Of a stretch of 32,000 nucleotides of DNA, positions 1 to 32,000 are shown piece after piece (position 1 is the first letter of the stretch; each line of letters starts with the position of its first letter). Location of the stretch: positions 930,001 to 962,000 of the forward strand of contig NZ_CP017260.1 in NCBI RefSeq assembly GCF_001735745.1. Direction: 5' to 3'. The position numbers and the translations under genes are program-made. Origin of the DNA: Formosa sp. Hel1_33_131 (GTDB lineage: Bacteria > Bacteroidota > Bacteroidia > Flavobacteriales > Flavobacteriaceae). The notes beneath the pieces were generated by a model that saw only the letters and a list, made by a program, of their open reading frames with translations, had not been told where the DNA came from and did no database searches.

Positions 1-208
1 GAACAGAGCGGTCTGCGGTATGTGCTTCTGAAGCTGTAACAACAATTTCAAACGTATTAGAGAGAGGATTAATAATTACTGATCCCGATGATGTTTCAAA
101 AGAATCCGATGGCGATACAGTTTGGAATTCTTCAGTATTCGTATCGCATGAATTAAATACTAAGACTATTGTTAATAAGGCTAATAAATAGGTTTTATTA
201 TTTTTCAT
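1..208 (-). CDS. Putative lipoprotein, 5' part only (gene continues past the left window edge)
   Basis: Not in the supplied track because there is no stop codon in the window. The reverse-strand ATG at 208-206 opens an uninterrupted frame to position 1: MKNNKTYLLALLTIVLVFNSCDTNTEEFQTVSPSD... It has a signal peptide with a lipobox-like Cys (FNSC). It lies 40 nt downstream of the 249..1034 lipoprotein gene on the same strand, and its 21-nt start region (201-221) is identical to 1027-1047. Confidence 0.5.
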   Translation of the reverse strand, partial: MKNNKTYLLALLTIVLVFNSCDTNTEEFQTVSPSDSFETSSGSVIINPLSNTFEIVVTASEAHTADRSV

Positions 209-248
209 AATTTTTGTTTTTAAAAATTTTTAATTTAGGTTTTGTTTA

Positions 249-1034
249 TTAAAATACGGATTCAGCTGCAACTTTTGTAGTCTTATATGTAACATCTCCC
301 GTTCCAGCATCAGTAACTTTTTCAAACTTAACAAAGTAATAAAAGGCTTGTGTAGTTTCTCCTGACACAGAATCATTGAAAATTTCAATAGTTCCATTTG
401 GATGTATTATATACATTTTAACATCAACTGTCGCATCGACTGCAGACCATACTCTAGGTAAAATATTATAAGTTCCATCAGGTTGTGTATTATCAAAGGT
501 AAGACTTTCTGAAGGTGTACCAGTTTGGCTTGTGACAATACTAGTCGTTGGTGGCTCGTTTGTTAACCACAAGTCCAAATCATTTTCTACTGCATTACTC
601 CAAGTCATTAATATTTCTAATCCATTTGAATTAATTGCTGGCACGCTAATGAATGTAACTGAAGTGTTTGTAGAACCCACTAATACAGCATCATTGTTAA
701 GTGCAAAGGCGCCTGTAAGAACAATCGAATTTGATTCTCCTACAACATTTGGTATTGCAAGACTAACCGATTGTTGTCCCTGAATTAAATCAATTGATTT
801 CTCAACTCCATTTAAGGTGTAAGTAAACTGAGTAGATTCCGCTAGCGTTCTTGACAAAACAAAGCCTACTGAGATTTCGTCTCCATCAAAAGCATATATT
901 TCTCCTGTCTTGTCTAATGAGGCCGTTACTGCCTCTCCCATTGGTATGACCGCTGGATCGTTGTCAATAGCACAAGACGAAACTATTAACGTAAGTGCTA
1001 TTAAGAATAAGGGTATAAATTTTATATTTTTCAT
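249..1034 (-). CDS. Lipoprotein of unknown function, associated with the TonB-dependent receptor
   Basis: 261-aa ORF. The N-terminus MKNIKFIPLFLIALTLIVSSC is a signal peptide with a lipobox Cys. The C-terminal half looks beta-sandwich-like (..NDLDLWL..DGTYNILPRVW..). It starts 12 nt after the receptor gene stop on the same strand. It is far too small to be a SusD. Confidence 0.7.
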   Translation of the reverse strand: MKNIKFIPLFLIALTLIVSSCAIDNDPAVIPMGEAVTASLDKTGEIYAFDGDEISVGFVLSRTLAESTQFTYTLNGVEKSIDLIQGQQSVSLAIPNVVGESNSIVLTGAFALNNDAVLVGSTNTSVTFISVPAINSNGLEILMTWSNAVENDLDLWLTNEPPTTSIVTSQTGTPSESLTFDNTQPDGTYNILPRVWSAVDATVDVKMYIIHPNGTIEIFNDSVSGETTQAFYYFVKFEKVTDAGTGDVTYKTTKVAAESVF

Positions 1035-1046
1035 AATTTTTGTTTT

Positions 1047-3908
1047 TTATTTTAAATTAATACTTAATCTCGCAAAAAGGAATCTCCCATTGGTTCCAAA
1101 CTGCTGTGCTCTACGTGAGAAGATAAACCTTCCATCGCTCGTGTTTCCTTCTGAATTTTTATCTGGATACATATCCAATAAATTATTGGCTCCAACGGTG
1201 AACGTTACACTGTCATTATAGTCATAAGAAGCAGATAAATCCGTGACAATTTTGGATGCAAATTCTTGTCCTGTTGTACTTGTAACTTCTCCGAAATATA
1301 CATTTCTTAAAAATAGATTCCACTTATCAAAAGAAATTGTATGTGATAAATTCACTTTTTGGTTGACAGTTGCGTCTTCTAAAAAGATTCTAGAACTTTC
1401 ACTAAAATAGCGATCCAATTGACCTCCATTTACTAAAATTTGGGAGGCGTGAATATCATCAACTTGTCTTGTTTGAGAGAAAGACCCAGACAAATCTGTT
1501 TTAATTCTGGTGTTATTTATAGTCCCTTTGTGTGTAATCACAACATCCAAGCCCTTAGTTTCCGTATCAATGGCATTGGCAAAAAATGCAGCTTTACCAG
1601 CTCCGGCGTCCTTAAAAGCTTTCACTAATTCTGTAGAAATAGGATTTCCATCGCTATCATAAGCTGAGAATGTATCTGTTAATGTAACTCTGTCTTCGAC
1701 AGCTATAAAGTAGCCATCTACAGCAATTTTAATATTTGCTTCTGATAAGTTTGCTGTAAATCCAACACTTGCACTTGCAGACTCTTCTTGTTTAAGTTGC
1801 GGAATTCCTAATCCATCTTCTTCATCTGCAACTCTACTATCATTAGTAAACACTCCAACCTCTTCAGCTTTACCCTTGTTATTAAACTGTGTGGCTGTGG
1901 CATTGTAGTATATTTGGTGTAAAGAAGGTGCTCTAAAACCTGTACTTACTGCACCACGTAAATTAAAGCTATCACTTAATTTGTAACGAGAGGCTATTTT
2001 GAAATTTAACGTAGAACCAAAATCACTGTAACTTTCAAATCTTAAGGCTCCCGTCAGTAGAAATTTAGAAGTAATATCGGCTTCTATATCTAGGTAAGCA
2101 GCGGCACTGTTTCTATATCCTGACAAGGCGTTTTCTGGTCTAAAGCCTGGGAAACCTTGTGAACCTCTTTGGTACGATCTTCCAAAAAAGTCGGGTGCAT
2201 GGTCATAGTTGGCATGAGAGGCTTCTTCCCCTTCTAGAATTTGATAGTTTTCTAATCTGTACTCTGCTCCAAAAGCAACATTTAAACCTTCCAATGTGTT
2301 TTCAAAGAATTTAGAAACATCTAAGTTGGTGGTGTTTTGAGAGAACGCAAATCCACCTGCAGTAAATGTTGAAGAAGATGCTATACCTTGTGAGGCATTA
2401 AATGAATTAGAGACGGTGAAGTCAAAACTATTTTTTCCCCAAGTGTTACTGAAATCTATATCCCAATCGCCTGCTTTTCCTTTAATTCCTACGGCTAAAG
2501 ACTTGTCTTTAATATCCGAATTAATATTTGGTAAAAAACCATTTAGATTGATATTTGAGTATGACCTTGATTGATTTGGTAATCTATAGAAGGCCCCTGC
2601 ATTCCCTTTTCTGTAGCTTAGACCTCCAAATGCATAAAACTCAGTCCCATTATCTCCAATCGGCAACGAAATGTTTGCCATAAAGCGTCCGGATCTTAAA
2701 TTGGATTGACCAACTCTCATGTTATAGTCTTCACGTTTTTGCCCTCTTGCTGTAAGTTCTGCTTCGGTAAAATCAATTGGACCATTACTATCAGATAATA
2801 ATGCTACCAAATCTGCTTGTGATGTTGCAGCCCCTATAGCACTTTGAAGTTCTGGCGTAAAATAATCGACGCCTTGCGCAAAAAACTGCATTTGATCAAA
2901 AGATAAATTATCTACATTTGCTCCACTTGCTGCGGCGACTCTTTGTATGGCATTGTATCCATGAAATATATCTCCCGTGAAACGCTCCATTCTATTGGTT
3001 GATTTGCGAGTTTCAATATCTCCAGTAAAGTTAATATACCCTCCATTGTCTCCTAAATCAATTCCGTAATTAATACTTGCATTGACTGTTTCTCCATCTA
3101 CGCCTCCTGTGAGACTGTTAGCATTTGAAGAAAAATTTGCTCCTGAAGTTACATTTACTGCAAGTTCGTTGGTGTTCTTTTTTAATACAATATTAATAAC
3201 ACCGGCAATAGCGTCTGAACCATATTGAGCAGAAGCACCATCACGTAGTATTTCAACGCGACTGATCGCTGCTGAGGGAATTGCGTTTAAATCCGTTCCT
3301 ACAGAACCTCTACCCACCGTACCATTCACATTTACTAATGATGTGGTGTGTCTTCTTTTTCCGTTAATCAGTACCAATACTTGATCCGGTCCAAGCCCCC
3401 TTAAAGAGGCTGGATTGATGTGATCCGTTCCATCAGAAATTGTTTGTGTGTTAGATGCGAAAGAAGGCGCAACATAATTCAGGATTTGATTTATGTTTAC
3501 TTGTGGCCCTAGTGTTGTCAATTCCGAAATATCAATAACATCAACAGGCACTGGTGTGTCCACTGCTGTTCTGTTGGCATTTCTTGATCCAACAACAACT
3601 TCATCCAAAGAAACTCCTGATGATAAAACAACATTAACAGTTGATCCACCATCCATGGTCATCTCTTTTGAATTAAACCCTATATAAGAGTAAACCAAAA
3701 CATCTCCTTGAGAAACACTCAAAGAGTAGGAGCCATCAAGATCGGAAGATGTTCCGTTTGTAGTCCCTCTAACACTTACAGAAACTCCAGCTAAGGGGTC
3801 ATTGTAGTCATCTGTAACAATTCCACTAACCTCATAAGTTTGAGCTAGTGCTGAAAATGACACAAGAAATAGTGTCAAAAAAAAGTAATTTTTTAATTTC
3901 ATAATCAT
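1047..3908 (-). CDS. TonB-dependent outer-membrane receptor with a carboxypeptidase-regulatory-like N-terminal domain
   Basis: 953-aa ORF with a signal peptide (..FSALAQ). N-terminal beta-sandwich: YEVSGIVTDDYNDPLAGVSVSVRGT..GDVLVYSYIGF. Plug-domain motifs: DVIDISEL, NPASLRGLGPDQVLVLINGKRR, GVINIVLKK. A long C-terminal region has alternating-hydrophobic beta-strands typical of a 22-strand barrel. Confidence 0.9.
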   Translation of the reverse strand: MIMKLKNYFFLTLFLVSFSALAQTYEVSGIVTDDYNDPLAGVSVSVRGTTNGTSSDLDGSYSLSVSQGDVLVYSYIGFNSKEMTMDGGSTVNVVLSSGVSLDEVVVGSRNANRTAVDTPVPVDVIDISELTTLGPQVNINQILNYVAPSFASNTQTISDGTDHINPASLRGLGPDQVLVLINGKRRHTTSLVNVNGTVGRGSVGTDLNAIPSAAISRVEILRDGASAQYGSDAIAGVINIVLKKNTNELAVNVTSGANFSSNANSLTGGVDGETVNASINYGIDLGDNGGYINFTGDIETRKSTNRMERFTGDIFHGYNAIQRVAAASGANVDNLSFDQMQFFAQGVDYFTPELQSAIGAATSQADLVALLSDSNGPIDFTEAELTARGQKREDYNMRVGQSNLRSGRFMANISLPIGDNGTEFYAFGGLSYRKGNAGAFYRLPNQSRSYSNINLNGFLPNINSDIKDKSLAVGIKGKAGDWDIDFSNTWGKNSFDFTVSNSFNASQGIASSSTFTAGGFAFSQNTTNLDVSKFFENTLEGLNVAFGAEYRLENYQILEGEEASHANYDHAPDFFGRSYQRGSQGFPGFRPENALSGYRNSAAAYLDIEADITSKFLLTGALRFESYSDFGSTLNFKIASRYKLSDSFNLRGAVSTGFRAPSLHQIYYNATATQFNNKGKAEEVGVFTNDSRVADEEDGLGIPQLKQEESASASVGFTANLSEANIKIAVDGYFIAVEDRVTLTDTFSAYDSDGNPISTELVKAFKDAGAGKAAFFANAIDTETKGLDVVITHKGTINNTRIKTDLSGSFSQTRQVDDIHASQILVNGGQLDRYFSESSRIFLEDATVNQKVNLSHTISFDKWNLFLRNVYFGEVTSTTGQEFASKIVTDLSASYDYNDSVTFTVGANNLLDMYPDKNSEGNTSDGRFIFSRRAQQFGTNGRFLFARLSINLK

Positions 3909-4245
3909 TTGGGGTTAAGTTTATAATTTGAGGACAATATATAATTTTTTATTTAAAAAAATAAATGATTCTTATTTAAAGTGAGTTTAAATTACATAAT
4001 TCATTGTTAAAAGCAAGTTATACTGGTGATTTCATTTTACAATTAAATTAGAGCCATAAACTGAAAGTATGATCTTAATGGCACAATAAATAGGGTGAAA
4101 ATCAGAAACTGAAATTAATAAATTATAATAAAGTTCATCTATACTTAATGGTCATTCACCTAAAGAAGTCTCATGTTAGTCAAACCTAAAACAATTATTA
4201 TATGTAAATAAATTATTTTTATAGAATAAATACTTGTTTTAAATT

Positions 4246-4659
4246 TTGAATAACATACTAAATATTTTACTGATAGAAGATAATTCTATTGAGATCATGA
4301 AAATGAAAAGAACTGTTTCCTTTTTAAAATTAGAGCATACTATAAATGAAGCCGAAAATGTAGATGAAGCTCTTGAGTTTTTAAAAGATCGAAGTAGAAT
4401 TCCTGATATTATTTTATTAGATTTAAACATGCCAAAGATAAGTGGAATAGAATTTTTATCAATTTTAAAGAATGATGAAAACTTAAAATACATACCCACA
4501 GTCATTTTAACAACATCTAACAATCAAAAAGATATCATAGAATGTTATACAATTGGTATATCAGGCTATATTCTAAAACCTTTAAAATATGAGGATTACG
4601 TTAAAAAAATTGAGAGAACTTTGGCTTATTGGAGTATAAACGAATTAAGAAGAACTTAA
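4246..4659 (+). CDS. Stand-alone receiver-domain response regulator (CheY-like, no output domain)
   Basis: 137 aa. REC signature residues are intact: LLIEDN (acidic pair), IILLDLNMPKISG (phospho-acceptor Asp), VILTTS (Thr) and GYILKPL (Lys-Pro). The start is TTG at 4246, because in-frame TAA lies at 4240-4242 and no ATG precedes the REC core. Confidence 0.85.
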   Translation: MNNILNILLIEDNSIEIMKMKRTVSFLKLEHTINEAENVDEALEFLKDRSRIPDIILLDLNMPKISGIEFLSILKNDENLKYIPTVILTTSNNQKDIIECYTIGISGYILKPLKYEDYVKKIERTLAYWSINELRRT

Positions 4660-4795
4660 AAAATGGAACATCCTCAATACAAGTCAAAAAATCTTTAAGA
4701 AATAACTAAAAGGAGGTAACATACTTGCAGTGAGCCTGCCTACCGCAGTTAGGCGCAGTTGAAATGTGACTGTTAAAATTAATATATATAAACAT

Positions 4796-5335
4796 ATGAA
4801 AGGGATCGTTTTTACAGAGTTTTTAGATTTAGTAGAAATTAAATTTGGTTTAGGAATGGTTGATAAAATCATCAATCAATCAAAATTAGAATCTGAAGGA
4901 ATCTATACATCTATTGGCACCTATAGTTTTTCCGAAATGTTGCAATTATTACAACATTTGAGTGCACAAACAGACATTTCAATAGATGGATTGTTATTGA
5001 CTTACGGAGAACATTTTTTTAGTGTTATAAAAAAAACCTACCCAGGTCTTTTAGCGACTTATAAAGACCCCATAGAAATGCTGTCATCCATAGAAAACCA
5101 TATTCATATAGAAGTTCGAAAAATATATCCTGATGCAGAATTCCCTACGTTTATAGTTGAAGAGAAAACAGAAAACTCTCTTATTATGATTTATAAATCT
5201 GGTAGGGCAATGCATCATTTTGGGTTGGGTTTAATGAACAAAACATTCGAACATTTTAATTCTACAGCTTCTATTGTTTTAGAAAAAATAAAAGAAGATG
5301 GCACCGAGGTAAAATTTATCATTACCAAGAATTAA
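4796..5335 (+). CDS. hnoX: H-NOX (heme nitric oxide/oxygen-binding) sensor protein
   Basis: I moved the start from the track's GTG 4766 to ATG 4796, giving the canonical H-NOX N-terminus MKGIVFTEFLDLV. The candidate proximal heme His lies in ..IENHIHIEVRKIYP.. (compare DEVHLQLTKM in the Thermoanaerobacter H-NOX). The heme-propionate YxSxR motif is present as YKSGR. Length is about 179 aa. The stop overlaps the kinase start (TAATG). Confidence 0.85.
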   Translation: MKGIVFTEFLDLVEIKFGLGMVDKIINQSKLESEGIYTSIGTYSFSEMLQLLQHLSAQTDISIDGLLLTYGEHFFSVIKKTYPGLLATYKDPIEMLSSIENHIHIEVRKIYPDAEFPTFIVEEKTENSLIMIYKSGRAMHHFGLGLMNKTFEHFNSTASIVLEKIKEDGTEVKFIITKN

Positions 5336-7314
5336 TGAGTCTAGAAAAAGTTGAAATATTAGACCGTGCGCTCAAAAGAGAAAAAGCTGCCCGAAAAGCT
5401 GCGGAAAGGATATTAGAAGAAAAATCTAGAGATTTATACTTTATATCGGAAGAACTAAAAGACGCCAACCTTCAATTCGAAAATCTTTTAGTCGAAAAAT
5501 CGTCTCAACTTCAGGGGGTTTTTGAAAACATAAATGATGCCTATTTAGTAATTGATTTAGAAGGGGAGGTTCTAAAAATGAACGATGTAGCCACAGAATT
5601 TTTTGGATACAACATTGATAATGAAAAAGTAAATGCCACCTGCTTAATCTATCCTAAAGATAAAGATTACGCCTTTAATTCTTTTAAGAAATTAAAAAAA
5701 CAAGGGTTTTTCACAAACTATGTAGCAAGGATACTCACTAAACAAAAAGAAATTAAATGGGTACAGATTAATGCAACCATTATTTTTAATAAAGAAAAAA
5801 AAGCTATTGGAGCGCAGGGGATTGTAAGAAATATTACATCCAATAAAGAAGCAGAAGACTTACTGATACAATCAGAAAAAAGACTGTCATCTCTCATTTT
5901 AAACTTAGATAGTGGAATCCTTTTAGAGGATGAAAAAAGACAAATCGTATTGACAAATACTAAGTTTTGTGCACTTTTTAAAATCCCAGTATCTCCAGAA
6001 TTATTGATTGGAGAAGATTGTTCTAATGCATCAGAACAAAGCAAAGTATTGTTTAAAGATCCAGAACAGTTTGTAACCAGAATTAATGAGATACTTAAAA
6101 ACAAAAAACAAGTTTTAGCAGATGAAGTCATAATGACAGATGGTACAATTTTAGAACGCGATTTTATTCCTATTGTAATTGGTCCTAAATATCAGGGTCA
6201 TTTATGGGCTTATAGAAATGTCACGCTCAAAAGGCAGTACAGCCAAAGTCTAGAAAGTCAAAAAGAAAAATACAGTAGCATTATAGCCAATATGAATTTG
6301 GGATTGATGGAGGTCAATAACAATAATGAGATACTGACGGTAAACCAAAGTTTTGTAGAGATGTCTGGTTATTCCGAGAAAGAGTTGCTTGGCGAGATTG
6401 GTGAAAATGTTTTTATAAAAAATAAAGACTTCGAAATCCTCCCCGATCAAAGTAAGAATCGTTCAAAAGGCAAATCGTATTCTCGCGAAATTACAATACA
6501 AGATAAAAAAGGAGTTAACAAAAGTTGGCTTAGTAGTGAGGCTCCAAATTATAATCTGAATGGAGAGATCGTTGGTTTTATAGGGATACATCTAGATATT
6601 ACAGAATTTAAATTACTAGAAAAGCAGAACGCAAAAATATTGATAGAATTAGAAAAAAGGAATAACGAATTACATGAATATGCACATATCGTTTCTCATG
6701 ATCTTAAAGCGCCTTTAAGAAGTATTGATGCCTTAGTCTCTTGGATTAAATCAGATAATAAAGGTAAACTGGATGAAGTCACAGTTCAAAACTTTGAATT
6801 GATTGAGGAAACATTGGAAACAATGGAGAGTTTAATTTTTAATGTTTTAGAATACTCAAGTGCAGGGGTCGCTATAGAAACCATAAATGAGGTAGACTTA
6901 AATTTGATTCTTGAAGATCTAAGGAAAATTATACTTATCCCAGAAAACATCTCTGTAATTATTTTAAAAAAACTACCTATTGTTAAAGGAGATATCACTA
7001 AATTTAAACAAATTTTTCAAAATTTAGTGAGTAATGCTGTAAAATTTTCTGATAAAGAAAAAGGAATCATTGAAGTTGATTTTAATGAAGAAGGATCCTT
7101 TTATCTGTTTTCTGTAAAAGACAATGGAATTGGTATTGATGAAAAACACCATGATAAAATTTTTAAAATTTTTCAGTCATTAAATAAAAGTAAAGAGTCC
7201 ACAGGCATTGGTTTATCGATCGTGAAGAAAGTCGTTGAGTTATACGAAGGAGATATTTGGCTAGAAAGTGAAGAAGGCAAAGGAACTACTTTTTATTTTA
7301 CTATAAAAAAATAG
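5335..7314 (+). CDS. Cytoplasmic multi-PAS sensor histidine kinase (H-NOX-associated, no receiver domain)
   Basis: 659 aa with no TM segments. N-terminal coiled coil (LDRALKREKAARKAAERILEEK) followed by repeated PAS-like blocks. H-box HEYAHIVSHDLKAPLRSI, N-box FQNLVSNAVKFS, G1 VKDNGIGI, G2 GIGLSIVKKVVELYEGDIWLESEEGKGTTF. Translationally coupled to the H-NOX gene. Confidence 0.9.
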   Translation: MSLEKVEILDRALKREKAARKAAERILEEKSRDLYFISEELKDANLQFENLLVEKSSQLQGVFENINDAYLVIDLEGEVLKMNDVATEFFGYNIDNEKVNATCLIYPKDKDYAFNSFKKLKKQGFFTNYVARILTKQKEIKWVQINATIIFNKEKKAIGAQGIVRNITSNKEAEDLLIQSEKRLSSLILNLDSGILLEDEKRQIVLTNTKFCALFKIPVSPELLIGEDCSNASEQSKVLFKDPEQFVTRINEILKNKKQVLADEVIMTDGTILERDFIPIVIGPKYQGHLWAYRNVTLKRQYSQSLESQKEKYSSIIANMNLGLMEVNNNNEILTVNQSFVEMSGYSEKELLGEIGENVFIKNKDFEILPDQSKNRSKGKSYSREITIQDKKGVNKSWLSSEAPNYNLNGEIVGFIGIHLDITEFKLLEKQNAKILIELEKRNNELHEYAHIVSHDLKAPLRSIDALVSWIKSDNKGKLDEVTVQNFELIEETLETMESLIFNVLEYSSAGVAIETINEVDLNLILEDLRKIILIPENISVIILKKLPIVKGDITKFKQIFQNLVSNAVKFSDKEKGIIEVDFNEEGSFYLFSVKDNGIGIDEKHHDKIFKIFQSLNKSKESTGIGLSIVKKVVELYEGDIWLESEEGKGTTFYFTIKK

Positions 7315-7316
7315 CT

Positions 7317-7634
7317 ATGGAACAACCTAATTTAATCTATATTGACAAGCTGGCTAATGGTGATGAATCTGTTAAAAAAAGACTTATCGAGATCATTAAA
7401 ACTGAATTTCCTAAAGAGAAAAAAGAGTACCTCCTAAGTTTAGAAAATCTTGATTATAAAAAAATTGAAGAAAATGTTCATAAACTTAAACATAAAATTA
7501 GTATACTAGGACTTGAAAAAAGTTATGAAATAGCAAATAAATTTGAACATAAACTTAGAGATCAACGTTTAATTGATTCTAAAAGTTTTGAGGGAATTTT
7601 AATAAAAATTTCAGAATATTTAAAAACGATTTAA
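7317..7634 (+). CDS. Histidine phosphotransfer (Hpt) domain protein
   Basis: 105 aa and predicted all-helical. The Hpt-type motif ENVHKLKHKISILGL matches HxLKGxxxxxG-like consensus. Starts 2 nt after the kinase stop and ends 5 nt before the LytTR regulator gene. Confidence 0.7.
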   Translation: MEQPNLIYIDKLANGDESVKKRLIEIIKTEFPKEKKEYLLSLENLDYKKIEENVHKLKHKISILGLEKSYEIANKFEHKLRDQRLIDSKSFEGILIKISEYLKTI

Positions 7635-7639
7635 ATTCT

Positions 7640-8344
7640 ATGAATTGTATTATTATTGATGATGAAGAAACTGCAAGAGTGATCATTAGAACGCTTTGTG
7701 ATGAAATAGGAAATTTAACTATTATTGACGAATTCCCTAACGCCATTCAAGCTATTAAATTCCTTAACGAAAATGAGATAGATCTTATTTTTTTAGATAT
7801 TCACATGCCCGATTTTAGTGGATTAGATTTTATTAAAGCATTAAAAAATCCACCTAAAATAATTTTAACAACATCCGATACAAAATTTGCAATTGAAGCT
7901 TTTGAATATGATTGTATTATAGATTATTTATTAAAGCCAATCGAAAGACCAAGATTTGAAAAAGCGATTTTAAAAACCAAAAAACACCAAGCTGTAAATA
8001 CTTCAAATACGAGCATTGCAGATTTAAATCACAAAAACGATTTTTATGTGAATATCGATAGACGTCTGATAAAAATTGATTTGCCTGAAATTTATCTTAT
8101 AGAGGCAAAAGGAGACTATATTCATATAAAAACAGAAGACAAAAATTATGTGGTACATTCTACATTGAAAAAAATAGAAGAGAAACTGCCAGAATCATTA
8201 TTCCTAAAGGTGCATCGCTCCTACATAATCAACGTTAAAAAAATTATTGATATCGAAGATAATAGTGTTTTAATCAAAAAAGATGTCATCCCTGTGAGTC
8301 GTTCTAACCGACCTGAATTGATGAAACGATTGGATTTGTTATAA
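7640..8344 (+). CDS. LytR/AlgR-family response regulator (REC + LytTR DNA-binding domain)
   Basis: 234 aa. REC: IIIDDEE, LIFLDIHMPDFSG, IILTTS, DYLLKPI. The C-terminal LytTR pattern is ..IYLIEAKGDYIHIKTEDKNYVVHSTLKKIEEKLPESLFLKVHRSYIINVKKI. Confidence 0.9.
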   Translation: MNCIIIDDEETARVIIRTLCDEIGNLTIIDEFPNAIQAIKFLNENEIDLIFLDIHMPDFSGLDFIKALKNPPKIILTTSDTKFAIEAFEYDCIIDYLLKPIERPRFEKAILKTKKHQAVNTSNTSIADLNHKNDFYVNIDRRLIKIDLPEIYLIEAKGDYIHIKTEDKNYVVHSTLKKIEEKLPESLFLKVHRSYIINVKKIIDIEDNSVLIKKDVIPVSRSNRPELMKRLDLL

Positions 8345-8406
8345 TGATTTCATCTATATAAGCATAGCCGTTGACCTACAGTATTTGGGAGGCCTAGAGG
8401 TTTCGT

Positions 8407-10470
8407 CTATTTTTTGAATAAAGGTTTCTTGAAAAGGTACCATTTAAACCTCAAACCAATTTCCGTAAATTTAAAACCTGCAGCAGACGCAGAAGCTATG
8501 TTACTCTGCAGCCCGTAAATGTTTAGAGCACTTCTTTCCTTAAATTTATATCCTAATTTTCCTTGAATTCTATAGGTACTTTGTTTTTGATCATCTTCTA
8601 TAAATTGATACCCAGTTGCTGCCGTTAATTCATAAAACCATTCATTATTTTTTGCAATATTTTCATCTTTTATTAGATTCACAAAAACTTCAACGGCATT
8701 AAATTTACGAGGACTAAAATAAATGGTAGGCACTGTCTTTTTAAAAGATATATTCTGGTAATTAAATCCTGCTTTTAATGACGGCTTATCTAAAATGCTG
8801 TAGTACAATGATGTAAATAGTAGGTTTCGTGTATTGTCATCATTTTGAAACGTGTAATAATATTGGGTAAACCATCCCAACCTAAAGTTAGTGTTTAAGC
8901 TGTAATTCACTAAAAAATTATTCTGTACAATTTCTCTATCTAACAGCTCCGCATTAAAATTTTGCAATTCTCTTTTATATCCCAATTCTAAATTCTGAAG
9001 TTTAAACGGCTTAATCTTCAAAGAAAAATCGGCTAATAGTTGGCTGTAATTTATTGTTTCTGTGTTTGATGAAGTGATGCCTAAACACCCTTTAAACGTC
9101 AAATTATTTAAGATTTGATAGAATATTCCCGCTAAAAAATTATTAGATTTAGCACTCATATTCGTAACCGAATTAGCGGTTGTTCTGTAATTATAGCTTG
9201 CTAATAGCTTAAGTTTAGTTGTAAAGGAAAATTCAGAATTAGCAGTATAAGAATAGGCTTCATTATTGCCATTATCAAAAGAGTACGAGGCTTTAGTTTC
9301 TATAAAAGGCGTGAAATGTCTATCTAAACTTTTAATGAAATTAGTCGCATCTTTTTGATTCTTATAAAAATTTAAGGTGTTTTTTGCACTCTTATAAGCC
9401 GCATCATAATAGCCAGAAGCTTTAAGTGCATTCGCTTTACCAAGGTTTCCATCAAAAGAAGTACTGTCGTTTTTTAAGATTAAATTATAATCAGAAATAC
9501 TTTTTTTAAAATCGCTTTTGTAAATGTTCAATGTCGCTCTTAACGCTAAAATCCAATTTTCTAAGTTTTTATTTTTCAACACTAAGTCATCAATCTCCTT
9601 TTCTGCCAAGGAATACTTCTTGTTCCAAATCAATGCTTGAATGTATCTTTCTGTCGTTTGGTTTTTTAAAGAAACATCCGTTTGCTCTGTGAGACTGTCA
9701 AACGCCGTTTGACTCACAACTAAAGCGGCTTTGTCATTACTTTTTAAATGTTCGGCGAGTGCAATTCCGTTTAACGATATGAATCGATTTGCGGGCGTGT
9801 CTCCTATAATTTCATAAATCTCTTTTGCCCTATCCATTTGATTTGAGATTAAATACAGATTTGCAAGATTCAATAACGTTTCTTTATCATTTGTAAAGTC
9901 CTCAAAATTTTCTTTCAATAGGGTTTCTGCTTCCAAATAATTTTGAAGCTTCATTTTATCGTTTGCCAATCCTAAACGCATATATTTTTTGGAAATCAAA
10001 GCATTTTTGTTTTTGGGCAACACAATTAGTGCTTTATCAACATAAATAATAGCATTCTCAAACTCTTTAAGATTAGACAACGTATTTGCATACCCTAAAA
10101 GCGCAGGGAAACTTGTGTCGTTTTCTTTTAGTAAATTTTGATAATAGCCTTTTGCGGAAGTATAATCTTTATTCCAAAGCAGCGCTTCTGCATAATTTAA
10201 TTTGACTTCAAAATCTGTTGGAAAATCATCTAAAAGAGCAGTGAATAAACGTACAGCTTTTTTTGAATCGCCATTTAAGCCAATCGCTCTCCCATAACAA
10301 AGACGTGCTGTTTTGTTGCTCGGATAGGTCTGTAATACTGTTTCAAAAAAGGTTTCTGCTAGTTTGAACTTACCGGTTTCTAAATAAGCGAAGCCCGTTT
10401 TCATTTCTTGAGAAACGCCACAAAAACTAATAAAGAAAGCGATTAGTAATGTACTATATTTTAATTTCAT
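8407..10470 (-). CDS. Outer-membrane protein: N-terminal TPR array plus C-terminal beta-barrel (PelB/PgaA/BcsC-like architecture)
   Basis: 687 aa with signal peptide MKLKYSTLLIAFFISFCGVSQE. About 370 aa of TPR-like helical repeats (FAYLETGKFKLAETFFETVLQTYPSN.., AEALLWNKDYTSAKGYYQNLLKEND.., YANTLSNLKEFENAIIYVDKAL..). The last ~290 aa have short alternating-hydrophobic strands rich in Y/N/S/T (ASYSFDNGNNEAYSYTANSEFSF.., LGYKRELQNFNAEL.., FTEIGLRFKWYLF). Confidence 0.7.
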   Translation of the reverse strand: MKLKYSTLLIAFFISFCGVSQEMKTGFAYLETGKFKLAETFFETVLQTYPSNKTARLCYGRAIGLNGDSKKAVRLFTALLDDFPTDFEVKLNYAEALLWNKDYTSAKGYYQNLLKENDTSFPALLGYANTLSNLKEFENAIIYVDKALIVLPKNKNALISKKYMRLGLANDKMKLQNYLEAETLLKENFEDFTNDKETLLNLANLYLISNQMDRAKEIYEIIGDTPANRFISLNGIALAEHLKSNDKAALVVSQTAFDSLTEQTDVSLKNQTTERYIQALIWNKKYSLAEKEIDDLVLKNKNLENWILALRATLNIYKSDFKKSISDYNLILKNDSTSFDGNLGKANALKASGYYDAAYKSAKNTLNFYKNQKDATNFIKSLDRHFTPFIETKASYSFDNGNNEAYSYTANSEFSFTTKLKLLASYNYRTTANSVTNMSAKSNNFLAGIFYQILNNLTFKGCLGITSSNTETINYSQLLADFSLKIKPFKLQNLELGYKRELQNFNAELLDREIVQNNFLVNYSLNTNFRLGWFTQYYYTFQNDDNTRNLLFTSLYYSILDKPSLKAGFNYQNISFKKTVPTIYFSPRKFNAVEVFVNLIKDENIAKNNEWFYELTAATGYQFIEDDQKQSTYRIQGKLGYKFKERSALNIYGLQSNIASASAAGFKFTEIGLRFKWYLFKKPLFKK

Positions 10471-10593
10471 TTGTAATTTTTTATCTACAGTAAGTTAAGC
10501 ATTAGCTATTAATGATTGACCGAAACAAAACGACCTTTCAACGATAATAGAGCTCTATTGGAAGTTATTAAGAAGATATTTACGCCACTATTA

Positions 10594-10902
10594 ATGATGA
10601 ATAAATTAATTATGACGTTACAAATTTTTGAAAAAAATGAGATATTTTATTTAAACGGAAGATTAAACAGGTCAACGTTAAAATCTTTCATCTCTTATTT
10701 TGAATACAATTTATCTCGAAATAAAAATGTAATCATAAATATTGATAACGTCATTGAAATTGATAAAAGTGGTCTAGAAGCCATGCGCAATTTTGCAAAG
10801 GTTGCAATCTTAAAACAAAAAGTATTTTCTATTGTTGGAAATGGTTGTAAAGAAATCTATGACGATTTTAAACAAACCAACCTTGCAGAATTAGCGCGTT
10901 GA
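10594..10902 (+). CDS. STAS-domain protein (anti-sigma-factor-antagonist/SpoIIAA-like)
   Basis: The track ORF starts at TTG 10516. I prefer ATG 10594 (MMNKLIMTLQIFEKNEIFYLNGRL..) or ATG 10612. The STAS pattern is VIINIDNVIEIDKSGLEAMRNF, with the DxSG Ser in the position phosphorylated in SpoIIAA. The MOP transporter gene starts 11 nt downstream. Confidence 0.6.
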   Translation: MMNKLIMTLQIFEKNEIFYLNGRLNRSTLKSFISYFEYNLSRNKNVIINIDNVIEIDKSGLEAMRNFAKVAILKQKVFSIVGNGCKEIYDDFKQTNLAELAR

Positions 10903-10913
10903 AAATCTAAATT

Positions 10914-12188
10914 ATGATTGCAAAACCCATCCCCTTTAAAGATAAATTCTCTACGGAGCAACTATTTATGATGAGTGCAATGCTTGTCAATGGGGGTAAT
11001 TATTTATATAATTTAGTGTTAGGCAGATTTCTAGGTCCCGAGAAATTTGCAGATGCGGCAATTCTAATCACCTTACTATTAGTGTTGTCTTTTGCTGCAA
11101 TGACATTTCAATTGGTCACTGCAAAATTTTCAGTGATTTTTGAGAATTCAGTGCTTCAATCGTTTATAGCAACTATTTACAAAAGTGCTACTGTTGTTGG
11201 CGTTGTTTTAGGAATCACAATTGTTTTGGTATCCTCAGAGTTACAAGAATTTTTCAAAACAACATCATCTAGTATGTTTGTTGTTTTTGGAATTGGCATT
11301 CCTTTTTACTTCTTAATGAGTGTGAATCGGGGCGTTTTTCAAGGTCAAAAAGAATGGATTCCTTTATCTGCGACCTATCAATTAGAAATGATGAGTCGGT
11401 TAGCAATTACTTTTGGATTGCTATGCCTTTTTGAAGTGGATTCGTCACTATTAATTGCCATTGGAATTATATGCTCATTTATCGTTGGTCTACTTCCATT
11501 TGAGTTTAACCCCCCCCCCTTTTTTAATCGTATCAAATTAAAGAAATCAGAAACCAAAATGGTACGTAATTTTTTTATAATTACGGCGTTTTATGAGGTC
11601 ACACTTATTGTCATTAACAACAGTGACATCTTATTAGTGAAACATTATTTCGAACCTTATGAAGCAGGCTTATATGCATCCTTAGCATTGATTGGTAGAG
11701 TCGTGTATTTTATAGCTTGGATGTTTGTCATGTTGTTATTACCAACCGTCGTGCAACTAAAAAAACAGGGCATATCTACAAGACCTATTTTATTTAAATA
11801 CGTTATTTATATTATTATAATTGCAGCCTCTATTGTTTTAGCGTGCTACTTGTTTCCGAATCAAATTATCAATATCTTATTTGGAAACGAGTATGTAGGG
11901 ATTGCTTCTTTATTGTGGAAGTATGCTTTCGCAACAGGTGTTTTTGCGGTCTCAAATATTTTCGCCTACTATTATTTATCTCTAGACAAGTATATTCCCG
12001 TAATCTTTTCGGGGGTTTTTGGTGTGTTACAGATAGCTTTAATCATACAATTTCATGCGTCTTTAGAGCAAATTGTTCATCTTCAAATTTTTGCGATGAT
12101 TTTACTGTTAGGAGTACAGATAACCTTCTTTATTTTAAACGATATGATCTCTAAAAATAAGAGCCTGAAGAATCTTTCTCACCATTAA
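10914..12188 (+). CDS. MOP-superfamily polysaccharide transporter / flippase-like membrane protein (Wzx/PelG-like)
   Basis: 424 aa and highly hydrophobic, about 12 predicted TM segments in two halves. The N-terminal block FMMSAMLVNGGNYLYNLVLGRFLGPEKFADAAIL is typical of polysaccharide-biosynthesis (PST/Wzx) proteins. Confidence 0.75.
   Translation: MIAKPIPFKDKFSTEQLFMMSAMLVNGGNYLYNLVLGRFLGPEKFADAAILITLLLVLSFAAMTFQLVTAKFSVIFENSVLQSFIATIYKSATVVGVVLGITIVLVSSELQEFFKTTSSSMFVVFGIGIPFYFLMSVNRGVFQGQKEWIPLSATYQLEMMSRLAITFGLLCLFEVDSSLLIAIGIICSFIVGLLPFEFNPPPFFNRIKLKKSETKMVRNFFIITAFYEVTLIVINNSDILLVKHYFEPYEAGLYASLALIGRVVYFIAWMFVMLLLPTVVQLKKQGISTRPILFKYVIYIIIIAASIVLACYLFPNQIINILFGNEYVGIASLLWKYAFATGVFAVSNIFAYYYLSLDKYIPVIFSGVFGVLQIALIIQFHASLEQIVHLQIFAMILLLGVQITFFILNDMISKNKSLKNLSHH
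11510..11525 (+). repeat. Homopolymeric C10 followed by T6 inside the MOP transporter CDS (candidate slipped-strand phase-variation tract)
   Basis: Read directly as aaC CCC CCC CCC TTT TTT, encoding N-P-P-P-F-F. It is by far the longest G/C run I found by eye in the window; the next longest were C6 runs. Confidence 0.9.
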
Positions 12189-12208
12189 GCAATAGAGACA
12201 CATGAATC

Positions 12209-12227
12209 ATCTATAACTAAATCTCGA
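12209..12227 (+). promoter_or_regulatory. Conserved 19-nt element, copy 1 (atcTATAACTAAATCTCga), 12 nt upstream of the GT-B gene start
   Basis: 17/19 identity with 19413..19431, including a 12-nt perfect core ATAACTAAATCT. Function unknown. Confidence 0.3.
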
Positions 12228-12238
12228 CACCAAAAAAA

Positions 12239-13426
12239 ATGAAACTAGCAATCGTCACTGCATATCCCCCAAGTAAAGTCACATTAAACGAATATGCATT
12301 TCATTTAGTAAAAAGCTTTAGACAAAACAAAAAAGTAACTGAATTAATTTTACTAACCGATGAAACTCCAGGGAAAAAAGAAATTTATTTCACAGAAGAT
12401 GGATGTGAAGTTACGGTAAAAGAGTGTTGGAAATTTAATAGCTATTCGATTGTTTATAATGTGGCCAAAGCCATCCATAACACAAAACCAGACGCCGTAT
12501 TATTTAACTTACAATTCATGAAGTTCGGCGATAAAAAAATTGCAGCAGCACTAGGCTTAACCCTCCCTTTAATTTGTAGAATAAAACACGTTCCAACAAT
12601 CGTATTACTTCACAATATTTTAGAACAAACAGACTTAGAAAATGCTGGTTTTGCCTCAAACAAACTTTTGCAAATAGTCTATACGTTTATAGGAACGTGT
12701 TTAACAAAACTAATTTTAAAAGCCGATCTCGTTGTGGTTACTATGGAGAAGTACGCGGCCAATTTAAAAGAAAAATATAAAGTAACTAATGTAAAAATGA
12801 TCCCTCATGGTACCTTTGAAACTCCAAGGAAACCATCACATAAACTTCAAAATGGCACTCTAAAAGTAATGACTTTTGGGAAATTCGGAACCTACAAAAA
12901 AGTGGAATCACTGATTGAAGCTGTGGAAAAGGTTAGAGACTATTCTGGATTGGATTTAGAAGTTGTAATTGCGGGTACAGACAACCCAAATGTGGTGGGC
13001 TATTTGGCTAACGTAAAAGAAAAATACAAACATATCTCTCAAATCACTTTTACGGGCTATGTGGAGGAAAACCAAGTAGAAAGATTATTTAATGAAAGTG
13101 CAGTCGTAGTGTTTCCCTATACCTCTACCTCCGGAAGTTCGGGTGTTTTACACCAAGCTGGAAGTTATGGCAAAGCTGTAATCATGCCCAATTTGGGTGA
13201 TTTAGCAACTCTAATCGAAGAGGAGGGTTACAGAGGTGAATTTTTTAAACCAGAAAGTGTAGATAGTTTAGCAACTGCAATTGAAACCGTTGTAACAAAT
13301 GATGCGTACAGAGTCGCGTTGGGGAATGCAAACTACAAGGCCGCTACGGCGTTTCCAATGGAAAGAATTACGAATCTTTATATAAATGAATTTCAAACTA
13401 TCATCGATGAAAAACACATTTCATAA
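12239..13426 (+). CDS. GT-B fold glycosyltransferase (group 1 / GT4-like, PelF-like position)
   Basis: 395 aa, soluble. The N-terminus MKLAIVTAYPPSK.. and overall layout are typical of group-1 transferases. The C-terminal donor-binding region is VVVFPYTSTSGSSGVLHQAGSYGKAVIMPNLGDLATLIEEEG. The usual E-x7-E acidic pair appears replaced (S..Q), so the family assignment is approximate. Confidence 0.7.
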   Translation: MKLAIVTAYPPSKVTLNEYAFHLVKSFRQNKKVTELILLTDETPGKKEIYFTEDGCEVTVKECWKFNSYSIVYNVAKAIHNTKPDAVLFNLQFMKFGDKKIAAALGLTLPLICRIKHVPTIVLLHNILEQTDLENAGFASNKLLQIVYTFIGTCLTKLILKADLVVVTMEKYAANLKEKYKVTNVKMIPHGTFETPRKPSHKLQNGTLKVMTFGKFGTYKKVESLIEAVEKVRDYSGLDLEVVIAGTDNPNVVGYLANVKEKYKHISQITFTGYVEENQVERLFNESAVVVFPYTSTSGSSGVLHQAGSYGKAVIMPNLGDLATLIEEEGYRGEFFKPESVDSLATAIETVVTNDAYRVALGNANYKAATAFPMERITNLYINEFQTIIDEKHIS

Positions 13427-13434
13427 CCCTTCCT

Positions 13435-14949
13435 TTATTTAGAAATATACTCGAAAGCAGGTTTTTTAACTCCTTTGCTATTGATAAACCCAAACTCTTT
13501 TTGGGGGTTGACTCGCCACGGGAGCACCCCAACAACTTCTTTTGGGATTGTATCAAAATCATACAAGGTCCAAGACATAAAAGAGAGGTTCTTTTTTGTA
13601 AGGATTTTTTGCATTTCTTTATAATAGCCTGCTTGAATTTTTTCAGAATTACCGAAAGGTTTCCATGCACCGCTATAAGAAGAAACCCCAAACTCCCCTA
13701 AAACAATAGGTTTGTTGGGAATTAATTTTTTTAAAAATTCGTATTTTTCTTCAAACTCATGGACATCCTCATAATAATGAAAGGACACAAAATCTAAGTT
13801 ATCTTTTAAAATTTCTGCACTCTTAATATTAGACCACCCAATTGTAACTGCATGGTTTTTATCAATAGATTTTATAAGAATAATAAGATGTTCTAACCAA
13901 GAAATAACCAGTTCCTTCCCTCTAGACTCAAAGTCTAAATTGGGTTCGTTTTTAACGTCCCAAGCGAGGATGGCCTTGTGATCTTTAAATTTGGATACAA
14001 TAATTTCTGCGTGTCTGTGATTTAAAGTCCAATCTAAAACATCATAATCTCCATAAAAATCAAACAAGGTGACGACAACTTTTAAGTTGCTTTTTTCAGC
14101 AGCATCTAAGACTTGTTTTAGTTTGTTCAACTTTGGCTCTTTGACCTTCGCTTTTCCAAAATCTTTATAAGGAACAAAGATTCTAATCGTGTTTAGGCCC
14201 GCTTTCATAATAATTTCAAAATCTTTCTCGATGATAGTAAGATCGAAATTTTCACCAAACATATCCCAAGGAGTGGCTTGTGGATAGTAATTAATCCCTT
14301 TAATGTTCGAGGAACCTAAAAGAGATGGAAGAGTCGTTTTATCAAATTCCGAGGTACGTTCTTTTACCAAATGTCTGATCCGCCAAAAACCGTCCTCTAA
14401 CAAAAAGAGGCCTTTATAGTCAGATGTTTCTGTAGTTTCAATGACGAATGCATTGTCTTTAATAAACTTCTTGTATTCAATAACATTTTTGTCTTCCAAA
14501 ACAAGCAACTGTCCATCTTCACTAAAAAATAATATATCTGGATTGTGTGCTAAGGTGGTACTCTCTATCGCTATGTTTTCCTCTTTATTATGTTCTATAA
14601 AATTGAATAGATTTTTTCTAGCACTTTTGGTATAAAAATCATCAATCCCATTTTTTAAATTGGTTTTGTTGGCAATATGTTTTACATACCATGCATCTAA
14701 ATAATCATTTTCAATGCTGCTTAATGTTTGTGGATCCATATATCGACCTTCATTACCGTCATCTTTCCAACTGATTTTTGGTGTATATTGATCTATTTTT
14801 TTTACTTCTGTATGCAACATTGAACTTCGATCTGCACCCGTATTAAAGTAACTAAACAGAGAGCTTATTAAGAAAATTAATATAGAAATTATCACAAGAT
14901 ATGAGATAATTAACACACTTCTCAAAATAATTTTGTTTGTATTTACCAT
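13435..14949 (-). CDS. Membrane-anchored glycoside hydrolase, GH5-like (clan GH-A TIM barrel)
   Basis: 504 aa with an N-terminal TM anchor (SVLIISYLVIISILIFLISSLF) and a ~190-aa linker domain. The GH-A signature residues follow in order: GLNTIRIFV (Arg), ILAWDVKNEPN (acid/base NEP), VSFHYYED (His-x-Tyr), PIVLGEFGVSS (nucleophile Glu) and MSWTLYDF (Trp). The start overlaps the stop of the upstream gene (ATGGTAA). Confidence 0.75.
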   Translation of the reverse strand: MVNTNKIILRSVLIISYLVIISILIFLISSLFSYFNTGADRSSMLHTEVKKIDQYTPKISWKDDGNEGRYMDPQTLSSIENDYLDAWYVKHIANKTNLKNGIDDFYTKSARKNLFNFIEHNKEENIAIESTTLAHNPDILFFSEDGQLLVLEDKNVIEYKKFIKDNAFVIETTETSDYKGLFLLEDGFWRIRHLVKERTSEFDKTTLPSLLGSSNIKGINYYPQATPWDMFGENFDLTIIEKDFEIIMKAGLNTIRIFVPYKDFGKAKVKEPKLNKLKQVLDAAEKSNLKVVVTLFDFYGDYDVLDWTLNHRHAEIIVSKFKDHKAILAWDVKNEPNLDFESRGKELVISWLEHLIILIKSIDKNHAVTIGWSNIKSAEILKDNLDFVSFHYYEDVHEFEEKYEFLKKLIPNKPIVLGEFGVSSYSGAWKPFGNSEKIQAGYYKEMQKILTKKNLSFMSWTLYDFDTIPKEVVGVLPWRVNPQKEFGFINSKGVKKPAFEYISK

Positions 14950-16142
14950 AGTTTTTTAGTTTTAAATGTTTGTGTAATTCCTGCCGCTGTAACTTCTAAA
15001 TTGTAGTTGCCATTTTCATAAATATTAGGGTCTAAATCAAAAGTTACAAACCCATCATTTGTCGTTTTAAAAATGTTATTTACAAACGCCCCTTCTTTAT
15101 AGATTGATAACGTAACGCGCAGGCCGTCAGGAATCCTTTGATTCATAAAACTTTTTAAGGGACCTACCTTTAGTACTCTATTTGTGTCTGAAAAATGCAC
15201 GTCAAATGTTTCGATTACTTTTGTGTAACTAATTTCCAGGGGATTGCTTTCAGAGATGCCCGCTATATAGGCTTTGATTCTCCAATTTTCTTGATGATCT
15301 GGGTGAATCATTTTTGCGTTTGCAATACCGTTTATGGTAGTTCCAGATGTTTTTAGAATATTTCCTTTTTTGTTTGTGATAAAAAAGGTGACAAAAGTCC
15401 CATCGCTTACAATATTATTATTCTTGTCTTTTATAATTGAGGTAGTAAACGTTGTGATTTGATTTCCATCTGCATACGCGTGGTTACGTTTTGAAAAAAT
15501 ATCAAAATTTGTGCCAATTGCGGGCATTATATTTACGTCGTATTCTTTTGAATTTAATCCTAAAGATTCCGCAGAAAGGATCATTCTTCCACTTTTTAGG
15601 GGAGAAAAAATAGTTTGGTATGCTATTAAATTGTTGGTAAAAATGTTGGTTTCTTTTTCTGATGTCATAAATTGATGTTTGATACCAACTTTTGTGTATT
15701 GTTTTAGAGGGTTGTCAAAATCATCTGTAGGAATCACAACGAGCATCGTAAAATCGGTTCCACCAGCTTCAATACTCGGAGGCCCAATATAGGATTCTAA
15801 TAAAACTGGTTTCGCTTTGGGTACAATTTTAAATTTACCAGAAATTGATTCTTTTAAACCTACAATTTTCCACCCCACAACACCTGTTTTATCACTAATA
15901 TATTTTGGAATTTTGAAAACTAACGTGTCCTTATTAATTTCAGAATTAAGCAATGTACTTCCATAGCTATTTGTACAATACAATTGATACTTTCTAGCAT
16001 TGCGAGTCTTAAATTCCAACAGGATTGTACTTCCAGCCACAAATTGTTTTTCTTGAGTTAAAAGTGCCAACGCATTTTGAGCGTTCATAGAATGCATTGC
16101 TAACAAGTAAATAAGAAGAAAAAAGTTGTTTTTTATATTCAT
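14943..16142 (-). CDS. Secreted/periplasmic protein with bacterial Ig-like (Big_1-type) repeats
   Basis: 399 aa with signal peptide MNIKNNFFLLIYLLAMHSMNAQNA. The Ig-like repeat pattern is ADGNQITTFTTSIIKDKNNNIVSDGTFVTFFITNKKGNIL..TINGIANAKM. Sandwiched by overlapping stop/start codons between the 1029-aa membrane protein and the GH5-like gene. Confidence 0.6.
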   Translation of the reverse strand: MNIKNNFFLLIYLLAMHSMNAQNALALLTQEKQFVAGSTILLEFKTRNARKYQLYCTNSYGSTLLNSEINKDTLVFKIPKYISDKTGVVGWKIVGLKESISGKFKIVPKAKPVLLESYIGPPSIEAGGTDFTMLVVIPTDDFDNPLKQYTKVGIKHQFMTSEKETNIFTNNLIAYQTIFSPLKSGRMILSAESLGLNSKEYDVNIMPAIGTNFDIFSKRNHAYADGNQITTFTTSIIKDKNNNIVSDGTFVTFFITNKKGNILKTSGTTINGIANAKMIHPDHQENWRIKAYIAGISESNPLEISYTKVIETFDVHFSDTNRVLKVGPLKSFMNQRIPDGLRVTLSIYKEGAFVNNIFKTTNDGFVTFDLDPNIYENGNYNLEVTAAGITQTFKTKKLW

Positions 16143-19100
16143 TATTTTGGGTTTCCTATATAACTATTCATTTCAATTTTTACAAAAGAATAAAGTGGGT
16201 GCGCTATTTTCTGTAATTCAGTATTTGTGTGATTTGCTATTCTGTTAGGGACTATTTTATTAGAAATAGCGGCATTTGGCAACCCATTCACATAACAATT
16301 ACTCATGTCTTCATTTACAATCGTGAGTTGTTTATGAGTTGTGAAATTATATTCAAAATAGTGTTTGCGCTGTTGTCTTATTCCGTGTTCTAAAAACAGA
16401 TGGTCCACCCAAACCATTTTTTTGTTTTGGTCATAATAAGTAATCAGTAATTGTGGAACTGTAATTTCGTGTAAGCCACTATTAAAAAGCGTTCCTTTAA
16501 TCGTTTCAGGATGGACTTTAACATCACTTAAAACACTGTATTTATATAAATCAGAATTGGACACATTCCCTGCGGCTTGTAAATTAAATTTAGTGGGGTG
16601 TTCTTCAAATTCTACAGGCGTGAATTCTTCAGGGTTGAATGTTTTAGGGATAGAATCTTTTGTTTTGGACCATGCAATTCCTTCAAAATTAATTCTAAAA
16701 GAGCTGACTTCTTTAGGCATTAATTTATGTTTTACATGAAACTTGGCATTATAGGTTGCTAACTCTTTGTTTTGGTCATTGTAAAGGGTCCCTTTTAGAA
16801 CAACATCTGCTGGTACATTGTCTATGTTTTGCACCTCCCCAATAATGGCATAATGGGAATTAAACTTTACTAGTTTTGCTGAAATAATCTCTAATACGGG
16901 TTGCTTCAAAACATCTTCGTGATGTGTTTGTTCTGTGGTAATTCTTCTTCTTCCTTGATTAAAATAACCTGTTACATTATGAGAATACAATTGATCTGGT
17001 GGTAAATCAGAATCGACCTTGTCTAGTTTTAAAAACCATTTACGGTTTCTCTTTACAATAGTTTTAAAATCGGTTTTACTAATTTTCTCCAAAGGAGTAA
17101 TCCAATTTGTATGCACTTTTAAAGTCACTAAACTATCCGTTTCTGTAATGGTTTCTGTGCGAATGGCATCTAACTTTGCATACGAGCTCAACAAGCCATC
17201 CGTCACAGAAACTTCGAGCATAAATTGAGAAATAGAGATCTTACTTTCCGGGTCTATGAATTGATAGCTTTTTTCAAATTCATTGAAATCCAACGCATCA
17301 TAATACGCCGTTACGAGGTTTTCTGGCGAAATTTGAGATTCATTTTTGACATAAAACATATACAACCAAAACCCTAAAGTGACTCCTAGAATTACAACCC
17401 AAATATGAAGCGATTTTAAAACGCCGCTTGAGAATTGGGTGTGCGTATATTTATTATTTAAATAGGCGGGGATTATCTCTGGTTTATTTTTTAACCTCCT
17501 AAAAAAAAGACTTTGAATATTTATTATAATCGCAAAAATAACGGTTAGAAAAGGAATAATGCCCCACACTATTTTTTGCCAAGTAGCGACATCCTCTTTT
17601 GGTAAGATTGAAGAAAGAGGAGCAACGTTTAATTTTTCCCAAACCATAATTCCGTTTTCTAAATGTGATAAACGTTGCCATCCGCAGAAGTATAAAATAG
17701 GATCGTAAAATTTATCATTAGAAAATATATACTTTAAATTGTATTTTTCTGGAGTCGTTAAAAACTGTTGTAAAGAACCAATCCCTGCAACCCCTTTAAA
17801 TTTTGAGTTTTCTAAACGTTCAATAGGCCGTGTCGTTAGTTCAGGCAAACGTCTTGCAGAATGGTAATTCCCATCAACAGTCATCGCATTTGTTTTGGCG
17901 GCCAACCACGCCATTTGATCTCCAAAACCTAATGTTAAATACCGCCATTGATCATGCTGGTCTTGGTTTAGAAAATTAACAATGGGTAACATTTTAATCT
18001 TTTGGGGTTGAGCGGGTCGAAAACGCTGTAAGTTTGTAGTAAAAATGGTTATTGATAAAAATAAACCTACCAATATCCCCCCAATTAAACGATGATAAAG
18101 TATTCCGAATTTTTGTTGAATTAGTTGTTTTAAATCGCCTTCTACAAAACGGTATGCTAGCTCCCCAAACAGTGGCAAAGACATAATAGAAGCCCAAAGT
18201 GAAAACCGATCTAAAGTGAGTATACTAAATGCATTTTCGCCTAAAATAATCTTTGGAATTGGGGTGGTTCCTCCAGTTCCTAAAATTAATAACAATGTAA
18301 AAGAAAGTCCGAAAAACAAATAACGTTTGCTGAAATATCTGTAAAAAAAATACGGCATGAGAAATAATAAGACCCCCCAAGGAATCAAAAAGAATACAAA
18401 TCCAGAAGATGTGATTTCTAAAAAATTATCTCGGGAACCATGAGGTATAGGAACTTGTGTGATTGGATTGTTTTTAGAATTTATCCAATACGGCAAGATG
18501 CAGCCAATAATTACAACTAATGAAAGCATCCCAAAAGTTAGGTTTCTTTTAAACTGTGTTCTGAAGTTTTTTATAAATAATTTAAACGTGATTTCTTTGT
18601 TTGAGTTTACTTCTTCTCTAGAAATATCTAAGATCACCATCCCTATTATTGGAAAAATAAAGAAGATCATTCCAAAAATTGGAGTCACATGATGGGAGGT
18701 CACCGTGACCGCAATTAATGAAAGGGAGGTCAATAAATACCTATATTTTCCAGTTTTAAGCCATGAATAAGTTTCAGGCAATGCATGCATTAAAACAGCG
18801 ATTCCTATAATGCTTGGCAGTTGCCCAAAAACATGAAGGGTTTCTACAAATGATGATGAAAAAACAGCTAAAAGAGCGGCATAGCTAGCAACAGTTTTGT
18901 TGGAACTCATCAACAAAGAAAAACGATATACACCCGTTATAAATAAAATGACACTAAGTATAGAAACCGTGAAAAGTCCAAATTTTAATCCCCCAATCAA
19001 AGAGAATGCGGCCATAGATTGGTGAACTAAAGGTGGATAACTCATCACCGAAAAACCTGTGTACCATTTAAAATTCCAAGGCTCAAACCAATTATTGGCA

Positions 19101-19231
19101 TAATGTTCTGCAAAAAACAAATGTATGAGCGCATCATAAGTCGTCTCTAAAGTAAGAAACATAGCACCCCCATGAAAAGCAATCCCTAAAAGTATCGCTA
19201 AAATTAAATATTTATGAGAAGTCTTTTTCAT
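16142..19231 (-). CDS. Large polytopic membrane protein with GT-C-like architecture and a large extracytoplasmic C-terminal region; function unknown
   Basis: 1029 aa. About 12-13 TM segments lie in the first ~400 aa, with an Asp-containing first loop (LETTYDALIHLFFAEHYANNWFEPW). A soluble segment follows (QWRYLTLGFGDQMAWLAAKTNAMTVDGNYH..), then two more TM segments (VWGIIPFLTVIFAIIINI; LHIWVVILGVTLGFWLYMFYV). The ~400-aa C-terminus has an NTF2-like stretch (ENLVTAYYDALDFNEFEKSY..) and two similar beta-rich modules (VLKGTLYNDQNKELATYN.. / TIKGTLFNSGLHEITVPQLLITYYDQNKK..). The CDS is solid. The GT-C assignment is architectural only. Confidence 0.65.
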   Translation of the reverse strand: MKKTSHKYLILAILLGIAFHGGAMFLTLETTYDALIHLFFAEHYANNWFEPWNFKWYTGFSVMSYPPLVHQSMAAFSLIGGLKFGLFTVSILSVILFITGVYRFSLLMSSNKTVASYAALLAVFSSSFVETLHVFGQLPSIIGIAVLMHALPETYSWLKTGKYRYLLTSLSLIAVTVTSHHVTPIFGMIFFIFPIIGMVILDISREEVNSNKEITFKLFIKNFRTQFKRNLTFGMLSLVVIIGCILPYWINSKNNPITQVPIPHGSRDNFLEITSSGFVFFLIPWGVLLFLMPYFFYRYFSKRYLFFGLSFTLLLILGTGGTTPIPKIILGENAFSILTLDRFSLWASIMSLPLFGELAYRFVEGDLKQLIQQKFGILYHRLIGGILVGLFLSITIFTTNLQRFRPAQPQKIKMLPIVNFLNQDQHDQWRYLTLGFGDQMAWLAAKTNAMTVDGNYHSARRLPELTTRPIERLENSKFKGVAGIGSLQQFLTTPEKYNLKYIFSNDKFYDPILYFCGWQRLSHLENGIMVWEKLNVAPLSSILPKEDVATWQKIVWGIIPFLTVIFAIIINIQSLFFRRLKNKPEIIPAYLNNKYTHTQFSSGVLKSLHIWVVILGVTLGFWLYMFYVKNESQISPENLVTAYYDALDFNEFEKSYQFIDPESKISISQFMLEVSVTDGLLSSYAKLDAIRTETITETDSLVTLKVHTNWITPLEKISKTDFKTIVKRNRKWFLKLDKVDSDLPPDQLYSHNVTGYFNQGRRRITTEQTHHEDVLKQPVLEIISAKLVKFNSHYAIIGEVQNIDNVPADVVLKGTLYNDQNKELATYNAKFHVKHKLMPKEVSSFRINFEGIAWSKTKDSIPKTFNPEEFTPVEFEEHPTKFNLQAAGNVSNSDLYKYSVLSDVKVHPETIKGTLFNSGLHEITVPQLLITYYDQNKKMVWVDHLFLEHGIRQQRKHYFEYNFTTHKQLTIVNEDMSNCYVNGLPNAAISNKIVPNRIANHTNTELQKIAHPLYSFVKIEMNSYIGNPK

Positions 19232-19412
19232 ATTTATGGAGGGCTCATTTTCATTATTGTAAATGTAAATCTTAAAAATGTCTCCTGAAATTTTTTCAAC
19301 TTAGGCAAACTTCCATTCGCCTAAACAAAAGCTACTTTAGAACTTTACGACCCCTATTTATTAGGAAACAAAACTACTTTTGAAGTCATTTAAGTAATGA
19401 TAATTATGAAAG

Positions 19413-19431
19413 ATCCATAACTAAATCTTGA
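19413..19431 (+). promoter_or_regulatory. Conserved 19-nt element, copy 2 (atcCATAACTAAATCTTga), in the leader region of the REC-GT2 gene
   Basis: 17/19 identity with 12209..12227. It lies 64 nt upstream of ATG 19495 and downstream of a TAnnTTTG-type -7 box candidate (TACTTTTG, 19375-19382). Confidence 0.3.
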
Positions 19432-19494
19432 TTCCTAATGGAATGATCAAATGGATGTAACATGTAATCATTAAAAATCAATAAAAAATAACAC

Positions 19495-20703
19495 ATGAAA
19501 GTACTAGCGATTGATGACCAAAAATTAGTTCTGATTCCTTTAGAAAATAGACTGAAGGAGTTAGGCTATGAAGTACGTACTGCAACAAACGCTTTAGATG
19601 CGATAGATCTATATGACTCTTTTCATCCAGATTTAATCATTGTGGATATTAACATTCCATTTATGTCAGGTATGGAAGTGGTGAAATATATTCGTAAGAC
19701 AAAAAATTCATCTACACCAATTATGATTTTATCAGGCAATACAGAGGATGCTATCATCCTAGAAGGTTTTGATCTCGGCATCAATGACTATATGAAAAAG
19801 CCCCTAAGCTTAATTGAAGTTTGTGCAAGAGTGAAAAAATTAATTGGAGCTCCTAAAACTAATAATAAAACGATCCTAAATAAAGGGATCATCATTCAAC
19901 AACGCTGTGTTGGGGTGGTCATCCCTTGTTATAATGAAGAAAAAAGATTGATACATAAAGAATTTACAGATTTCATTGATAAAAATTCAGGATATTATTT
20001 GTGTTTTGTAAATGATGGCAGTACCGATAACACACTAGAAATTTTAAACGGTTTAAGAAACGAAAGGGAAGACTTTATTACGGTCTTTAATTGCAAAAAA
20101 AACGTTGGTAAAGCCGAAGCTGTAAGACAAGGAATGCTGTTGATGTCTAAAAAAGAAGATTTAGATTATATCGGCTTTTTAGATGCCGATTTATCTACAG
20201 ACCTAACCGATTTTGACGATTTAGTGTCAACTATAGAAAATTCTGAATACATGATCGTAAGTGGCTCTAGAATAAGCAGAATGGGAGCAAACATTACCAA
20301 AAGATCTGTTAGGTCTGTAATAAGCTTGGCCATAAACTTTATGATCAGAAAAATTCTTTCTATGGATTTTCAAGACACCCAGTGTGGCGCAAAAATCTTT
20401 CATAAAGAAGTCATTGGAATTTCATTCGATAAAAAATTTGTAACTAAATGGATTTTTGACGTTGAAATATTTAGAAGAATCACTTTACATTTTGGCTTAA
20501 AAAAAACAAAAAAAATACTTTGTGAGCAACCCCTAAAACGATGGATTCATGTGGATAACTCAAGGTTGTCAATGAAAGATTCTATCAAAATTGTGGGGCA
20601 ATTGGGACAAATTGCTTGGTCTTATAGACGCAAAAACAAAACACTGTCAAAACTAAGAGATCTTCATAAGAATAAGCCCGTTTCTATCTCAGAAATACAA
20701 TAA
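19495..20703 (+). CDS. Response-regulator receiver domain fused to a family-2 glycosyltransferase (polyprenyl-phosphate sugar transferase-like, DPM1/ALG5/GtrB type)
   Basis: 402 aa. The REC domain has all catalytic residues: AIDDQ, LIIVDINIPFMSG, IMILSG, DYMKKPL. The GT2 domain has VGVVIPCYNEE, CFVNDGSTDNT, NVGKAEAV, the DxD motif as FLDADLS, and QDTQCGAKIF (compare the DTQCGFK motif of dolichyl/undecaprenyl-phosphate glucosyltransferases). Confidence 0.85.
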   Translation: MKVLAIDDQKLVLIPLENRLKELGYEVRTATNALDAIDLYDSFHPDLIIVDINIPFMSGMEVVKYIRKTKNSSTPIMILSGNTEDAIILEGFDLGINDYMKKPLSLIEVCARVKKLIGAPKTNNKTILNKGIIIQQRCVGVVIPCYNEEKRLIHKEFTDFIDKNSGYYLCFVNDGSTDNTLEILNGLRNEREDFITVFNCKKNVGKAEAVRQGMLLMSKKEDLDYIGFLDADLSTDLTDFDDLVSTIENSEYMIVSGSRISRMGANITKRSVRSVISLAINFMIRKILSMDFQDTQCGAKIFHKEVIGISFDKKFVTKWIFDVEIFRRITLHFGLKKTKKILCEQPLKRWIHVDNSRLSMKDSIKIVGQLGQIAWSYRRKNKTLSKLRDLHKNKPVSISEIQ

Positions 20704-20705
20704 AA

Positions 20706-21137
20706 ATGAGCATGAAAAAAGGAATCATAATCGTATTTTCTAACAATGAAAAAGAGATTAAAGAAACCCAATTTGATAAGCTTTTAGATAAAGATGTTGC
20801 GGAATTTTGTTTTGTGAATAACGCAAGTAATGATCATACTTTAGACAAACTAAAAGACATTAAAACTAAAACCTTTAACAATATATCTATTGTAGATGTA
20901 AAAAAAAATAAAGGCACAAAAGCAGCTATTAAAGCAGGCGTCAGGTATCTGGTTAATAATAAAGAGTTGAAGTTAATTATCTATTTAGTGTTTTATAAAA
21001 ATACTGACTTTTTAAATTTAGAATATACGCTCAATATTATGATGAATAGAAATAAAAAAATAATCAACCTAAACACAAACAATCGAAATATTTTACAAAA
21101 TGTGTTTTCACTAGAACAGCTCATTAAAAAAATATAA
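20706..21137 (+). CDS. Truncated, degenerate GT2-like protein (N-terminal half-domain paralog of the preceding GT2)
   Basis: 143 aa. By-eye alignment to REC-GT2 residues ~140-215: GIIIVFSNNEKEI / GVVIPCYNEEKRL; CFVNNASNDHTLDKL / CFVNDGSTDNTLEIL; KKNKGTKAAIKAGVRYL / KKNVGKAEAVRQGMLLM. The nucleotide-binding Asp is changed (VNDGSTD to VNNASND), and the DxD and acceptor half are absent. Starts 2 nt after the REC-GT2 stop. Confidence 0.55.
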   Translation: MSMKKGIIIVFSNNEKEIKETQFDKLLDKDVAEFCFVNNASNDHTLDKLKDIKTKTFNNISIVDVKKNKGTKAAIKAGVRYLVNNKELKLIIYLVFYKNTDFLNLEYTLNIMMNRNKKIINLNTNNRNILQNVFSLEQLIKKI

Positions 21138-21144
21138 AGATAAT

Positions 21145-21176
21145 TTTGTCCGAAATAAAAATAAATACTATTTTTG
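21145..21176 (+). promoter_or_regulatory. Bacteroidota-type promoter candidate for the Rrf2 operon (-33 TTTG, 20-nt spacer, -7 TATTTTTG)
   Basis: TTTG at 21145-21148 and TATTTTTG at 21169-21176 match the TTTG / TAnnTTTG consensus with the expected ~19-21 nt spacing. They lie 20 nt upstream of ATG 21196. TAnnTTTG alone is frequent in AT-rich DNA. Confidence 0.45.
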
Positions 21177-21195
21177 TACTCATTAATAATATAAA

Positions 21196-21630
21196 ATGTT
21201 TTCAAAAAGTTGTAAATACGGAATTAAAGCCACACTCTACATCGCTCAAAGGTCGCAGTATGAAGAGAGAGTCAGCTTAAAAGAAATTGCTGCTGCGATT
21301 AACTCTCCTATTGCGTTTACAGCAAAAATACTACAAGTCCTTGCCAAAGCAAACATCATCAATTCAACTAAGGGCCCAAATGGTGGTTTTGAAATAGATA
21401 AAGCGCGTTTAGCTAAAATCAGTATTCATCAGATTGTAAAAGCTATCGATGGGAATCGTTTATTTGACGGCTGCGTATTAGGCCTTAACGTTTGTAATGC
21501 GGATGAACCCTGTCCTATGCACAATGAATTTGTAATCATAAGAAAACAACTTAGCGAAACACTCGCCTCCTCTAACTTACTCAATGTAGCATTGGATCTC
21601 AATCTTGGACTAACGGTATTAAAACGATAA
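21196..21630 (+). CDS. Rrf2-family transcriptional regulator with Fe-S ligand set (NsrR/IscR-like)
   Basis: 144 aa. The Rrf2 N-terminal wHTH is MFSKSCKYGIKATLYIAQRS..VSLKEIAAAINSPIAFTAKILQVLAKANII. The C-terminal cluster-ligand pattern is GCVLGLNVCNADEPCPMH (C-x6-C-x5-C-x2-H). Confidence 0.85.
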   Translation: MFSKSCKYGIKATLYIAQRSQYEERVSLKEIAAAINSPIAFTAKILQVLAKANIINSTKGPNGGFEIDKARLAKISIHQIVKAIDGNRLFDGCVLGLNVCNADEPCPMHNEFVIIRKQLSETLASSNLLNVALDLNLGLTVLKR

Positions 21631-21675
21631 AAAAAAATAATCTTAATAAAGATAAAAAGGTCTTTATATCTGTAT

Positions 21676-23445
21676 ATGAAAATCCATCAACTATCCCTCA
21701 TAAAACCCTTAGAAGTAATATCTGAAAACTGGCTAACAAGTCCAGGAGTTATTGGCACCATTGTACTGGTGTTTATCATCCTATTTTTAGGCGTTTATAT
21801 TTTCTTGAAACGATTAAATCGGTATGTAGATTTTCTAGAAAAAAACACAACAGACCTAACAGAAAAAGAATTTGAAAGAAAACTCATCAACCTTGAAGAG
21901 CAGGAAGTTGATGACATCTTAGAACTTCGACAACAAGGATTTAAAACCAAAATAAAGCCAAGCGATACTTCTGAAATTTCATCGAAACACAGCGGGTTTA
22001 TCAAAAAAATTATAAACCCCAAAAATCCATTATTTGATGAGAAGTCAACCTCTACCACAAAAATAAAAATCTCCGAAAAACTTAAAGAAATTATTATTTG
22101 GTACTTGAGTGCCGCAGTCTTTTGGTTGATCTTTGGAACACTCGTGGGTCAGTATATTGGGATGAAATTTATTTGGCCCGAAATGGATTCTATAAGCTGG
22201 CTCTCCTTTGGTAGGTTACGCCCCGTACATACCAATACTGTGTTTTGGGGATGGGCTTCTATGGCAATGATAGCTCTAGGACATTATGTAGTCTCAAGAA
22301 CTTCAAACCGAGAAATTTTTAGTTACAAACGATCAAAAATTGCTTTTTGGTTTATGAACGCAAGTGTGCTTATTGGAAACCTCTTTTTAATGGGTGGCAT
22401 CAATAATGGTGGAGGAGAGTATCGGGAATACATCTGGCCTGTTATGGCTTTATTTGCCGTGGGGCTTATTTTAACTTTTCTTAACTTCTATAAGACAGTC
22501 GCCACTCGCAAAATTTCAGAAATCTATATTTCTAACTGGTTTATTTTGGCTTCACTCATTTGGACGATTGTACTCACCTTTATTGGCTACTTTCCAGACT
22601 ATCAAGAAGGGTTGGGAGAGACGGTCATTCAAGGCTATTATATGCACCAAGGTGTAGGGATGTGGTTTATGACGTTTACATTAGGACTTGTGTATTATTT
22701 TTTACCATCAACTCTTAACAAACCTATTTATTCTTACTCTTTAGGAGTCTTAGCGTTCTGGACACAGATGATATTTTACACCTTAATAGGAACGCATCAT
22801 TTTGTGTTTAGTCCTTTACCGTGGTGGCTACAAACCGTAGCCATTGTTTTTAGTGCTGGAATGTTTATTCCCGTACTAGCAGGAAGTACTAATTTTTTTA
22901 TGACAATGCGTGGTAGTTGGAACCATATATCAAAAAGTTATGTGCTTCCGTTTTTTCTGGTAGGTGTTGTATTCTATTTTGTAGGATCTGTTCAAGGAAG
23001 TTTTCAGGCCTTTCGATTCACAAACTATTTATGGCATTTTACCGATTTTAATGTCGCACACTCTCACATGACCATGTACGGAATCATCACCTTTTTGATG
23101 TGGGCTTGTATATACGCTTTACTCCCAAAAATAACAGGAAAAGAGCCTCCTCAAAACTTAGTAGGAAGTCATTTTTGGCTGGCGTTTATTGGTCTAATTG
23201 CCTACATGATTTCTCTAATGACTGGAGGAACTCTTAAGGGCCTCAGTTGGATTGAAGGTAATCCATTTATCGAATCTGTAATTCTAATGGAAAACTTTTG
23301 GATTTGGCGTGCGATAGGAGGCTCCCTTATGTTTGTGTCTCATCTAATTTTTGGTTATAACTTCTATTTGATGGTTCGCAAGAAAAAAGAAATTACTATT
23401 TCGCGAAAGGAAACATTTCAACAACAAATTAAAATTAATTCATAA
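21676..23445 (+). CDS. ccoN: C-family (cbb3-type) heme-copper oxidase subunit I, CcoN-like, with a ~130-aa N-terminal extension
   Basis: 589 aa. CcoN hallmarks: FGRLRPVHTNTVFWGW (low-spin heme His), YMHQGVGMWFMTFTLGLVYYFLP (CuB His), FWTQMIFYTLIGTHHF (HH CuB ligands, with Tyr 6 residues upstream as in cbb3 cross-linked Tyr) and WHFTDFNVAHSHMTMYG (heme b3/b His pair). The extra N-terminus has one TM (VIGTIVLVFIILFLGVYIF) plus a charged linker. Confidence 0.85.
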   Translation: MKIHQLSLIKPLEVISENWLTSPGVIGTIVLVFIILFLGVYIFLKRLNRYVDFLEKNTTDLTEKEFERKLINLEEQEVDDILELRQQGFKTKIKPSDTSEISSKHSGFIKKIINPKNPLFDEKSTSTTKIKISEKLKEIIIWYLSAAVFWLIFGTLVGQYIGMKFIWPEMDSISWLSFGRLRPVHTNTVFWGWASMAMIALGHYVVSRTSNREIFSYKRSKIAFWFMNASVLIGNLFLMGGINNGGGEYREYIWPVMALFAVGLILTFLNFYKTVATRKISEIYISNWFILASLIWTIVLTFIGYFPDYQEGLGETVIQGYYMHQGVGMWFMTFTLGLVYYFLPSTLNKPIYSYSLGVLAFWTQMIFYTLIGTHHFVFSPLPWWLQTVAIVFSAGMFIPVLAGSTNFFMTMRGSWNHISKSYVLPFFLVGVVFYFVGSVQGSFQAFRFTNYLWHFTDFNVAHSHMTMYGIITFLMWACIYALLPKITGKEPPQNLVGSHFWLAFIGLIAYMISLMTGGTLKGLSWIEGNPFIESVILMENFWIWRAIGGSLMFVSHLIFGYNFYLMVRKKKEITISRKETFQQQIKINS

Positions 23446-23448
23446 CAA

Positions 23449-24450
23449 ATGTTAAATTTCCATAAAGACCATAGAAATCTTGTCATAGTTGCCTTCAGCG
23501 TTTTTGCAATATTAAGTATCGGCGTTGCTATTATTCCTGCCTACCAAATGGAGACCTATGAACCGATACCAGGACAAAAAAAACTTAGTATTTCCGAAAG
23601 GAATGGCCTCCATATTTATATCGCTGAAGGTTGTGTCGCCTGTCACACCCAACAAGTTAGAAATATTGAGATGGATAAAACTTGGGGAGAAAGACCTTCA
23701 TTAGCTTCTGATTACTACTATAGTAAACAGCGCATGGATTTCTGGAGGCAATCCCCTTCTCTATTAGGAAGTGAACGTACAGGGCCAGACCTTACGGATA
23801 TTGGAAATCGACAACCTAGCGACCAGTGGCATTTACTGCATTTGTATAATCCTCGGTTGGTTGTAGAAGCTTCTATAATGCCCCGATATTCTTGGTTATT
23901 CACAAAAATAGACACTACCAATGTTCAACAGGAGGATGTGACTTTACCGCGTGGAATTACAAAAATGATGGGTAGTGACATTATAGTGGCAAAAAAAAAT
24001 GCACTAGACCTTGTCTCCTATTTAAAAAGTTTACAACAATATTCGTTTGAGAGTGCGACACCTTCAAGTTTTATACCTGCACTTCCCAAAGAGGAAAATG
24101 GCAATGCTAGTAGCGTTCCATCAAAAAAGTCCTCTGGCGGAGCAGATCTATATCAAAAAAATTGTGCTGCTTGCCACCAAGGGACAGGGCGCGGCGTAAA
24201 AGGCGCTTTCCCTCCACTAACGGGCAGTTTGATTGTCAACGATAAAAATCCAGAAACACTCATCAAAATTATATTAATGGGCTACGATGCTCGCCAGCAG
24301 TACGGCGTTATGCCCCCTTTTGCTGACAAACTTTCTGATGAAGACATCAAAGCGATTGCAGATCATGAGCGATCAAGCTGGGGAAATAGTGCACCAGAAG
24401 TTCCGTTAGAAACCATTACAAGACTAAGAGATTCAATTTTAAAACTATAA
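23449..24450 (+). CDS. ccoO: CcoO-like mono-heme subunit fused to a C-terminal mono-heme cytochrome c domain (CcoO-CcoP-like fusion)
   Basis: 333 aa with an N-terminal TM anchor. The FixO/CcoO block is GLHIYIAEGCVACHTQQVR..LLGSERTGPDLTDIGNR..WHLLHLYNPRLVVEASIMPRYSWLF. A Ser/Pro-rich linker is followed by a second CxxCH (LYQKNCAACHQGTG) with a distal Met candidate (YGVMPPF). Confidence 0.85.
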   Translation: MLNFHKDHRNLVIVAFSVFAILSIGVAIIPAYQMETYEPIPGQKKLSISERNGLHIYIAEGCVACHTQQVRNIEMDKTWGERPSLASDYYYSKQRMDFWRQSPSLLGSERTGPDLTDIGNRQPSDQWHLLHLYNPRLVVEASIMPRYSWLFTKIDTTNVQQEDVTLPRGITKMMGSDIIVAKKNALDLVSYLKSLQQYSFESATPSSFIPALPKEENGNASSVPSKKSSGGADLYQKNCAACHQGTGRGVKGAFPPLTGSLIVNDKNPETLIKIILMGYDARQQYGVMPPFADKLSDEDIKAIADHERSSWGNSAPEVPLETITRLRDSILKL

Positions 24451-24460
24451 TATTATTATT

Positions 24461-24697
24461 ATGAAAATAGACTATTTAGAAAGCTTACAATGTAAAACTC
24501 CTGCAGAAGGCAGGCTGCTCGCCTTTACCCTTGCTAGAAAAACAATCGCTGCAATTCAAACGAATCCTGAAGTTCGTGAAAAGCTCAGGTCTCAATATTC
24601 AGAAGATACCGCCCAATTAATAGCCTCCTCTCAAGTGGTCGCTATTGAATTTCAAACCATTGCCATGGCAAACAACTACTGGAAAGATGAAAAATAA
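24461..24697 (+). CDS. Hypothetical small soluble protein
   Basis: 78-aa ORF in the operon's coding direction with an ATG start 10 nt after the ccoO-like stop. No recognisable motif. Its end overlaps the next gene's probable start. Confidence 0.35.
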   Translation: MKIDYLESLQCKTPAEGRLLAFTLARKTIAAIQTNPEVREKLRSQYSEDTAQLIASSQVVAIEFQTIAMANNYWKDEK

Positions 24698-24959
24698 ACT
24701 TATAATAATTATCGCACTAGTAATGAGCAATGCAGGCTTCGCATGTGAGGTGTGTAAAGCCAAACAGCCAAAAGGGTTTGAAAACCTTACTCATGGTGAA
24801 GGCCCTCAAGGAAATATAGACTATTTCATAATGTACAGTGCTGCTGTAATTGTCGGATACACGCTAATAATGAGTGTGAAATATTTGGTCAAACCAAAAG
24901 AAAACAATCGAGACCACATCAAAAACCTCATTTTAAATGATTCTAATTTTTCTGAATAA
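24687..24959 (+). CDS. Small membrane protein with an N-terminal signal/anchor, a CxxC motif and one TM helix
   Basis: I moved the start to ATG 24687 (MKNKLIIIIALVMSNAGFACEVCKAKQPKGF..). The TM helix is YFIMYSAAVIVGYTLIMSV. The stop overlaps the next start (TAATG). Confidence 0.45.
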   Translation: MKNKLIIIIALVMSNAGFACEVCKAKQPKGFENLTHGEGPQGNIDYFIMYSAAVIVGYTLIMSVKYLVKPKENNRDHIKNLILNDSNFSE

Positions 24960-25381
24960 TGATAAATAAAAGAAAAGTAAGTGTCCTTCTCGATAATGAG
25001 AAAATACCCTTTGGAGTGTTTGAACCTCCCGTAAAACTCGTGCTTGACACTACGAAAATACCAGATGGCAAGCACGAACTAAAAATCAACGCCATTTCGT
25101 CAAGTGGAATTCAAAGTGTAAGGATCATTCCTTTTGAAGTACGCAATGGTCCTGAAATAGCCGTCGTAGGACTGAAAGATCATGAAATCATAGAATCAAA
25201 TACAGCCATTCTAATTAATGCCTATGGCAGTGAGACTTCCGAATCCTTTATAATTAGAGGTTCAGAAACACCAAAAGCCATTCCTTCATGGGTTTGGGCG
25301 TGTATCATTGTATTTGTCAGTTTTGCTGTATTTTACTTTATAACACACTGGAATATGAACACTTATAAATCATTTTTTTAA
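24959..25381 (+). CDS. Hypothetical protein: beta-sandwich-like domain plus C-terminal TM anchor
   Basis: 140 aa. Sequence ..KLVLDTTKIPDGKHELKINAISSSGIQSVRIIPFEVRNGPEIAVV.. is followed by the TM helix WVWACIIVFVSFAVFYFI. Both ends are TAATG-coupled to neighbours. Confidence 0.5.
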   Translation: MINKRKVSVLLDNEKIPFGVFEPPVKLVLDTTKIPDGKHELKINAISSSGIQSVRIIPFEVRNGPEIAVVGLKDHEIIESNTAILINAYGSETSESFIIRGSETPKAIPSWVWACIIVFVSFAVFYFITHWNMNTYKSFF

Positions 25382-25746
25382 TGAACGATATTATTAACAG
25401 AAAAGACATAGAATTAATGGTAGACACCTTCTACGGAGAAGTACGAAAAGATAACCTTTTAGGCCCCATTTTCAATGGCGTCATTAAAGATAATTGGACG
25501 AAACACTTAGACACCATGTACCGTTTTTGGCAAACTGTTCTTTTACACGAAATCGCTTACAAGGGATCTCCATTTGTGCCGCACAGAAAACTACCCATAG
25601 AAGCACAGCATTTTGAGCGTTGGGTATTTCACTTCAACAATTCAATGGATAAAAATTTTGAAGGCAAGCTTGCTGAGGAAGCAAAATGGAGAGCTTCTAA
25701 AATGGCCGAAATGTTCATGTATAAATTGAGTCGTCACAGTTTTTAA
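25381..25746 (+). CDS. Group III truncated hemoglobin (Ctb-like)
   Basis: 121 aa. Close by-eye match to Campylobacter Ctb-type globins: FYGEVRKDNLLGPIFNGVI, HLDTMYRFWQTVLL, KGSPFVPHRKLPI (proximal His region) and FERWVFHF. Confidence 0.75.
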   Translation: MNDIINRKDIELMVDTFYGEVRKDNLLGPIFNGVIKDNWTKHLDTMYRFWQTVLLHEIAYKGSPFVPHRKLPIEAQHFERWVFHFNNSMDKNFEGKLAEEAKWRASKMAEMFMYKLSRHSF

Positions 25747-25791
25747 ACATCAACACATCAATAGAAATTAAATCTTCTAGAAACATTAGAA

Positions 25792-26232
25792 ATGACACTA
25801 AGCAATAAACTAACGATCTCAATCCCGCTTCTATGGCTAGGTTTTGTACTTTCCATCTCGTTTATGGAAGCATGGCTAAAATTTCAAGCAGAAGGGGTGA
25901 CGCTAGCAATTGGTTTGAGCGTTGGTAAACTCATCTTTTTTGCATTAAATAAAGTTGAATTATTATTTTTACTAGTTATCGGCATTTTAACATTCCGAAA
26001 ACAGTCACTACAAAGAAAACACCTTGTAAACATACTTGTATGGCTGATGGTGATTTTACTCATTCAAACATTTTATTTGCTACCAGCCCTTAATCAACGT
26101 GCTGAAATGATTATAAGTGGGAACCCTCCAACCACTTCCTTTTTTCATATTTATTATATTTTTTTAGAAGTATTAAAAGTAATTGCACTCCTCATTTTCT
26201 CACACTTAACCTTAAAAAAACACAATGGATAA
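25792..26232 (+). CDS. Integral membrane protein, ~4 TM, unknown function
   Basis: 146 aa with four hydrophobic segments (ISIPLLWLGFVLSISF; GLSVGKLIFFAL..LLFLLVIGILTF; ILVWLMVILLIQTFYLL; IYYIFLEVLKVIALLIF). Overlaps the TDO start by 8 nt. Confidence 0.55.
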   Translation: MTLSNKLTISIPLLWLGFVLSISFMEAWLKFQAEGVTLAIGLSVGKLIFFALNKVELLFLLVIGILTFRKQSLQRKHLVNILVWLMVILLIQTFYLLPALNQRAEMIISGNPPTTSFFHIYYIFLEVLKVIALLIFSHLTLKKHNG

Positions 26233-27160
26233 CACAAAAATTTATCAATCACTAGAAGACAAATACACAAATCTAGGAGAGAATTCTTCTACGTATTTAA
26301 AAGGGATTCTGCACACCAAGGAAACAGACTACTGGAGTTATATCCAGCTGGATACGCTTCTATCGTTGCAAAATCCTAAAACACATTTTGAAGATGAAGA
26401 AGTCTTCATCATCTATCATCAACTAACGGAACTTATGTTAAAACTCGTACTCAATGAGATAAAAAAGTTGACAGAAAACAATGAGGTTGATGAAGAACTC
26501 TTTATTTCAAAATTACAGAGAATCAACCGTTACACACAAATGCTCATCAATTCGTTTGCTATAATGCGACATGGTATGGACTATGATGATTATAACACTT
26601 TTAGAAGTGCTCTCGCTCCTGCCAGTGGTTTTCAAAGTGCTCAATTTAGATACATTGAACTGCGTAGTACCTCTCTAGAAAATTTAATTCCACAGAAAAA
26701 TAAGATTACCAAAGAAAGTCGTATTGAAGACTTAATGGAACTGCAATACTGGAAAGCAGCAGGCACCAACCCTAGGACTGGAAATAAAACGCTCACCCTT
26801 CGTCAGTTCGAAGAAAAGTATGGCGCTAAACTTTTACAACTCGCTAAGGATTTCAGAAATAAAACACTCAAGGATCGGTTTGAAAGTATCAAATCCCCAT
26901 CAGAAGAACTCATTAATCTAATGCGAACTTTTGATTATTTATATAATATAAAATGGCCTATCGTTCATTTGGAAACCGCTTCTTATTATCTAGATTCCAA
27001 AGGAGAAAGGAAAGAAGCCACAGGGGGTTCAGAATGGAAAAAATACTTACACCCTAAAAATCAACGTCGCATCTTCTTTCCATCGGTCTGGTCAACAGAT
27101 GAATTAAAAAATTGGGGAGACCCATGTTTCTTTCGTGATGAAGATTTTAAAGGGCACTAA
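26225..27160 (+). CDS. kynA: Tryptophan 2,3-dioxygenase family heme protein
   Basis: 311 aa. TDO motifs: YWSYIQLDTLLSLQNP, EEVFIIYHQLTELMLKL (distal His), YNTFRSALAPASGFQSAQFRYIEL (Tyr/Arg that bind the Trp carboxylate, plus SGFQSxQFR), WPIVHLETASYYL (proximal His) and ATGGSEWKKYL. Confidence 0.8.
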   Translation: MDNTKIYQSLEDKYTNLGENSSTYLKGILHTKETDYWSYIQLDTLLSLQNPKTHFEDEEVFIIYHQLTELMLKLVLNEIKKLTENNEVDEELFISKLQRINRYTQMLINSFAIMRHGMDYDDYNTFRSALAPASGFQSAQFRYIELRSTSLENLIPQKNKITKESRIEDLMELQYWKAAGTNPRTGNKTLTLRQFEEKYGAKLLQLAKDFRNKTLKDRFESIKSPSEELINLMRTFDYLYNIKWPIVHLETASYYLDSKGERKEATGGSEWKKYLHPKNQRRIFFPSVWSTDELKNWGDPCFFRDEDFKGH

Positions 27161-27161
27161 A

Positions 27162-27464
27162 ATGATCGTAAACGTTATAGATTTAGATAATAAAATACAT
27201 GCTTTAAAATATAAACGATTGGAATATCCTAGTTTAATGGAACTGATAACCAACTCCTATTATTCAGAAATTGGTGAATGTAAAGGAAAAGGATTGTGCG
27301 GAACTTGTATTGTTGAAGTGATAAAAGGCTTTGAAAAACAGCCTATAAGCACACAAGAAAAGCACACCCTTAAGGTTCATAATGCAACCACAAAAAACAG
27401 ATTGGCCTGTCAAATTATCCTAGATCATAAAACGAATGGCGCCGTCTTTAAAGAAATCATATAA
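27162..27464 (+). CDS. [2Fe-2S] ferredoxin-like protein
   Basis: I moved the start to ATG 27162 (MIVNVIDLDNKIH..), 2 nt after the TDO stop. The Cys pattern is ECKGKGLCGTCIVEV (C-x5-C-x2-C) plus a distal LACQI Cys, as in plant/vertebrate-type 2Fe-2S ferredoxins. Confidence 0.7.
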   Translation: MIVNVIDLDNKIHALKYKRLEYPSLMELITNSYYSEIGECKGKGLCGTCIVEVIKGFEKQPISTQEKHTLKVHNATTKNRLACQIILDHKTNGAVFKEII

Positions 27465-27483
27465 CTAAGTAAAAAGGGGAGAA

Positions 27484-27795
27484 ATGGAAAACTTAGAAAA
27501 AGAAAATCAAATCATCGATCAACTAAAAATGGTATATGACCCCGAAATCCCAGTCAACGTCTATGACTTAGGTCTTATTTATGATTGCAAAATTTTAGCA
27601 GAAGATCGCGTTGAAATTTTGATGACACTCACCTCACCTTCTTGTGCCATGGCAGGAATGATTGTGGACGAAGTAAGAGAGCGTGTCTCAGAACTTGATT
27701 TTATAAAAAAAACGACTGTGGAACTCACTTGGGACCCCCCTTGGGATAAAATACTAATGAGTGACGAAGCATTACTCTTACTCGGATTTATGTAA
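27484..27795 (+). CDS. DUF59 / SufT-like Fe-S cluster assembly protein
   Basis: 103 aa. Family-typical sequence: LKMVYDPEIPVNVYDLGLIYD..ILMTLTSPSCAMAGMIVDEV..VELTWDPPWDKILMSDEALLLLG. Confidence 0.8.
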   Translation: MENLEKENQIIDQLKMVYDPEIPVNVYDLGLIYDCKILAEDRVEILMTLTSPSCAMAGMIVDEVRERVSELDFIKKTTVELTWDPPWDKILMSDEALLLLGFM

Positions 27796-27828
27796 AACTA
27801 AAAAACAATAACTTAAAAAACCCAAATT

Positions 27829-28572
27829 ATGAAGATCACATCAAAAAGTATCGTCGGCGATATCGTTGCCGACAATTACAAAACAGCAGAAATTTTTAAA
27901 AAACACAACATTGATTTCTGTTGTGGCGGACAACAAACTATAGAGGAGGCTTGTGACAAAGAACACCTTTCTAGTGCCGATTCTGAAACACTCCTACAAT
28001 CCGTGAATGCGTTTTTTGAACAAAACGAAAGGGAGCAACACGCCTCAGACTATCGGAATTGGCCTCTCGATGAGCTTGCAGATCACGTGGAGACAAAACA
28101 CCACGGATACGTTGAAGCAAAAATTCCCGTAATAAAAGAATACTTAGACAAAATTGAATCTGCTCACGGAAAAAAACATCCAGAGCTCTCAAAAATCAAT
28201 ACAATATTCAAAGATGCTACTGGACAATTGGTCATGCATATGAAAAAAGAAGAACTCATATTATTTCCATACATTAGAAAAATGGCCAAGGCAAAACGGA
28301 AAAATATCCAATTAGCAACTCCTACTTTTGAAACAATAAAAAACCCCATTAGTAAAATGGATGAAGAACATGATTTTGAAGGGGAAGCCTTCAGAGAAAT
28401 TGCAGCCTTAGCAAATAATTACAACGTACCAGCAGATGGCTGTAATACATACCGTGTTGCTTTTGGCATGCTTAAAGAATTTGATGAAGACCTTCACTTA
28501 CACATCCATAAAGAGAACAATGTTTTGTTTCAAAGAGCGATTGCACTTGAAGAAGAATTACTACAAGCTTAA
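27829..28572 (+). CDS. ric: Iron-sulfur cluster repair di-iron protein (RIC; YtfE/ScdA family)
   Basis: 247 aa. The ScdA_N motif is FKKHNIDFCCGG. Hemerythrin-like His/Glu ligand blocks: LADHVETKHHGYV, HMKKEELILFPYI, MDEEHDFEGEAFREI and LHLHIHKENNVLFQRA. Collinear with E. coli YtfE by eye. Confidence 0.9.
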   Translation: MKITSKSIVGDIVADNYKTAEIFKKHNIDFCCGGQQTIEEACDKEHLSSADSETLLQSVNAFFEQNEREQHASDYRNWPLDELADHVETKHHGYVEAKIPVIKEYLDKIESAHGKKHPELSKINTIFKDATGQLVMHMKKEELILFPYIRKMAKAKRKNIQLATPTFETIKNPISKMDEEHDFEGEAFREIAALANNYNVPADGCNTYRVAFGMLKEFDEDLHLHIHKENNVLFQRAIALEEELLQA

Positions 28573-28592
28573 ACTTAAAGTACTTATTAAAC

Positions 28593-28630
28593 AAAAAAGC
28601 TTCTCAAAATGAGAAGCTTTTTTGTTGTTT
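28593..28630. terminator. Bidirectional rho-independent terminator
   Basis: Perfect 13-bp stem AAAAAAGCTTCTC (28593-28605) / GAGAAGCTTTTTT (28611-28623) with loop AAAAT. T-runs follow on both strands. It lies 21 nt after the ric stop and directly abuts the 3' end of the minus-strand tRNA. Confidence 0.85.
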
Positions 28631-28632
28631 AG

Positions 28633-28714
28633 TGCGGGCGGGGAGACTCGAACTCCCACACCTTGCGGCACTAGATCCTAAGTCTAGCGTGTCTACCAAT
28701 TCCACCACGCCCGC
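28633..28714 (-). tRNA. tRNA-Leu(UAG): tRNA-Leu, anticodon UAG (type II, long variable arm)
   Basis: Reverse complement: GCGGGCGTGGTGGAATTGGTAGACACGCTAGACTTAGGATCTAGTGCCGCAAGGTGTGGGAGTTCGAGTCTCCCCGCCCGCA. 7-bp acceptor stem GCGGGCG/CGCCCGC. Anticodon stem CTAGA/TCTAG with loop CTTAGGA (anticodon TAG). Variable arm. T-arm GGGAG-TTCGAGT-CTCCC. No encoded CCA. Confidence 0.9.
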
Positions 28715-28830
28715 TAAACATGCCTTATAATAGGGCGCAAATATAAACAATAGTTTATAAATACAAATAGTAGATAGAAATATTTATTTGAGAGGATTTT
28801 CGTAGATTTACATTCACAAATTTAAAAACT

Positions 28831-30219
28831 ATGAACTCACTACAATCTTATCTCAACTCAAATAAAGATCGCTTCGTTCAAGAGCTTTTCGAACTTCTTA
28901 GAATCCCATCGGTGAGTGCAGATTCTGCCTTCAGTAAAGATGTGTTTAAAGCAGCCGATTTTGTAGCTGACAGTCTAAAAAAAGCTGGTTGCGATACCAT
29001 AGAAATTTGTCAAACCAAAGGATTTCCTATTGTTTATGGCGAAAAACTGATAGACCCTAAGCTTCCAACGATTTTGGTATATGGTCATTATGATGTGCAA
29101 CCCGCAGATCCGATTGAATTATGGGATGCCCCCGCTTTTGAACCCATCATTAAAAAAACCAAACTCCATCCCGAAGGTGCCATTTTTGCACGGGGTGCGT
29201 GTGACGATAAAGGTCAAATGTATATGCACGTCAAAGCCCTTGAATTTATGACCTCAACAGATCAATTGCCGTGTAACGTTAAGTTTATGATTGAAGGCGA
29301 AGAAGAAGTTGGCAGTGAAAATCTAGCTGAGTTTGTTAAAAACAACACCACCAAACTAAAAAATGATGTCATCCTAATTTCGGACACCGGAATGATTGCG
29401 AAAGACACACCCTCCATCACAACAGGGCTGCGAGGCTTGAGCTATGTAGAAGTTGAAGTCACAGGTCCAAATAGAGACTTACACTCTGGGATTTACGGAG
29501 GAGCCGTCGCAAACCCAATCAATGTATTGGCAAAAATGATCGCCTCTTTACACGATGAAAACAATCATATTACCATTCCTGGTTTTTATGATAAAGTCGA
29601 AGATTTATCAGACGAAGAACGCGCAGAAATGGCAAAGGCACCGTTTTCATTAGAGGCCTATAAAGATTCTTTAAAAATCAATGCCGTCTATGGCGAAAAA
29701 GGCTATTCAACCAACGAACGCAACTCCATTCGTCCCACACTAGATGTGAATGGAATTTGGGGTGGCTATACCGGTGAAGGCGCCAAAACCGTTATTGCGA
29801 GCAAAGCTTATGCAAAAATATCAATGCGCTTAGTTCCTAATCAGGATTGTGAGGAAATTACACTGCTTTTTAAATCCCATTTTGAAAGCATTGCTCCAGA
29901 AGGGGTGACTGTAAAAGTAACTCCACATCATGGTGGTCAGGGCTATGTAACTCCTATCGATACGATTGGATACAAAGCCGCTGCGATGGCTTATAAAGAC
30001 ACTTTTGGCACTGCACCCATCCCACAACGTGGCGGGGGAAGTATTCCTATTGTGGCCTTATTTGAAAAAGAATTAAAGAGTAAAACCATTTTGATGGGAT
30101 TTGGATTGGACAGTGATGCCATCCACTCCCCTAACGAACATTTTGGACTTTTCAATTACTTTAAAGGGATCGAAACAATTCCGCTGTTTTATAAATATTT
30201 TACCGAGCTTCAGTCATAA
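28831..30219 (+). CDS. M20-family dipeptidase (CNDP/PepV-like metallopeptidase)
   Basis: 462 aa. M20 metal and catalytic motifs: VYGHYDVQPADP, ARGACDDKGQ, MIEGEEEVGS and DAIHSPNEH. Confidence 0.85.
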   Translation: MNSLQSYLNSNKDRFVQELFELLRIPSVSADSAFSKDVFKAADFVADSLKKAGCDTIEICQTKGFPIVYGEKLIDPKLPTILVYGHYDVQPADPIELWDAPAFEPIIKKTKLHPEGAIFARGACDDKGQMYMHVKALEFMTSTDQLPCNVKFMIEGEEEVGSENLAEFVKNNTTKLKNDVILISDTGMIAKDTPSITTGLRGLSYVEVEVTGPNRDLHSGIYGGAVANPINVLAKMIASLHDENNHITIPGFYDKVEDLSDEERAEMAKAPFSLEAYKDSLKINAVYGEKGYSTNERNSIRPTLDVNGIWGGYTGEGAKTVIASKAYAKISMRLVPNQDCEEITLLFKSHFESIAPEGVTVKVTPHHGGQGYVTPIDTIGYKAAAMAYKDTFGTAPIPQRGGGSIPIVALFEKELKSKTILMGFGLDSDAIHSPNEHFGLFNYFKGIETIPLFYKYFTELQS

Positions 30220-30239
30220 ATTTTTAAACAGATTGTAAG

Positions 30240-31595
30240 CTACTTACCAATCACTATTTTTTGTGAGAACACTTTTTTGTCTTGAGTAATACGTACAAAA
30301 TACGCCCCTAGGGTAAATTGACTCATATTCACTTTTGTGCGTTTTTCTGTTAAAATTGTTTCGAGTACTTTTTTGCCTTCTATCGAGAATAACTCAAACG
30401 CCAAATCGTCATTCAAAGAATGTTCAATATGGAGTATTGACGAAGTAGGATTTGAATAGATTTTAATCATATTTAATTTGAAAGTATCCGCATCTAAGGA
30501 TGTGAAATCAACACAAGAACTTAATTCCGTACAAGACCCTACAGTCACTTCAACAGCGTAACTACCACTTGCAGTAGGCGAAAAGGATTGACTCACCTCG
30601 GAAGTTAGTGGAAGATTCGTGCTACAATCAAACCATCGATAACTGGCATTGCCCATATTTGAGGTTAAAGTCGTAGAACTCATCGTGAGTGAATTGTCAA
30701 CAGACACCAAACTCCCTTTGGTGACCATATAAGACATAATCAGTTTTGCAATCTCGTGAAAATAGGGCAAATCCAACGTACTATATCGATCGCCAGAAGA
30801 ATGGTAGTGAGGCGTTTGATCGTTATTTTCCCAAGACTCCCCAACCAGCACCGCAGAAAATCCTTGATCCCAAAAACGTGCATGATCACTAGCTGGCGTT
30901 CCAGGGTTCACCACATTAACGTTTAAATTAAAACCATAGGTGGCTAACAAACCTACCAAGTCATCTTTCATTGCTAGAGAATTTGCAATAGGACGCACAT
31001 CAATATCAAAATCATCGTCGTTATCACCATCATACCCCATCATATCAATGTTTAAAACACCCAATATGTTATCTCCATTGGTATTTGCTTGCGTGGCATA
31101 AAAACTAGCTCCTCTAAGTCCTATTTCTTCTTCATCCCACAAGGCATAAATGATCGTATTGTCCATACATTGAGTCGATAAAATACGTGCAATTTCTAAG
31201 ACGGTTGCCGTTCCAGAAGCATTGTCATCGGCACAATAGTCTGCCACCGAATCGTAATGTGCACAGATAATGTAAATATCATTTGGATTGGTTTTCCCTA
31301 ACTGCGTCGCAATGATATTACGTCCGTTGGTATTAAAAGCCTGATCATTTACAGTGAGATTGTCCATCGCATTGAATTTGTCAACCAAAAAATCACCCGC
31401 AAGGTCATTATTGGCTTGCCCTCTATTCAATATCGTAACACTATTACCCCCAACATTCGTTGCGATTTCACCCGTAAATTCCTGAACCGTTTGGCTAAGA
31501 GAATCTAAACTAACGGAATTAATGAGGTCTAATTCTGTTTGTGCAGACAGCGTACTGATCACACAAATACTAAGACTTAAAAGTAACTGCTTCAT
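30240..31595 (-). CDS. Secreted M28-family aminopeptidase with a T9SS (Por) C-terminal sorting domain
   Basis: 451 aa with signal peptide MKQLLLSLSICVISTLSAQ. M28 motifs: IICAHYDS, ADDNASGTA, LWDEEEIGLRGA, NIDMMG and HYHSSGD. The C-terminal ~80 aa follows the T9SS CTD pattern (IKIYSNPTSSILHIE..FELFSIEGKKV..GAYFVRITQDKKVFSQKIVIGK). Confidence 0.85.
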   Translation of the reverse strand: MKQLLLSLSICVISTLSAQTELDLINSVSLDSLSQTVQEFTGEIATNVGGNSVTILNRGQANNDLAGDFLVDKFNAMDNLTVNDQAFNTNGRNIIATQLGKTNPNDIYIICAHYDSVADYCADDNASGTATVLEIARILSTQCMDNTIIYALWDEEEIGLRGASFYATQANTNGDNILGVLNIDMMGYDGDNDDDFDIDVRPIANSLAMKDDLVGLLATYGFNLNVNVVNPGTPASDHARFWDQGFSAVLVGESWENNDQTPHYHSSGDRYSTLDLPYFHEIAKLIMSYMVTKGSLVSVDNSLTMSSTTLTSNMGNASYRWFDCSTNLPLTSEVSQSFSPTASGSYAVEVTVGSCTELSSCVDFTSLDADTFKLNMIKIYSNPTSSILHIEHSLNDDLAFELFSIEGKKVLETILTEKRTKVNMSQFTLGAYFVRITQDKKVFSQKIVIGK

Positions 31596-31662
31596 AAAGT
31601 TATAATATTGGTTTTTTTCAAAACTACATAAAGTTTAGTAAAAAACTATATTTTGTCAGCTA

Positions 31663-32000
31663 TTAAAATCTCCTGTTAGGATGGTAAGGACTTAGCTCTA
31701 AGGATGTTTTTTTATTGAGGATGAGTTCCGAAACTAATTTCCCCGTACCAGGACCTAAGGTCCAACCCAACATGGCGTGCCCTGTCGCAATAGTCATATT
31801 CTCGCAAGACTGTGGCTTCCCTAAATACGGCAATCCATCTGGAGAAAGCGGACGAAGTCCACATGTGGCCGCCTCAATTTCTTGGACTGATAATTGAATG
31901 GATGGATAATAGTGAGTCGCAGCTTTCGCAATGACTTCCACCCTTTTTCTGTTTATAGTCTGATTGATGCCCGCGATTTCCATCGTCCCTGCAAAACGTG
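31663..32000 (-). CDS. FAD-dependent oxidoreductase, D-amino-acid dehydrogenase (DadA)-like, 3' part only
   Basis: The frame stays open upstream of the track's Met to the window edge (..RFAGTMEIAG..). The C-terminal DAO-family pattern is CGLRPLSPDGLPYLGKP..IATGHAMLGWTLGPGTGKLVSELI. Confidence 0.7.
   Translation of the reverse strand, partial: RFAGTMEIAGINQTINRKRVEVIAKAATHYYPSIQLSVQEIEAATCGLRPLSPDGLPYLGKPQSCENMTIATGHAMLGWTLGPGTGKLVSELILNKKTSLELSPYHPNRRF

Follow-up and report, generated by a model that had tools for sequence, protein, structure and literature searches.

Two probably independent units, a putative H-NOX phosphorelay-glycan regulon and an Rrf2-headed cassette, adjoin in Formosa sp. 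Hel1_33_131

Introduction

Within the window, i.e. the whole 32,000-nt stretch of Formosa sp. Hel1_33_131 DNA analysed here, an H-NOX phosphorelay, a surface-glycan locus and an Rrf2-headed operon follow each other between positions 4246 and 28714. A preliminary description had read all three as one ~24-kb module linking NO perception to surface glycan and NO detoxification, which raises the question of whether these neighbours belong together or form separate units. We conclude that the block probably consists of two independent units with a clean boundary at 21137/21138, of which unit 1 (~4132-21137) would be an NO-responsive glycan regulon and unit 2 (21138-28622), the Rrf2-headed operon, is separate from it.

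Results

All genes named before were recovered by ORF, Pfam and NCBIfam checks (Table 1), either exactly in place or shifted by a few bases, while those for HTHP and a 78-aa protein had been missed. The plus-strand orientation of all genes between 19495 and 28572, the strong hairpin with its T-run behind them, and the absence of GGDEF, EAL, HD-GYP and PilZ domains from every called protein of the window (Pfam) were confirmed as well.

Table 1 Predicted features of the two units and their right flank
Feature	Position	Strand	Evidence and remarks
Tandem operator-like repeat AGTTCATCTATAC, 8 nt, CATTCACCTAAAG, 21-bp period	4132-4165	+	8.6 and 15.1 bits
Standalone REC, 137 aa	4246-4659	+	Pfam Response_reg 1.6e-21; D59, K111 present
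H-NOX heme NO sensor, 179 aa	4796-5335	+	HNOB 3.2e-38; His104, YxSxR motif 133-137
PAS-PAS-PAS-HisKA-HATPase histidine kinase, cytoplasmic	5335-7314	+	Pfam; H-box HIVSHDLKAPL
Hpt phosphotransfer protein, 105 aa	7317-7634	+	Pfam Hpt 21.8 bits (below cut-off 24.6); HKLKH motif
REC-LytTR response regulator	7640-8344	+	LytTR 1.1e-21, REC 1e-17
Weak operator-like site CGTTGACCTACAG	8369-8381	+	9.4 bits
TPR protein, secreted, 687 aa	8407-10470	-	Pfam TPR families; weak NCBIfam PrsT, PgaA matches in TPR part
STAS-like small protein, 128 aa as listed	10516-10902	+	Pfam STAS 7.7e-4, below cut-off
MOP/Polysacc_synt-like membrane protein, ~12 TM helices (Wzx- or PelG-like)	10914-12188	+	TM profile
GT4 cytoplasmic glycosyltransferase, GT-B fold	12239-13426	+	Glycos_transf_1 1.7e-18
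GH5-like glycoside hydrolase (clan GH-A), membrane-anchored	13435-14949	-	Cellulase/GH5 2.7e-14
Ig-like (Big_1 / Invasin_D3-like) secreted protein	14943-16142	-	Invasin_D3 29.3 bits, below cut-off
unk1029, 1029-aa integral membrane protein, ~10 TM helices, beta-rich C-terminal half	16142-19231	-	
Strongest operator-like site of the window CATTCGCCTAAAC	19314-19326	+	16.6 bits
Bacteroidetes-type -7 box TACTTTTG	19375-19382	+	Downstream of the CATTCGCCTAAAC site
REC-GT2 fusion: complete receiver and GT-A glycosyltransferase	19495-20703	+	REC 9.9e-25, Glycos_transf_2 1.2e-20
Small GT2-N-terminal-like protein, 141-143 aa	20706-21137	+	Glycos_transf_2 1.3e-6; last gene of unit 1
Rrf2 operator-like palindrome AGATAATTTTGTCCGAA	21138-21154	+	Start of unit 2
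-7 box of Rrf2 operon TATTTTTG	21169-21176	+	
Rrf2-family Fe-S transcription regulator	21196-21630	+	Rrf2 3.2e-22
Divergent cbb3-type heme-copper O2-reductase paralogue, two genes	21676-24450	+	COX1 1.1e-83; FixO and Cytochrome_CBB3
HTHP heme protein	24461-24697	+	109 bits
78-aa protein	24723-24959	+	
140-aa protein	24959-25381	+	
Truncated globin	25381-25746	+	
146-aa membrane protein	25792-26232	+	
TDO-like heme protein	26225-27160	+	
2Fe-2S ferredoxin	27162-27464	+	
SufT/DUF59	27484-27795	+	
RIC (YtfE/ScdA-type di-iron Fe-S repair protein)	27829-28572	+	TIGR03652 225 bits (above cut-off 204.7); last gene of unit 2
Terminator hairpin with T-run	28593-28622	+	
tRNA-Leu(tag)	28632-28714	-	

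Unit 1 opens with the genes for a standalone REC, H-NOX, a PAS histidine kinase, Hpt and REC-LytTR, in this order, and continues into the glycan locus. In all H-NOX loci examined, the operon begins with the gene for the standalone REC. While the listed ORF for H-NOX starts at GTG 4766, the real start is ATG 4796, which gives the 179 aa found in all homologues; the protein shares ~88% identity with the H-NOX crystallised from Kordia algicida (PDB 6BDD/6BDE). The histidine kinase, whose start overlaps the H-NOX stop, is not a hybrid according to its Pfam domain content, and TM prediction gave no convincing segment in it. Every phospho-acceptor residue of the relay and of REC-GT2 is invariant across orthologues, including His55 of Hpt (39 orthologues) and, together with K99, D53 of REC-LytTR (43 orthologues). 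We propose that REC-LytTR is the terminal transcription factor of the relay.

A conserved glycan core was found in 77 Flavobacteriaceae loci, and 46 of the 51 informative loci (~90%), from many genera of marine flavobacterial relatives, have an orthologue of the LytTR regulator on the far side of the TPR gene. REC and H-NOX were present in 7/7 loci, i.e. all those with sequence upstream of the PAS kinase, in which H-NOX presence can be judged, and H-NOX-anchored loci of Polaribacter, Tenacibaculum and Dokdonia continue into the same glycan genes. In five loci (Zunongwangia and two MAGs) the relay is absent within 4 kb of the glycan locus.

The promoters of the glycan locus contain direct repeats with a 21-bp period, an operator arrangement typical of LytTR regulators. 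REC-LytTR would bind such repeats with the consensus CATTC(G/A)TCTA(C/A)A(C/G) at 21 bp spacing. The operator matrix was trained on glycan-promoter regions of other loci only, so that the scan upstream of the relay is an independent test. Here, the tandem repeat 81-114 nt upstream of the REC gene is a candidate site for LytTR autoregulation, and L011, L013, L019, L031, L056, L078, L082, L083 and L094 have a site at the equivalent position. Sites upstream of REC in the window and these 9 other loci compare with 0.018 expected per region, and the pairs are exactly 21 bp apart; the same scan found no site upstream of REC in the Polaribacter PL03-like loci L079-L081. The strongest site of the window lies with its -7 box within the divergent unk1029/REC-GT2 promoter region. 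Three sites of at least 14 bits occur in the 32-kb window, two of them within relay/glycan promoter regions, compared to a mean of 0.38 in shuffled sequence. The best operator score in the TPR/unk424 promoter region of the window is a mere 4.8 bits, and the weak site at 8369-8381 may be a relic, because the corresponding position in relatives is taken by a T9SS-cargo gene with a strong site. In agreement with the tie between phosphorelay and glycan locus suggested before, conserved neighbourhood and common operator coincide, and from sequence the relay appears to regulate the neighbouring glycan genes.

The glycan block spans 8407-21137, including REC-GT2. Its TPR protein, kept in 69/77 loci at 45-72% identity, combines N-terminal TPR repeats with a C-terminal part of ~440 aa of unknown fold and has a putative role in the outer membrane. 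Orthologues of the STAS-like protein have 92-96 aa, among them a 92-aa protein encoded at the equivalent position in Dokdonia L094, and the copy in L175 shows 83% aa identity. The MOP-like protein is 51-79% identical across loci, with a weak match of the L079 orthologue to PF01943 Polysacc_synt. The closest PDB relatives of the GH5-like hydrolase are beta-mannanases, and its catalytic Glu335 (NEP motif) and Glu419 are invariant in 74 orthologues. The N-terminus of the Ig-like protein resembles a signal peptide. The membrane protein unk1029 is 74-93% identical across genera, and sequence searches of Pfam and PDB gave no match. Its AF2 model is poor (pLDDT 56.7), and the longest fold alignments of this poor model are those with STT3/PglB (E ~3e-3 to 1e-2, TM-score ~0.2), which makes unk1029 a candidate GT-C-type periplasmic glycosyltransferase or polymerase.

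The receiver domain reported for one of the glycan enzymes is indeed present in REC-GT2, of which D7, D8, D51, S80, K102 and DAD230-232 do not vary among 66 orthologues. The enzyme part is most like polyprenyl-phosphate sugar synthases, with ArnC and GtrB as the closest proteins in PDB. A REC-less GT2 is found in Nonlabens, Leeuwenhoekiella, Aquimarina and Neptunitalea, so that the system can do without the REC-GT2 branch. At the position of the small GT2-like protein, L002, L010, L016, L022, L067, L175 and L176 have ORFs of 115-164 aa.

Beyond-chance adjacency differs between the relay/glycan and the glycan/Rrf2 junctions. The cassette adjoins the glycan locus in 0/77 glycan-anchored and 0/85 oxidase-anchored loci, and the two nearest sister lineages, L175 and L176, are without exactly a 7.45-kb segment (~21138 to 28585). 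In both, the small GT2-like gene leads directly to the hairpin, followed by tRNA-Leu and the M20 segment, a right flank in common with the window. The cassette lies between glycan locus and tRNA-Leu in the present lineage only, where the physical adjacency of the blocks recurs in independent metagenome contigs (L084-L087). Since the cassette lacks adjacency in both sets, has its own promoter and operator and is absent from L175 and L176, the Rrf2 block occurs independently; of the supposed ~24-kb module, the conserved pair of relay and glycan locus stands and the Rrf2 operon is probably not part of it. The 58-nt gap 21138-21195 houses the conserved operator and -7 box of the Rrf2 operon, and a search of this gap for a terminator found none. 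Because of this missing terminator between 21137 and 21196, transcription from the REC-GT2 promoter may run on into the Rrf2 operon in the present lineage.

Palindrome and -7 box of the Rrf2 operon are conserved in L088, L090, L091 and L092 and reach as far as Cytophagia. The palindrome occurs a single time in the window, and the matrix scan of the operon returned no LytTR-type site. Cys93, Cys100, Cys106 and His109 of the Rrf2 protein are invariant, and its assignment as an NsrR equivalog was rejected (25 bits with the NsrR model vs a cut-off of 182). The operon had been described as one for hemoproteins and Fe-S repair, and RIC is present, but 21676-24450 encodes subunit I of a heme-copper oxidase, whose 589 aa include ~135 additional residues at the N-terminus, and a 333-aa fusion of CcoO with cytochrome c. 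Subunit I scores 250 bits with the ccoN model vs a cut-off of 583. Its heme and CuB histidines and the cross-link Tyr all align with 3MK7, and a cNOR-type Glu is absent from the alignment; with the O2-reductase active site kept, the oxidase was rejected as a canonical NO reductase. The earlier label "NsrR / NO-detoxification" had been inferred and is not supported by the NsrR score and the O2-reductase site. We propose that unit 2 is a self-contained, autoregulated cassette of a cbb3-type oxidase paralogue, heme proteins and Fe-S repair functions.

Discussion

As predicted from the encoded proteins, unit 1 would be an NO-responsive surface-glycan and adhesion regulon. Binding of NO by H-NOX would modulate the adjacent soluble PAS kinase; to our knowledge, NO-bound H-NOX inhibits autophosphorylation in every characterised H-NOX/kinase pair. 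The phosphoryl group would take a His-Asp-His-Asp route from the kinase via the standalone REC, as intermediate Asp acceptor similar to Spo0F, to Hpt and two terminal receivers. As repeats precede its own operon and occur in the divergent glycan promoters, REC-LytTR, the first of these receivers, is proposed to activate both its own operon and the glycan locus. GT4, the MOP-like flippase, GT-C-like unk1029, the GH5-like hydrolase and the Ig-like and TPR proteins would produce a surface polysaccharide that is probably assembled in part in the periplasm. Phosphotransfer instead of c-di-GMP, as suggested previously, fits the content of the window, but is not new downstream of H-NOX: in the closest known system, HnoX-HahK-SypF-SypG/syp of Vibrio fischeri, HnoX-HahK acts on the syp polysaccharide locus through the SypF Hpt domain (PMC8738867, PMC12369376).

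We consider it highly improbable that H-NOX signalling coordinates polysaccharide remodelling with NO detoxification through a single, integrated NO module made up of sensor, glycan locus and Rrf2 operon. The blocks are contiguous, all genes of 19495-28572 point the same way without a terminator ahead of 28593, several contigs of the lineage keep the arrangement, and RIC, truncated globin and an Fe-S Rrf2 regulator are protein classes often tied to nitrosative stress. Such a juxtaposition is improbable by chance, the a priori chance of a possibly NO-related cassette landing exactly beside an H-NOX block being low (roughly 0.1-1%, a post hoc judgement). Against this stand the missing adjacency in either anchored set, the clean boundary at which sister lineages lack the cassette, the conserved operator and promoter of the Rrf2 operon itself, without a LytTR-type site and with no second Rrf2 operator in the window, as well as the poor NsrR score and the O2-reductase site. 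Quite possible, if somewhat short of an even chance, is a function of unit 2 as a general heme/Fe-S or low-oxygen/oxidative-stress cassette around an alternative high-affinity terminal oxidase that is not NO-specific. Although RIC, truncated globins and Fe-S Rrf2 regulators are often NO-responsive, the core of Rrf2, oxidase, CcoO/cyt c and two small proteins is found in 66-74 of 85 loci, RIC and globin in a mere 34-36. Among NCBIfam models, the Rrf2 protein comes closest to the SUF regulator and IscR, not to NsrR, and HTHP has been described as a tyrosine-ligated heme protein. The oxidase keeps the CuB histidines and cross-link Tyr that mark O2 reductases (criterion of PMC11214002), although in vitro, oxidases of the C family are able to reduce NO as well (PMC11214002).

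Within unit 1, the relay could act by LytTR-dependent transcription only, with REC-GT2 regulated without phosphorylation or with its receiver fed by another kinase, as it may be. We regard this as unlikely, but as a serious option: a REC-less GT2 occurs alongside H-NOX and relay, e.g. in Nonlabens L056, and Zunongwangia L006-L008 keep REC-GT2 at 68% identity without an adjacent relay. However, the REC quintet is invariant in all 66 orthologues, Pfam showed no further kinase in the locus, and the locus to whose core REC-GT2 belongs is flanked by a relay that contains an Hpt hub; such hubs typically serve several receivers. It is rather unlikely that the locus glycosylates periplasmic proteins or lipids, for example by O-mannosylation of T9SS cargo or in a cell-envelope glycolipid, in place of a secreted exopolysaccharide, GT2 providing the polyprenyl-P-sugar and the GT-C-like protein transferring it. 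The similarity of GT2 to ArnC and GtrB would suit this, as would the TM region of unk1029, which aligns best over its length with the oligosaccharyltransferases STT3 and PglB, the absence of Wza/Wzc, Wzy or an initiating phosphoglycosyltransferase from the locus (Pfam, NCBIfam) and the T9SS-cargo gene with the same operator inside the block of relatives. The structural evidence is weak both ways, and the locus contains GT4, a MOP-like flippase, a dedicated glycoside hydrolase and a TPR protein, a combination typical of the polymer-export systems Pel, PNAG and cellulose.

We favour a surface polysaccharide as the probable product of unit 1 and a relay that branches at Hpt, with the REC of REC-GT2 as the likely second terminal receiver. 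If REC-GT2 is a target of the relay, the supply of polyprenyl-phosphate-sugar donor would be under direct post-translational control.

Results

Gene content of the window

The gene map, built from six-frame open reading frames together with Pfam and NCBIfam searches, bore out the gene content and arrangement of the preliminary description, and the domain search found no GGDEF, EAL, HD-GYP or PilZ domain in the window, as had also been stated there. Two short genes of the Rrf2-headed operon, encoding HTHP and a family-less protein, fell below the 80-aa ORF filter and were revealed by the gene calls of the independent metagenome contigs L084-L087, which repeat the gene order of the window. An Rfam scan of the whole window returned the tRNA as sole match. 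The spacer between the REC and H-NOX genes, which is longer than in relatives, folds no better than shuffled sequence (z = 0.06) and had no Rfam match.

The left flank of the relay operon differs genus by genus: it holds a TonB-dependent receptor in the window (1047-3908 and 249-1034 compared), ribosomal protein genes and DUF6495 in Polaribacter, and other genes elsewhere (L078, L079, L082, L093 and L094 compared). Since this flank varies in every genus, the REC gene with its operator is the true left boundary of the relay and glycan unit.

Features of the window and of related loci (L-numbers, from genome and metagenome scans)
Feature	Sequence	Position	Strand	Remarks
Operator-like site	window	4153, partner exactly 21 bp upstream at 4132		at least 14 bits; 93 nt before REC gene
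Standalone receiver (REC)	window	4246-4659		Pfam
REC/H-NOX spacer	window	4660-4795		137 nt with GC-rich stretch; 2-50 nt in relatives
H-NOX, 179 aa	window	ORF listed from 4766, real start ATG 4796		length as in all homologues
Soluble PAS-PAS-PAS-HisKA-HATPase kinase	window	5335-7314		Pfam
Hpt, 105 aa	window	7317-7634		Pfam 21.8 bits, under 24.6 cut-off
REC-LytTR regulator	window	7640-8344		Pfam
Interval without T9SS gene	window	8345-8406		weak operator-like remnant at 8369, 9.4 bits
Glycan block	window	8407-21137		TPR protein, STAS-like ORF, ~12-TM membrane protein, GT4, GH5-like hydrolase, Ig-like protein, unk1029, REC-GT2, small GT2-like protein
STAS-like ORF	window	10516-10902		
unk1029, 1029 aa	window	16142-19231	-	multi-TM, family-less
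Operator-like site	window	19314		at least 14 bits; REC-GT2/unk1029 promoter region
REC-GT2	window	19495-20703	+	receiver-glycosyltransferase fusion
Operator-like site AATTCATCTACAC	window	19705-19717		14.2 bits; inside REC-GT2 coding sequence
Rrf2-headed operon	window	21196-28572		
Oxidase residues 1-135	window	21676-22080		N-terminal stretch
HTHP (hexameric tyrosine-coordinated heme protein), 78 aa	window	24461-24697		109 bits; Rrf2 operon
Family-less 78-aa protein	window	24723-24959		Rrf2 operon
Strong hairpin	window	28593-28622		
tRNA-Leu(tag)	window	28632-28714	-	Rfam
tRNA-Leu(tag)	L175	2379-2461		
tRNA-Leu(tag)	L176	1562-1644		
tRNA-Leu(tag)	L088	16938-17020		
FIST protein and short kinase	L078	12522-14704		
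T9SS-secreted protein	L082/L083	15938-18643		
T9SS-secreted protein	L078	15856-18978		
Mannose-6-phosphate isomerase-like gene	L002	1171-2394	-	
Mannose-6-phosphate isomerase-like gene	L056	3733-4701	-	
GT2 without receiver	L056	4731-5546		

The relay adjoins the glycan locus across genera

A genome scan anchored on the GH5-like gene with 10-kb flanks yielded 77 loci from many Flavobacteriaceae genera, onto which every protein of the window was mapped. The glycan core (TPR, MOP-like, GT4, GH5, Ig-like, unk1029 and GT2 with or without receiver) is kept almost everywhere at 45-79% identity. Relay adjacency was counted in the 69 loci with a TPR gene: just past it, 46 have a LytTR-regulator orthologue, usually with Hpt and kinase, 5 have none within at least 4 kb and 18 end too early to judge, which leaves 46 relay-adjacent cases among 51 informative loci. 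H-NOX and the standalone REC were present in all seven loci with sequence available upstream of the PAS kinase. The reverse test, anchored on H-NOX homologues that are 83-88% identical across genera, agreed with this result. In Polaribacter IC073, a Polaribacter PL03-like population and two Tenacibaculum genomes, the order is REC, H-NOX, PAS kinase, FIST, short second kinase, Hpt, LytTR regulator and a T9SS-cargo gene, followed by the TPR gene; in Dokdonia (L094) a streamlined relay, as in the window, leads directly into STAS, GT4, GH, Ig-like protein and unk1029. The operon is also present in Kordia SMS9 (REC-H-NOX-HK-FIST-HK2-Hpt-LytTR), where the flank is too short to show what adjoins it. 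The kinase gene is co-oriented with hnoX and abuts it, the H-NOX stop overlapping the kinase start at 5335, and the pairing was present in all H-NOX loci examined.

In most relatives (L078-L083, L093), the genes for the PAS kinase and Hpt are separated by a second sensor pair, composed of a FIST-domain protein and a short 347-aa HisKA-HATPase kinase, so that two kinases converge on one Hpt. The pair is absent from the window, from Dokdonia L094 and from the sister loci L175 and L176, having been lost or never acquired. Relatives also have, between the LytTR and TPR genes, a gene for a T9SS-secreted protein (Por_Secre_tail with DUF6923 or Ice_binding), which is preceded by the shared operator-like site described below.

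Shared operator-like repeats

In the divergent promoter region of unk1029 and REC-GT2, a conserved motif, CATTC(G/A)TCTA(C/A)A(C/G), precedes a -7 box of the Bacteroidetes type; two or three copies with a spacing of exactly 21 bp occur there in many loci. Words related to this motif are also the most shared 8-mers of the divergent region between the TPR and MOP-like genes. Imperfect direct repeats with a 21-bp period are a hallmark of operators of the LytTR family, such as those of AgrA and ComE. The -7 boxes were read directly from the sequence; a scan for sigma-70 promoters and terminators (18500-29500) returned counts equal to the shuffled expectation and is uninformative in a Bacteroidetes genome.

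A weight matrix was trained solely on instances in the unk1029/REC-GT2 and TPR/MOP-like regions of other loci. It found three sites of at least 14 bits in the 32-kb window, compared to 0.38 expected from shuffles. That within the REC-GT2 coding sequence may be due to chance or be an internal regulatory site. Because the region upstream of REC had been left out of matrix training, it served as an independent test. The window, L011, L013, L019, L031, L056, L078, L082, L083 and Dokdonia L094 have sites there that score 11 bits or more, with 0.018 expected per region, and in six lineages these have partners 21 bp away. In Tenacibaculum an operator-like site also precedes the T9SS-cargo gene, and in Dokdonia one precedes STAS-GT4. 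The Polaribacter PL03-like loci had no site upstream of REC, and the best site in the TPR/MOP-like region of the window reached 4.8 bits. What characterizes a LytTR regulon is found here, namely a REC-LytTR regulator and imperfect direct repeats ~21 bp apart, which lie upstream of its own operon and of candidate targets. Most simply, the relay operon (by autoregulation), the glycan locus and, where present, the secreted adhesin-like protein would together form one LytTR regulon.

Relay components

The HNOB domain (PF07700) was detected with 131.6 bits (cut-off 25.5), and H-NOX has the proximal His104 and the heme-propionate motif Y133-x-S-x-R137. It is ~88% identical over 179 aa to its orthologue from Kordia algicida, which shares the heme ligand and the YxSxR motif and has a crystal structure (PDB 6BDD/6BDE). 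The chains of these entries are named '2,4-dihydroxyhept-2-ene-1,7-dioic acid aldolase', a trap for automated naming. Five positions past the Arg of YxSxR, at what we take to be the site of the distal-pocket Tyr (in the numbering of Tt H-NOX), the protein has Phe142 and not Tyr. A distal pocket that lacks this Tyr goes with selective binding of NO.

All phospho-acceptors are present: the H-box of the kinase, D59 of REC, H55 of Hpt, D53 of the LytTR regulator and D51 of REC-GT2. Invariant among orthologues are His55 of Hpt (n=39), Asp53 and Lys99 of the LytTR regulator (n=43) and the receiver quintet D7, D8, D51, S80 and K102 of REC-GT2 (n=66). Judged by these residues, the relay components look functional. 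Since the kinase is not a hybrid, the standalone REC is the natural intermediate of a His-Asp-His-Asp relay; Spo0F is a single-domain receiver with this role in a phosphorelay.

Glycan machinery

The best PDB matches of the GT2 half of REC-GT2 are ArnC (7.5e-6) and GtrB (1.7e-4), both polyprenyl-phosphate sugar synthases, and its motif DAD230-232 is invariant (n=66 orthologues); no C-terminal TM helices were predicted for REC-GT2. The REC fusion is common and not universal, since the GT2 of Nonlabens, Leeuwenhoekiella, Aquimarina and Neptunitalea (271 aa, starting MKTGIIIPCYNEEKRL; L004, L012, L056, L063-L065) has no receiver domain. The 143-aa GT2-like ORF that follows REC-GT2 is not a truncation scar of a rearrangement, since seven other loci have an ORF of 115-164 aa at this place.

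In the GH5-like protein, Glu335 of the NEP motif and Glu419 are invariant (n=74 orthologues), and the nearest PDB relatives are beta-mannanases. In L002 and L056, from two genera, a gene resembling class-I mannose-6-phosphate isomerase, judged by N-terminal sequence alone, lies immediately past the small GT2-like gene or GT2. Speculatively, the mannanase-like GH5 and the isomerase-like neighbour hint at a mannose-containing polymer.

unk1029 has ~10 TM helices and more than 2,800 homologues, is 74-93% identical across genera and, after TM1, keeps E29, D33, E50 and YPPL65-68 invariant; it matched no Pfam family and no PDB sequence. GT-C glycosyltransferases have a multi-TM fold whose first periplasmic loop carries acidic residues. 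In a fold comparison of its model (pLDDT 56.7), the longest alignments were to the GT-C enzymes STT3/PglB and were weak (E 3e-3 to 1e-2, TM-score ~0.2), from which we put forward the hypothesis that unk1029 could be a GT-C glycosyltransferase. The single-sequence model of the TPR protein (pLDDT 40.7) was discarded. Conservation suggests that the weakly scoring STAS-like ORF is a genuine gene: an orthologue with 83% aa identity occurs in L175 (96 aa), and Dokdonia L094 has a 92-aa STAS gene at the same position. No partner-switching kinase or phosphatase is encoded near it.

The Rrf2 operon is an independent cassette

The preliminary description had joined NO sensor, glycan genes and NO-detoxification operon into one module of ~24 kb. 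The link between relay and glycan locus stands, given the adjacency in 46 of 51 loci and the shared operator-like repeats, while the inclusion of the Rrf2 operon does not: Rrf2, oxidase and CcoO were found within the 10-kb flanks of none of the 77 glycan-anchored loci. Conversely, 85 loci anchored on the oxidase (65-90% identity) were collected, 80 of them from a metagenome scan, and the 38 with at least 5 kb of upstream sequence contained no glycan-locus, H-NOX, kinase or Hpt genes. The core of the operon among the 85 loci consists of Rrf2 (68), oxidase, CcoO/cytochrome c (74), the family-less 78-aa protein (66) and a 140-aa protein (66); globin (36) and RIC (34) are variable, as are a membrane protein, ferredoxin, a TDO-like protein and SufT.

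The junction can be read from close relatives. In the nearest sisters, L175 (unk1029 93% and M20 dipeptidase 98% aa identity, right flank 95.7% nt) and L176 (90%, 97% and 90.6%), kinase, Hpt, LytTR regulator and TPR through REC-GT2 and the small GT2-like gene are followed directly by the hairpin, tRNA-Leu(tag) and M20. In the more distant L088 and L095, the Rrf2 operon is joined to the same segment of hairpin, tRNA and M20, with unrelated genes on the left. One discrete segment of ~7.45 kb (~21138-28585) thus sets the window apart from its closest relatives. It begins with the Rrf2 operator, ends shortly after the RIC stop codon and separates the last glycan gene from the tRNA gene, on whose 3' side it lies, a classic hot spot of insertion. 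Neither an integrase nor flanking direct repeats were seen at its boundaries. In every lineage the right boundary of the cassette is tRNA-Leu(tag) with the conserved upstream hairpin. By this comparison, the cassette would have been either gained in the lineage of the window or lost in the sisters; whichever the direction, one discrete segment differs, and the three blocks are therefore not a conserved module.

A functional connection particular to this lineage was considered as well. In the window the operon follows the last glycan gene, so that lineage-specific coupling by read-through can be conceived; we regard it as unlikely. The Rrf2 gene has an operator of its own, the palindrome (T)CGGATAAttTTGTCCGA, with a -7 box downstream of it, and both are kept from Flavobacteriia to Catalinimonas (Cytophagia). 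This palindrome is single-copy in the window, on which ground a link of the blocks via the Rrf2 operator was rejected, and the matrix scan of the window placed no LytTR-type site near the Rrf2 operon. Membership of the Rrf2 operon in a conserved module with relay and glycan locus is thus refuted. For the pairing of H-NOX relay and glycan locus, synteny and the shared operator provide strong support.

Identity of the Rrf2 regulator and the oxidase

The Rrf2 protein (PF02082, 79.5 bits) has the Rrf2 fold and the three Cys cluster ligands of NsrR-type repressors, with Cys93, Cys100, Cys106 and His109 invariant. A designation as NsrR was not upheld, as it scored 25.3 bits against the NsrR model NF008240 (cut-off 182); SUF-regulator and IscR models score it higher, yet below their own cut-offs. 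We know of no published NsrR box that its palindrome resembles. The label 'NO detoxification' is still plausible for the operon because of RIC, which has ScdA_N and hemerythrin domains (TIGR03652, 225.4 bits, cut-off 204.7), and the globin.

Subunit I of the oxidase aligns over ~430 residues with P. stutzeri CcoN (3MK7, 5.8e-67), matches to cbb3 CcoN reaching 1e-68, compared to a weak alignment with NorB (3.7e-10 and 3.3e-4), and is followed by a FixO/CcoO-cytochrome c fusion. The residues matching His60, His207, Tyr251, His257, His258, His345 and His347, in what we take to be the numbering of the P. stutzeri enzyme, are all conserved. After the first CuB histidine no Glu of the cNOR type was found; QGVG follows. 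NO reductases are recognized by loss of the active-site cross-link Tyr, and in cNOR and qNOR a Glu coordinates FeB; the relatives of nNOR are in the B-family and not the C-family, and C-family oxidases can reduce NO in vitro (PMC11214002). With Tyr and all histidines kept and no FeB Glu in the 3MK7 alignment, a novel NO reductase was rejected, and the protein is predicted to be a divergent paralogue of cbb3-type O2 reductases. Its score against the ccoN model TIGR00780 is 250 bits (cut-off 583). At its N-terminus it is longer by ~135 aa, which include one strong TM helix, and it has a Gln aligned to Glu323 of P. stutzeri CcoN, presumably the residue that hydrogen-bonds the heme b3 histidine. 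These two features may define a C-family subfamily of its own, unnamed and widespread in Bacteroidota.

Discussion

In Vibrio fischeri, where biofilm formation is inhibited by NO, HnoX-HahK acts on the syp polysaccharide locus by way of the Hpt domain of SypF and of SypG (PMC8738867, PMC12369376). The principle of a path from H-NOX through a phosphorelay to a polysaccharide without c-di-GMP was therefore already known. The system in the window, here known from its sequence, likewise combines H-NOX and an adjacent kinase with Hpt, response regulator and a polysaccharide locus, and small STAS proteins occur in both, SypA in V. fischeri and the STAS-like ORF in the window. However, hnoX-hahK is unlinked to syp, whereas the relay stands beside the glycan locus in the window; Hpt is a domain of the hybrid kinase SypF in V. 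fischeri, compared to four separate relay proteins here; and one biosynthetic enzyme, REC-GT2, has its own receiver. The terminal regulator is of the LytTR type and thereby of another class than SypG, a sigma-54-dependent regulator. Pfam and NCBIfam searches of the window returned no Syp-family or sigma-54-activator match and no SypE-like partner for the STAS protein. By its gene content, the system probably works like Syp and is not a member of it. New compared to V. fischeri are the phylum, the target-adjacent four-protein relay, the LytTR regulator with a recognisable candidate operator, the FIST pair in relatives, the receiver-bearing enzyme and the glycan machinery.

H-NOX signalling has so far been worked out almost wholly in Proteobacteria, where it leads to c-di-GMP enzymes or quorum-sensing circuits. 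H-NOX is co-transcribed with a kinase in the HnoK networks of Shewanella oneidensis and the HqsK-LuxU-LuxO pathway of V. harveyi and V. parahaemolyticus, as here, and signalling is branched or routed by Hpt to several receivers (PMC6769237, PMC6759604). The outputs of these pathways are c-di-GMP enzymes or quorum-sensing regulators, none of them LytTR, a glycosyltransferase or in Bacteroidota. For the Kordia algicida H-NOX, the accessible literature treats the sensor domain alone, by structure and simulation, and we found in it no description of a pathway or target locus. Nor did the literature on H-NOX in Flavobacteriia and Bacteroidota and on flavobacterial REC-glycosyltransferases yield a description of this system. 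A REC-glycosyltransferase fusion has been noted merely as an architecture, in archaeal MTH_548 (PMC5847659), and phosphorylation-controlled STAS-glycosyltransferases are just emerging in cyanobacteria.

Like AgrA, ComE and PlnC, the regulator has REC-LytTR architecture and ~21-bp imperfect direct repeats, here a candidate operator, upstream of its own operon and of target genes. AlgR, which acts on alginate, is a precedent for control of an exopolysaccharide by a LytTR regulator. Unlike in all of these, the repeat sequence is another one and the predicted input is a multi-step Hpt relay instead of a cognate membrane kinase. The KinA-Spo0F-Spo0B-Spo0A phosphorelay of B. subtilis consists of four separate proteins with His-Asp-His-Asp transfer, and all four component types are present in the window with conserved residues. 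However, the phosphotransferase is a four-helix-bundle Hpt in the window and Spo0B in B. subtilis, and in relatives of the window a second sensor pair feeds the relay.

Among polysaccharide systems, Pel has counterparts of several proteins of the window: PelF for the GT4, PelG for the MOP-like membrane protein, a dedicated hydrolase, and PelB, which joins TPR to a porin, for the TPR protein, in which a porin domain is at most putative. However, the window has neither a c-di-GMP receptor of the PelD type nor PelC, and its hydrolase is GH5-like instead of GH114. The full Pel set (PelA GH114/deacetylase, PelB, PelC, PelD, PelE, PelF, PelG) is thus not present in the window. As in Gtr and Arn systems, a GT2 resembling polyprenyl-P-sugar synthases lies beside a large multi-TM protein, the candidate GT-C unk1029, although GtrB and ArnC have C-terminal TM helices which the GT2 of the window lacks. 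From its predicted components, the glycan machinery fits neither Pel, Wzx/Wzy nor classical synthase systems. The Rrf2 operon, in which an Fe-S Rrf2 regulator stands at the head of genes that include those for RIC and a truncated globin, resembles NsrR-type nitrosative-stress regulons, though this regulator is not NsrR. Its oxidase resembles cbb3 CcoN in metal ligands and Tyr and has a CcoO-like subunit II, and differs by the low ccoN score and the N-terminal stretch.

Beyond transcriptional control, the H-NOX relay might end on REC-GT2 as a further acceptor. In that case, NO could switch synthesis of a polyprenyl-phosphate-sugar donor in a matter of seconds, with no need of transcription, and the donor would feed a so far unrecognised polymerase of the GT-C type, unk1029. 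We advance this as a tentative proposal that we consider rather doubtful. If it were true, REC-GT2 would be a phosphorylation-gated counterpart of the c-di-GMP-gated polysaccharide synthases, and marine Flavobacteriaceae, in which c-di-GMP signalling is generally scarce, would couple surface-glycan production to algal NO. For the pathway as a whole, directly testable predictions concern two candidate operator sites, the phospho-acceptors (four residues) and a single switch in an enzyme.

The Rrf2 operon provides a negative result of its own, since an independent cassette gained or lost beside a tRNA gene can mimic a functional 'super-module'. The analysis also draws attention to an uncharacterised glycan machinery, including the highly conserved unk1029, which belongs to no family, and it assigns a probable physiological output to an H-NOX whose Kordia orthologue has been crystallised. 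Sensor, kinase, intermediate receiver, Hpt, LytTR regulator, candidate operator, target locus and a receiver-bearing enzyme form a complete and legible pathway in one place. Many genera of marine Flavobacteriaceae share it, among them Formosa and Polaribacter (bloom-associated), Tenacibaculum (fish-pathogenic) and Kordia (algicidal). Since NO is an algal stress signal, the system could bear on the switch between free-living and surface- or particle-attached life in phytoplankton blooms.

Follow-up and report, generated by a model that had tools for sequence, protein, structure and literature searches.

A putative nitric oxide-responsive multi-step two-component operon of marine Flavobacteriaceae with a REC/Hpt relay to a LytTR regulator

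Organization of the operon and its proteins

Analysis of a 32-kb window of the marine flavobacterium Formosa sp. Hel1_33_131 (NZ_CP017260.1, positions 930,001–962,000) revealed five co-directional genes on the forward strand between 4246 and 8344, encoding in order a stand-alone receiver (REC), an H-NOX protein, a PAS kinase, a stand-alone Hpt protein and a REC-LytTR response regulator. An earlier note on this DNA had described the same gene set, and every ORF was located where it had been placed. The junctions it reported were also read from the sequence: the H-NOX stop overlaps the kinase start (TAATG), 2 nt (ct) separate the kinase gene from that of Hpt, and 5 nt (attct) separate the latter from the regulator gene; the first of these, the +539 junction, recurs at the same position among relatives. 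All of the domain assignments were correct in Pfam searches. The REC and H-NOX genes are separated by a species-specific spacer of 136 nt (4660–4795, + strand), as compared with only about 3–20 nt in most relatives. Its GC-rich stretch (about 4726–4765) is confined to six identical metagenome contigs and absent from relatives, and folding of the spacer gave no signal (z 0.06). A terminator-like hairpin with a T-run follows the last gene (8389–8413, + strand) and could mark the operon end; it is the sole such site in 3900–8450, a count not above that of shuffled sequences.

The REC (4246–4659, + strand; 137 aa) is Rcp1/BphR-like and contains Pfam Response_reg only (77 bits). Its TTG start lies immediately 3' of an in-frame TAA, and a REC of 137 aa is likewise predicted by gene callers on the identical metagenome contigs. 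The best PDB matches are single-domain response regulators that partner phytochromes (6xvu, E 2.5e-25; RcpA, RcpB and Rcp1) and Legionella 2QVG. The Asp, Thr and Lys residues are intact, as the earlier note had observed, with D59, T89, T90 and K111 found in 80/80 orthologs and E11 and D12 in 78/80, the remaining two being gapped there. D59 is proposed as the first phospho-acceptor.

The H-NOX haem NO sensor (4796–5335, + strand; 179 aa; Pfam HNOB 131.6 bits) starts at the ATG at 4796 and not at the GTG at 4766. Over its entire length it shares 88% identity with PDB 6BDD/6BDE, the crystallised H-NOX of Kordia algicida; the protein is in this respect already known, through a structurally characterised counterpart. 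Residues H104, P117, Y133/S135/R137 and F142 are present in 81/81 orthologs. The adjoining soluble kinase (5335–7314, + strand; 659 aa) has a PAS-PAS-PAS-HisKA-HATPase_c architecture, with three PAS regions, HisKA (31.9 bits) and HATPase_c (96.7 bits) identified by Pfam and no Response_reg domain found by the same search. The H-, N-, G1- and G2-boxes listed earlier are all present (H455, N567, 596–600 and 624–626, respectively), and bacteriophytochrome kinases are among the best PDB matches of the kinase core. In Silicibacter the kinase is inhibited by its NO-bound H-NOX (PMC4436077), and NO may, by analogy with characterised H-NOX/kinase pairs, inhibit the Formosa kinase.

The 105-aa Hpt (7317–7634, + strand), with a phosphorylatable H55 in the motif HKLKH, scored 21.8 bits against Pfam Hpt, below the gathering score of 24.6, whereas its Kordia ortholog scored 30.7 and lies above it. 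The AF2 model is a helical bundle (pLDDT 93, pTM 0.85) and its top nine Foldseek matches in the PDB are all Hpt proteins or domains, including 3myf (TM 0.80), HptB (TM 0.77) and BarA (TM 0.73); the identity given to this product in the earlier note, which had been made dependent on its fold, is therefore upheld. H55 aligns with the phospho-His of the RcsD Hpt in the family profile. The protein resembles canonical Hpt (Ypd1, LuxU, HptB and the RcsD and ArcB Hpt) in its fold, its H-x-L-K phospho-His context, with L(+2) and K(+3), and its G(+10), and H55, H59 and G65 are conserved in 74/74 orthologs. It differs from them at H+4, where an invariant His (H59) replaces the Gly or Ser of 97% of Hpt sequences and where His occurs in 0.12% of about 10,000. 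With bulky, large or charged residues at H+4, Ypd1 hardly accepts phosphate from its upstream receiver, and in kinase DHp domains this position governs phosphatase activity (PMC6341664).

The regulator (7640–8344, + strand; 234 aa; Pfam Response_reg 64.7 bits, LytTR 77.2 bits) is proposed to be the terminal acceptor, at D53, and the transcription factor. Residues D7, D8, D53, T78 and K99 are found in 77/77 orthologs, and its DNA-binding domain evolves slowest (mean distance 0.11). The best PDB match of its receiver is 6m8o, deposited as 'DNA-binding response regulator' and presumably a LytR-family receiver; the usual partners of such receivers are LytS/AgrC-type kinases. The α1 helices of the REC and regulator receivers differ strongly, so that a single DHp surface would probably not suit both to the same extent.

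A candidate operator and its possible targets

Upstream of the operon lies a candidate LytTR operator (4134–4167, + strand) composed of the direct repeat TTCATCTATACTT (4134–4146) and a degenerate copy, TTCACCTAAAGAA (4155–4167), 21 bp apart from start to start. It is located about 112 nt upstream of the REC start codon, and in nearly all loci the corresponding distance is constant at about 116 nt; the repeat pair has a spacing of exactly 21 bp in 65/77 loci with the consensus cATTCGTC[G/T]ACACTT. In a PWM scan of the 32-kb window the operator scored 21.0 bits and no other position reached 8 bits; the highest score among 20 shuffles was 8.6. An operator of at least 15 bits is found upstream of REC in 72/76 relatives (median 47), as compared with 21 bits in Formosa sp. 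Hel1_33_131, where the second repeat is degenerate. Dimers of AgrA-type LytTR proteins bind pairs of direct repeats that precede promoters (PMC4227749), and the regulator is predicted to bind those found here. The arrangement resembles that of the LytTR/AgrA-AlgR regulators in its REC and LytTR domains, in a pair of direct repeats that lie about two helical turns from each other in front of the regulator's own operon and in the predicted autoregulation, and differs in the repeat sequence (TTCGTCKACACTT), which is not the AgrA consensus. The normal direct partners of those regulators are LytS-, AgrC- or FimS-type membrane kinases, whereas the kinases of this operon are only of HisKA type and an Hpt is interposed.

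In relatives, the operator is also found on the same strand upstream of DUF6923/DUF4114 proteins with a Por_Secre_tail (T9SS), of a CAP lipoprotein and of STAS-flippase operons. Genes for a STAS protein, a flippase and a glycosyltransferase adjoin the H-NOX operon in several genera, and in loci L028, L032, L047, L080 and L038 the orthologous STAS or flippase genes have an intact 21-bp operator upstream. The Formosa window contains the corresponding genes on the + strand, encoding a STAS protein (10612–10902; weak Pfam STAS match), a polytopic flippase-like protein (10914–12188) and a GT1/GT4 glycosyltransferase (12239–13426; Pfam Glycos_transf_1). They are preceded by a degenerate remnant of a second operator (10480–10528, + strand) with the half-sites TTTATCTACAGTA (10480–10492) and TTGACCGAAACAA (10516–10528) at a spacing of 36 bp instead of 21 bp, and no PWM site of at least 8 bits lies upstream of these genes in the window. 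By analogy with the relatives, they are candidate members of the regulon. No T9SS target gene was found within the 32 kb. The window also contains, 13 kb further downstream, a nitrosative-stress-like gene cluster.

The earlier note had also suggested a possible branch of the relay to a REC-GT2 fusion (19495–20703, + strand; Pfam Response_reg 87 bits, Glycos_transf_2 74.6 bits). Nothing was found that links this protein to the relay, and the window scan gave no operator near it.

Conservation of the cluster among Flavobacteriaceae

The same gene order was observed in 76 species-level Flavobacteriaceae loci, which argues that the arrangement is not due to chance. REC, H-NOX, kinase, Hpt and LytTR regulator occur in constant order in 73 of the 76, from genera including Polaribacter, Kordia, Tenacibaculum, Dokdonia, Algibacter, Lacinutrix, Winogradskyella and Olleya, and in each of the five proteins the catalytic residues do not vary among the 74–81 orthologs. 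No hybrid kinase was found among the 76 loci; REC, Hpt and LytTR regulator thus accompany non-hybrid kinases in many genera, which supports the view that the relay parts belong together. Moreover, none of the 254 ORFs between H-NOX and regulator contains a receiver domain, leaving the stand-alone REC as the only in-operon Asp source for Hpt. In 49 loci a second input module, consisting of FIST and a second non-hybrid kinase whose H-box is almost identical, is inserted between kinase and Hpt.

Three Polaribacter loci lack Hpt, with no remnant of it, and retain REC, H-NOX, kinase (with an unchanged H-box), LytTR regulator and operator. It therefore appears that this Hpt is dispensable for supplying the regulator. 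The REC clade associated with these loci is divergent (49–55% identity, as compared with 74–79% for the regulator). Distance-matrix correlation, a weak analysis, gave no sign of co-evolution between kinase and REC (r about 0.1–0.2).

The proposed relay and its alternatives

The operon is read as an NO-responsive multi-step two-component system in which a REC/Hpt relay leads to LytTR and a transcriptional output, a reading to which we assign a probability of roughly one half. It would probably convey an NO signal from the haem sensor to a gene switch, with phosphate carried by four separate proteins in turn. H-NOX and the soluble PAS kinase are translationally coupled; the former would gate autophosphorylation of the latter at H455, as judged from characterised pairs, and the phosphoryl group would then move to D59 of the Rcp1-like REC, to H55 of Hpt and to D53 of the regulator. 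The confirmed parts, the Hpt fold, the invariant residues and the conservation of the cluster make this His-Asp-His-Asp order the best-supported, if still hypothetical, reading. The regulator would bind the repeats upstream of REC and autoregulate the operon; in relatives it may also drive T9SS-secreted surface proteins and the STAS-flippase-glycosyltransferase polysaccharide operon, making the system an NO-to-adhesion/biofilm switch that acts via transcription and not c-di-GMP. In the two thirds of species that have them, FIST and the second kinase would feed the same relay, with REC as a Spo0F-like collection point. Counted against this reading are the Hpt-less loci, the His at H+4 and the poor kinase-REC distance correlation, as well as the degenerate operator repeat, the disrupted site of the polysaccharide operon and the lack of a T9SS target in the window.

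The first three of these observations would also suit a branched circuit, in which the H-NOX-gated kinase phosphorylates LytTR directly, REC competes by draining off phosphate or exerting feedback, in the manner of LovR, CheY sinks or DivK, and the role of Hpt is confined to moving phosphate back and forth between REC and regulator, by which it adjusts how long the signal lasts. The Hpt-less loci keep the rest of the operon, the operator and the kinase H-box, the His at H+4 is predicted to slow transfer from REC to Hpt, and the REC of the associated clade has diverged further than its regulator. This circuit is possible but less likely, as an Hpt with an invariant H55 is present in 73/76 loci, the usual partners of LytR-type receivers come from other kinase families and the α1 helices of the two receivers speak against one DHp surface for both. 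Furthermore, the kinase core is related to bacteriophytochrome kinases and REC to their Rcp/BphR partners, families that form cognate pairs elsewhere, making kinase to REC the natural first step.

The invariant HKLKH, the rarity of its second His, the subthreshold Pfam score in Formosa and the role of H+4 in DHp phosphatase activity could instead indicate that the 105-aa Hpt-fold protein is not a phosphotransferase and that H55 and H59, one helical turn apart, make it a phosphatase-like or connector protein, or one that binds a metal or ligand and modulates one of the receivers. This appears improbable given the match of fold, flanking residues and the RcsD phospho-His alignment to canonical Hpt, the relatives that exceed the threshold and the fact that the operon would otherwise have no means to connect its two receivers. 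It is likewise doubtful that two systems are merely juxtaposed, with an H-NOX/kinase/single-domain-receiver trio next to an Hpt-LytTR pair that receives its phosphate from hybrid kinases encoded elsewhere in the genome, of which the window covers 32 kb and which could hold such kinases. Such a trio does exist alone in Legionella, where Hnox2 adjoins a kinase and a CheY-like receiver (PDB 2QVG) homologous to REC. The 2-nt and 5-nt junctions, the order kept in 73 species, the one conserved operator upstream of the first gene and the insertion of a second non-hybrid kinase in 49 loci with the unit unbroken all argue against independent units.

Returning to the His-Asp-His-Asp relay, it shares with the H-NOX/HnoK systems (Shewanella HnoX-HnoK-HnoB/C/D, Vibrio HnoX-HqsK-LuxU and Silicibacter H-NOX-HK-Hpt-DGC) a stand-alone H-NOX co-transcribed with a cytoplasmic kinase, with the Silicibacter and Vibrio circuits an Hpt step and with Shewanella HnoC transcriptional feedback on its own operon. 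It differs from them in its non-hybrid kinase, in an intermediate Asp carried by a separate polypeptide, the product of the first gene, in an output that is a LytTR factor and not a c-di-GMP enzyme, LuxU/LuxO or an HnoC-type regulator and, in many relatives, in the FIST-kinase second input. The statement in the earlier note that H-NOX circuits end in c-di-GMP enzymes or LuxU was incomplete, HnoC being a DNA-binding regulator within an H-NOX network. The new wiring it had put forward stands in that the literature searched contained no paper linking H-NOX with LytTR and none on a flavobacterial H-NOX pathway; the H-NOX itself is not new. As in the Bacillus subtilis phosphorelay (KinA-E, Spo0F, Spo0B, Spo0A), each module is its own protein, several soluble PAS kinases would converge on a single-domain receiver and an autoregulated transcription factor would end the chain. 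Here, by contrast, the second His carrier is a monomeric Hpt four-helix bundle and not the dimeric DHp-like Spo0B, all the genes are gathered in one operon and a haem gas sensor provides the input. Bacteriophytochrome/Cph1 and Rcp1/BphR are among the closest solved relatives of the kinase core and REC; the Formosa operon has no phytochrome photosensory module and takes its input via a separate H-NOX. The output of Rcp1/BphR single-domain receivers is generally unknown, whereas this operon offers a plausible downstream route, through Hpt to LytTR. In these bacteria, the cluster probably links NO sensing to control of its own operon and, in relatives, to surface-adhesion and slime genes.

Organization of the operon and the H-NOX sensor

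Five co-directional open reading frames were found on the forward strand at 4246-8344 of the window, in agreement with the arrangement that the earlier note had read from the sequence. The first encodes a stand-alone receiver, REC(4246), at 4246-4659, for which Pfam returned Response_reg and no other domain, and it is followed by H-NOX (4796-5335; Pfam HNOB, 131.6 bits), a histidine kinase (5335-7314; three PAS regions, HisKA, and HATPase_c in Pfam, with no receiver), an Hpt protein (7317-7634; Pfam Hpt, 21.8 bits, slightly below the gathering score of 24.6), and a LytTR regulator (7640-8344; Response_reg, 64.7 bits, and LytTR, 77.2 bits). The junctions described in the note, a TAATG overlap between H-NOX and kinase, a 2-nt gap between kinase and Hpt, and a 5-nt gap between Hpt and regulator, were all confirmed, and the overlap, with H-NOX directly adjoining a histidine kinase gene, is consistent with co-transcription of the two. 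REC starts at a TTG codon directly 3' of an in-frame stop. A scan of 3900-8450 for sigma-70 promoters and terminators, a type of scan ill-suited to Bacteroidota promoters, gave counts not above those of shuffled sequences.

REC and H-NOX are separated by 136 nt (4660-4795), and because this gap is only about 3-20 nt in most other species, the spacer is a peculiarity of the window species. It includes a GC-rich stretch (GCAGTGAGCCTGCCTACCGCAGTTAGGCGCAGTTG) inside a region of otherwise 26% GC, the core of which was found, among the 86 loci fetched, only in six metagenome contigs carrying the identical locus. The spacer was considered as an RNA element or a LytTR site and rejected as either, being species-specific and having neither a folding signal nor an Rfam match.

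The H-NOX protein itself is already known, with 88% identity to PDB entries 6BDD and 6BDE, which we take to be Kordia algicida H-NOX (Hespen et al. 2018). Residues H104, P117, Y133, S135, and R137 are invariant across 81 sequences, and both the proximal haem-ligating histidine and the YxSxR haem-propionate motif of the HNOB fold are present. Residue 71, the "glycine hinge" (window 5006-5008), is glycine in the window and alanine in 73 of the 81 orthologs, 6BDD (but one of the two PDB entries) among them; an alanine at this hinge is reportedly the subject of the 2018 work by Hespen and colleagues. F142 presumably occupies the distal pocket position predicted by a +2 offset from Y140 of Tt H-NOX, where an NO-selective pocket would lack the H-bonding Tyr. 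In Silicibacter, NO-bound H-NOX alters kinase autophosphorylation (PMC4436077).

Conservation and variation in Flavobacteriaceae

Scanning the H-NOX protein against one genome per species gave 309 relatives, the best 80 of which all belong to Flavobacteriaceae, with 80-88% identity to H-NOX. In a separate protein search, the closest 120 clusters among the matches listed had at least 81% identity, and the sampled contexts were again from Flavobacteriaceae. When the window proteins were aligned by tblastn, essentially every locus of sufficient length had REC directly upstream, a kinase start overlapping the H-NOX stop, and Hpt followed by the LytTR regulator downstream of the kinase. The kinase start was at +539 from the H-NOX start wherever its N terminus could be aligned (about 40 of 80 loci), and an ATG reading frame opens at this same offset in about 70 of 76 loci. 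Orthologs show no variation at the catalytic residues of any component, and the cluster is a conserved unit.

Three layouts were distinguished among the 76 loci reaching the regulator. The five-gene layout of the window was found in 24, whereas 49 have seven genes, in which a FIST-domain protein of about 379 residues and a second, receiver-less HisKA-HATPase_c kinase of about 349 residues (e.g. locus L010, 10523-12716), both absent from the window species, account for the extra length between the first kinase and Hpt. The remaining three loci, all from Polaribacter, lack Hpt (L053, 10256-10498; L063, 5087-5332; L056, 10259-10380). An Hpt pseudogene was sought in these three and discarded, as three-frame translation of the 120-240-nt gaps revealed no remnant. 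In L025, which belongs to this clade as well, a divergent Hpt with 42% identity is retained. The kinase of the Hpt-less loci carries a GAF domain and has an unchanged H-box, and the regulator is well conserved, whereas REC is divergent, at only 49-51% identity to that of the window. This pattern leaves room for direct transfer from kinase to regulator.

The first kinase ranges from about 400 to 826 residues among relatives, with PAS and GAF domains gained and lost. The absence of a receiver domain from the window kinase, as claimed from the sequence, was upheld by Pfam and extends to the kinases of the 76 loci; a hybrid kinase hidden in the relatives was likewise rejected, with a receiver HMM matching none of the 254 reading frames between H-NOX and regulator.

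Candidate routes of phosphotransfer

The window kinase has H455, N567, a G1 box at 596-600, and a G2 box at 624-626, and both its HisKA and HATPase_c domains score above the Pfam thresholds. REC(4246) has a full acidic pocket together with the required Thr and Lys, with E11, D12, D59, T89/T90, and K111 all invariant. Among the closest solved relatives of the kinase core are bacteriophytochrome kinases, and the closest PDB match of REC(4246) is the bacteriophytochrome (BphP) regulator of D. radiodurans (6xvu, E = 2.5e-25), followed by RcpA, RcpB, and Rcp1. The receiver of the LytTR regulator has its best match in 6m8o, deposited as a "DNA-binding response regulator" and, we assume, a LytR-family receiver; LytTR regulators are usually partnered with LytS-, AgrC-, or FimS-type kinases. 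Because of this kinship of kinase core, REC, and the receiver of the regulator, transfer from the kinase to REC is favored, and the kinase would serve REC rather than the regulator directly. Hpt could then adapt the signal from kinase and REC to a receiver of foreign type, that of the LytTR regulator. REC(4246) also matches Legionella 2QVG, a CheY-like protein encoded beside an Hnox2-associated kinase (PMC8738867). In the seven-gene loci, the second kinase has an H-box and DHp helix 1 nearly identical to those of the first, which fits with both kinases converging on the same receiver, as in Kin-Spo0F. Raw distance-matrix correlations were 0.68 for REC and the LytTR receiver, 0.53 for REC and Hpt, and 0.22 for REC and the kinase core, values too confounded by shared phylogeny and by extraction of the kinase core to tell which receiver co-evolves with the kinase or Hpt.

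The 7317 product, which matches a Formosa sp. Hel1_33_131 protein at 100% identity and was described in the earlier note as an Hpt, was predicted by AlphaFold2 to be a helical bundle (pLDDT 93, pTM 0.85). A Foldseek search of the PDB gave Hpt proteins or domains for all nine top matches and Hpt entries for most of the lower list. TM-scores were 0.80 for Shewanella 3myf, 0.77 for P. aeruginosa HptB, and 0.73 for BarA, at modest E-values, and plant AHPs and Ypd1 were also among the matches. The family profile aligned H55 with the phospho-histidine of the RcsD Hpt domain, H55 and G65 are invariant in an alignment of 41 sequences, and the Kordia ortholog scores above the Pfam Hpt threshold. In view of the fold, profile, and Kordia evidence, the assignment as a four-helix Hpt bundle, in which H55 would be the solvent-exposed, phosphorylatable histidine, is sound, and the outcome named in the earlier note as refuting its reading, a product without the Hpt fold, was not observed.

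The protein is nevertheless an atypical Hpt. Its motif reads H55-K-L-K-H59 (window 7479-7493), placing histidine at the H+4 position where a small residue (Gly or Ser) is expected, and this histidine was found in 74 of 74 orthologs. A survey of about 10,000 Hpt sequences found Gly at H+4 in 87%, with Ser accounting for 10% and His for 0.12%; Ypd1 accepts almost no phosphate from its upstream receiver when H+4 is replaced by a large or charged residue (PMC6341664). Biochemically, the invariant H+4 histidine is the chief reservation about a simple relay. H55 and H59 lie one helical turn apart and could form a metal site.

A linear relay from kinase to REC to Hpt to LytTR regulator, proposed in the earlier note with H-NOX gating the first step, is given a probability of about 0.5. 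The interpretation in the note is thus supported in part: the opening transfer has gained support from family kinship, REC lying close to the partners of bacteriophytochromes, and the remainder is less secure, with the H+4 histidine as a caveat and the Hpt-less loci leaving room for direct transfer. A branched or direct circuit, in which the kinase phosphorylates the regulator itself, is consistent with the Polaribacter loci, where H-box and regulator persist beside a divergent REC and no Hpt; the kinship of the kinase and REC points the other way, and we consider such a circuit less likely than the linear relay. The unusual H+4 residue also bears on a role for the Hpt-like protein as a modulator without transferase activity, which, given a predicted fold and an aligned phospho-histidine typical of Hpt proteins, seems improbable. 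Equally improbable is a mere juxtaposition of two systems, one an H-NOX-kinase-receiver trio and the other an Hpt-LytTR pair, in a cluster that recurs with the same gene order.

Predicted output, genomic setting, and meaning of the circuit

A candidate operator for the LytTR regulator, a pair of direct repeats (consensus cATTCGTC[G/T]ACACTT), was identified upstream of REC in nearly all loci. The repeats are spaced exactly 21 bp start to start in 65 of 77 loci, which are all those with a good pair, and their distance to the start of REC is constant (median 117 nt). The window operator (4134-4146 and 4155-4167) has a degenerate second repeat; its score is 21 bits, where the loci have a median of 47. 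No other position in the 32 kb reached 8 bits, the best of 20 shuffles giving 8.6. The position weight matrix scan thus yielded no additional operator, and none in front of the receiver-glycosyltransferase fusion (REC-GT2), while matches to single half-sites were at chance level. Repeats of 9+12-bp geometry are typical of AgrA-type regulators. Such LytTR proteins are characterized by direct repeats that occur in pairs, with a spacing of two helical turns, in front of the operon encoding the regulator itself (PMC4227749), and the predicted operator appears to share this arrangement.

In relatives, the operator recurs in the same orientation just downstream of the regulator gene, where it precedes genes for proteins of about 860 residues (DUF6923 and Por_Secre_tail) and about 814 residues (DUF4114 and Por_Secre_tail), a CAP-domain lipoprotein, or a STAS-flippase-GT1 operon. 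The STAS-flippase-GT1 genes also adjoin the operon in the window, where the site is disrupted, with half-sites 36 bp apart, and homologs of the T9SS target proteins of relatives were not found in the window. From the operator positions in the window and relatives, the predicted output is therefore autoregulation together with surface and adhesion functions, a prediction for which the clade offers good support and the window species less. Some relatives have an extra operator copy about 900 nt upstream of H-NOX (L028, 7129-7170; L045, 7052-7093; L072, 7027-7068; and others), preceding a small unannotated reading frame of about 93-109 residues 5' of REC; the window has no equivalent.

The operon is followed by a polysaccharide-type (exopolysaccharide-type) cluster (8407-21137), and several genera show synteny between parts of this cluster and the H-NOX operon. 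It includes a TPR-containing, probable outer-membrane protein (8407-10470, reverse strand), STAS, a 12-TM flippase-like protein, GT1/GT4, a GH5-like hydrolase, an invasin-D3-like protein, and a 1029-residue polytopic membrane protein (the last three on the reverse strand), REC-GT2, and a GT2-like reading frame of 143 residues. About 13 kb downstream of the operon is a nitrosative-stress-like cluster (21196-28572, forward strand), comprised of an Rrf2-family regulator, a truncated globin, a tryptophan-dioxygenase (TDO)-like protein, a 2Fe-2S ferredoxin, an Fe-S assembly protein, a RIC/YtfE di-iron repair protein that passes its equivalog cut-off, and a divergent haem-copper oxidase pair, CcoN-like (589 residues) and CcoO/cytochrome c-like (333 residues). 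The pair falls far below the cbb3 equivalog cut-offs and is possibly an NO reductase-type enzyme. This cluster fits with NO as a relevant signal for the organism. The window also contains a TonB-dependent receptor gene with a CarboxypepD_reg N-domain (1047-3908, reverse strand), divergent from the operon and called as two genes in metagenome contig L001 (6260-9113), which suggests a frameshift or assembly error there, and a tRNA gene (28633-28714, reverse strand; Rfam, 60 bits). An M28 peptidase that ends in the T9SS sorting domain Por_Secre_tail is encoded at 30240-31595 (reverse strand).

To our knowledge, H-NOX signaling has been worked out almost wholly in Proteobacteria, in pathways ending in c-di-GMP turnover or quorum-sensing relays, and our literature search found neither a paper joining H-NOX to LytTR nor a description of a flavobacterial H-NOX pathway. 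The Silicibacter and Vibrio systems have an Hpt step with a hybrid kinase, whereas the window kinase is non-hybrid and its receiver is a separate protein; a DNA-binding regulator with feedback is found in Shewanella HnoC. The Bacillus Spo0 relay is alike in logic, but Spo0B is a dimeric DHp-like phosphotransferase and the window carrier a 105-residue, monomer-type true Hpt fold, so that the system is not a Spo0 member. Likeness to bacteriophytochrome pairs extends no further than the kinase core and partner receiver; the PAS-GAF-PHY photosensory module is missing from the window kinase, which in Pfam has PAS as its only sensory domain type. The regulator shares the N-terminal receiver and C-terminal LytTR domain of AgrA, AlgR, and LytR. 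The system is thus built of known parts, and its proposed wiring and output are new and widely conserved.

Tentatively, we suggest a Spo0-like relay of Flavobacteriaceae, in which NO (through the H-NOX kinase) and the ligand of the FIST kinase would be integrated on a free receiver and passed through a double-histidine Hpt to LytTR, acting on its own operon, T9SS adhesin-like proteins, and exopolysaccharide. If true, NO would be linked to surface attachment independently of c-di-GMP, and a downstream path would for the first time be defined for a single-domain receiver of the Rcp1 type, a class whose downstream role the window locus could explain. The defined operator sequence and a candidate regulon of T9SS surface proteins and the polysaccharide operon make testable predictions, for which natural variants with or without FIST-kinase input and Hpt serve as built-in controls, and the H+4 histidine offers a rare natural case for ideas on Hpt-receiver catalysis. 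To a two-component specialist the circuit would not be shocking; it is clean, open to testing, and of ecological relevance. The wiring, which differs from that of proteobacterial H-NOX, extends over more than 70 species of bloom-associated marine Flavobacteriaceae, among them Kordia, which is algicidal, and Tenacibaculum, a pathogen of fish. Marine Flavobacteriaceae live on algae and algal polymers. Because NO is given off by algae, diatoms included, these bacteria could plausibly use the circuit to sense a host as they attach.

Follow-up and report, generated by a model that had tools for sequence, protein, structure and literature searches.

Several described systems bear on the locus reported here. 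Modules in which a GT2 glycosyltransferase, a flippase and a GT-C glycosyltransferase decorate a molecule include ArnC/ArnT, GtrB/GtrC and GacI/K/L, the last of which uses a flippase of the Wzx type; ArnC and GtrB are polyprenyl-phosphate sugar synthases. Mycobacterial lipoglycans are built by a pathway that follows a PimA/Ppm1/EmbC logic. On the regulatory side, the syp exopolysaccharide (EPS) locus of Vibrio fischeri is controlled by a nitric oxide (NO)-sensing H-NOX phosphorelay at two levels, through a DNA-binding response regulator and through a post-transcriptional arm of receiver and STAS, and so offers a precedent for joint control of such a locus by NO/H-NOX, STAS and a receiver domain, or REC (PMC12369376). 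Direct action of a STAS domain on a glycosyltransferase also has a precedent (bioRxiv 10.64898/2026.04.08.717354).

Formosa sp. Hel1_33_131 has a genuine, uncharacterized surface-polysaccharide locus of nine genes that is kept across marine Flavobacteriaceae. At its center are a large membrane glycosyltransferase of the GT-C type and an outer-membrane porin of the cellulose/PNAG/Pel type, and the locus occupies positions 8407-21137 of the 32,000-nucleotide stretch of DNA that we analyzed (the window). An earlier note, made from the letters alone, had read these genes as a hybrid in which a Pel-like polymerization and export set is joined to a GtrB/GT-C-like periplasmic glycosylation set. All nine open reading frames were found again at the same coordinates, and Pfam profile searches mostly upheld the domain calls. 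The hybrid interpretation as a whole is partly supported: its TPR porin, GT-C protein, REC-GT2, GH5 hydrolase and gene co-occurrence all stand, its PelG/PelF-like pair does not and the division into two sets is weakened. The note had also called the system c-di-GMP-free and could not place it among described systems. Both remarks have held up, since no window ORF of at least 80 aa carries a Wza/Wzc, Wzy_C, Bac_transf, PilZ, GGDEF or EAL domain (the export, polymerase and initiating enzymes had also been reported as not seen), a search of the window for riboswitches was empty, and our literature search found no published description of the locus.

The same genes in the same order recur in about 160 independent loci, which takes the arrangement far beyond chance, and the core is also found in distant lineages. 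Across the 110 loci with enough flanking sequence, the Ig-like and GH5 genes are always present (100% each), followed by GT2 (97%), GT4 (94%), the PST flippase (92%) and the porin (at least 85%); a truncated second GT2 is present in at least 43% of loci. The 1029-residue GT-C protein (hereafter the giant), the Ig-like protein and GH5 are never missing and are the most strongly conserved of all. Their genes are also physically interlocked: the stop and start of giant and Ig-like genes share nucleotide 16142, and the Ig-like and GH5 genes overlap at 14943-14949.

Proteins of the locus

The porin (8407..10470, minus strand) is a 687-residue protein with a signal peptide, about 10 TPR repeats (residues 22-385) and a 16-stranded beta-barrel (389-678). 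Pfam TPR matches run across residues ~20-250, and the AlphaFold2 model (pLDDT 88.7) places 21 helices ahead of the 16 strands. Foldseek searches with this model returned BcsC (9b8a, 3.5e-13; also 6tzk), the barrel of PgaA (4y25, TMt 0.81, rmsd 3.7) and PelBC (9h80, 1.9e-8) as the best structural matches, which supports the predicted assignment to the BcsC/PgaA/PelB class.

The giant (16142..19231, minus) is a polytopic protein with no Pfam match of its own. A transmembrane core (1-400) is followed by a periplasmic alpha/beta domain (400-550), further transmembrane segments (550-577 and 602-630) and a periplasmic C terminus (636-1024) of NTF2-like and beta-sandwich domains. Its model (pLDDT 90.7, pTM 0.90) supports a GT-C fold through Foldseek matches to AglB (3wak, 3.5e-7), STT3 (8agb, 4e-7), PglB (6gxc, 1.3e-5), DPY19 (7zlg) and ArnT (5ezm), all with probability 1.0 and a TM score of ~0.3, values that do not convincingly separate oligosaccharyltransferases from ArnT and DPY19. 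A homologue, P0310, matches Pfam PMT_2 above cut-off and provides a transitive link to the giant. Two residues of the first loop on the periplasmic side stand out, H37 as invariant and D33 as nearly so. Between genera the protein has a median identity of 74%, and certain homologues carry a fused Wzy_C polymerase/ligase domain.

Translationally coupled to the giant on one side and to GH5 on the other is a secreted, periplasmic Ig-like protein of Big_1/Invasin_D3 character (14943..16142, minus; Invasin_D3 1.2e-6, below cut-off). It has no sequence relatives in the PDB and occurs in the distant lineages as well. GH5 itself (13435..14949, minus) is a GH5-like periplasmic hydrolase of clan GH-A (Pfam Cellulase 2.7e-14) held by an N-terminal membrane anchor at residues 11-29; both catalytic glutamate motifs, NEP and GEFG, are present, and the PDB matches, to GH5 mannanases, are weak.

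On the plus strand, a receiver (residues 1-120) is fused to a GT2 domain of the ArnC/GtrB class (130-402) in a protein encoded at 19495..20703 (Response_reg 1e-24, Glycos_transf_2 1.2e-20). The receiver is intact, with all phospho-acceptor residues in place (D7, D8, D51, S80 and K102). Searched alone against the PDB, the GT2 domain matched only ArnC (7.5e-6) and GtrB sll0501 (1.7e-4) by sequence; its NCBIfam matches are ArnC, PpgS, PgfS and AglJ. It is without transmembrane helices, whereas ArnC and GtrB have them at the C terminus. Immediately downstream lies the truncated GT2 (20706..21137, plus; 143 aa), which aligns to positions 2-76 only of the Glycos_transf_2 profile. Having lost the DxD motif and the entire C-terminal half, DTQCGAK included, it is to judge by its alignment a catalytically dead remnant, conserved as a companion of REC-GT2.

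The remaining three genes lie beside the porin, also on the plus strand. The first encodes a small STAS-like protein (10612..10902, 96 aa) whose STAS match is weak and below the Pfam cut-off (E 7.7e-4, 19.6 bits against 22.6). The earlier note had started this frame at 10516, which is probably too far upstream, since the orthologues are 92 aa long and public gene calls give 96. The second (10914..12188, 424 aa, ~12 hydrophobic segments) is a polytopic transporter from the MOP superfamily and belongs with the oligosaccharide flippases of Wzx/PST type. Its own sequence has no Pfam match; among 28 orthologues, 12 match PF13440/PF01943, one matches MurJ and none matches PelG. The third (12239..13426) is a cytoplasmic GT4 enzyme of the GT-B fold (Glycos_transf_1 1.7e-18) from an atypical subfamily in which the EX7E motif is missing and an invariant FPYTSTTGSSGVLHQ (TGSSGVLHQ) stands in its place, even in distant lineages. 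Such a protein may lack catalytic activity or have a different target. Between them, transporter and GT4 leave the supposed PelG/PelF-like pair without support.

A phosphorelay next door

The upstream flank of the locus holds an H-NOX/kinase/Hpt/LytTR phosphorelay (4246-8344) and the downstream flank a nitrosative-stress island; the earlier note had overlooked both. A stand-alone REC protein (4246..4659; Response_reg 1.6e-21), probably the first phosphorelay step, opens the set, all of it on the plus strand, and in other loci keeps company with genes for H-NOX, Hpt and LytTR. The heme NO/O2 sensor H-NOX follows (4766..5335; HNOB 3.2e-38), with its true start likely the ATG at ~4796 (MKGIVFTEF...); the translation shows YKSGR as its YxSxR motif and a proximal region rich in His. 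The H-NOX stop is overlapped by the start of a cytoplasmic PAS-PAS histidine kinase (5335..7314; PAS_9, PAS, HisKA, HATPase_c). An Hpt phosphotransfer protein (7317..7634; 2.3e-4, below cut-off), whose orthologues travel with LytTR beside the cluster, and a DNA-binding REC-LytTR response regulator (7640..8344; LytTR 1.1e-21, Response_reg 1e-17; BtsR/LytR-like by NCBIfam) complete the relay, the regulator being a candidate for its transcriptional arm.

The cluster has relay genes as neighbors in 18 of 169 loci (~11%), in at least five arrangements, and such genes also lie next to a giant of 41% identity. REC is carried by 134 of 159 cluster GT2s, and in distant lineages it is a separate gene of the same operon. 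Two of the H-NOX-adjacent loci (L152 and L156) have a GT2 without REC, so the H-NOX link cannot pass through a fused receiver there. For Formosa sp. Hel1_33_131, the REC signal probably originates in the neighboring relay. The locus appears to be switched by phosphorylation, not by c-di-GMP, and here the switch probably responds to NO.

Between the giant and REC-GT2 operons lies a divergent control region (19232..19494) with sequence blocks conserved across genera: CAAAAGTA in 60 of 143 loci, a box of the TGTAGACGAATGG type in 56 of the 143, some 90 nt ahead of the giant's start codon, and a TAnnTTTAC box near -30. In the window, TAGGCGAATGG stands at 19313-19323 on the minus strand as a copy of such a block, and a direct repeat spans 19328-19342 and 19370-19384.

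STAS genes lie within the same cluster in distant lineages, and distant relatives of the cluster hold a full STAS/SpoIIE/RsbW-like/STAS/REC set inside the operon. The phospho-Ser position of the window's protein is not conserved among its orthologues, and no kinase or phosphatase gene lies near it.

One pathway or two

We put the odds at roughly one in two that the nine genes form a single lipid-linked pathway. At the cytoplasmic face, GT2 would place a sugar on polyprenyl (undecaprenyl) phosphate; GT4 would probably extend this lipid-linked sugar or else make a lipid-linked acceptor; and the Wzx-type PST protein would flip the glycan to the periplasmic side. There, we infer, the giant and its Ig-like partner would transfer sugar units and probably polymerize them, with the giant's C-terminal beta-sandwich domains perhaps holding the growing chain. 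GH5 would trim or release chains from its membrane anchor, and the polymer would leave through the porin. Phosphorylation of the GT2-fused receiver would gate flux at the first committed step. The phosphate would most likely come from the adjacent H-NOX/kinase/REC/Hpt relay, which would also feed the LytTR regulator, itself a possible controller of operon transcription. For the STAS protein and the dead half-GT2, a regulatory role without catalysis is likely. Of all this, the analysis shows the folds, the domain classes, the catalytic motifs, the conserved synteny and the repeated presence of the H-NOX relay next door; donor and acceptor identity, a polymerizing role for the GT-C, the path of the phosphate and the response to NO are inferred.

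Gene arrangement is what favors one pathway over two sets. REC-GT2, PST and GT4 share a single operon in two loci, L131 and L136; three others (L129, L130 and L133) have all three genes duplicated in one block; and in distant lineages (L082, L171 and L170) GT4-PST-GT2 is one operon upstream of the giant, with Ig-like protein and GH5. Where GT2 normally stands, Spirosoma has an initiating enzyme of the Bac_transf type plus additional glycosyltransferases, a replacement which suggests that the GT-C enzyme draws on a lipid-linked donor. Several things count against the single pathway. GT-C enzymes of the giant's structural class (ArnT, PMT, OST) are often single-transfer enzymes rather than polymerases; the GT2 has none of the C-terminal membrane helices of ArnC and GtrB, and the GT4, with no EX7E motif, may be inactive or serve another target; PST flippases normally carry diphosphate-linked repeat units, and the window has no initiating phosphoglycosyltransferase; H-NOX adjacency is limited to about a tenth of loci, with REC-less GT2s in two of them; and GT4, a MOP-like protein and a TPR porin together make the Pel pattern too.

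This last point leads to the hybrid reading, which we regard as possible, at perhaps half the strength of the single pathway. GT4 and the MOP protein, regulated by STAS, would polymerize in the cytoplasm in the manner of PelF/PelG and feed the porin, while REC-GT2 and the giant, like GtrB/GtrC or GacI/GacL, would add only periplasmic decorations to the polymer. The STAS, MOP and GT4 genes do form their own operon beside the porin gene, the porin's relatives PelB, BcsC and PgaA serve processive synthases, a GT2/flippase/GT-C triad is a known decoration module, and single transfer is common in the giant's fold class. However, the MOP protein belongs to the Wzx/PST family, GT4 lacks EX7E, equivalents of PelD, PelE, PelA and PelC are missing from the window, and GT2 keeps company with PST and GT4 in operon and duplication alike. 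In L087 and L137, moreover, GT2 stands with giant-Ig-GH5-porin and no GT4 or MOP gene is nearby (none within 10 kb in L087), and it would be odd for the best-conserved, invariable proteins to serve decoration only.

Unlikely, in our view, is a lipoglycan route like that of mycobacterial PIM/LM/LAM, in which GT4 glycosylates a membrane lipid, PST flips it, the giant elongates it from the polyprenyl-phosphate-sugar made by GT2, and the porin helps a lipid-anchored glycan to the surface. GT4/GT-C adjacency lasts even in minimal homologues (L086 and L089), and a polyprenyl-phosphate-sugar-class GT2, a GT4 and a GT-C with a C-terminal periplasmic beta-sandwich match the PimA/Ppm1/EmbC scheme, but TPR porins like this one are known from systems with free polymers rather than lipid-anchored glycans, the window has no Lpt/Lol-like lipid-transport component, and the giant has no detected sequence similarity to Emb, Aft or PimE. 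Least probable of all is that the giant acts as an oligosaccharyltransferase, moving a glycan that GT2 and GT4 assemble on a lipid and that PST flips, as in archaeal Agl, onto periplasmic or surface proteins or LPS, with porin and GH5 unrelated or accessory: its top structural matches, the AglJ-like GT2, a gene set that parallels AglJ, further GTs, AglR and AglB, and the Spirosoma replacement all fit, but it has no WWDxG-type motif, the Foldseek scores fall short of singling out such enzymes, and tight, near-universal linkage to a polysaccharide porin and a glycoside hydrolase is unlike protein-glycosylation loci.

Likeness to known systems

With the synthase-dependent EPS systems (BcsC, PgaA, PelB, AlgK/AlgE), the locus shares its outer-membrane architecture of periplasmic TPRs and 16-strand barrel, and a dedicated periplasmic glycoside hydrolase (compare BcsZ, PgaB, PelA and AlgL). 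It differs at the inner membrane, where GT-C, Wzx-type flippase and soluble GT2 and GT4 stand in place of a membrane-embedded synthase of BcsA/PgaC/Alg8 type, and it has no c-di-GMP receptor of the PilZ, PelD or PgaCD type. Pel itself (PelA-G, Pseudomonas aeruginosa) likewise joins a GT4 to a polytopic, MOP-like protein and a porin with TPRs, but in the Formosa locus the transporter is PST/Wzx rather than PelG, EX7E is missing from GT4, and there is no PelC, PelD, PelE or PelA-type hydrolase/deacetylase; the GT-C, Ig-like protein and REC-GT2 have no counterpart in Pel.

The polyprenyl-phosphate-sugar triads (ArnC-ArnE/F-ArnT, GtrB-GtrA-GtrC, GacI-GacK-GacL and CsbB-GtcA-YfhO) share with the locus a GT-C-fold partner with a conserved Asp in the first outer loop, and GT2 is closest to ArnC/GtrB. 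Those triads decorate molecules made elsewhere, whereas this one is firmly tied to porin, hydrolase, Ig-like and GT4 genes; its GT-C, with additional domains in the periplasm, is double the usual size, and its GT2 carries a receiver and is free of membrane helices. Archaeal N-glycosylation (AglJ, further GTs, AglR, AglB) offers a similar order of events, a DPM1-like GT2 starting on a monophosphate carrier, then soluble GTs, a PST-type flippase and a GT-C, and AglB is the giant's top structural match; the lack of a WWDxG motif in the giant and its bacterial setting of outer-membrane export set the two apart.

As for control, the cyanobacterial STAS-glycosyltransferases All4160 and XssP, which are governed by partner switching, also tie STAS to a polysaccharide glycosyltransferase (bioRxiv 10.64898/2026.04.08.717354), but in the window STAS is a separate protein without switch enzymes, and the sensor fused to a glycosyltransferase is a receiver. 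The Syp machinery resembles Wzx/Wzy systems, exports in the Wza/Wzz manner and has SypG (sigma-54) and SypE as regulators, and in these respects the locus differs from it, as it does in fusing its receiver straight to a glycosyltransferase, in its LytTR-type DNA-binding regulator, and in a STAS protein lacking both conserved phospho-Ser and neighboring switch enzymes. With its cast of HnoX-HahK, SypF, SypG, SypE and SypA, syp is nonetheless the closest regulatory analogue of the Formosa locus.

Make-up and conservation of the cluster

The cluster lies in DNA of low G+C content (about 33%), and every one of its key proteins is annotated as hypothetical. All nine ORFs proposed in the earlier note were found at its coordinates, and most of its domain calls were borne out by Pfam and NCBIfam. 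Three of the genes follow one another on the minus strand: a 1029-residue polytopic protein that we call the giant (16142–19231), an Ig-repeat protein (14943–16142) and a GH5-like hydrolase (13435–14949), with overlaps of 1 nt at the giant/Ig junction and 7 nt at the Ig/GH5 junction. The same strand carries a 687-residue TPR protein, the porin (8407–10470). On the plus strand are a small STAS protein, a 424-residue flippase-like transporter (10914–12188), a GT4 glycosyltransferase (12239–13426), a receiver fused to a GT2 glycosyltransferase (REC-GT2, 19495–20703) and a 143-residue half-GT2 (20706–21137). The STAS ORF, which ends at 10902, is present on the expected strand and was right in all but its start; 92-residue orthologues and public gene calls place this most likely at 10612 (96 residues), not at 10516. 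Wza/Wzc, Wzy_C, Bac_transf, PilZ and GGDEF, already listed as not seen in the earlier note, are absent, as is EAL, from window ORFs of at least 80 residues, and a permissive Rfam scan of the cluster found no riboswitch.

Scanning one genome per species uncovered 302 stretches that encode a relative, the best 80 of which all belong to Flavobacteriaceae; a metagenome scan uncovered more than 582. Gene presence was counted over the 110 loci with enough flank. The Ig and GH5 genes occur in 100% of them, the GT2 in 97%, the GT4 in 94%, the flippase in 92%, the porin in at least 85%, the STAS gene in at least 55% and the half-GT2 in 43%. The co-occurrence in other genomes that the earlier note had predicted is clear from 89 loci that hold all six of TPR, PST, GT4, GH5, Ig and GT2. 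That the genes are merely neighbors is ruled out by synteny over about 160 loci and by lineages at 28–46% identity. Many marine metagenome contigs encode the window proteins at 100% identity (69 index blocks, contigs up to 473 kb). The closest named relatives, in Polaribacter and Tenacibaculum, are 72–80% identical for the giant, porin and flippase, and the median identity is about 74% for the giant across genera and 71% for REC-GT2. The locus is one of the best-conserved envelope gene clusters of marine Flavobacteriaceae. The marine members of this family, among them Polaribacter, Tenacibaculum, Winogradskyella, Kordia and Dokdonia, have a key part in colonizing algae, particles and fish, and to our knowledge very little is known of how they build a matrix and regulate it.

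The layout varies. REC-GT2, flippase and GT4 share one operon in two loci (L131 and L136). Three metagenome loci (L129, L130 and L133) carry two copies of this trio, about 53–64% identical to the window proteins, together with one giant–Ig–GH5 set, which is the pattern expected of one GT-C enzyme supplied with two different lipid-linked donors. In L087, the GT2 and giant–Ig–GH5–porin genes stand alone. In Spirosoma, a Bac_transf initiating enzyme takes the place of the GT2 and is accompanied by extra GT4s and an acetyltransferase. The orders in distant lineages are GT4–PST–GT2–STAS–SpoIIE–RsbW-like–STAS–REC–...–giant–Ig–GH5 (L082 and L171) and giant–Ig–GH5–GT2–GT4–...–STAS (L170), and a minimal pair of a GT4 and a short GT-C was also seen. 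Just before the giant, L082 and L171 encode an endonuclease/exonuclease/phosphatase-family protein or an acyltransferase–beta-lactamase fusion.

Proteins of the cluster

The giant has no Pfam match even at E = 10, and a PDB sequence-profile search of its family gave nothing useful, so that it was resolved only by structure prediction. An exhaustive search among 1.84 billion representatives returned 940 clusters for the family. Many of these homologues are about 560 residues long and align to residues 1–570 only, and one (P0310, E 1e-88 to the giant) scores 34.4 bits with Pfam PMT_2, above the cut-off of 26.1, and also matches PTPS_related. The model built on 64 diverse homologues is of very high confidence (pLDDT 90.7, pTM 0.90). 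Because its membrane part matches AglB, STT3, PglB, DPY19 and ArnT in Foldseek, each with a probability of 1.00, the giant has, by this model, a GT-C fold. Outside the GT-C core, the model shows an alpha/beta domain in the periplasm, another two TM helices and a C terminus of NTF2-like and beta-sandwich folds. The catalytic acid of GT-C enzymes sits after TM1, in the first extracytoplasmic loop. There the family carries the motif TYDAxxHxFFAxHY, in which H37 is invariant among the 64 homologues and D33 conserved to at least 90%, and D33, at the position of the catalytic acid, is a candidate catalytic residue. No WWDxG or WWD motif occurs in the 1029 residues; the giant is thus not a canonical oligosaccharyltransferase. 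Its donor we infer to be polyprenyl-phosphate-linked, solely from the adjacent GT2 of the ArnC/GtrB class. The giant and its relatives define a new GT-C family of about 940 clusters at 50% identity, without a Pfam model. In some distant homologues, the GT-C part is fused to Wzy_C (O-antigen ligase/polymerase) in place of the soluble C terminus, as in P0348 and P0362; the P0362 gene (L089, 6477–9947) follows a GT4, a B12-radical-SAM enzyme and methyltransferases.

In the GH5 protein, one N-terminal TM segment precedes a domain that scores 53.7 bits as Cellulase (PF00150), for which the cut-off is 23.5. The protein retains the catalytic motifs NEP for the acid/base and GEFG for the nucleophile, and it resembles GH5 mannanases weakly. 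The Ig protein is Invasin_D3/Big_1-like; a PDB profile search of its family gave nothing useful.

REC-GT2 (402 residues) begins with a receiver that has D7, D8, D51, S80 and K102 in place and scores 87 bits as Response_reg against a cut-off of 30. Its GT2 domain carries the motifs DADLS (DxD) and DTQCGAK. Searched alone against PDB sequences, this domain matched ArnC and GtrB and nothing else, and its NCBIfam matches (ArnC, PpgS, PgfS and AglJ) are all under the equivalog cut-offs. Its sequence assigns it to the polyprenyl-phosphate sugar synthase class of ArnC, GtrB and DPM1, at the level of class. C-terminal TM helices like those of ArnC and GtrB were not found, as no hydrophobic segment of REC-GT2 reaches the threshold. 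A fused receiver is present in 134 of the cluster GT2s and absent from 23; in distant lineages, the receiver has a gene of its own within the operon of the GT2. The two forms together give a Rosetta-stone argument for the GT2 as the target of the phospho-signal. The half-GT2 matches the first half of the GT2 profile only, and alignment shows it to have lost its DxD motif along with the entire C-terminal half. With orthologues in L002–L073, it is a pseudoenzyme that has been conserved. In sequence it is nearer to a REC-less GT2 of 275 residues that about 15% of loci encode, the GT2 domain of REC-GT2 being more distant. The half-GT2 may be what is left of an ancestral GT2 after its displacement by the copy with the fused receiver.

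The transporter has about 12 hydrophobic segments and matches no family profile even at E = 10, and a PDB profile search of its family found no matches. Among 28 orthologues, 12 match PF13440/PF01943, some of them at 87–90% identity, one matches MurJ and none PelG; the close orthologues with PF13440/PF01943 are named oligosaccharide flippases. The GT4 has a Glycos_transf_1-type domain in which all orthologues, the most distant relatives included, replace the EX7E motif with TGSSGVLHQ. The replacing segment, FPYTSTTGSSGVLHQAG at residues ~293–310, is almost invariant from Flavobacteriaceae to lineages whose giant is about 40% identical (L082, L170, L171 and L088), and on this evidence the GT4 seems to represent a separate subfamily of GT4 enzymes, one whose chemistry is unusual or whose role is non-catalytic. 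The STAS protein scores 19.6 bits against a curated cut-off of 22.6; the residue after its conserved Asp varies among orthologues (K, R, T, I or A), with no conserved phosphorylatable Ser. A second small STAS gene, its product ending in ...IVAA, lies just downstream of the half-GT2 in L007, L015, L017, L030, L039 and L047 (~5500–6000; Winogradskyella and relatives), so these loci have a STAS gene at both the GT2 and the flippase/GT4 operons.

The N-terminal third of the porin carries TPR repeats (Pfam TPR_19, 3.7e-21, and other TPR families). That the C-terminal part of 8407–10470 might be no beta-barrel was one of the grounds on which the earlier note would have been refuted, and it did not hold. 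An AlphaFold2 model from 50 homologues (pLDDT 88.7) has 21 helices at residues 22–385 and a barrel of 16 beta-strands at 389–678. Foldseek against the PDB puts Escherichia coli BcsC first (9b8a, 3.5e-13) and also finds the PgaA barrel (4y25, TM 0.81 on target, rmsd 3.7 Å), PelBC (9h80) and BcsC with its terminal TPR (6tzk). No barrel family of Pfam matched, and the TIGR03939 PgaA model gave 31 bits over the TPR part only, well under the cut-off of 366 for that family. On the strength of the model, the porin belongs by structure to the BcsC/PgaA/PelB class.

Regulatory surroundings

Both flanks hold genes that the earlier note overlooked. Directly upstream, on the plus strand at 4246–8344, is an H-NOX relay made up of a stand-alone receiver, an H-NOX heme sensor of NO (HNOB 3e-38, with YxSxR), a PAS-PAS histidine kinase, an Hpt protein and a REC-LytTR regulator. 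The run of genes that adjoins the cluster downstream, on the plus strand at 21196–28572, encodes an Rrf2-family regulator (NsrR/IscR-like), a divergent cbb3-like heme-copper oxidase pair far under the CcoN/CcoO cut-offs (250 bits against 583), a truncated globin, a tryptophan-2,3-dioxygenase-like protein, a 2Fe-2S ferredoxin, an Fe-S assembly protein and a RIC/YtfE di-iron Fe-S repair protein above its equivalog cut-off. The oxidase pair is possibly an enzyme of the NO-reductase type, and together these genes look like a nitrosative-stress set. Such genes lie beside the cluster in none of the best 80 of the 302 genome loci.

In 18 of 169 loci, the cluster has H-NOX relay genes next to it, and at least five arrangements occur: beside the porin, beside the GH5 gene, beside REC-GT2 in two orientations, and beside a 41%-identical giant (L081). 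Other relatives adjoin hybrid PAS-kinase-REC-Hpt proteins or GAF kinases. The adjacency is not universal, yet it is recurrent and rearranged, which argues for functional coupling. In two of the H-NOX-adjacent loci the GT2 has no receiver, from which it follows that the LytTR arm must play a part too. The phosphotransfer route and a response to NO are both putative.

The intergenic stretch from which the giant and REC-GT2 diverge (19232–19494), compared over about 143 loci, keeps blocks of sequence across genera. One, CAAAAGTA, is present in 60 of 143 loci. Another, TGTAGACGAATGGTAG, a box of the TGTAGACGAATGG type, is present in 56 of 143 and lies about 90 nt upstream of the giant's ATG, and a TAnnTTTAC box lies near −30. 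The window has a copy, TAGGCGAATGG, at 19313–19323 on the minus strand and a 15-nt direct repeat (19328–19342 and 19370–19384). They probably represent the binding site of a regulator and a promoter of the Bacteroidota type. A LytTR-type operator shared by the window's intergenic regions was sought and rejected: the conserved box TAGRCGAATGG occurs exactly once in the whole window, and 13 near-matches against 9.75 expected are what chance would give. Unrelated to the cluster are three minus-strand features, a TonB-dependent receptor with CarboxypepD_reg (1047–3908), an M28 peptidase (30240–31595) and a tRNA gene (28633–28714); the peptidase has a T9SS C-terminal sorting domain, which marks the organism as a member of the Bacteroidota.

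Possible pathways and known systems

The reading with the best support, at a probability of about one half, is a single lipid-linked pathway. The GT2 would charge polyprenyl phosphate, the GT4 would extend the lipid-linked sugar or prime an acceptor, and the PST protein would flip the lipid-linked sugar. In the periplasm, the GT-C enzyme and its Ig partner would transfer or polymerize, the GH5 enzyme would trim and the modeled TPR barrel would export the polymer. Phosphorylation of the receiver would gate the first step, that of the GT2, and the LytTR regulator would form a transcriptional arm. Folds, motifs and synteny are observed here, and the donor, the acceptor, a polymerase activity, the route of phosphotransfer and an NO response are proposed.

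The earlier note had preferred a Pel-like polymerase joined to a GtrB/GT-C-like decoration set, which now seems doubtful. The porin does belong to the structural class that includes PelB, and the pairing of a GT4 with a membrane transporter is real. That this pair is PelG/PelF-like found no support: 12 of 28 orthologues of the transporter match PST families, while PelG is matched neither by the window protein nor by any of the 28, and PelF has the canonical EX7E motif, whereas the cluster GT4 has TGSSGVLHQ there. Window ORFs contain no domains of the PelD c-di-GMP receptor, PelE, PelC or a PelA-type hydrolase/deacetylase; the hydrolase here is a GH5 enzyme. A lipoglycan route like that to PIM and LAM is unlikely. 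Least probable is transfer to proteins or LPS by an oligosaccharyltransferase-like giant; the giant shares the fold of PglB, AglB and STT3 and lacks their WWDxG motif.

The single lipid-linked pathway may also be a route to exopolysaccharide that has not been described, an idea we put forward tentatively. A dedicated periplasmic GT-C polymerase would use polyprenyl-phosphate sugars and deliver to a porin of the BcsC/PgaA/PelB type, its flux switched by direct phosphorylation of the priming glycosyltransferase, here and in relatives through an NO-sensing H-NOX relay. If true, exopolysaccharide synthesis would gain a further, GT-C-dependent branch beside its known routes. No earlier case is known to us in which the receiver of a response regulator directly gates a polyprenyl-phosphate glycosyltransferase, and this would be the first. 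Little c-di-GMP signaling is known from marine Flavobacteriaceae, and NO is a signal exchanged with algae and animal hosts. The new route would link NO to matrix production without c-di-GMP and give these bacteria a phosphorylation-based matrix switch.

The earlier note did not recognize the gene combination as a described system, and the literature we searched, with most subscription journals outside its scope, agrees: it holds no description of the cluster, of REC-GT2 fusions, of flavobacterial H-NOX or of a Bacteroidota GT-C oligosaccharyltransferase. Nor does the searchable literature, within the same scope, combine a GT-C-centered inner-membrane machine with a synthase-type porin and a receiver-fused priming GT2. 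A Sphingomonas exopolysaccharide paper was discarded as a precedent; the locus there is an ordinary Wzx/Wzy one.

Known systems do resemble the cluster in its parts. Its GT2/flippase/GT-C triad would work like ArnC/ArnT, GtrB/GtrC and GacI/K/L, and its gene logic mirrors the archaeal Agl pathway. STAS partner switching calls for a phospho-Ser and a kinase and phosphatase; the window has no SpoIIE or RsbW-like gene, whereas the distant loci L082 (4742–8611) and L171 (4637–9944) carry a full set (STAS, SpoIIE phosphatase, RsbW-like kinase and second STAS) with a stand-alone receiver. For a STAS protein acting directly on a glycosyltransferase, there is a cyanobacterial precedent (bioRxiv 10.64898/2026.04.08.717354). 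The closest regulatory logic is that of syp in Vibrio fischeri, which combines an H-NOX relay with a response regulator that binds DNA, a receiver that acts post-transcriptionally and a STAS protein (PMC12369376).

Follow-up and report, generated by a model that had tools for sequence, protein, structure and literature searches.

A receiver domain fused to a predicted polyprenyl-phosphate-type glycosyltransferase in a conserved gene module of Bacteroidota

The protein WP_069676265.1 from Formosa sp. Hel1_33_131 is a genuine, usually orphan response regulator in which a receiver domain (REC) is followed by a soluble family-2 glycosyltransferase (GT2) as output. This fusion, here called REC-GT2, is real and conserved in flavobacteria. 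An earlier reading of the DNA alone (the original prediction) had proposed a survey of how widespread the architecture is, and this survey yielded more than 100 orthologs (50-100 % identity) that retain the fusion, the phospho-acceptor residues and the catalytic motifs. GT2 domains that carry a REC group together in one clade. Judged from sequence, the protein is probably (with a rough probability of 0.55) a phosphorylation-gated polyprenyl-phosphate-hexose synthase that feeds a periplasmic glycosylation pathway of the three-component type. In the following, the window is the whole stretch of DNA that was analysed (32,000 nucleotides), and the features discussed are collected in Table 1.

Table 1. 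Features of the window around the REC-GT2 gene, with the basis of each assignment
Feature	Position	Strand	Description and basis
REC-GT2 fusion ORF	19495..20703	+	402 aa, ATG start; Formosa sp. Hel1_33_131
REC domain	19495..19845	+	residues 1-117 of the fusion; Pfam Response_reg
Inter-domain linker	19846..19905	+	residues 118-137; ortholog alignment
GT2 (GT-A fold) catalytic domain	19906..20703	+	residues 138-402; Pfam Glycos_transf_2
Half-GT2 small protein	20706..21137	+	143 aa; Pfam Glycos_transf_2 residues 7-81, E 1.3e-6
MEM1029, integral membrane protein, candidate GT-C	16142..19231	-	1029 aa; divergent from REC-GT2, 263-bp spacer
Ig-like (invasin-D3/Big_1-like) secreted protein	14943..16142	-	399 aa; signal peptide, weak Pfam Invasin_D3
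GH5-like glycoside hydrolase	13435..14949	-	504 aa; Pfam Cellulase (GH5) E 2.7e-14 and Glyco_hydro_2_C
GT4 (GT-B) cytoplasmic glycosyltransferase	12239..13426	+	395 aa; Pfam Glycos_transf_1 and Glyco_trans_1_4, E ~2e-18
Candidate Wzx/MOP-family lipid-linked-sugar flippase	10914..12188	+	424 aa; 9-10 TM segments
Small STAS-domain (SpoIIAA-like) protein	10612..10902	+	10516..10902 in the ORF list; likely start Met33 by homology
TPR protein, edge of the conserved module	8407..10470	-	687 aa; signal peptide, Pfam TPR families
H-NOX phosphorelay operon, candidate input	4246..8344	+	five genes; Pfam
Stand-alone REC	4246-4659	+	H-NOX operon
H-NOX	4766-5335	+	H-NOX operon
PAS-PAS-HisKA-HATPase kinase	5335-7314	+	H-NOX operon; without a receiver of its own
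Hpt-like protein	7317-7634	+	H-NOX operon; Hpt match under the Pfam threshold
REC-LytTR regulator	7640-8344	+	H-NOX operon

Architecture and conservation of the fusion

The reading frame is present exactly as first described, with REC followed by GT2 and Pfam matches to both domains, and every motif quoted at the time (DD, IIVDINIP, ILSG, MKKPL, CYNEE, VNDGSTD, DAD and TQCGAKIF) is in place. The linker had been estimated at about 25 residues and is in fact shorter, at about 20; in the ortholog alignment its sequence varies and its length is nearly constant. No transmembrane (TM) segment was found in the protein, as had been claimed, since the Kyte-Doolittle mean over 19 residues peaks at 1.24 (threshold 1.6). 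For the full fusion, AF2 gave a poor model (pLDDT 61.6 and pTM 0.39, with the C-terminal half under 50), the alignment being too shallow, and the zone of the linker (residues 124-138) is of low confidence. Because of this poor model, the interface between REC and GT2 cannot be read from it.

The original prediction had named one case that would overturn it, a sequencing or assembly error that joins two separate genes. This case is effectively excluded and its probability is negligible. The identical protein occurs on 72 contigs, and the uninterrupted fusion is found in at least 120 homologs among the matches listed (72-100 % identity) as well as in about 42 genome loci (50-81 % identity). These homologs come from independent genomes and metagenomes, number more than 100 and keep the linker at constant length. 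A split reading frame, the one sign of an artefact, was seen in two loci (L035 and L037), both of which look like frameshifts or pseudogenes. Among the REC-GT2 proteins the REC is conserved almost as well as the GT2, with a median identity of 65 % versus 74 %.

The receiver domain

Pfam Response_reg (PF00072) matches residues 3-113 with an E-value of 9.9e-25 and 87 bits (cut-off 30), covering 110 of the 111 model positions, and the AF2 model of this part reaches a pLDDT of about 90 with a (beta-alpha)5 pattern. The signature residues comprise the acidic pair D7-D8, the phospho-acceptor D51 in IIVDINIP (codon 19645-19647), S80 in ILSG, the switch residue Y99 and K102-P103 in MKKPL. None of the six signature positions varies across 35 aligned orthologs and about 42 loci, save for an F99 in one locus. 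The claim of a complete REC is thereby confirmed: the full set of residues for phosphorylation is present, and it is invariant in the intact orthologs.

The closest PDB and NCBIfam matches of the REC are receivers of the OmpR/PhoB type (about 40 % identity). However, the NCBIfam matches to OmpR/PhoB proteins are confined to the first 120-150 residues and lie far under the cut-offs, and the winged-helix DNA-binding domain typical of OmpR/PhoB is absent from the C-terminus, where the GT2 sits instead. By these sequence matches the fusion protein is placed outside the OmpR/PhoB family, its likeness being limited to the subtype of REC.

It could be asked whether the REC is a catalytic switch at all, or rather a part that serves constitutively for dimerisation or as a scaffold, or a phosphate sink for another pathway, attached to a constitutive enzyme. 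Orthologs without REC work in the same module, so that the REC would be dispensable for catalysis; in most genomes a kinase is not adjacent; and many divergent REC-GT2 paralogs have kept the REC and lost the catalytic motifs. Against this stands the strict conservation of DD, D, S, Y/F and K in about 42 loci with identities as low as 50 %, which is unexpected for a mere scaffold, and the presence of both domains, intact together, in the main clade. A REC that does not switch the enzyme is accordingly considered quite improbable.

The GT2 domain

The catalytic domain is matched by Pfam Glycos_transf_2 (PF00535) at residues 141-306 (E 1.2e-20, 75 bits, cut-off 23). It contains CYNEE at 145-149 (YNE 146-148), VNDGSTD at 172-178 (with D174), DAD at 230-232 (nt 20182-20190) and TQCGAKIF at 295-302, of which QCGAK (296-300) is encoded by nt 20380-20394; WIFDVEIF and QPLKRWIH are further motifs. 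YNE, D174, DAD and QCGAK are invariant in the 35 aligned orthologs and the roughly 42 loci.

In a comparison of the GT2 profile with the PDB, the top seven matches are ArnC (4.5e-18), GtrB (4.3e-16) and the archaeal DPMS (3.9e-14). Their alignments run to profile position ~150-182, past the DXD and into the juxtamembrane region, whereas other GT2s in the PDB align to the N-terminal half only (profile position ~100-130). Partial NCBIfam matches to ArnC, PpgS, PgfS and AglJ were also found. The predicted grouping of this GT2 with the polyprenyl-phosphate glycosyltransferases (ArnC/GtrB/DPMS) is supported by these matches. The original prediction had reached the same group through a QCG[FA]K motif; the group stands, with ArnC, GtrB and DPMS as best profile matches, but in the alignments the motif is not common to ArnC or GtrB. 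Candidate helices for the membrane interface are two amphipathic, basic stretches (258-290 and 357-388, with a net charge of +5 in each), in regions where the AF2 confidence is low.

The conserved module and its membrane partner

REC-GT2 forms the divergent partner of a gene module that is conserved in Bacteroidota. In about 55 loci the order is TPR, followed by STAS, Wzx-like and GT4, then GH5-like, Ig-like and MEM1029, and finally the GT2 with or without REC. In 17 of these, a GT2 without REC occupies the same slot. Individually, the TPR gene is found in 39 loci, the STAS gene in 35, the Wzx-like gene in 50, and the GT4 and GH5-like genes in 53 each; the position of the Ig-like protein is likewise conserved in 53, and MEM1029 adjoins the GT2 in 57.

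Several of these proteins were assigned through their relatives. The window copy of the Wzx-like protein has no Pfam match, and its assignment as a flippase is based on orthologs that match Polysacc_synt or Polysacc_synt_3. The window copy of the STAS protein matches Pfam STAS below the threshold (E 7.7e-4) and its orthologs match outright, while the family profile matches TM1442 (7.6e-6) and SpoIIAA. An Asp at the phospho-Ser position of this protein was considered and dropped: the position is unconserved in the profile alignment and is a Lys in the window. The GH5-like hydrolase carries an N-terminal membrane anchor (TM segment 11-29), and its homologs show weak GH5_mannosidase matches.

The half-GT2 starts 2 nt past the stop codon of REC-GT2. 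It is a degenerate N-terminal nucleotide-binding half, with Asn at the position of D174 and without DXD and QCGAK. Homologs of 110-167 aa directly follow REC-GT2 in about 21 loci, whereas the 17 module loci whose GT2 stands alone have none. A scan of 19100-21700 for sigma-70 promoters and terminators gave no more sites than in shuffled sequence, with a model that is not built for Bacteroidota promoters. In Algibacter a REC paralog is duplicated beside the REC-GT2 gene, and in Salegentibacter a pair of histidine kinase and REC is inserted within the module.

MEM1029 has a positively charged N-terminus and, by TM scan, at least nine TM segments within residues 1-620. Directly after TM1 (helix 4-30) follows an invariant loop, T31-Y32-D33-A34...H37...H43-Y44. 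In having a large multi-TM region at its N-terminus and an invariant acidic residue in the loop that follows TM1, MEM1029 agrees with what is expected of GT-C enzymes. The C-terminal part consists of NTF2-like and beta-sandwich domains. In the AF2 model (pLDDT 67.7) the TM core reaches 80-93, and a Foldseek search of the PDB returned STT3 as sole membrane-protein match (probability 1.0, E 2e-3 to 1e-2, TM 0.24-0.38, 434-670 columns). Weak, sub-threshold matches to PF10131 were obtained for 24 of 46 family members and to PMT_2 for 3 of the 46; PF10131 belongs to the GT-C clan (PMC7801869). The N-terminal 640 residues gave a probability of 0.4 against PMT-family proteins in hhalign, and the MEM1029 profile found no match among PDB sequences by hmmsearch, even at E 10. 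From its sequence and model, MEM1029 is tentatively assigned as a GT-C-type glycosyltransferase. The combination of a GT-C-like membrane protein with a Wzx-like flippase, a context left unused by the original prediction, is a setting that needs a lipid-linked sugar donor, and it strongly backs the reading of the GT2 as a polyprenyl-phosphate enzyme.

The same module could also be read differently. The GT2 might be an ordinary chain-building enzyme of a Wzx-dependent exopolysaccharide pathway that acts on an Und-PP-linked oligosaccharide, with MEM1029 as polymerase, ligase-like or export part and the REC still regulatory. The presence of a protein of the Polysacc_synt/Wzx family together with a GT4, as in Wzx/Wzy loci, would fit such a role, as would the absence of a GtrA-type flippase from the module, the weak link of the MEM1029 sequence to GT-C and the missing TM helices of GtrB, ArnC and PfDPMS. 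The profile comparison points the other way, as ArnC, GtrB and DPMS match best over about 180 positions and chain-building GT2s match over the first ~100 only. Moreover, distant stand-alone GT2 relatives adjoin bona fide GT-C enzymes of the PMT family (and a LAB_N protein), no initiating phosphoglycosyl transferase, Wzy or Wzz was seen in the conserved module, and STT3 is the only membrane fold matched by MEM1029. A chain-building role is therefore held to be unlikely.

Identity of the sugar

For a polyprenyl-phosphate synthase of this kind, the hexose transferred is most likely mannose from GDP-mannose, with glucose also possible. A gene for a type I mannose-6-phosphate isomerase (PMI) lies directly downstream in 23 loci and in L081, L082 and L084, and in Algoriphagus a mannose-1-phosphate guanylyltransferase gene sits between the GT2 and the membrane-protein gene. 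Within the 32,000-nt window neither a PMI nor a GDP-mannose pyrophosphorylase gene was found. Glucose is suggested by the names of some orthologs in UniRef (ALG5-type dolichyl-phosphate beta-glucosyltransferase) and by the TQCGAK motif, which we take to resemble the TQCGFK of the glucose enzyme ALG5. Mannose is preferred over this ALG5-type specificity because of the synteny, the module having genes for PMI or GDP-mannose pyrophosphorylase embedded in it.

Proposed mechanism

At the cytoplasmic face of the membrane, REC-GT2 would load undecaprenyl phosphate with a hexose taken from a nucleotide sugar. The lipid-linked sugar would then be flipped by the Wzx-like protein and spent in the periplasm by MEM1029, which would build or decorate a glycan, with the GT4, the membrane-anchored GH5-like hydrolase and the Ig-like, TPR and STAS proteins as putative helpers. 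The enzyme would be switched by phosphorylation of D51 in the OmpR/PhoB-like receiver, most probably by way of a dimerisation through alpha4-beta5-alpha5 that would favour an oligomeric, membrane-engaged active state. In this way a two-component signal would gate the donor supply post-translationally. That phosphorylation gates catalysis is something we infer, and the same holds for the identities of lipid acceptor, sugar and kinase, for the role of MEM1029 as a GT-C enzyme, and for how and in which direction the phospho-switch works.

The H-NOX operon as candidate input

The original prediction had pointed to the H-NOX phosphorelay, 11-15 kb upstream, as phosphodonor. Nitric oxide (NO) would then gate the enzyme directly, through phosphotransfer from Hpt to REC. 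The layout of the operon, with a receiver-less kinase, a stand-alone REC and an Hpt-like protein, is able to branch to several receivers. H-NOX systems were found beside the module in five or six loci, including the window, L028, L032, L060 and L083, and so many independent adjacencies are unlikely by chance, H-NOX genes being rare. Homologous operons adjoin the module or the GT2 in L028, L032 and L083, and a different set of H-NOX, hybrid histidine kinase and NtrC-type regulator abuts it in L060. In L028 and L032 the operon lies 2-10 kb from REC-GT2, in differing arrangements. NO-related genes (Rrf2, haem-copper oxidase, globin and RIC) are present on the other flank of the window's module.

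However, the GT2s of L083 (Dokdonia) and L060 (Algoriphagus) are without REC although H-NOX adjoins their modules, and the link there must use LytTR or NtrC-type transcription factors. In six other genomes with REC-GT2 (L081, L082 and L084-L087), no H-NOX operon and no kinase lies beside the module, and the Hpt match of the window is under the Pfam threshold. Two generalisations were rejected on these grounds, namely that only the REC-fused form has H-NOX beside it (L083, L060) and that such a neighbourhood is a rule (L081, L082, L084-L087). Of the original claim, the recurrence of H-NOX operons beside the module thus stands, while the H-NOX relay as phosphodonor of REC-GT2 is weakly supported and, on balance, rather doubtful. 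As the H-NOX-adjacent loci include GT2s without REC, the H-NOX link to the module may be transcriptional. The recurrent neighbourhood suggests a tie between NO sensing and surface glycans in Bacteroidota.

Comparison with known systems

Like the polyprenyl-phosphate GT2s GtrB, ArnC, DPM synthase, Ppm1, PpgS, CsbB and GacI, REC-GT2 has a GT-A domain with DXD. It differs from them by its N-terminal receiver, which is absent from all characterised members, and by the missing C-terminal TM helices. Mycobacterial Ppm1, PpgS and human DPM1 are likewise without C-terminal TM helices.

In enzymatic response regulators such as CheB, PleD/WspR, RpfG and PorX, an N-terminal REC, a flexible linker and an enzyme are arranged in the same manner, and phosphorylation-controlled catalysis would be expected for REC-GT2 as well. 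Their outputs are a methylesterase, a cyclase, a phosphodiesterase and a phosphatase-like domain, whereas the output of REC-GT2 is a predicted glycosyltransferase of membrane lipids. Unlike these regulators, REC-GT2 is usually an orphan, with no kinase adjacent.

H-NOX two-component and phosphorelay systems of Shewanella, Vibrio and Pseudoalteromonas control biofilm via c-di-GMP enzymes or transcription factors. The operon described here resembles them in that its H-NOX gene adjoins genes for a histidine kinase, an Hpt-like protein and more than one response regulator; a further likeness is the association with surface-polysaccharide genes, which here recurs in five or six loci. To our knowledge, no glycosyltransferase has been described as direct phospho-acceptor of an H-NOX system.

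Three-component glycosylation systems are an established pathway (PMC11127046). The module is similar to them in that a flippase candidate and a tentative GT-C membrane protein accompany the GT2, and it differs from the prototypes by the extra GT4, GH5-like, Ig-like, TPR and STAS genes and by having no GtrA-type flippase.

The claim that no REC-glycosyltransferase has been characterised was found to hold in our literature searches, but the architecture itself had already been catalogued. Galperin's census lists archaeal REC-GT fusions of the MTH_548 type in Methanobacteriaceae, known from sequence only (PMC5847659). In both types a REC is fused to a family-2 glycosyltransferase domain. The MTH_548 type, however, has one or two RECs and a processive output similar to BcsA/cellulose synthase (PF13641), whereas REC-GT2 contains PF00535 and is found in Bacteroidota. 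The two kinds of fusion look independent. Apart from this census, the searches (for a characterised REC-glycosyltransferase, the Formosa gene and the function of PF10131) returned only a preprint on STAS-glycosyltransferases and a paper on TMTC and GT-C proteins.

In the cyanobacterial STAS-glycosyltransferase proteins All4160 and XssP, a signalling domain controls glycan synthesis post-translationally (bioRxiv 10.64898/2026.04.08.717354). These proteins and the c-di-GMP-gated BcsA-PilZ, PelD and Alg44 are comparable to REC-GT2, as a signalling domain is attached or bound to the synthesis machinery. There, Ser phosphorylation or c-di-GMP acts at a polymerising synthase, whereas for REC-GT2 a His-Asp phosphotransfer at the supply of the lipid-linked donor is proposed. 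The REC-GT2 module has a STAS protein too, as a separate gene product.

Significance

REC-GT2 is a tractable entry to its module, being a soluble enzyme for which phospho-mimic alleles can be made and natural REC-less orthologs can serve as controls. The module in turn brings in a family of 1029-aa membrane proteins without assigned function.

The known control of glycan synthesis is transcriptional or is exerted by c-di-GMP at the polymerising synthase, and we know of no lipid-linked donor pool that is controlled by His-Asp phosphotransfer. In its most far-reaching form, the proposal would have a NO-responsive H-NOX relay phosphorylate REC-GT2 directly and switch the supply of Und-P-mannose to a GT-C family not recognised before, with which marine Flavobacteriaceae would polymerise a mannan in the periplasm or at the surface. 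This full chain is a long shot. If true, it would be the first case of a two-component system acting on the level of a lipid-linked donor sugar, and NO would have a way to reach surface glycan and biofilm without c-di-GMP. In REC-GT2, the supply of donor for a glycan of the cell surface may be under the direct command of a signalling pathway. The protein and its module are kept in Bacteroidota of ecological and economic weight, among them bloom-associated Formosa and Polaribacter as well as the fish pathogens Tenacibaculum and Flavobacterium columnare.

Domain architecture and conservation of REC-GT2

REC-GT2, the fusion of a receiver (REC) and a family-2 glycosyltransferase (GT2), was confirmed as a single protein that contains every motif quoted in the original prediction. 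According to Pfam, the receiver spans residues 3-113 (E 9.9e-25) and the glycosyltransferase domain residues 141-306 (E 1.2e-20), both scoring far over the curated cut-off. The receiver displays D7-D8, D51 in IIVDINIP, S80, Y99 and K102-P103, and the catalytic part CYNEE, VNDGSTD, D230-A-D232 and TQCGAKIF. The linker is ~20 residues long (118-137) instead of the predicted ~25. The expected absence of a TM segment agrees with a hydropathy scan, in which the top 19-residue mean was 1.24 against a threshold of 1.6. This sets REC-GT2 apart from GtrB, ArnC and PfDPMS, where a TM helix is present. Two strongly basic amphipathic stretches (258-290 and 357-388) are candidate interface helices.

The identical protein, WP_069676265.1 of Formosa sp. 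Hel1_33_131 (annotated as 'response regulator' and nothing more), occurs on 72 contigs. Both domains are found in all 120 best database homologs (72-100 % identity), from Tenacibaculum, Polaribacter, Kordia, Psychroserpens, Lacinutrix and other genera. In a scan with one genome per species, the full fusion was present at ~42 loci (50-81 % identity), which take in Zobellia, Flavobacterium columnare, Salegentibacter and MAGs of Chitinophagales and Spirosomataceae. A sequencing error joining two genes, initially considered as an alternative, is excluded by this distribution. All intact copies retain the six signature residues of the receiver and all four GT2 motifs, apart from a DAG variant (locus L032) and a divergent paralog (L030); two further genes (L035, L037) are disrupted. 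GT2 domains that carry a REC group into a single clade from which stand-alone GT2s are absent, and the receiver is conserved almost as well as the catalytic domain (65 and 74 % median identity, respectively, in comparisons with the window). Such a pattern speaks for one ancient fusion, kept by selection acting on both halves.

Some copies have deviated. In Lacinutrix neustonica and Flavobacterium covae the frame is broken in or after the receiver, reflecting a frameshift/pseudogene or else an assembly error, and the GT2 part still groups within the REC-fused clade. Many divergent relatives (31-45 % identity) have kept the receiver and lost the DXD and/or QCGAK motif (P0243, P0244, P0247-P0250, P0254, P0256, P0260, P0261, P0264 and P0333; e.g. 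YIDIEQG/QDALSGLK and GFTYPEM). These are apparently REC-fused pseudo-glycosyltransferases. Some genomes contain two REC-GT2 paralogs within the module (L027, L030), and the Leptobacterium DAG variant has stand-alone GT2 paralogs on both sides (n=2).

The gene that follows REC-GT2 encodes the N-terminal, nucleotide-binding half of a GT2 in degenerate form, with Asn at the D174 position and without the DXD motif and the acceptor half. This half-GT2 occurs only beside REC-fused GT2s (~21 scan loci) and beside none of the 17 stand-alone module GT2s. Homologs are located at L002-L012, L014, L016, L018, L026, L035, L038, L040, L049, L081, L082, L084 and L085. It may act as a pseudoenzyme partner of REC-GT2.

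Coordinates of features in the window and in related genome loci (L handles)
Sequence	Feature	Position	Strand	Remarks
Window	Stand-alone receiver, head of H-NOX operon	4246-4659	+	137 aa, TTG start, Pfam E 1.6e-21
Window	STAS/SpoIIAA-like protein	10516-10902	+	Likely true start 10612; profile vs TM1442 E 7.6e-6
Window	REC-GT2	19495-20703	+	Single, uninterrupted ORF, 402 aa
Window	Half-GT2	20706-21137	+	Starts 2 nt past REC-GT2 stop; conserved, 110-167 aa
Window	NO- and haem-related block	21196-28572	+	Rrf2-family regulator (weak NsrR/IscR-like matches); COX1-family haem-copper oxidase subunit (589 aa); FixO + cytochrome c fusion (333 aa); bacterial globin; tryptophan-dioxygenase-like protein; RIC/ScdA-hemerythrin protein
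L007, L010	Receiver paralog, Algibacter	10001-10372 (each)		123 aa
L021	Kinase and single REC, Salegentibacter maritimus	2003-3938		
L030	Listed with divergent REC-GT2 relatives	6222-7292		
L032	Listed with divergent REC-GT2 relatives	9995-11149		
L035	Broken REC-GT2, Lacinutrix neustonica	9983-11185		
L037	Broken REC-GT2, Flavobacterium covae	9995-11205		
L060	Module operon, Algoriphagus sp. SE2	3627-17469		

Catalytic domain and donor sugar

A single-sequence search with the GT2 part found ArnC and GtrB as its sole relatives of solved structure (E 7.5e-6 to 1.8e-4). A profile of the window domain and 56 stand-alone relatives was then run against the PDB, and its seven top distinct sequences belong to ArnC (4.5e-18), GtrB (4.3e-16) and the Pyrococcus dolichol-phosphate-mannose synthase (3.9e-14), with alignments that extend beyond DXD. 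All other GT2s (chondroitin synthase, TagF-associated, GalT1 and others) match in the N-terminal nucleotide-binding half only. NCBIfam gave partial, sub-threshold matches to ArnC, PpgS, PgfS and AglJ. Judged by these profile and NCBIfam matches, the catalytic domain belongs with the polyprenyl-phosphate glycosyltransferases, in line with the predicted subgroup.

As for the sugar, some orthologs carry the UniRef name 'dolichyl-phosphate beta-glucosyltransferase', and the TQCGAK motif is presumably reminiscent of ALG5. The genomic context makes mannose a better guess than glucose, since a type I mannose-6-phosphate isomerase follows the GT2, with or without REC, in 23 scan loci and in L081, L082 and L084, since Algoriphagus has a mannose-1-phosphate guanylyltransferase (GMP) between GT2 and the MEM1029 homolog (NTP_transferase 7.9e-44, ManC beta-helix 1.3e-13), and since orthologs of the module hydrolase show weak GH5_mannosidase matches. 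The window itself has neither an isomerase nor a guanylyltransferase gene of this kind.

The conserved module

All window proteins were compared with 80 related loci, of which all ORFs were clustered. REC-GT2 was found to lie next to a conserved module and to be transcribed divergently from it, in the order TPR (-) / STAS-like, 424-aa membrane protein, GT4 (+) / GH5-like, Ig-like, MEM1029 (-) / GT2 with or without REC (+). MEM1029 adjoins GT2 in 57 loci. At 17 module loci the GT2 slot is filled by a REC-less enzyme of 270-310 aa (Dokdonia, Aquimarina, Nonlabens, Leeuwenhoekiella, some Patiriisocius and Flaviramulus, Algoriphagus and a Saprospiraceae MAG), ~45 % identical and with all catalytic motifs kept. 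As the same slot is thus occupied by an intact GT2 without REC, the receiver is, on comparative grounds, an accessory regulatory add-on, and the enzyme performs the same function in its absence.

The window copy of the 424-aa membrane protein has no Pfam match; its orthologs match Polysacc_synt or Polysacc_synt_3 (Wzx/MOP flippase family). The GH5-like hydrolase has an N-terminal anchor, and the Ig-like and TPR proteins each start with a signal peptide. The STAS-like protein, which finds a parallel in the cyanobacterial STAS-glycosyltransferases, may provide a second, different regulatory input. The residue that follows its conserved Asp, canonically a phospho-serine, is variable (Lys in the window), and some genomes contain two tandem copies of the gene. 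In Cyclobacteriaceae (L060, also L059) the module is a co-directional operon of GT2, GMP, MEM1029 homolog, two small genes and GT4.

MEM1029, the 1029-aa membrane protein encoded at 16142-19231 (-) of the window, comprises at least 9 TM segments in residues 1-620, followed by a soluble C-terminus of ~400 residues. In GT-C enzymes, a catalytic acidic residue is positioned just after TM1, and the MEM1029 family has an invariant T-Y-D-A...H...H-Y directly after TM1. No Pfam domain was found in MEM1029 itself; 24 of 46 family members weakly match PF10131 (best E 8.8e-7), a member of the Pfam GT-C clan (PMC7801869), and three match PMT_2 (1.8e-6). Two distant homologs are named 'glycosyltransferase family 39 protein' by NCBI. 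The AF2 model has a pLDDT of 67.7 (TM core 80-93), and in a Foldseek search of the PDB all membrane proteins that it retrieved were oligosaccharyltransferase STT3 subunits (prob 1.0, with 434-670 columns aligned, but marginal E-values and TM-scores of 0.24-0.38). Both hhalign against PMT-family proteins and a profile search of PDB sequences were negative. MEM1029 is a probable, not an established, GT-C enzyme.

The C-terminus of the model matches NTF2-like and beta-sandwich domains. Within this periplasmic part (residues ~636-1029), a predicted NTF2-like domain (TM-score ~0.6 to 3k7c and 2jq5) precedes several predicted beta-sandwich domains similar to transglutaminase C-terminal barrels; residues 795-848 weakly match an FxLYD domain (NCBIfam). 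Going by the model, it may be a glycan-binding or ruler region.

Remoter stand-alone GT2 relatives (36-43 % identity; Lutibacter, Flavobacterium) occur without the module. Their direct neighbours are genuine PMT/PMT_2 GT-C enzymes (Pfam E 1.5e-25), a protein with a double LAB_N, or a 1035-aa protein that combines multiple TM segments with TPR. Pairing with enzymes that use lipid-phosphate sugars is thus a family trait of the GT2 clade, and it fits the three-component pathway, already established, in which a synthase, a flippase and a GT-C enzyme work together (PMC11127046).

Possible phosphorylation switch and the H-NOX relay

The receiver is closest to OmpR/PhoB-type receivers (MicA, YycF, PhoP, RpaB), in which phosphorylation canonically leads to alpha4-beta5-alpha5 dimerisation. 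The deposited GtrB and ArnC structures are tetramers. From these two properties we infer that phospho-Asp51 would promote an oligomeric, membrane-engaged active state. By analogy with CheB, phosphorylation might equally well relieve autoinhibition; the AF2 model of REC-GT2 does not discriminate between the two. In Algibacter, a stand-alone paralog of the receiver lies directly upstream of the fusion gene, and in Salegentibacter maritimus the module itself has gained, between GT4 and the GH5-like gene, a PAS/HisKA/HATPase kinase (291 aa, next to a PAS fragment) and one REC. Both cases suggest that the receiver participates in real phosphotransfer networks.

The H-NOX operon of the window had been proposed as phosphodonor. 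It contains a stand-alone REC, H-NOX, a PAS-PAS kinase that lacks a receiver, an Hpt-like protein (matched below threshold) and a REC-LytTR regulator; the kinase, the Hpt-like protein and the two RECs are the components of a four-step phosphorelay. L028, L032 and L083 have these five genes in identical order. In an Algibacter MAG (L028) and Leptobacterium (L032) the homologous operon lies 2-9 kb from REC-GT2, and in an uncultured Dokdonia (L083) it directly abuts the STAS-GT4 side of the module. Algoriphagus has a different set, a 1357-aa hybrid kinase, H-NOX and an NtrC-type sigma-54 activator, divergently ahead of its GT2-GMP-MEM operon. As H-NOX genes are rare, chance is an unlikely reason for finding them repeatedly, and variously arranged, by the module, and their recurrence supports NO signalling being sometimes wired to it. 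Such recurrence near REC-GT2 would also suit direct phosphotransfer from the relay. However, the GT2 is REC-less in Dokdonia and Algoriphagus, and neither an H-NOX operon nor a kinase flanks the module in six further genomes with REC-GT2 (Polaribacter pectinis, Winogradskyella, T. finnmarkense, Kordia, Flavivirga and Aureibaculum). Direct phosphotransfer to REC-GT2 is thus an unlikely, minority possibility, and the wiring probably runs through transcription.

NO-related genes lie on both sides of the module in this genome: the H-NOX operon upstream, and the NO- and haem-related block directly downstream. The genes of the latter were not found near the module in the other compared loci.

Relation to known systems

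Response regulators with enzymatic outputs are well known. Annotation pipelines already label REC-GT2 as 'CheY-like.../glycosyltransferase', and, as originally stated, no characterised REC-glycosyltransferase was found in the searchable literature. Censuses list REC-GT fusions of the MTH_548 type from Methanobacteriaceae (PMC5847659); their output is BcsA-like, whereas that of REC-GT2 is of the polyprenyl-phosphate type. The nearest functional analogies are cyanobacterial STAS-glycosyltransferases and c-di-GMP-gated synthases. Overall, the fusion is real, and its interpretation as a phosphorylation-gated synthase is borne out in part only. If the gating is true, what would be new in REC-GT2 is the control point, which is the lipid-linked donor, together with the module that it serves.

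Follow-up and report, generated by a model that had tools for sequence, protein, structure and literature searches.

Why would Formosa sp. Hel1_33_131 place a haem-copper oxidase, a globin, a haem dioxygenase and Fe-S repair functions behind a single Rrf2-family regulator, and to which signal might that regulator respond? The locus (FORMB_08810-08920) comprises 12 genes, all on the + strand between positions 21196 and 28572 of the window, which is the whole 32,000-nt stretch of DNA that was analysed. Its genes and control elements are as follows.

21135..21154, no strand: operator, 20-bp imperfect palindrome TAAAGATAATTTTGTCCGAA (family consensus TTCGGATAAnTTTGTCCGAA)
21145..21176, +: Bacteroidetes-type promoter, -33 TTTG at 21145-21148, 20-nt spacer, -7 TATTTTTG at 21169-21176
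21196..21630, +: FORMB_08810, Rrf2-family regulator (PF02082, 79.5 bits)
21647..21666, no strand: degenerate second-operator remnant TAAAGATAAAAAGGTCTTTA in the Rrf2-CcoN' spacer (PWM 3.4)
21676..23445, +: FORMB_08820, CcoN', variant C-family haem-copper oxidase catalytic subunit (PF00115, 282 bits)
23449..24450, +: FORMB_08830, CcoO'-cytochrome c fusion, dihaem electron-entry subunit (PF02433 FixO, 112.6 bits)
24461..24697, +: FORMB_08840, HTHP, hexameric tyrosine-coordinated haem protein (PF11534, 109 bits)
24687..24959, +: FORMB_08850, sp5, small membrane protein with signal-like N-terminus, A-C-x2-C, TM helix and DHIK
24959..25381, +: FORMB_08860, sp6, beta-rich domain followed by a C-terminal TM helix
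25381..25746, +: FORMB_08870, group III truncated haemoglobin, trHb (PF01152)
25792..26232, +: FORMB_08880, TM4, 146-aa multi-pass membrane protein without Pfam match
26225..27160, +: FORMB_08890, divergent TDO-family haem dioxygenase (PF03301, 84 bits)
27162..27464, +: FORMB_08900, 2Fe-2S ferredoxin, Fer2 (PF00111, 27.3 bits)
27484..27795, +: FORMB_08910, DUF59/SufT-like Fe-S assembly protein (PF01883, 58.8 bits)
27829..28572, +: FORMB_08920, RIC/YtfE-type di-iron Fe-S repair protein (ScdA_N and hemerythrin domains)
28593..28623, no strand: bidirectional intrinsic terminator, 13-bp perfect stem, 5-nt loop, flanking A and T tracts

An earlier reading of this DNA from its letters alone (the sequence-only reading) had described 12 tightly coupled genes, and all of these open reading frames are present where it placed them. 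Direct reading of the junctions also reproduces the spacing it had reported, with no gap above 45 nt: the intergenic gaps are 45, 3, 10, 45, 1, 19 and 33 nt, TAATG overlaps occur at 24959 and 25381, and a ATGGATAA overlap lies at 26225-26232. HTHP and sp5 overlap by 11 nt, provided that sp5 starts at the ATG at 24687. A ferredoxin start at 27135 was replaced by 27162, which is most likely correct and yields a 100-aa product identical to the GenBank/RefSeq protein. The promoter candidate it had proposed is in place ahead of the first gene. Of 55 orthologous upstream regions, 32 have a TTTRTC plus TAnnTTTG-like pair, spaced mostly by 19-20 nt; such a pair reportedly constitutes the Bacteroidetes promoter consensus (Bayley 2000; Chen 2007). 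The perfect terminator it had seen after the last gene (arms 28593-28605 and 28611-28623) is borne out by folding at -21.9 kcal/mol (z = -8.35), a value matched by none of 200 shuffles, and the convergent tRNA-Leu shares this terminator. As for the domains, the Rrf2, CcoN-like, CcoO-cytochrome c, group III trHb, TDO, Fer2, DUF59 and RIC assignments stand, whereas one presumed 'small protein' is HTHP.

A comparative search for the same gene string recovered the core order Rrf2-CcoN'-CcoO/c-sp5-sp6(-trHb) in all 80 loci fetched, out of a set of at least 560 species that are almost all Bacteroidota. Because the order recurs throughout, the arrangement is far beyond chance. About half of the string is core: CcoO' comes after CcoN' in 72 of 74 loci, sp5 follows CcoO' in 71 of 73, sp6 is found in 73 of 73 (2494 homologs), the trHb in 51 of 72 and the Rrf2 gene in 58 of 77. 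The other members are accessory across the phylum, namely TM4 (30/70 loci), HTHP (29/74), RIC (28/64), TDO (16/67), ferredoxin (less than 8 kb from the oxidase in 7/62) and DUF59 (0/62), the last two being the least conserved. Yet DUF59 stands at the end of the cluster in Catalinimonas (Cytophagales), where the string is nearly identical. Further accessory genes of these clusters encode OsmC, AhpD-like CMD, thioredoxin-like and hemerythrin proteins.

The regulator carries the ligand set C93-x6-C100-x5-C106-x2-H109 in the window protein, and C6, C93, C100, C106 and H109 are invariant among 68 homologs. The sequence-only reading had pointed to NsrR-type repressors, but the regulator is no NsrR ortholog: its score with the NsrR equivalog is 25 bits (cut-off 182), a PDB comparison places it at equal distance from the IscR, NsrR and CymR structures (E about 1e-3), and its operator is presumably unlike the NsrR box. 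Since it falls far below the cut-offs of all NCBIfam equivalogs (NsrR, IscR, RirA, CymR and SufR), it is, by sequence, not an IscR ortholog either. By these scores, the regulator is a distinct Rrf2 subfamily. Its best sub-threshold NCBIfam matches are SufR of the Xanthomonas type (60.6 bits against 110.65) and IscR. These matches, a Cys3-His spacing that we take to resemble IscR, and the presence of SufT-like, ferredoxin and RIC genes within the operon might suggest IscR/SufR-like homeostasis, in which Rrf2 would sense the cell's demand for Fe-S clusters and the operon would contribute to supplying them. This idea appears highly improbable given how widely every equivalog cut-off is missed and how rarely DUF59 and ferredoxin accompany the cluster; moreover, no suf/isc assembly genes lie beside the operator at 121 PWM hits in the genome loci (cut-off score 14) or at 87 exact matches in metagenomes.

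What does the operator say about the signal? In 51 of 55 loci, the palindrome is found ~50 bp ahead of the Rrf2 ATG. Its half-site positions 3/18 and 4/17 show more co-variation than any of 1000 shuffles, a statistic inflated through shared ancestry. In Formosa it scores 19.4 by PWM, against a maximum of 17.4 over 50 window shuffles, and is the sole strong site in 32 kb, with the -33 TTTG falling inside its right half. In many other species, the position equivalent to the remnant in the Rrf2-CcoN' spacer holds a strong second site, with scores reaching 26. The operon is headed by an Fe-S-type Rrf2 of its own, which almost certainly controls it. The operator is centred at about -40 relative to the inferred start site, which also fits activation, so that the sense of control (repression or activation) is not fixed by this position.

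In other Bacteroidota, the operator stands ahead of RIC, which then carries its own site, and of cupins, aconitase and RIC-qNOR in genome loci; in metagenome contigs, it also stands ahead of norC-norB-norQ-norD (norCBQD) and of Rrf2-norC-norB-nirK(cytochrome c)-FGE/nirV-like clusters. Globin genes, too, lie behind it in relatives. A regulon gene was found less than 300 bp from the exact operator in 43 of 87 metagenome contigs (Rrf2 28, RIC 6, cupin 5, norC 4), and no recognisable regulon gene was found near about half of the exact matches in these 87 contigs. Because the operator also precedes NO and nitrite reductase genes in relatives, an NO reading is backed by the logic of the regulon. We suggest, with a probability of roughly 55%, that the operon is the Formosa copy of a Bacteroidota-wide NO-linked regulon under a dedicated cluster-binding Rrf2 of its own subfamily.

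The oxidase differs from its canonical relatives in several ways. CcoN' scores 250 bits against the ccoN equivalog (cut-off 583), and its PDB matches are cbb3 CcoN (E 1e-68) and NorB (E 4e-10 and 3e-4). Clade members share at least 48% identity and the next representatives at most 41%; by these identities, the oxidase is a discrete clade within the C-family haem-copper oxidases. It resembles canonical CcoNOQP (P. stutzeri 3mk7; the Bacteroidota CcoNO fusion) in its fold, in all six His ligands, in the cross-link Tyr of helix VII and in having a subunit of the FixO type. However, it is only ~30-40% identical to canonical cbb3 (30% to the neighbouring canonical ccoNO by tblastn), adds a conserved N-terminal extension of ~135 aa (a TM segment and a domain), has one c-type domain attached to CcoO (residues 231-306, matching PF13442/PF00034) instead of CcoP and two putative new small subunits instead of CcoQ, and is under Rrf2 control. 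In addition, Q440 stands where P. stutzeri has E323, and WWYGHN in the active-site region is changed to GYYMHQ, both invariantly in the family. The same genomes also encode canonical ccoNO (two of the fetched loci; FORMB_19350 in Formosa). As to the small subunits, neither sp5 nor sp6 belongs to a family in Pfam or NCBIfam, and sp6 has no PDB relative, profile search included; NCBI labels it 'cytochrome C', yet a CxxCH motif is absent, and its AF2 model is of low confidence (pLDDT 58). Both are, by their predicted features, conserved membrane proteins whose genes follow those of the oxidase. With its conserved A-C-x2-C and DHIK motifs, sp5 is a probable oxidase subunit or assembly factor, and sp6 a probable oxidase subunit.

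The CcoN' complex might instead be Formosa's NO reductase, removing NO made by copper nitrite reductase; the operon would then be a module of truncated denitrification or NO respiration and not one for an oxidase. Formosa B does express a copper nitrite reductase (FORMB_14760), and its proteome, as distinct from the genome, showed no protein with an NO reductase annotation (PMC6246565). The operator shared with nor/nirK genes elsewhere and the two invariant changes in CcoN' would fit, and slow NO reduction is already a property of canonical cbb3 enzymes (PMC9266656). However, the cross-link Tyr and three-His CuB mark O2 reductases and are absent from all known NOR families, according to Murali et al. 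2024 (PMC11214002). Because CcoN' keeps all metal ligands and this tyrosine (H185, H324, Y368, H374, H375, H462 and H464, all invariant), it is not a known NOR type; FeB-type glutamates are absent from it, and a qNOR beside the same operon in several genomes (five loci) makes it no simple substitute. We consider this role decidedly unlikely. The cNOR/qNOR, eNOR, sNOR, gNOR, nNOR and bNOR families are, like CcoN', members of the haem-copper superfamily (PMC11214002), and cNOR and qNOR lie on the same C-family side of the tree; CcoN' would itself sit within an NO-linked regulon, but its similarity to NorB is weak.

Expression bears on how specialized the operon is. At least nine of its 12 products, HTHP among them, were detected in published Formosa B proteomes from ordinary cultures without known NO stress (PMC6246565 SI Tables S2A-C, S3), and in glucose-grown membranes CcoN' reached 0.106 riBAQ%, above canonical cbb3 subunit I (0.030) and aa3 subunit I (0.036) (PMC6246565). 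Detection of so many products argues against tight repression, and the substantial basal expression suggests a working respiration branch tuned by the regulator rather than a pure emergency system. The earlier notion of a dedicated nitrosative-stress operon therefore keeps its NO link, through the operator ahead of RIC, qNOR, nor and nirK, but loses the word 'dedicated'.

A further possibility is an ordinary alternative respiratory branch, with CcoN' as a routine second high-affinity O2 reductase and an Rrf2 that reports oxygen, redox or Fe-S status instead of NO; the globin, HTHP and TDO would then handle oxygen or peroxide, and the NO-related neighbours elsewhere would reflect general low-oxygen (denitrification) control. 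CcoN' has a complete O2-reductase signature and, with CcoO', ranks with the more plentiful oxidase subunits in Formosa B cultures grown aerobically (PMC6246565). The accessory genes of the clusters, hemerythrin included, speak for such a branch as well; those for OsmC, AhpD-like CMD and thioredoxin-like proteins fit peroxide or oxygen stress equally, which counts against the NO reading. In line with this possibility, Fe-S sensors in general respond to both O2 and NO, and Ctb has been linked to oxygen metabolism in Campylobacter. Nevertheless, we think it rather unlikely, since the operator lies directly ahead of norCBQD, RIC-qNOR and RIC, which have NO-specific functions, and since the known low-oxygen control of denitrification runs, to our knowledge, through FNR/CRP-type regulators and not Rrf2 proteins.

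Returning to the NO-linked regulon, we speculate that the signal is nitric oxide, or NO-type damage to the Rrf2 Fe-S cluster. Holo-Rrf2 on the -33 box would limit transcription, and cluster loss or nitrosylation would raise it. The oxidase group, that is, CcoN' with its extension, the fusion that would replace CcoO and CcoP, and the two small membrane proteins, may maintain electron flow while ordinary oxidases are NO-inhibited, and may consume NO; ordinary cbb3 oxidases are strongly inhibited by NO, yet have NO-reductase activity (review PMC9266656). HTHP, the Ctb-like globin and the TDO-like dioxygenase might act on NO, O2 or peroxide, by binding or by turnover. HTHP matches PDB 2oyy (E 5e-14), with Y46 aligned to a Tyr that is presumably the haem ligand Tyr45, and the nearest solved structure to the trHb is C. 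jejuni Ctb (2ig3, E 3e-14). The TDO reaches 91 bits against TIGR03036 (cut-off 391); in its alignment with 2nox/2nw7, the distal and proximal His, the carboxylate clamp of Tyr/Arg and the TGG(S) motif are all retained. TM4 has conserved residues. The ferredoxin, SufT-like protein and RIC could rebuild damaged Fe-S centres; RIC clears the TIGR03652 equivalog (225 bits, cut-off 205), and DUF59 scores 119 bits against TIGR02945 (cut-off 143).

How does this system compare with known ones? NsrR regulons in E. coli, Bacillus subtilis, Neisseria and Streptomyces coelicolor likewise have an autoregulating Cys-liganded Rrf2-family regulator, a palindromic operator over the promoter, and targets that include RIC/YtfE/DnrN, NO reductase, nitrite reductase and globins. 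In contrast, the Rrf2 here is no ortholog, has another operator and combines C-x6-C-x5-C-x2-H with the invariant C6, and at the heart of its regulon is a haem-copper oxidase, together with HTHP and a TDO-like protein; no flavohaemoglobin or Hcp was seen in this regulon. The NssR regulon of Campylobacter jejuni (Cgb, Ctb) also joins a group III trHb to a nitrosative-stress regulator in a cbb3-respiring organism, but NssR is a Crp/Fnr protein and the globin is not encoded with an oxidase. In Vibrio fischeri, the NsrR-controlled AOX, like the NO-tolerant cytochrome bd, is a terminal oxidase that sustains respiration under NO. The idea of an NO-sensing repressor turning on a terminal oxidase is the same; however, AOX is a di-iron enzyme and bd a quinol oxidase, whereas the enzyme here is a cytochrome c-dependent haem-copper oxidase, a class normally strongly inhibited by NO. 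Rrf2 genes adjoin clade II nosZ clusters in Flavobacteriia, and so stand beside N-oxide genes in Bacteroidetes, in Calderoli et al. 2018, where no operator, regulon or oxidase operon is given (PMC6264515). We found no prior description of the operon composition in the literature, in keeping with the earlier claim that it is unlike described regulons, and the NO-linked oxidase system is apparently undescribed so far. The same window also contains an H-NOX NO-sensor module, 14-16 kb upstream of the operon.

The twelve plus-strand open reading frames that a sequence-only reading had placed at 21196-28572 were all found there, and the junctions, read directly from the sequence, agree with the tight coupling that it had described: intergenic gaps are 45, 3, 10, 45, 1, 19 and 33 nt, TAATG overlaps lie at 24959 and 25381, a ATGGATAA overlap lies at 26225-26232, and genes 4 and 5 overlap by 11 nt. 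Exact look-up gives the locus tags FORMB_08810 to FORMB_08920, and the CcoN-like product matches at 100% identity a protein of Formosa sp. Hel1_33_131, which is a flavobacterium from the North Sea. The promoter candidate and the perfect 13-bp terminator of the same reading are also present, the former as the motif TTTG-N20-TATTTTTG upstream of the Rrf2 gene (21145-21176, sequence read) and the latter as a stem after the last gene (28593-28605/28611-28623, sequence read and folding; -21.9 kcal/mol, z = -8.35), which also serves a convergent tRNA-Leu. An automated terminator scan overlooked this hairpin, and a sigma-70 promoter scan of the window returned 31 matches against 28 expected, which is uninformative for Bacteroidota. 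A search of the operon for riboswitches and other RNA elements matched the tRNA only. Profile searches and comparison with solved structures gave the following gene identities, all on the + strand:

Gene 1, from 21196, +, FORMB_08810: Rrf2 regulator; PF02082 79.5 bits (cut-off 30), TIGR00738 73.9 (cut-off 73.3)
Gene 2, +, FORMB_08820: CcoN', COX1/CcoN-like, 589 aa, with an N-terminal extension of ~135 aa
Gene 3, 23449-24450, +, FORMB_08830: CcoO/c, FixO domain (PF02433, 112.6 bits) with one fused c-type cytochrome domain
Gene 4, +, FORMB_08840: hexameric tyrosine-coordinated haem protein (HTHP), ~75 aa; PF11534 109 bits (cut-off 25)
Gene 5, +, FORMB_08850: sp5, small membrane protein of no family; signal-like N-terminus, conserved A-C-x2-C, TM helix
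Gene 6, 24959-25381, +, FORMB_08860: sp6, membrane protein of no family; beta-rich domain and C-terminal TM helix
Gene 7, +, FORMB_08870: group III truncated haemoglobin (trHb), 2-on-2 globin domain; PF01152 32.4 bits (cut-off 21)
Gene 8, 25792-26232, +, FORMB_08880: TM4, multi-pass membrane protein of no family
Gene 9, +, FORMB_08890: tryptophan dioxygenase (TDO)-family protein; PF03301 84 bits (cut-off 34.9)
Gene 10, start most likely 27162, +, FORMB_08900: 2Fe-2S ferredoxin
Gene 11, +, FORMB_08910: DUF59/SufT-like protein
Gene 12, to 28572, +, FORMB_08920: RIC/YtfE/ScdA; TIGR03652 225.4 bits (cut-off 204.7), PF04405 (ScdA_N) and PF01814 (di-iron hemerythrin)

Earlier assignments upheld by these searches include the CcoO-cytochrome c, by its FixO and single c-type domains; the group III globin, whose nearest solved structure is Campylobacter jejuni Ctb (2ig3, E 2.7e-14; runner-up 1.7e-3); and RIC, which passes its equivalog cut-off. 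Two others stand in part. Among the "three small proteins", sp5 and sp6 indeed belong to no family, but the third is HTHP, with a Tyr that aligns with the Tyr of 2oyy, which we take to be the haem-ligating residue. The proposed Trp dioxygenase falls in the TDO family but misses the equivalog model (TIGR03036, 91 versus a cut-off of 391), confident alignment being confined to the N-terminal 120 aa; in the alignment, the TGG(S) motif, both the distal and the proximal His and the Tyr/Arg clamp are conserved. Profile searches of Pfam, NCBIfam and PDB found no relatives of sp6, which carries the NCBI name "cytochrome C" yet has no CxxCH motif, and its AlphaFold2 model from 30 homologs (pLDDT 58) was too poor for a fold search. 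The annotated lengths of two genes also vary: for TM4, GenBank gives 61 aa and RefSeq 122 aa, whereas the conserved ORF encodes 146 aa, and for CcoO/c, GenBank gives 259 aa for an ORF of 333 aa.

The structural comparison bears out the description of gene 2 as CcoN-like as far as its nearest relative is concerned, which is cbb3 CcoN (E 1e-68, versus 3.7e-10 and 3.3e-4 for NorB). Six His residues, H185, H324, H374, H375, H462 and H464, correspond to Pseudomonas stutzeri H60, H207, H257, H258, H345 and H347, the ligands of haem b, haem b3 and CuB, and are invariant in 14 diverse homologs; so is Y368, which aligns with P. stutzeri Y251, the C-family cross-link position in helix VII, and is the predicted cross-link tyrosine. 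A ligand and tyrosine signature of this kind marks an oxygen reductase and is present in no known NO reductase (NOR) family (Murali et al. 2024, PMC11214002), and by that criterion CcoN' would be classed as an oxygen reductase. The alternative that it is itself a cNOR or qNOR was rejected, as the active-site Tyr and the CuB ligands are kept, the similarity to NorB is weak and the HQGVG motif has no FeB Glu.

The likeness to ordinary cbb3 oxidases ends at the equivalog models, which score CcoN' at 250 bits against a cut-off of 583 for ccoN and CcoO/c at 101 against 201 for ccoO. P. stutzeri E323, which reportedly (work of Buschmann and colleagues in 2010) hydrogen-bonds the haem b3 proximal His, is replaced by Q440, invariant in the 14 homologs, and the WWYGHN motif is replaced by GYYMHQ. 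CcoO/c has the CxxCH motif of a monohaem CcoO subunit; the operon has no ccoP, a single c-type domain being fused to CcoO instead, and neither a separate dihaem CcoP nor a small CcoQ was found, sp5 and sp6 being without family. When 1.8 billion cluster representatives were searched exhaustively, CcoN' formed a discrete clade with at least 48% identity, the next relatives lying at 41% or less and typical CcoN at 30-38%. Canonical ccoNO genes occur beside CcoN' in the same genome at two of the fetched loci (L021 and L035, 30% identity), and in Formosa as FORMB_19350.

One scan of species-representative genomes placed CcoN' in at least 560 species, and the hosts among the matches listed were Flavobacteriales, Cytophagales, Sphingobacteriales, Chitinophagales, Saprospiraceae and one Balneolaceae MAG. 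We counted its neighbours in 80 fetched loci, each denominator being the loci that reach far enough. Rrf2 is directly upstream in 58/77, and CcoO/c (72/74), sp5 (71/73) and sp6 (73/73) are nearly constant; then follow trHb (51/72), TM4 (30/70), HTHP (29/74), RIC (28/64), TDO (16/67), ferredoxin (7/62) and DUF59 (0/62). The core is therefore the four-gene oxidase module and its regulator, usually with the globin. The other genes are accessory and vary between loci; elsewhere they include cupins, hemerythrin-like proteins, DUF488, OsmC, CMD/AhpD-like and thioredoxin-like proteins, aconitase and qNOR. Thus, the twelve-gene string proposed from the sequence recurs in its core, and nearly whole in Catalinimonas (Cytophagales), where DUF59 comes last, but its remaining genes are not fixed. 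Directly upstream of the cluster at L029, L031 and L035 we read by eye nadA-like and nadB-like ORFs. NadA is quinolinate synthase, an Fe-S enzyme, and NadB is L-aspartate oxidase; together with the TDO-like gene inside the cluster elsewhere, this hints at a possible tie between NAD synthesis and the oxidase cluster.

The PF02082 and TIGR00738 scores of the regulator place it in the Rrf2 winged-helix fold, and it passes the superfamily model only. Orthology to NsrR and to IscR was rejected: it scores 25.3 bits against 182 for NsrR (NF008240), and 51.9 against 207.55 (TIGR02010) and 28.9 against 275 (NF008110) for IscR; SufR (61/111) and RirA (41/193) are missed too. The NsrR structure 5n07 (E 4.5e-3) matches no better than IscR or CymR, the protein being equally far (E ~1e-3) from these and other solved Rrf2 structures. 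C6, C93, C100, C106 and H109, invariant across 68 homologs, are consistent with Fe-S cluster binding, but this ligand set is identical to neither that of NsrR nor that of IscR, the spacing being C-x6-C-x5-C instead of the C-x5-C-x5-C of NsrR. The regulator is predicted, from the logic of its regulon, to act like NsrR from outside the NsrR orthologous group.

Aligned regions upstream of Rrf2 yielded a 20-bp palindrome, consensus TTCGGATAAnTTTGTCCGAA, whose centre lies ~50 bp before the Rrf2 ATG in 51/55 loci. The copy in the window, TAAAGATAATTTTGTCCGAA (21135-21154), has a PWM score of 19.4 versus a maximum of 17.4 in 50 shuffles and is the sole strong site in 32 kb. The half-sites co-vary with the palindrome kept (CGGAT/ATCCG, ACGAT/GTCGT, CTGAT/ATCAG, AAGAT/GTCTT), which points to a predicted dimeric protein site; at positions 3/18 and 4/17 the co-variation exceeds all 1000 column shuffles, a statistic that is inflated by the shared ancestry of the loci. 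The right half is nearly always TTTGTC, where symmetry would call for TTTATC; this suggests a second role as the -33 TTTG box. Downstream of it, at a spacing of 19-20 nt, comes a -7 box resembling TAnnTTTG. The operator centre lies ~40 bp upstream of the inferred transcription start, which makes occlusion of the -33 box the likeliest of the predicted mechanisms, that is, repression rather than activation. Many species have a second strong operator in the Rrf2-CcoN' spacer; the candidate in that spacer of Formosa is a degenerate remnant (score 3.4).

The operator also stands before other genes. In the genome loci it lies upstream of RIC, cupin genes, aconitase and RIC-qNOR operons adjoining the oxidase cluster. 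Among metagenome contigs, 87 matched the exact operator pattern, and 43 of these have the start of a recognisable regulon gene no more than 300 bp away (Rrf2 28, RIC 6, cupin 5, norC 4). Oxidase-free variants (Rrf2-RIC-hemerythrin and Rrf2-trHb-TM4-RIC-hemerythrin) carry it too, and in the four norC contigs it precedes norC-norB, followed by norQ (L162) and norD (L091) in the two that were checked. One contig holds the following cluster:

L143:897-5554 (metagenome contig CXWL01005556.1): Rrf2, operator, norC, norB, nirK, FGE-sulfatase/nirV-like gene

These genes make up a compact denitrification cluster headed by a regulator of this family, and its nirK has a C-terminal cytochrome c domain. 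The operator is thus found upstream of NO-detoxification and denitrification genes (RIC, RIC-qNOR, norCBQD and norCB-nirK), neighbours that bear out the NO link claimed for the operon and form the main evidence, from gene context, for a putative tie between the regulator and nitric-oxide metabolism. The earlier reading would have fallen had the regulator been an IscR ortholog running isc or suf genes; besides the missed equivalogs, no suf or isc gene stands beside an operator copy in the genome loci and metagenome contigs. The remaining operator-adjacent metagenome genes (exonuclease, methyltransferase, fasciclin, isochorismatase and others) were too mixed to be taken as regulon members, and three exact matches before proteins of ~145-156 aa in high-GC contigs of unrelated bacteria (L089, L116, L123) are probably due to chance or to a different system.

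Extra Rrf2 paralogs occur at L020, L021 and L035 (Aequorivita and relatives) and at L032, L063, L078, L038 and L046 (Algoriphagus). The arrangements seen are two Rrf2 genes in tandem before CcoN', Rrf2 and RIC in divergent orientation, and qNOR-OsmC, immediately 5' of the oxidase operon, with a paralog (~28-30% identity) at its head. A multi-pass protein of ~385 aa with no Pfam family (L013:8069-9220; L038:4438-6222; L129, L145, L152) recurs after RIC or qNOR in strings preceded by the operator, in Algoriphagus with a fused c-type cytochrome domain, and may have an NnrS-like function.

Proteomes of Formosa B are available (Unfried et al. 2018, PMC6246565, SI Tables S2A-C and S3), and our figures refer to the Glucose sheets and to the glucose and laminarin ("Lam") values of S3. 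There, at least nine of the twelve products are detected (FORMB_08810, 08820, 08830, 08840, 08860, 08870, 08890, 08910 and 08920). In the glucose-grown membrane fraction, CcoN' and CcoO/c reach 0.106 and 0.136 riBAQ%, a canonical cbb3 subunit 0.030, aa3 subunit I 0.036, and the copper nitrite reductase FORMB_14760 0.097 (SI Table S2A). These detections show a real, translated operon that is substantially expressed without known NO stress, which tempers the earlier view that it is "dedicated" to nitrosative stress. Because the copper nitrite reductase is expressed and those tables contain no NO reductase by annotation, Formosa B may produce NO itself, and one possibility is that the CcoN' enzyme handles NO from the cell's own NirK.

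Similar logic is known from NsrR regulons, although here a separate Rrf2 subfamily has its own operator, and from the Campylobacter NssR-Ctb system. In Vibrio fischeri, an alternative oxidase is under NsrR control; this too is similar, but the oxidase here belongs to a separate cbb3-type clade with new subunits. We know of no NO regulon described so far that contains HTHP or a TDO-like protein. In the literature we found no prior description of the operon, the regulator subfamily or the operator, in line with the claim that its composition is unlike described regulons; the closest published observation is that Rrf2 genes of Flavobacteriia neighbour clade II nosZ clusters, in a paper that assigns them no definite role (PMC6264515). 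NO strongly inhibits canonical cbb3 enzymes (review PMC9266656).

We speculate, with a probability of roughly three in ten, that CcoN'-CcoO/c-sp5-sp6 is a functionally new NO-adapted branch of the cbb3 enzymes, either an NO-resistant oxygen reductase or a Tyr-keeping NO reductase, and that its regulator represents a new Rrf2 subfamily that senses NO and serves Bacteroidota as their master NO regulator. It might then close a hidden route from nitrite through NO to N2O (or nitrate) during algal blooms in marine flavobacteria that, like Formosa, have nirK and lack nor (an absence that in Formosa refers to the proteome tables). A Tyr-keeping NO reductase, if true, would break the current rule that NORs lack the Tyr cofactor. 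In oceans, soils and sediments, Bacteroidota play a major part in breaking down algal and plant biomass, and how they sense and cope with NO is, to our knowledge, essentially uncharted. The locus supplies a precise operator together with its candidate master regulator, a regulon that spans the phylum and joins Fe-S repair, globins, NOR and NirK, and, in the species counted above, a cbb3-type clade that annotation at present does not separate from ordinary cbb3; the proteome values hint that its enzyme is a main oxidase of a bloom-associated flavobacterium. If that enzyme is NO-tolerant or NO-reducing, the active-site rules separating oxidases from NO reductases would need revision, as would genomic inventories of N2O sources, because CcoN' genes are counted as oxidases.

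The same window holds further genes outside the operon:

4766-5335, +: H-NOX haem-NO-binding protein; PF07700, E 3e-38; YxSxR motif present (YKSGR)
5335-7314, +: PAS-PAS histidine kinase; start overlaps the H-NOX stop (translational coupling)
7640-8344, +: LytTR response regulator, after the kinase
8407-10470, -: TPR protein
12239-13426, +: GT1
13435-14949, -: GH5-like
16142-19231, -: unknown protein of 1029 aa
19495-20703, +: response-regulator::GT2 fusion
20706-21137, +: short GT2 fragment; stop codon overlaps the operator
28831-30219, +: M20 dipeptidase
30240-31595, -: M28 peptidase with a type IX secretion C-terminal sorting domain

H-NOX with a histidine kinase and a response regulator is a classic bacterial NO-sensing module, and here it (4766-8344) lies 14-16 kb upstream of the operon; in the other loci no H-NOX gene was found within 10 kb on either side. 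The interval between the two (8407-21137) carries exopolysaccharide-type genes, which may represent an NO-to-biofilm output. The M28 peptidase and the M20 dipeptidase bear no relation to the operon.
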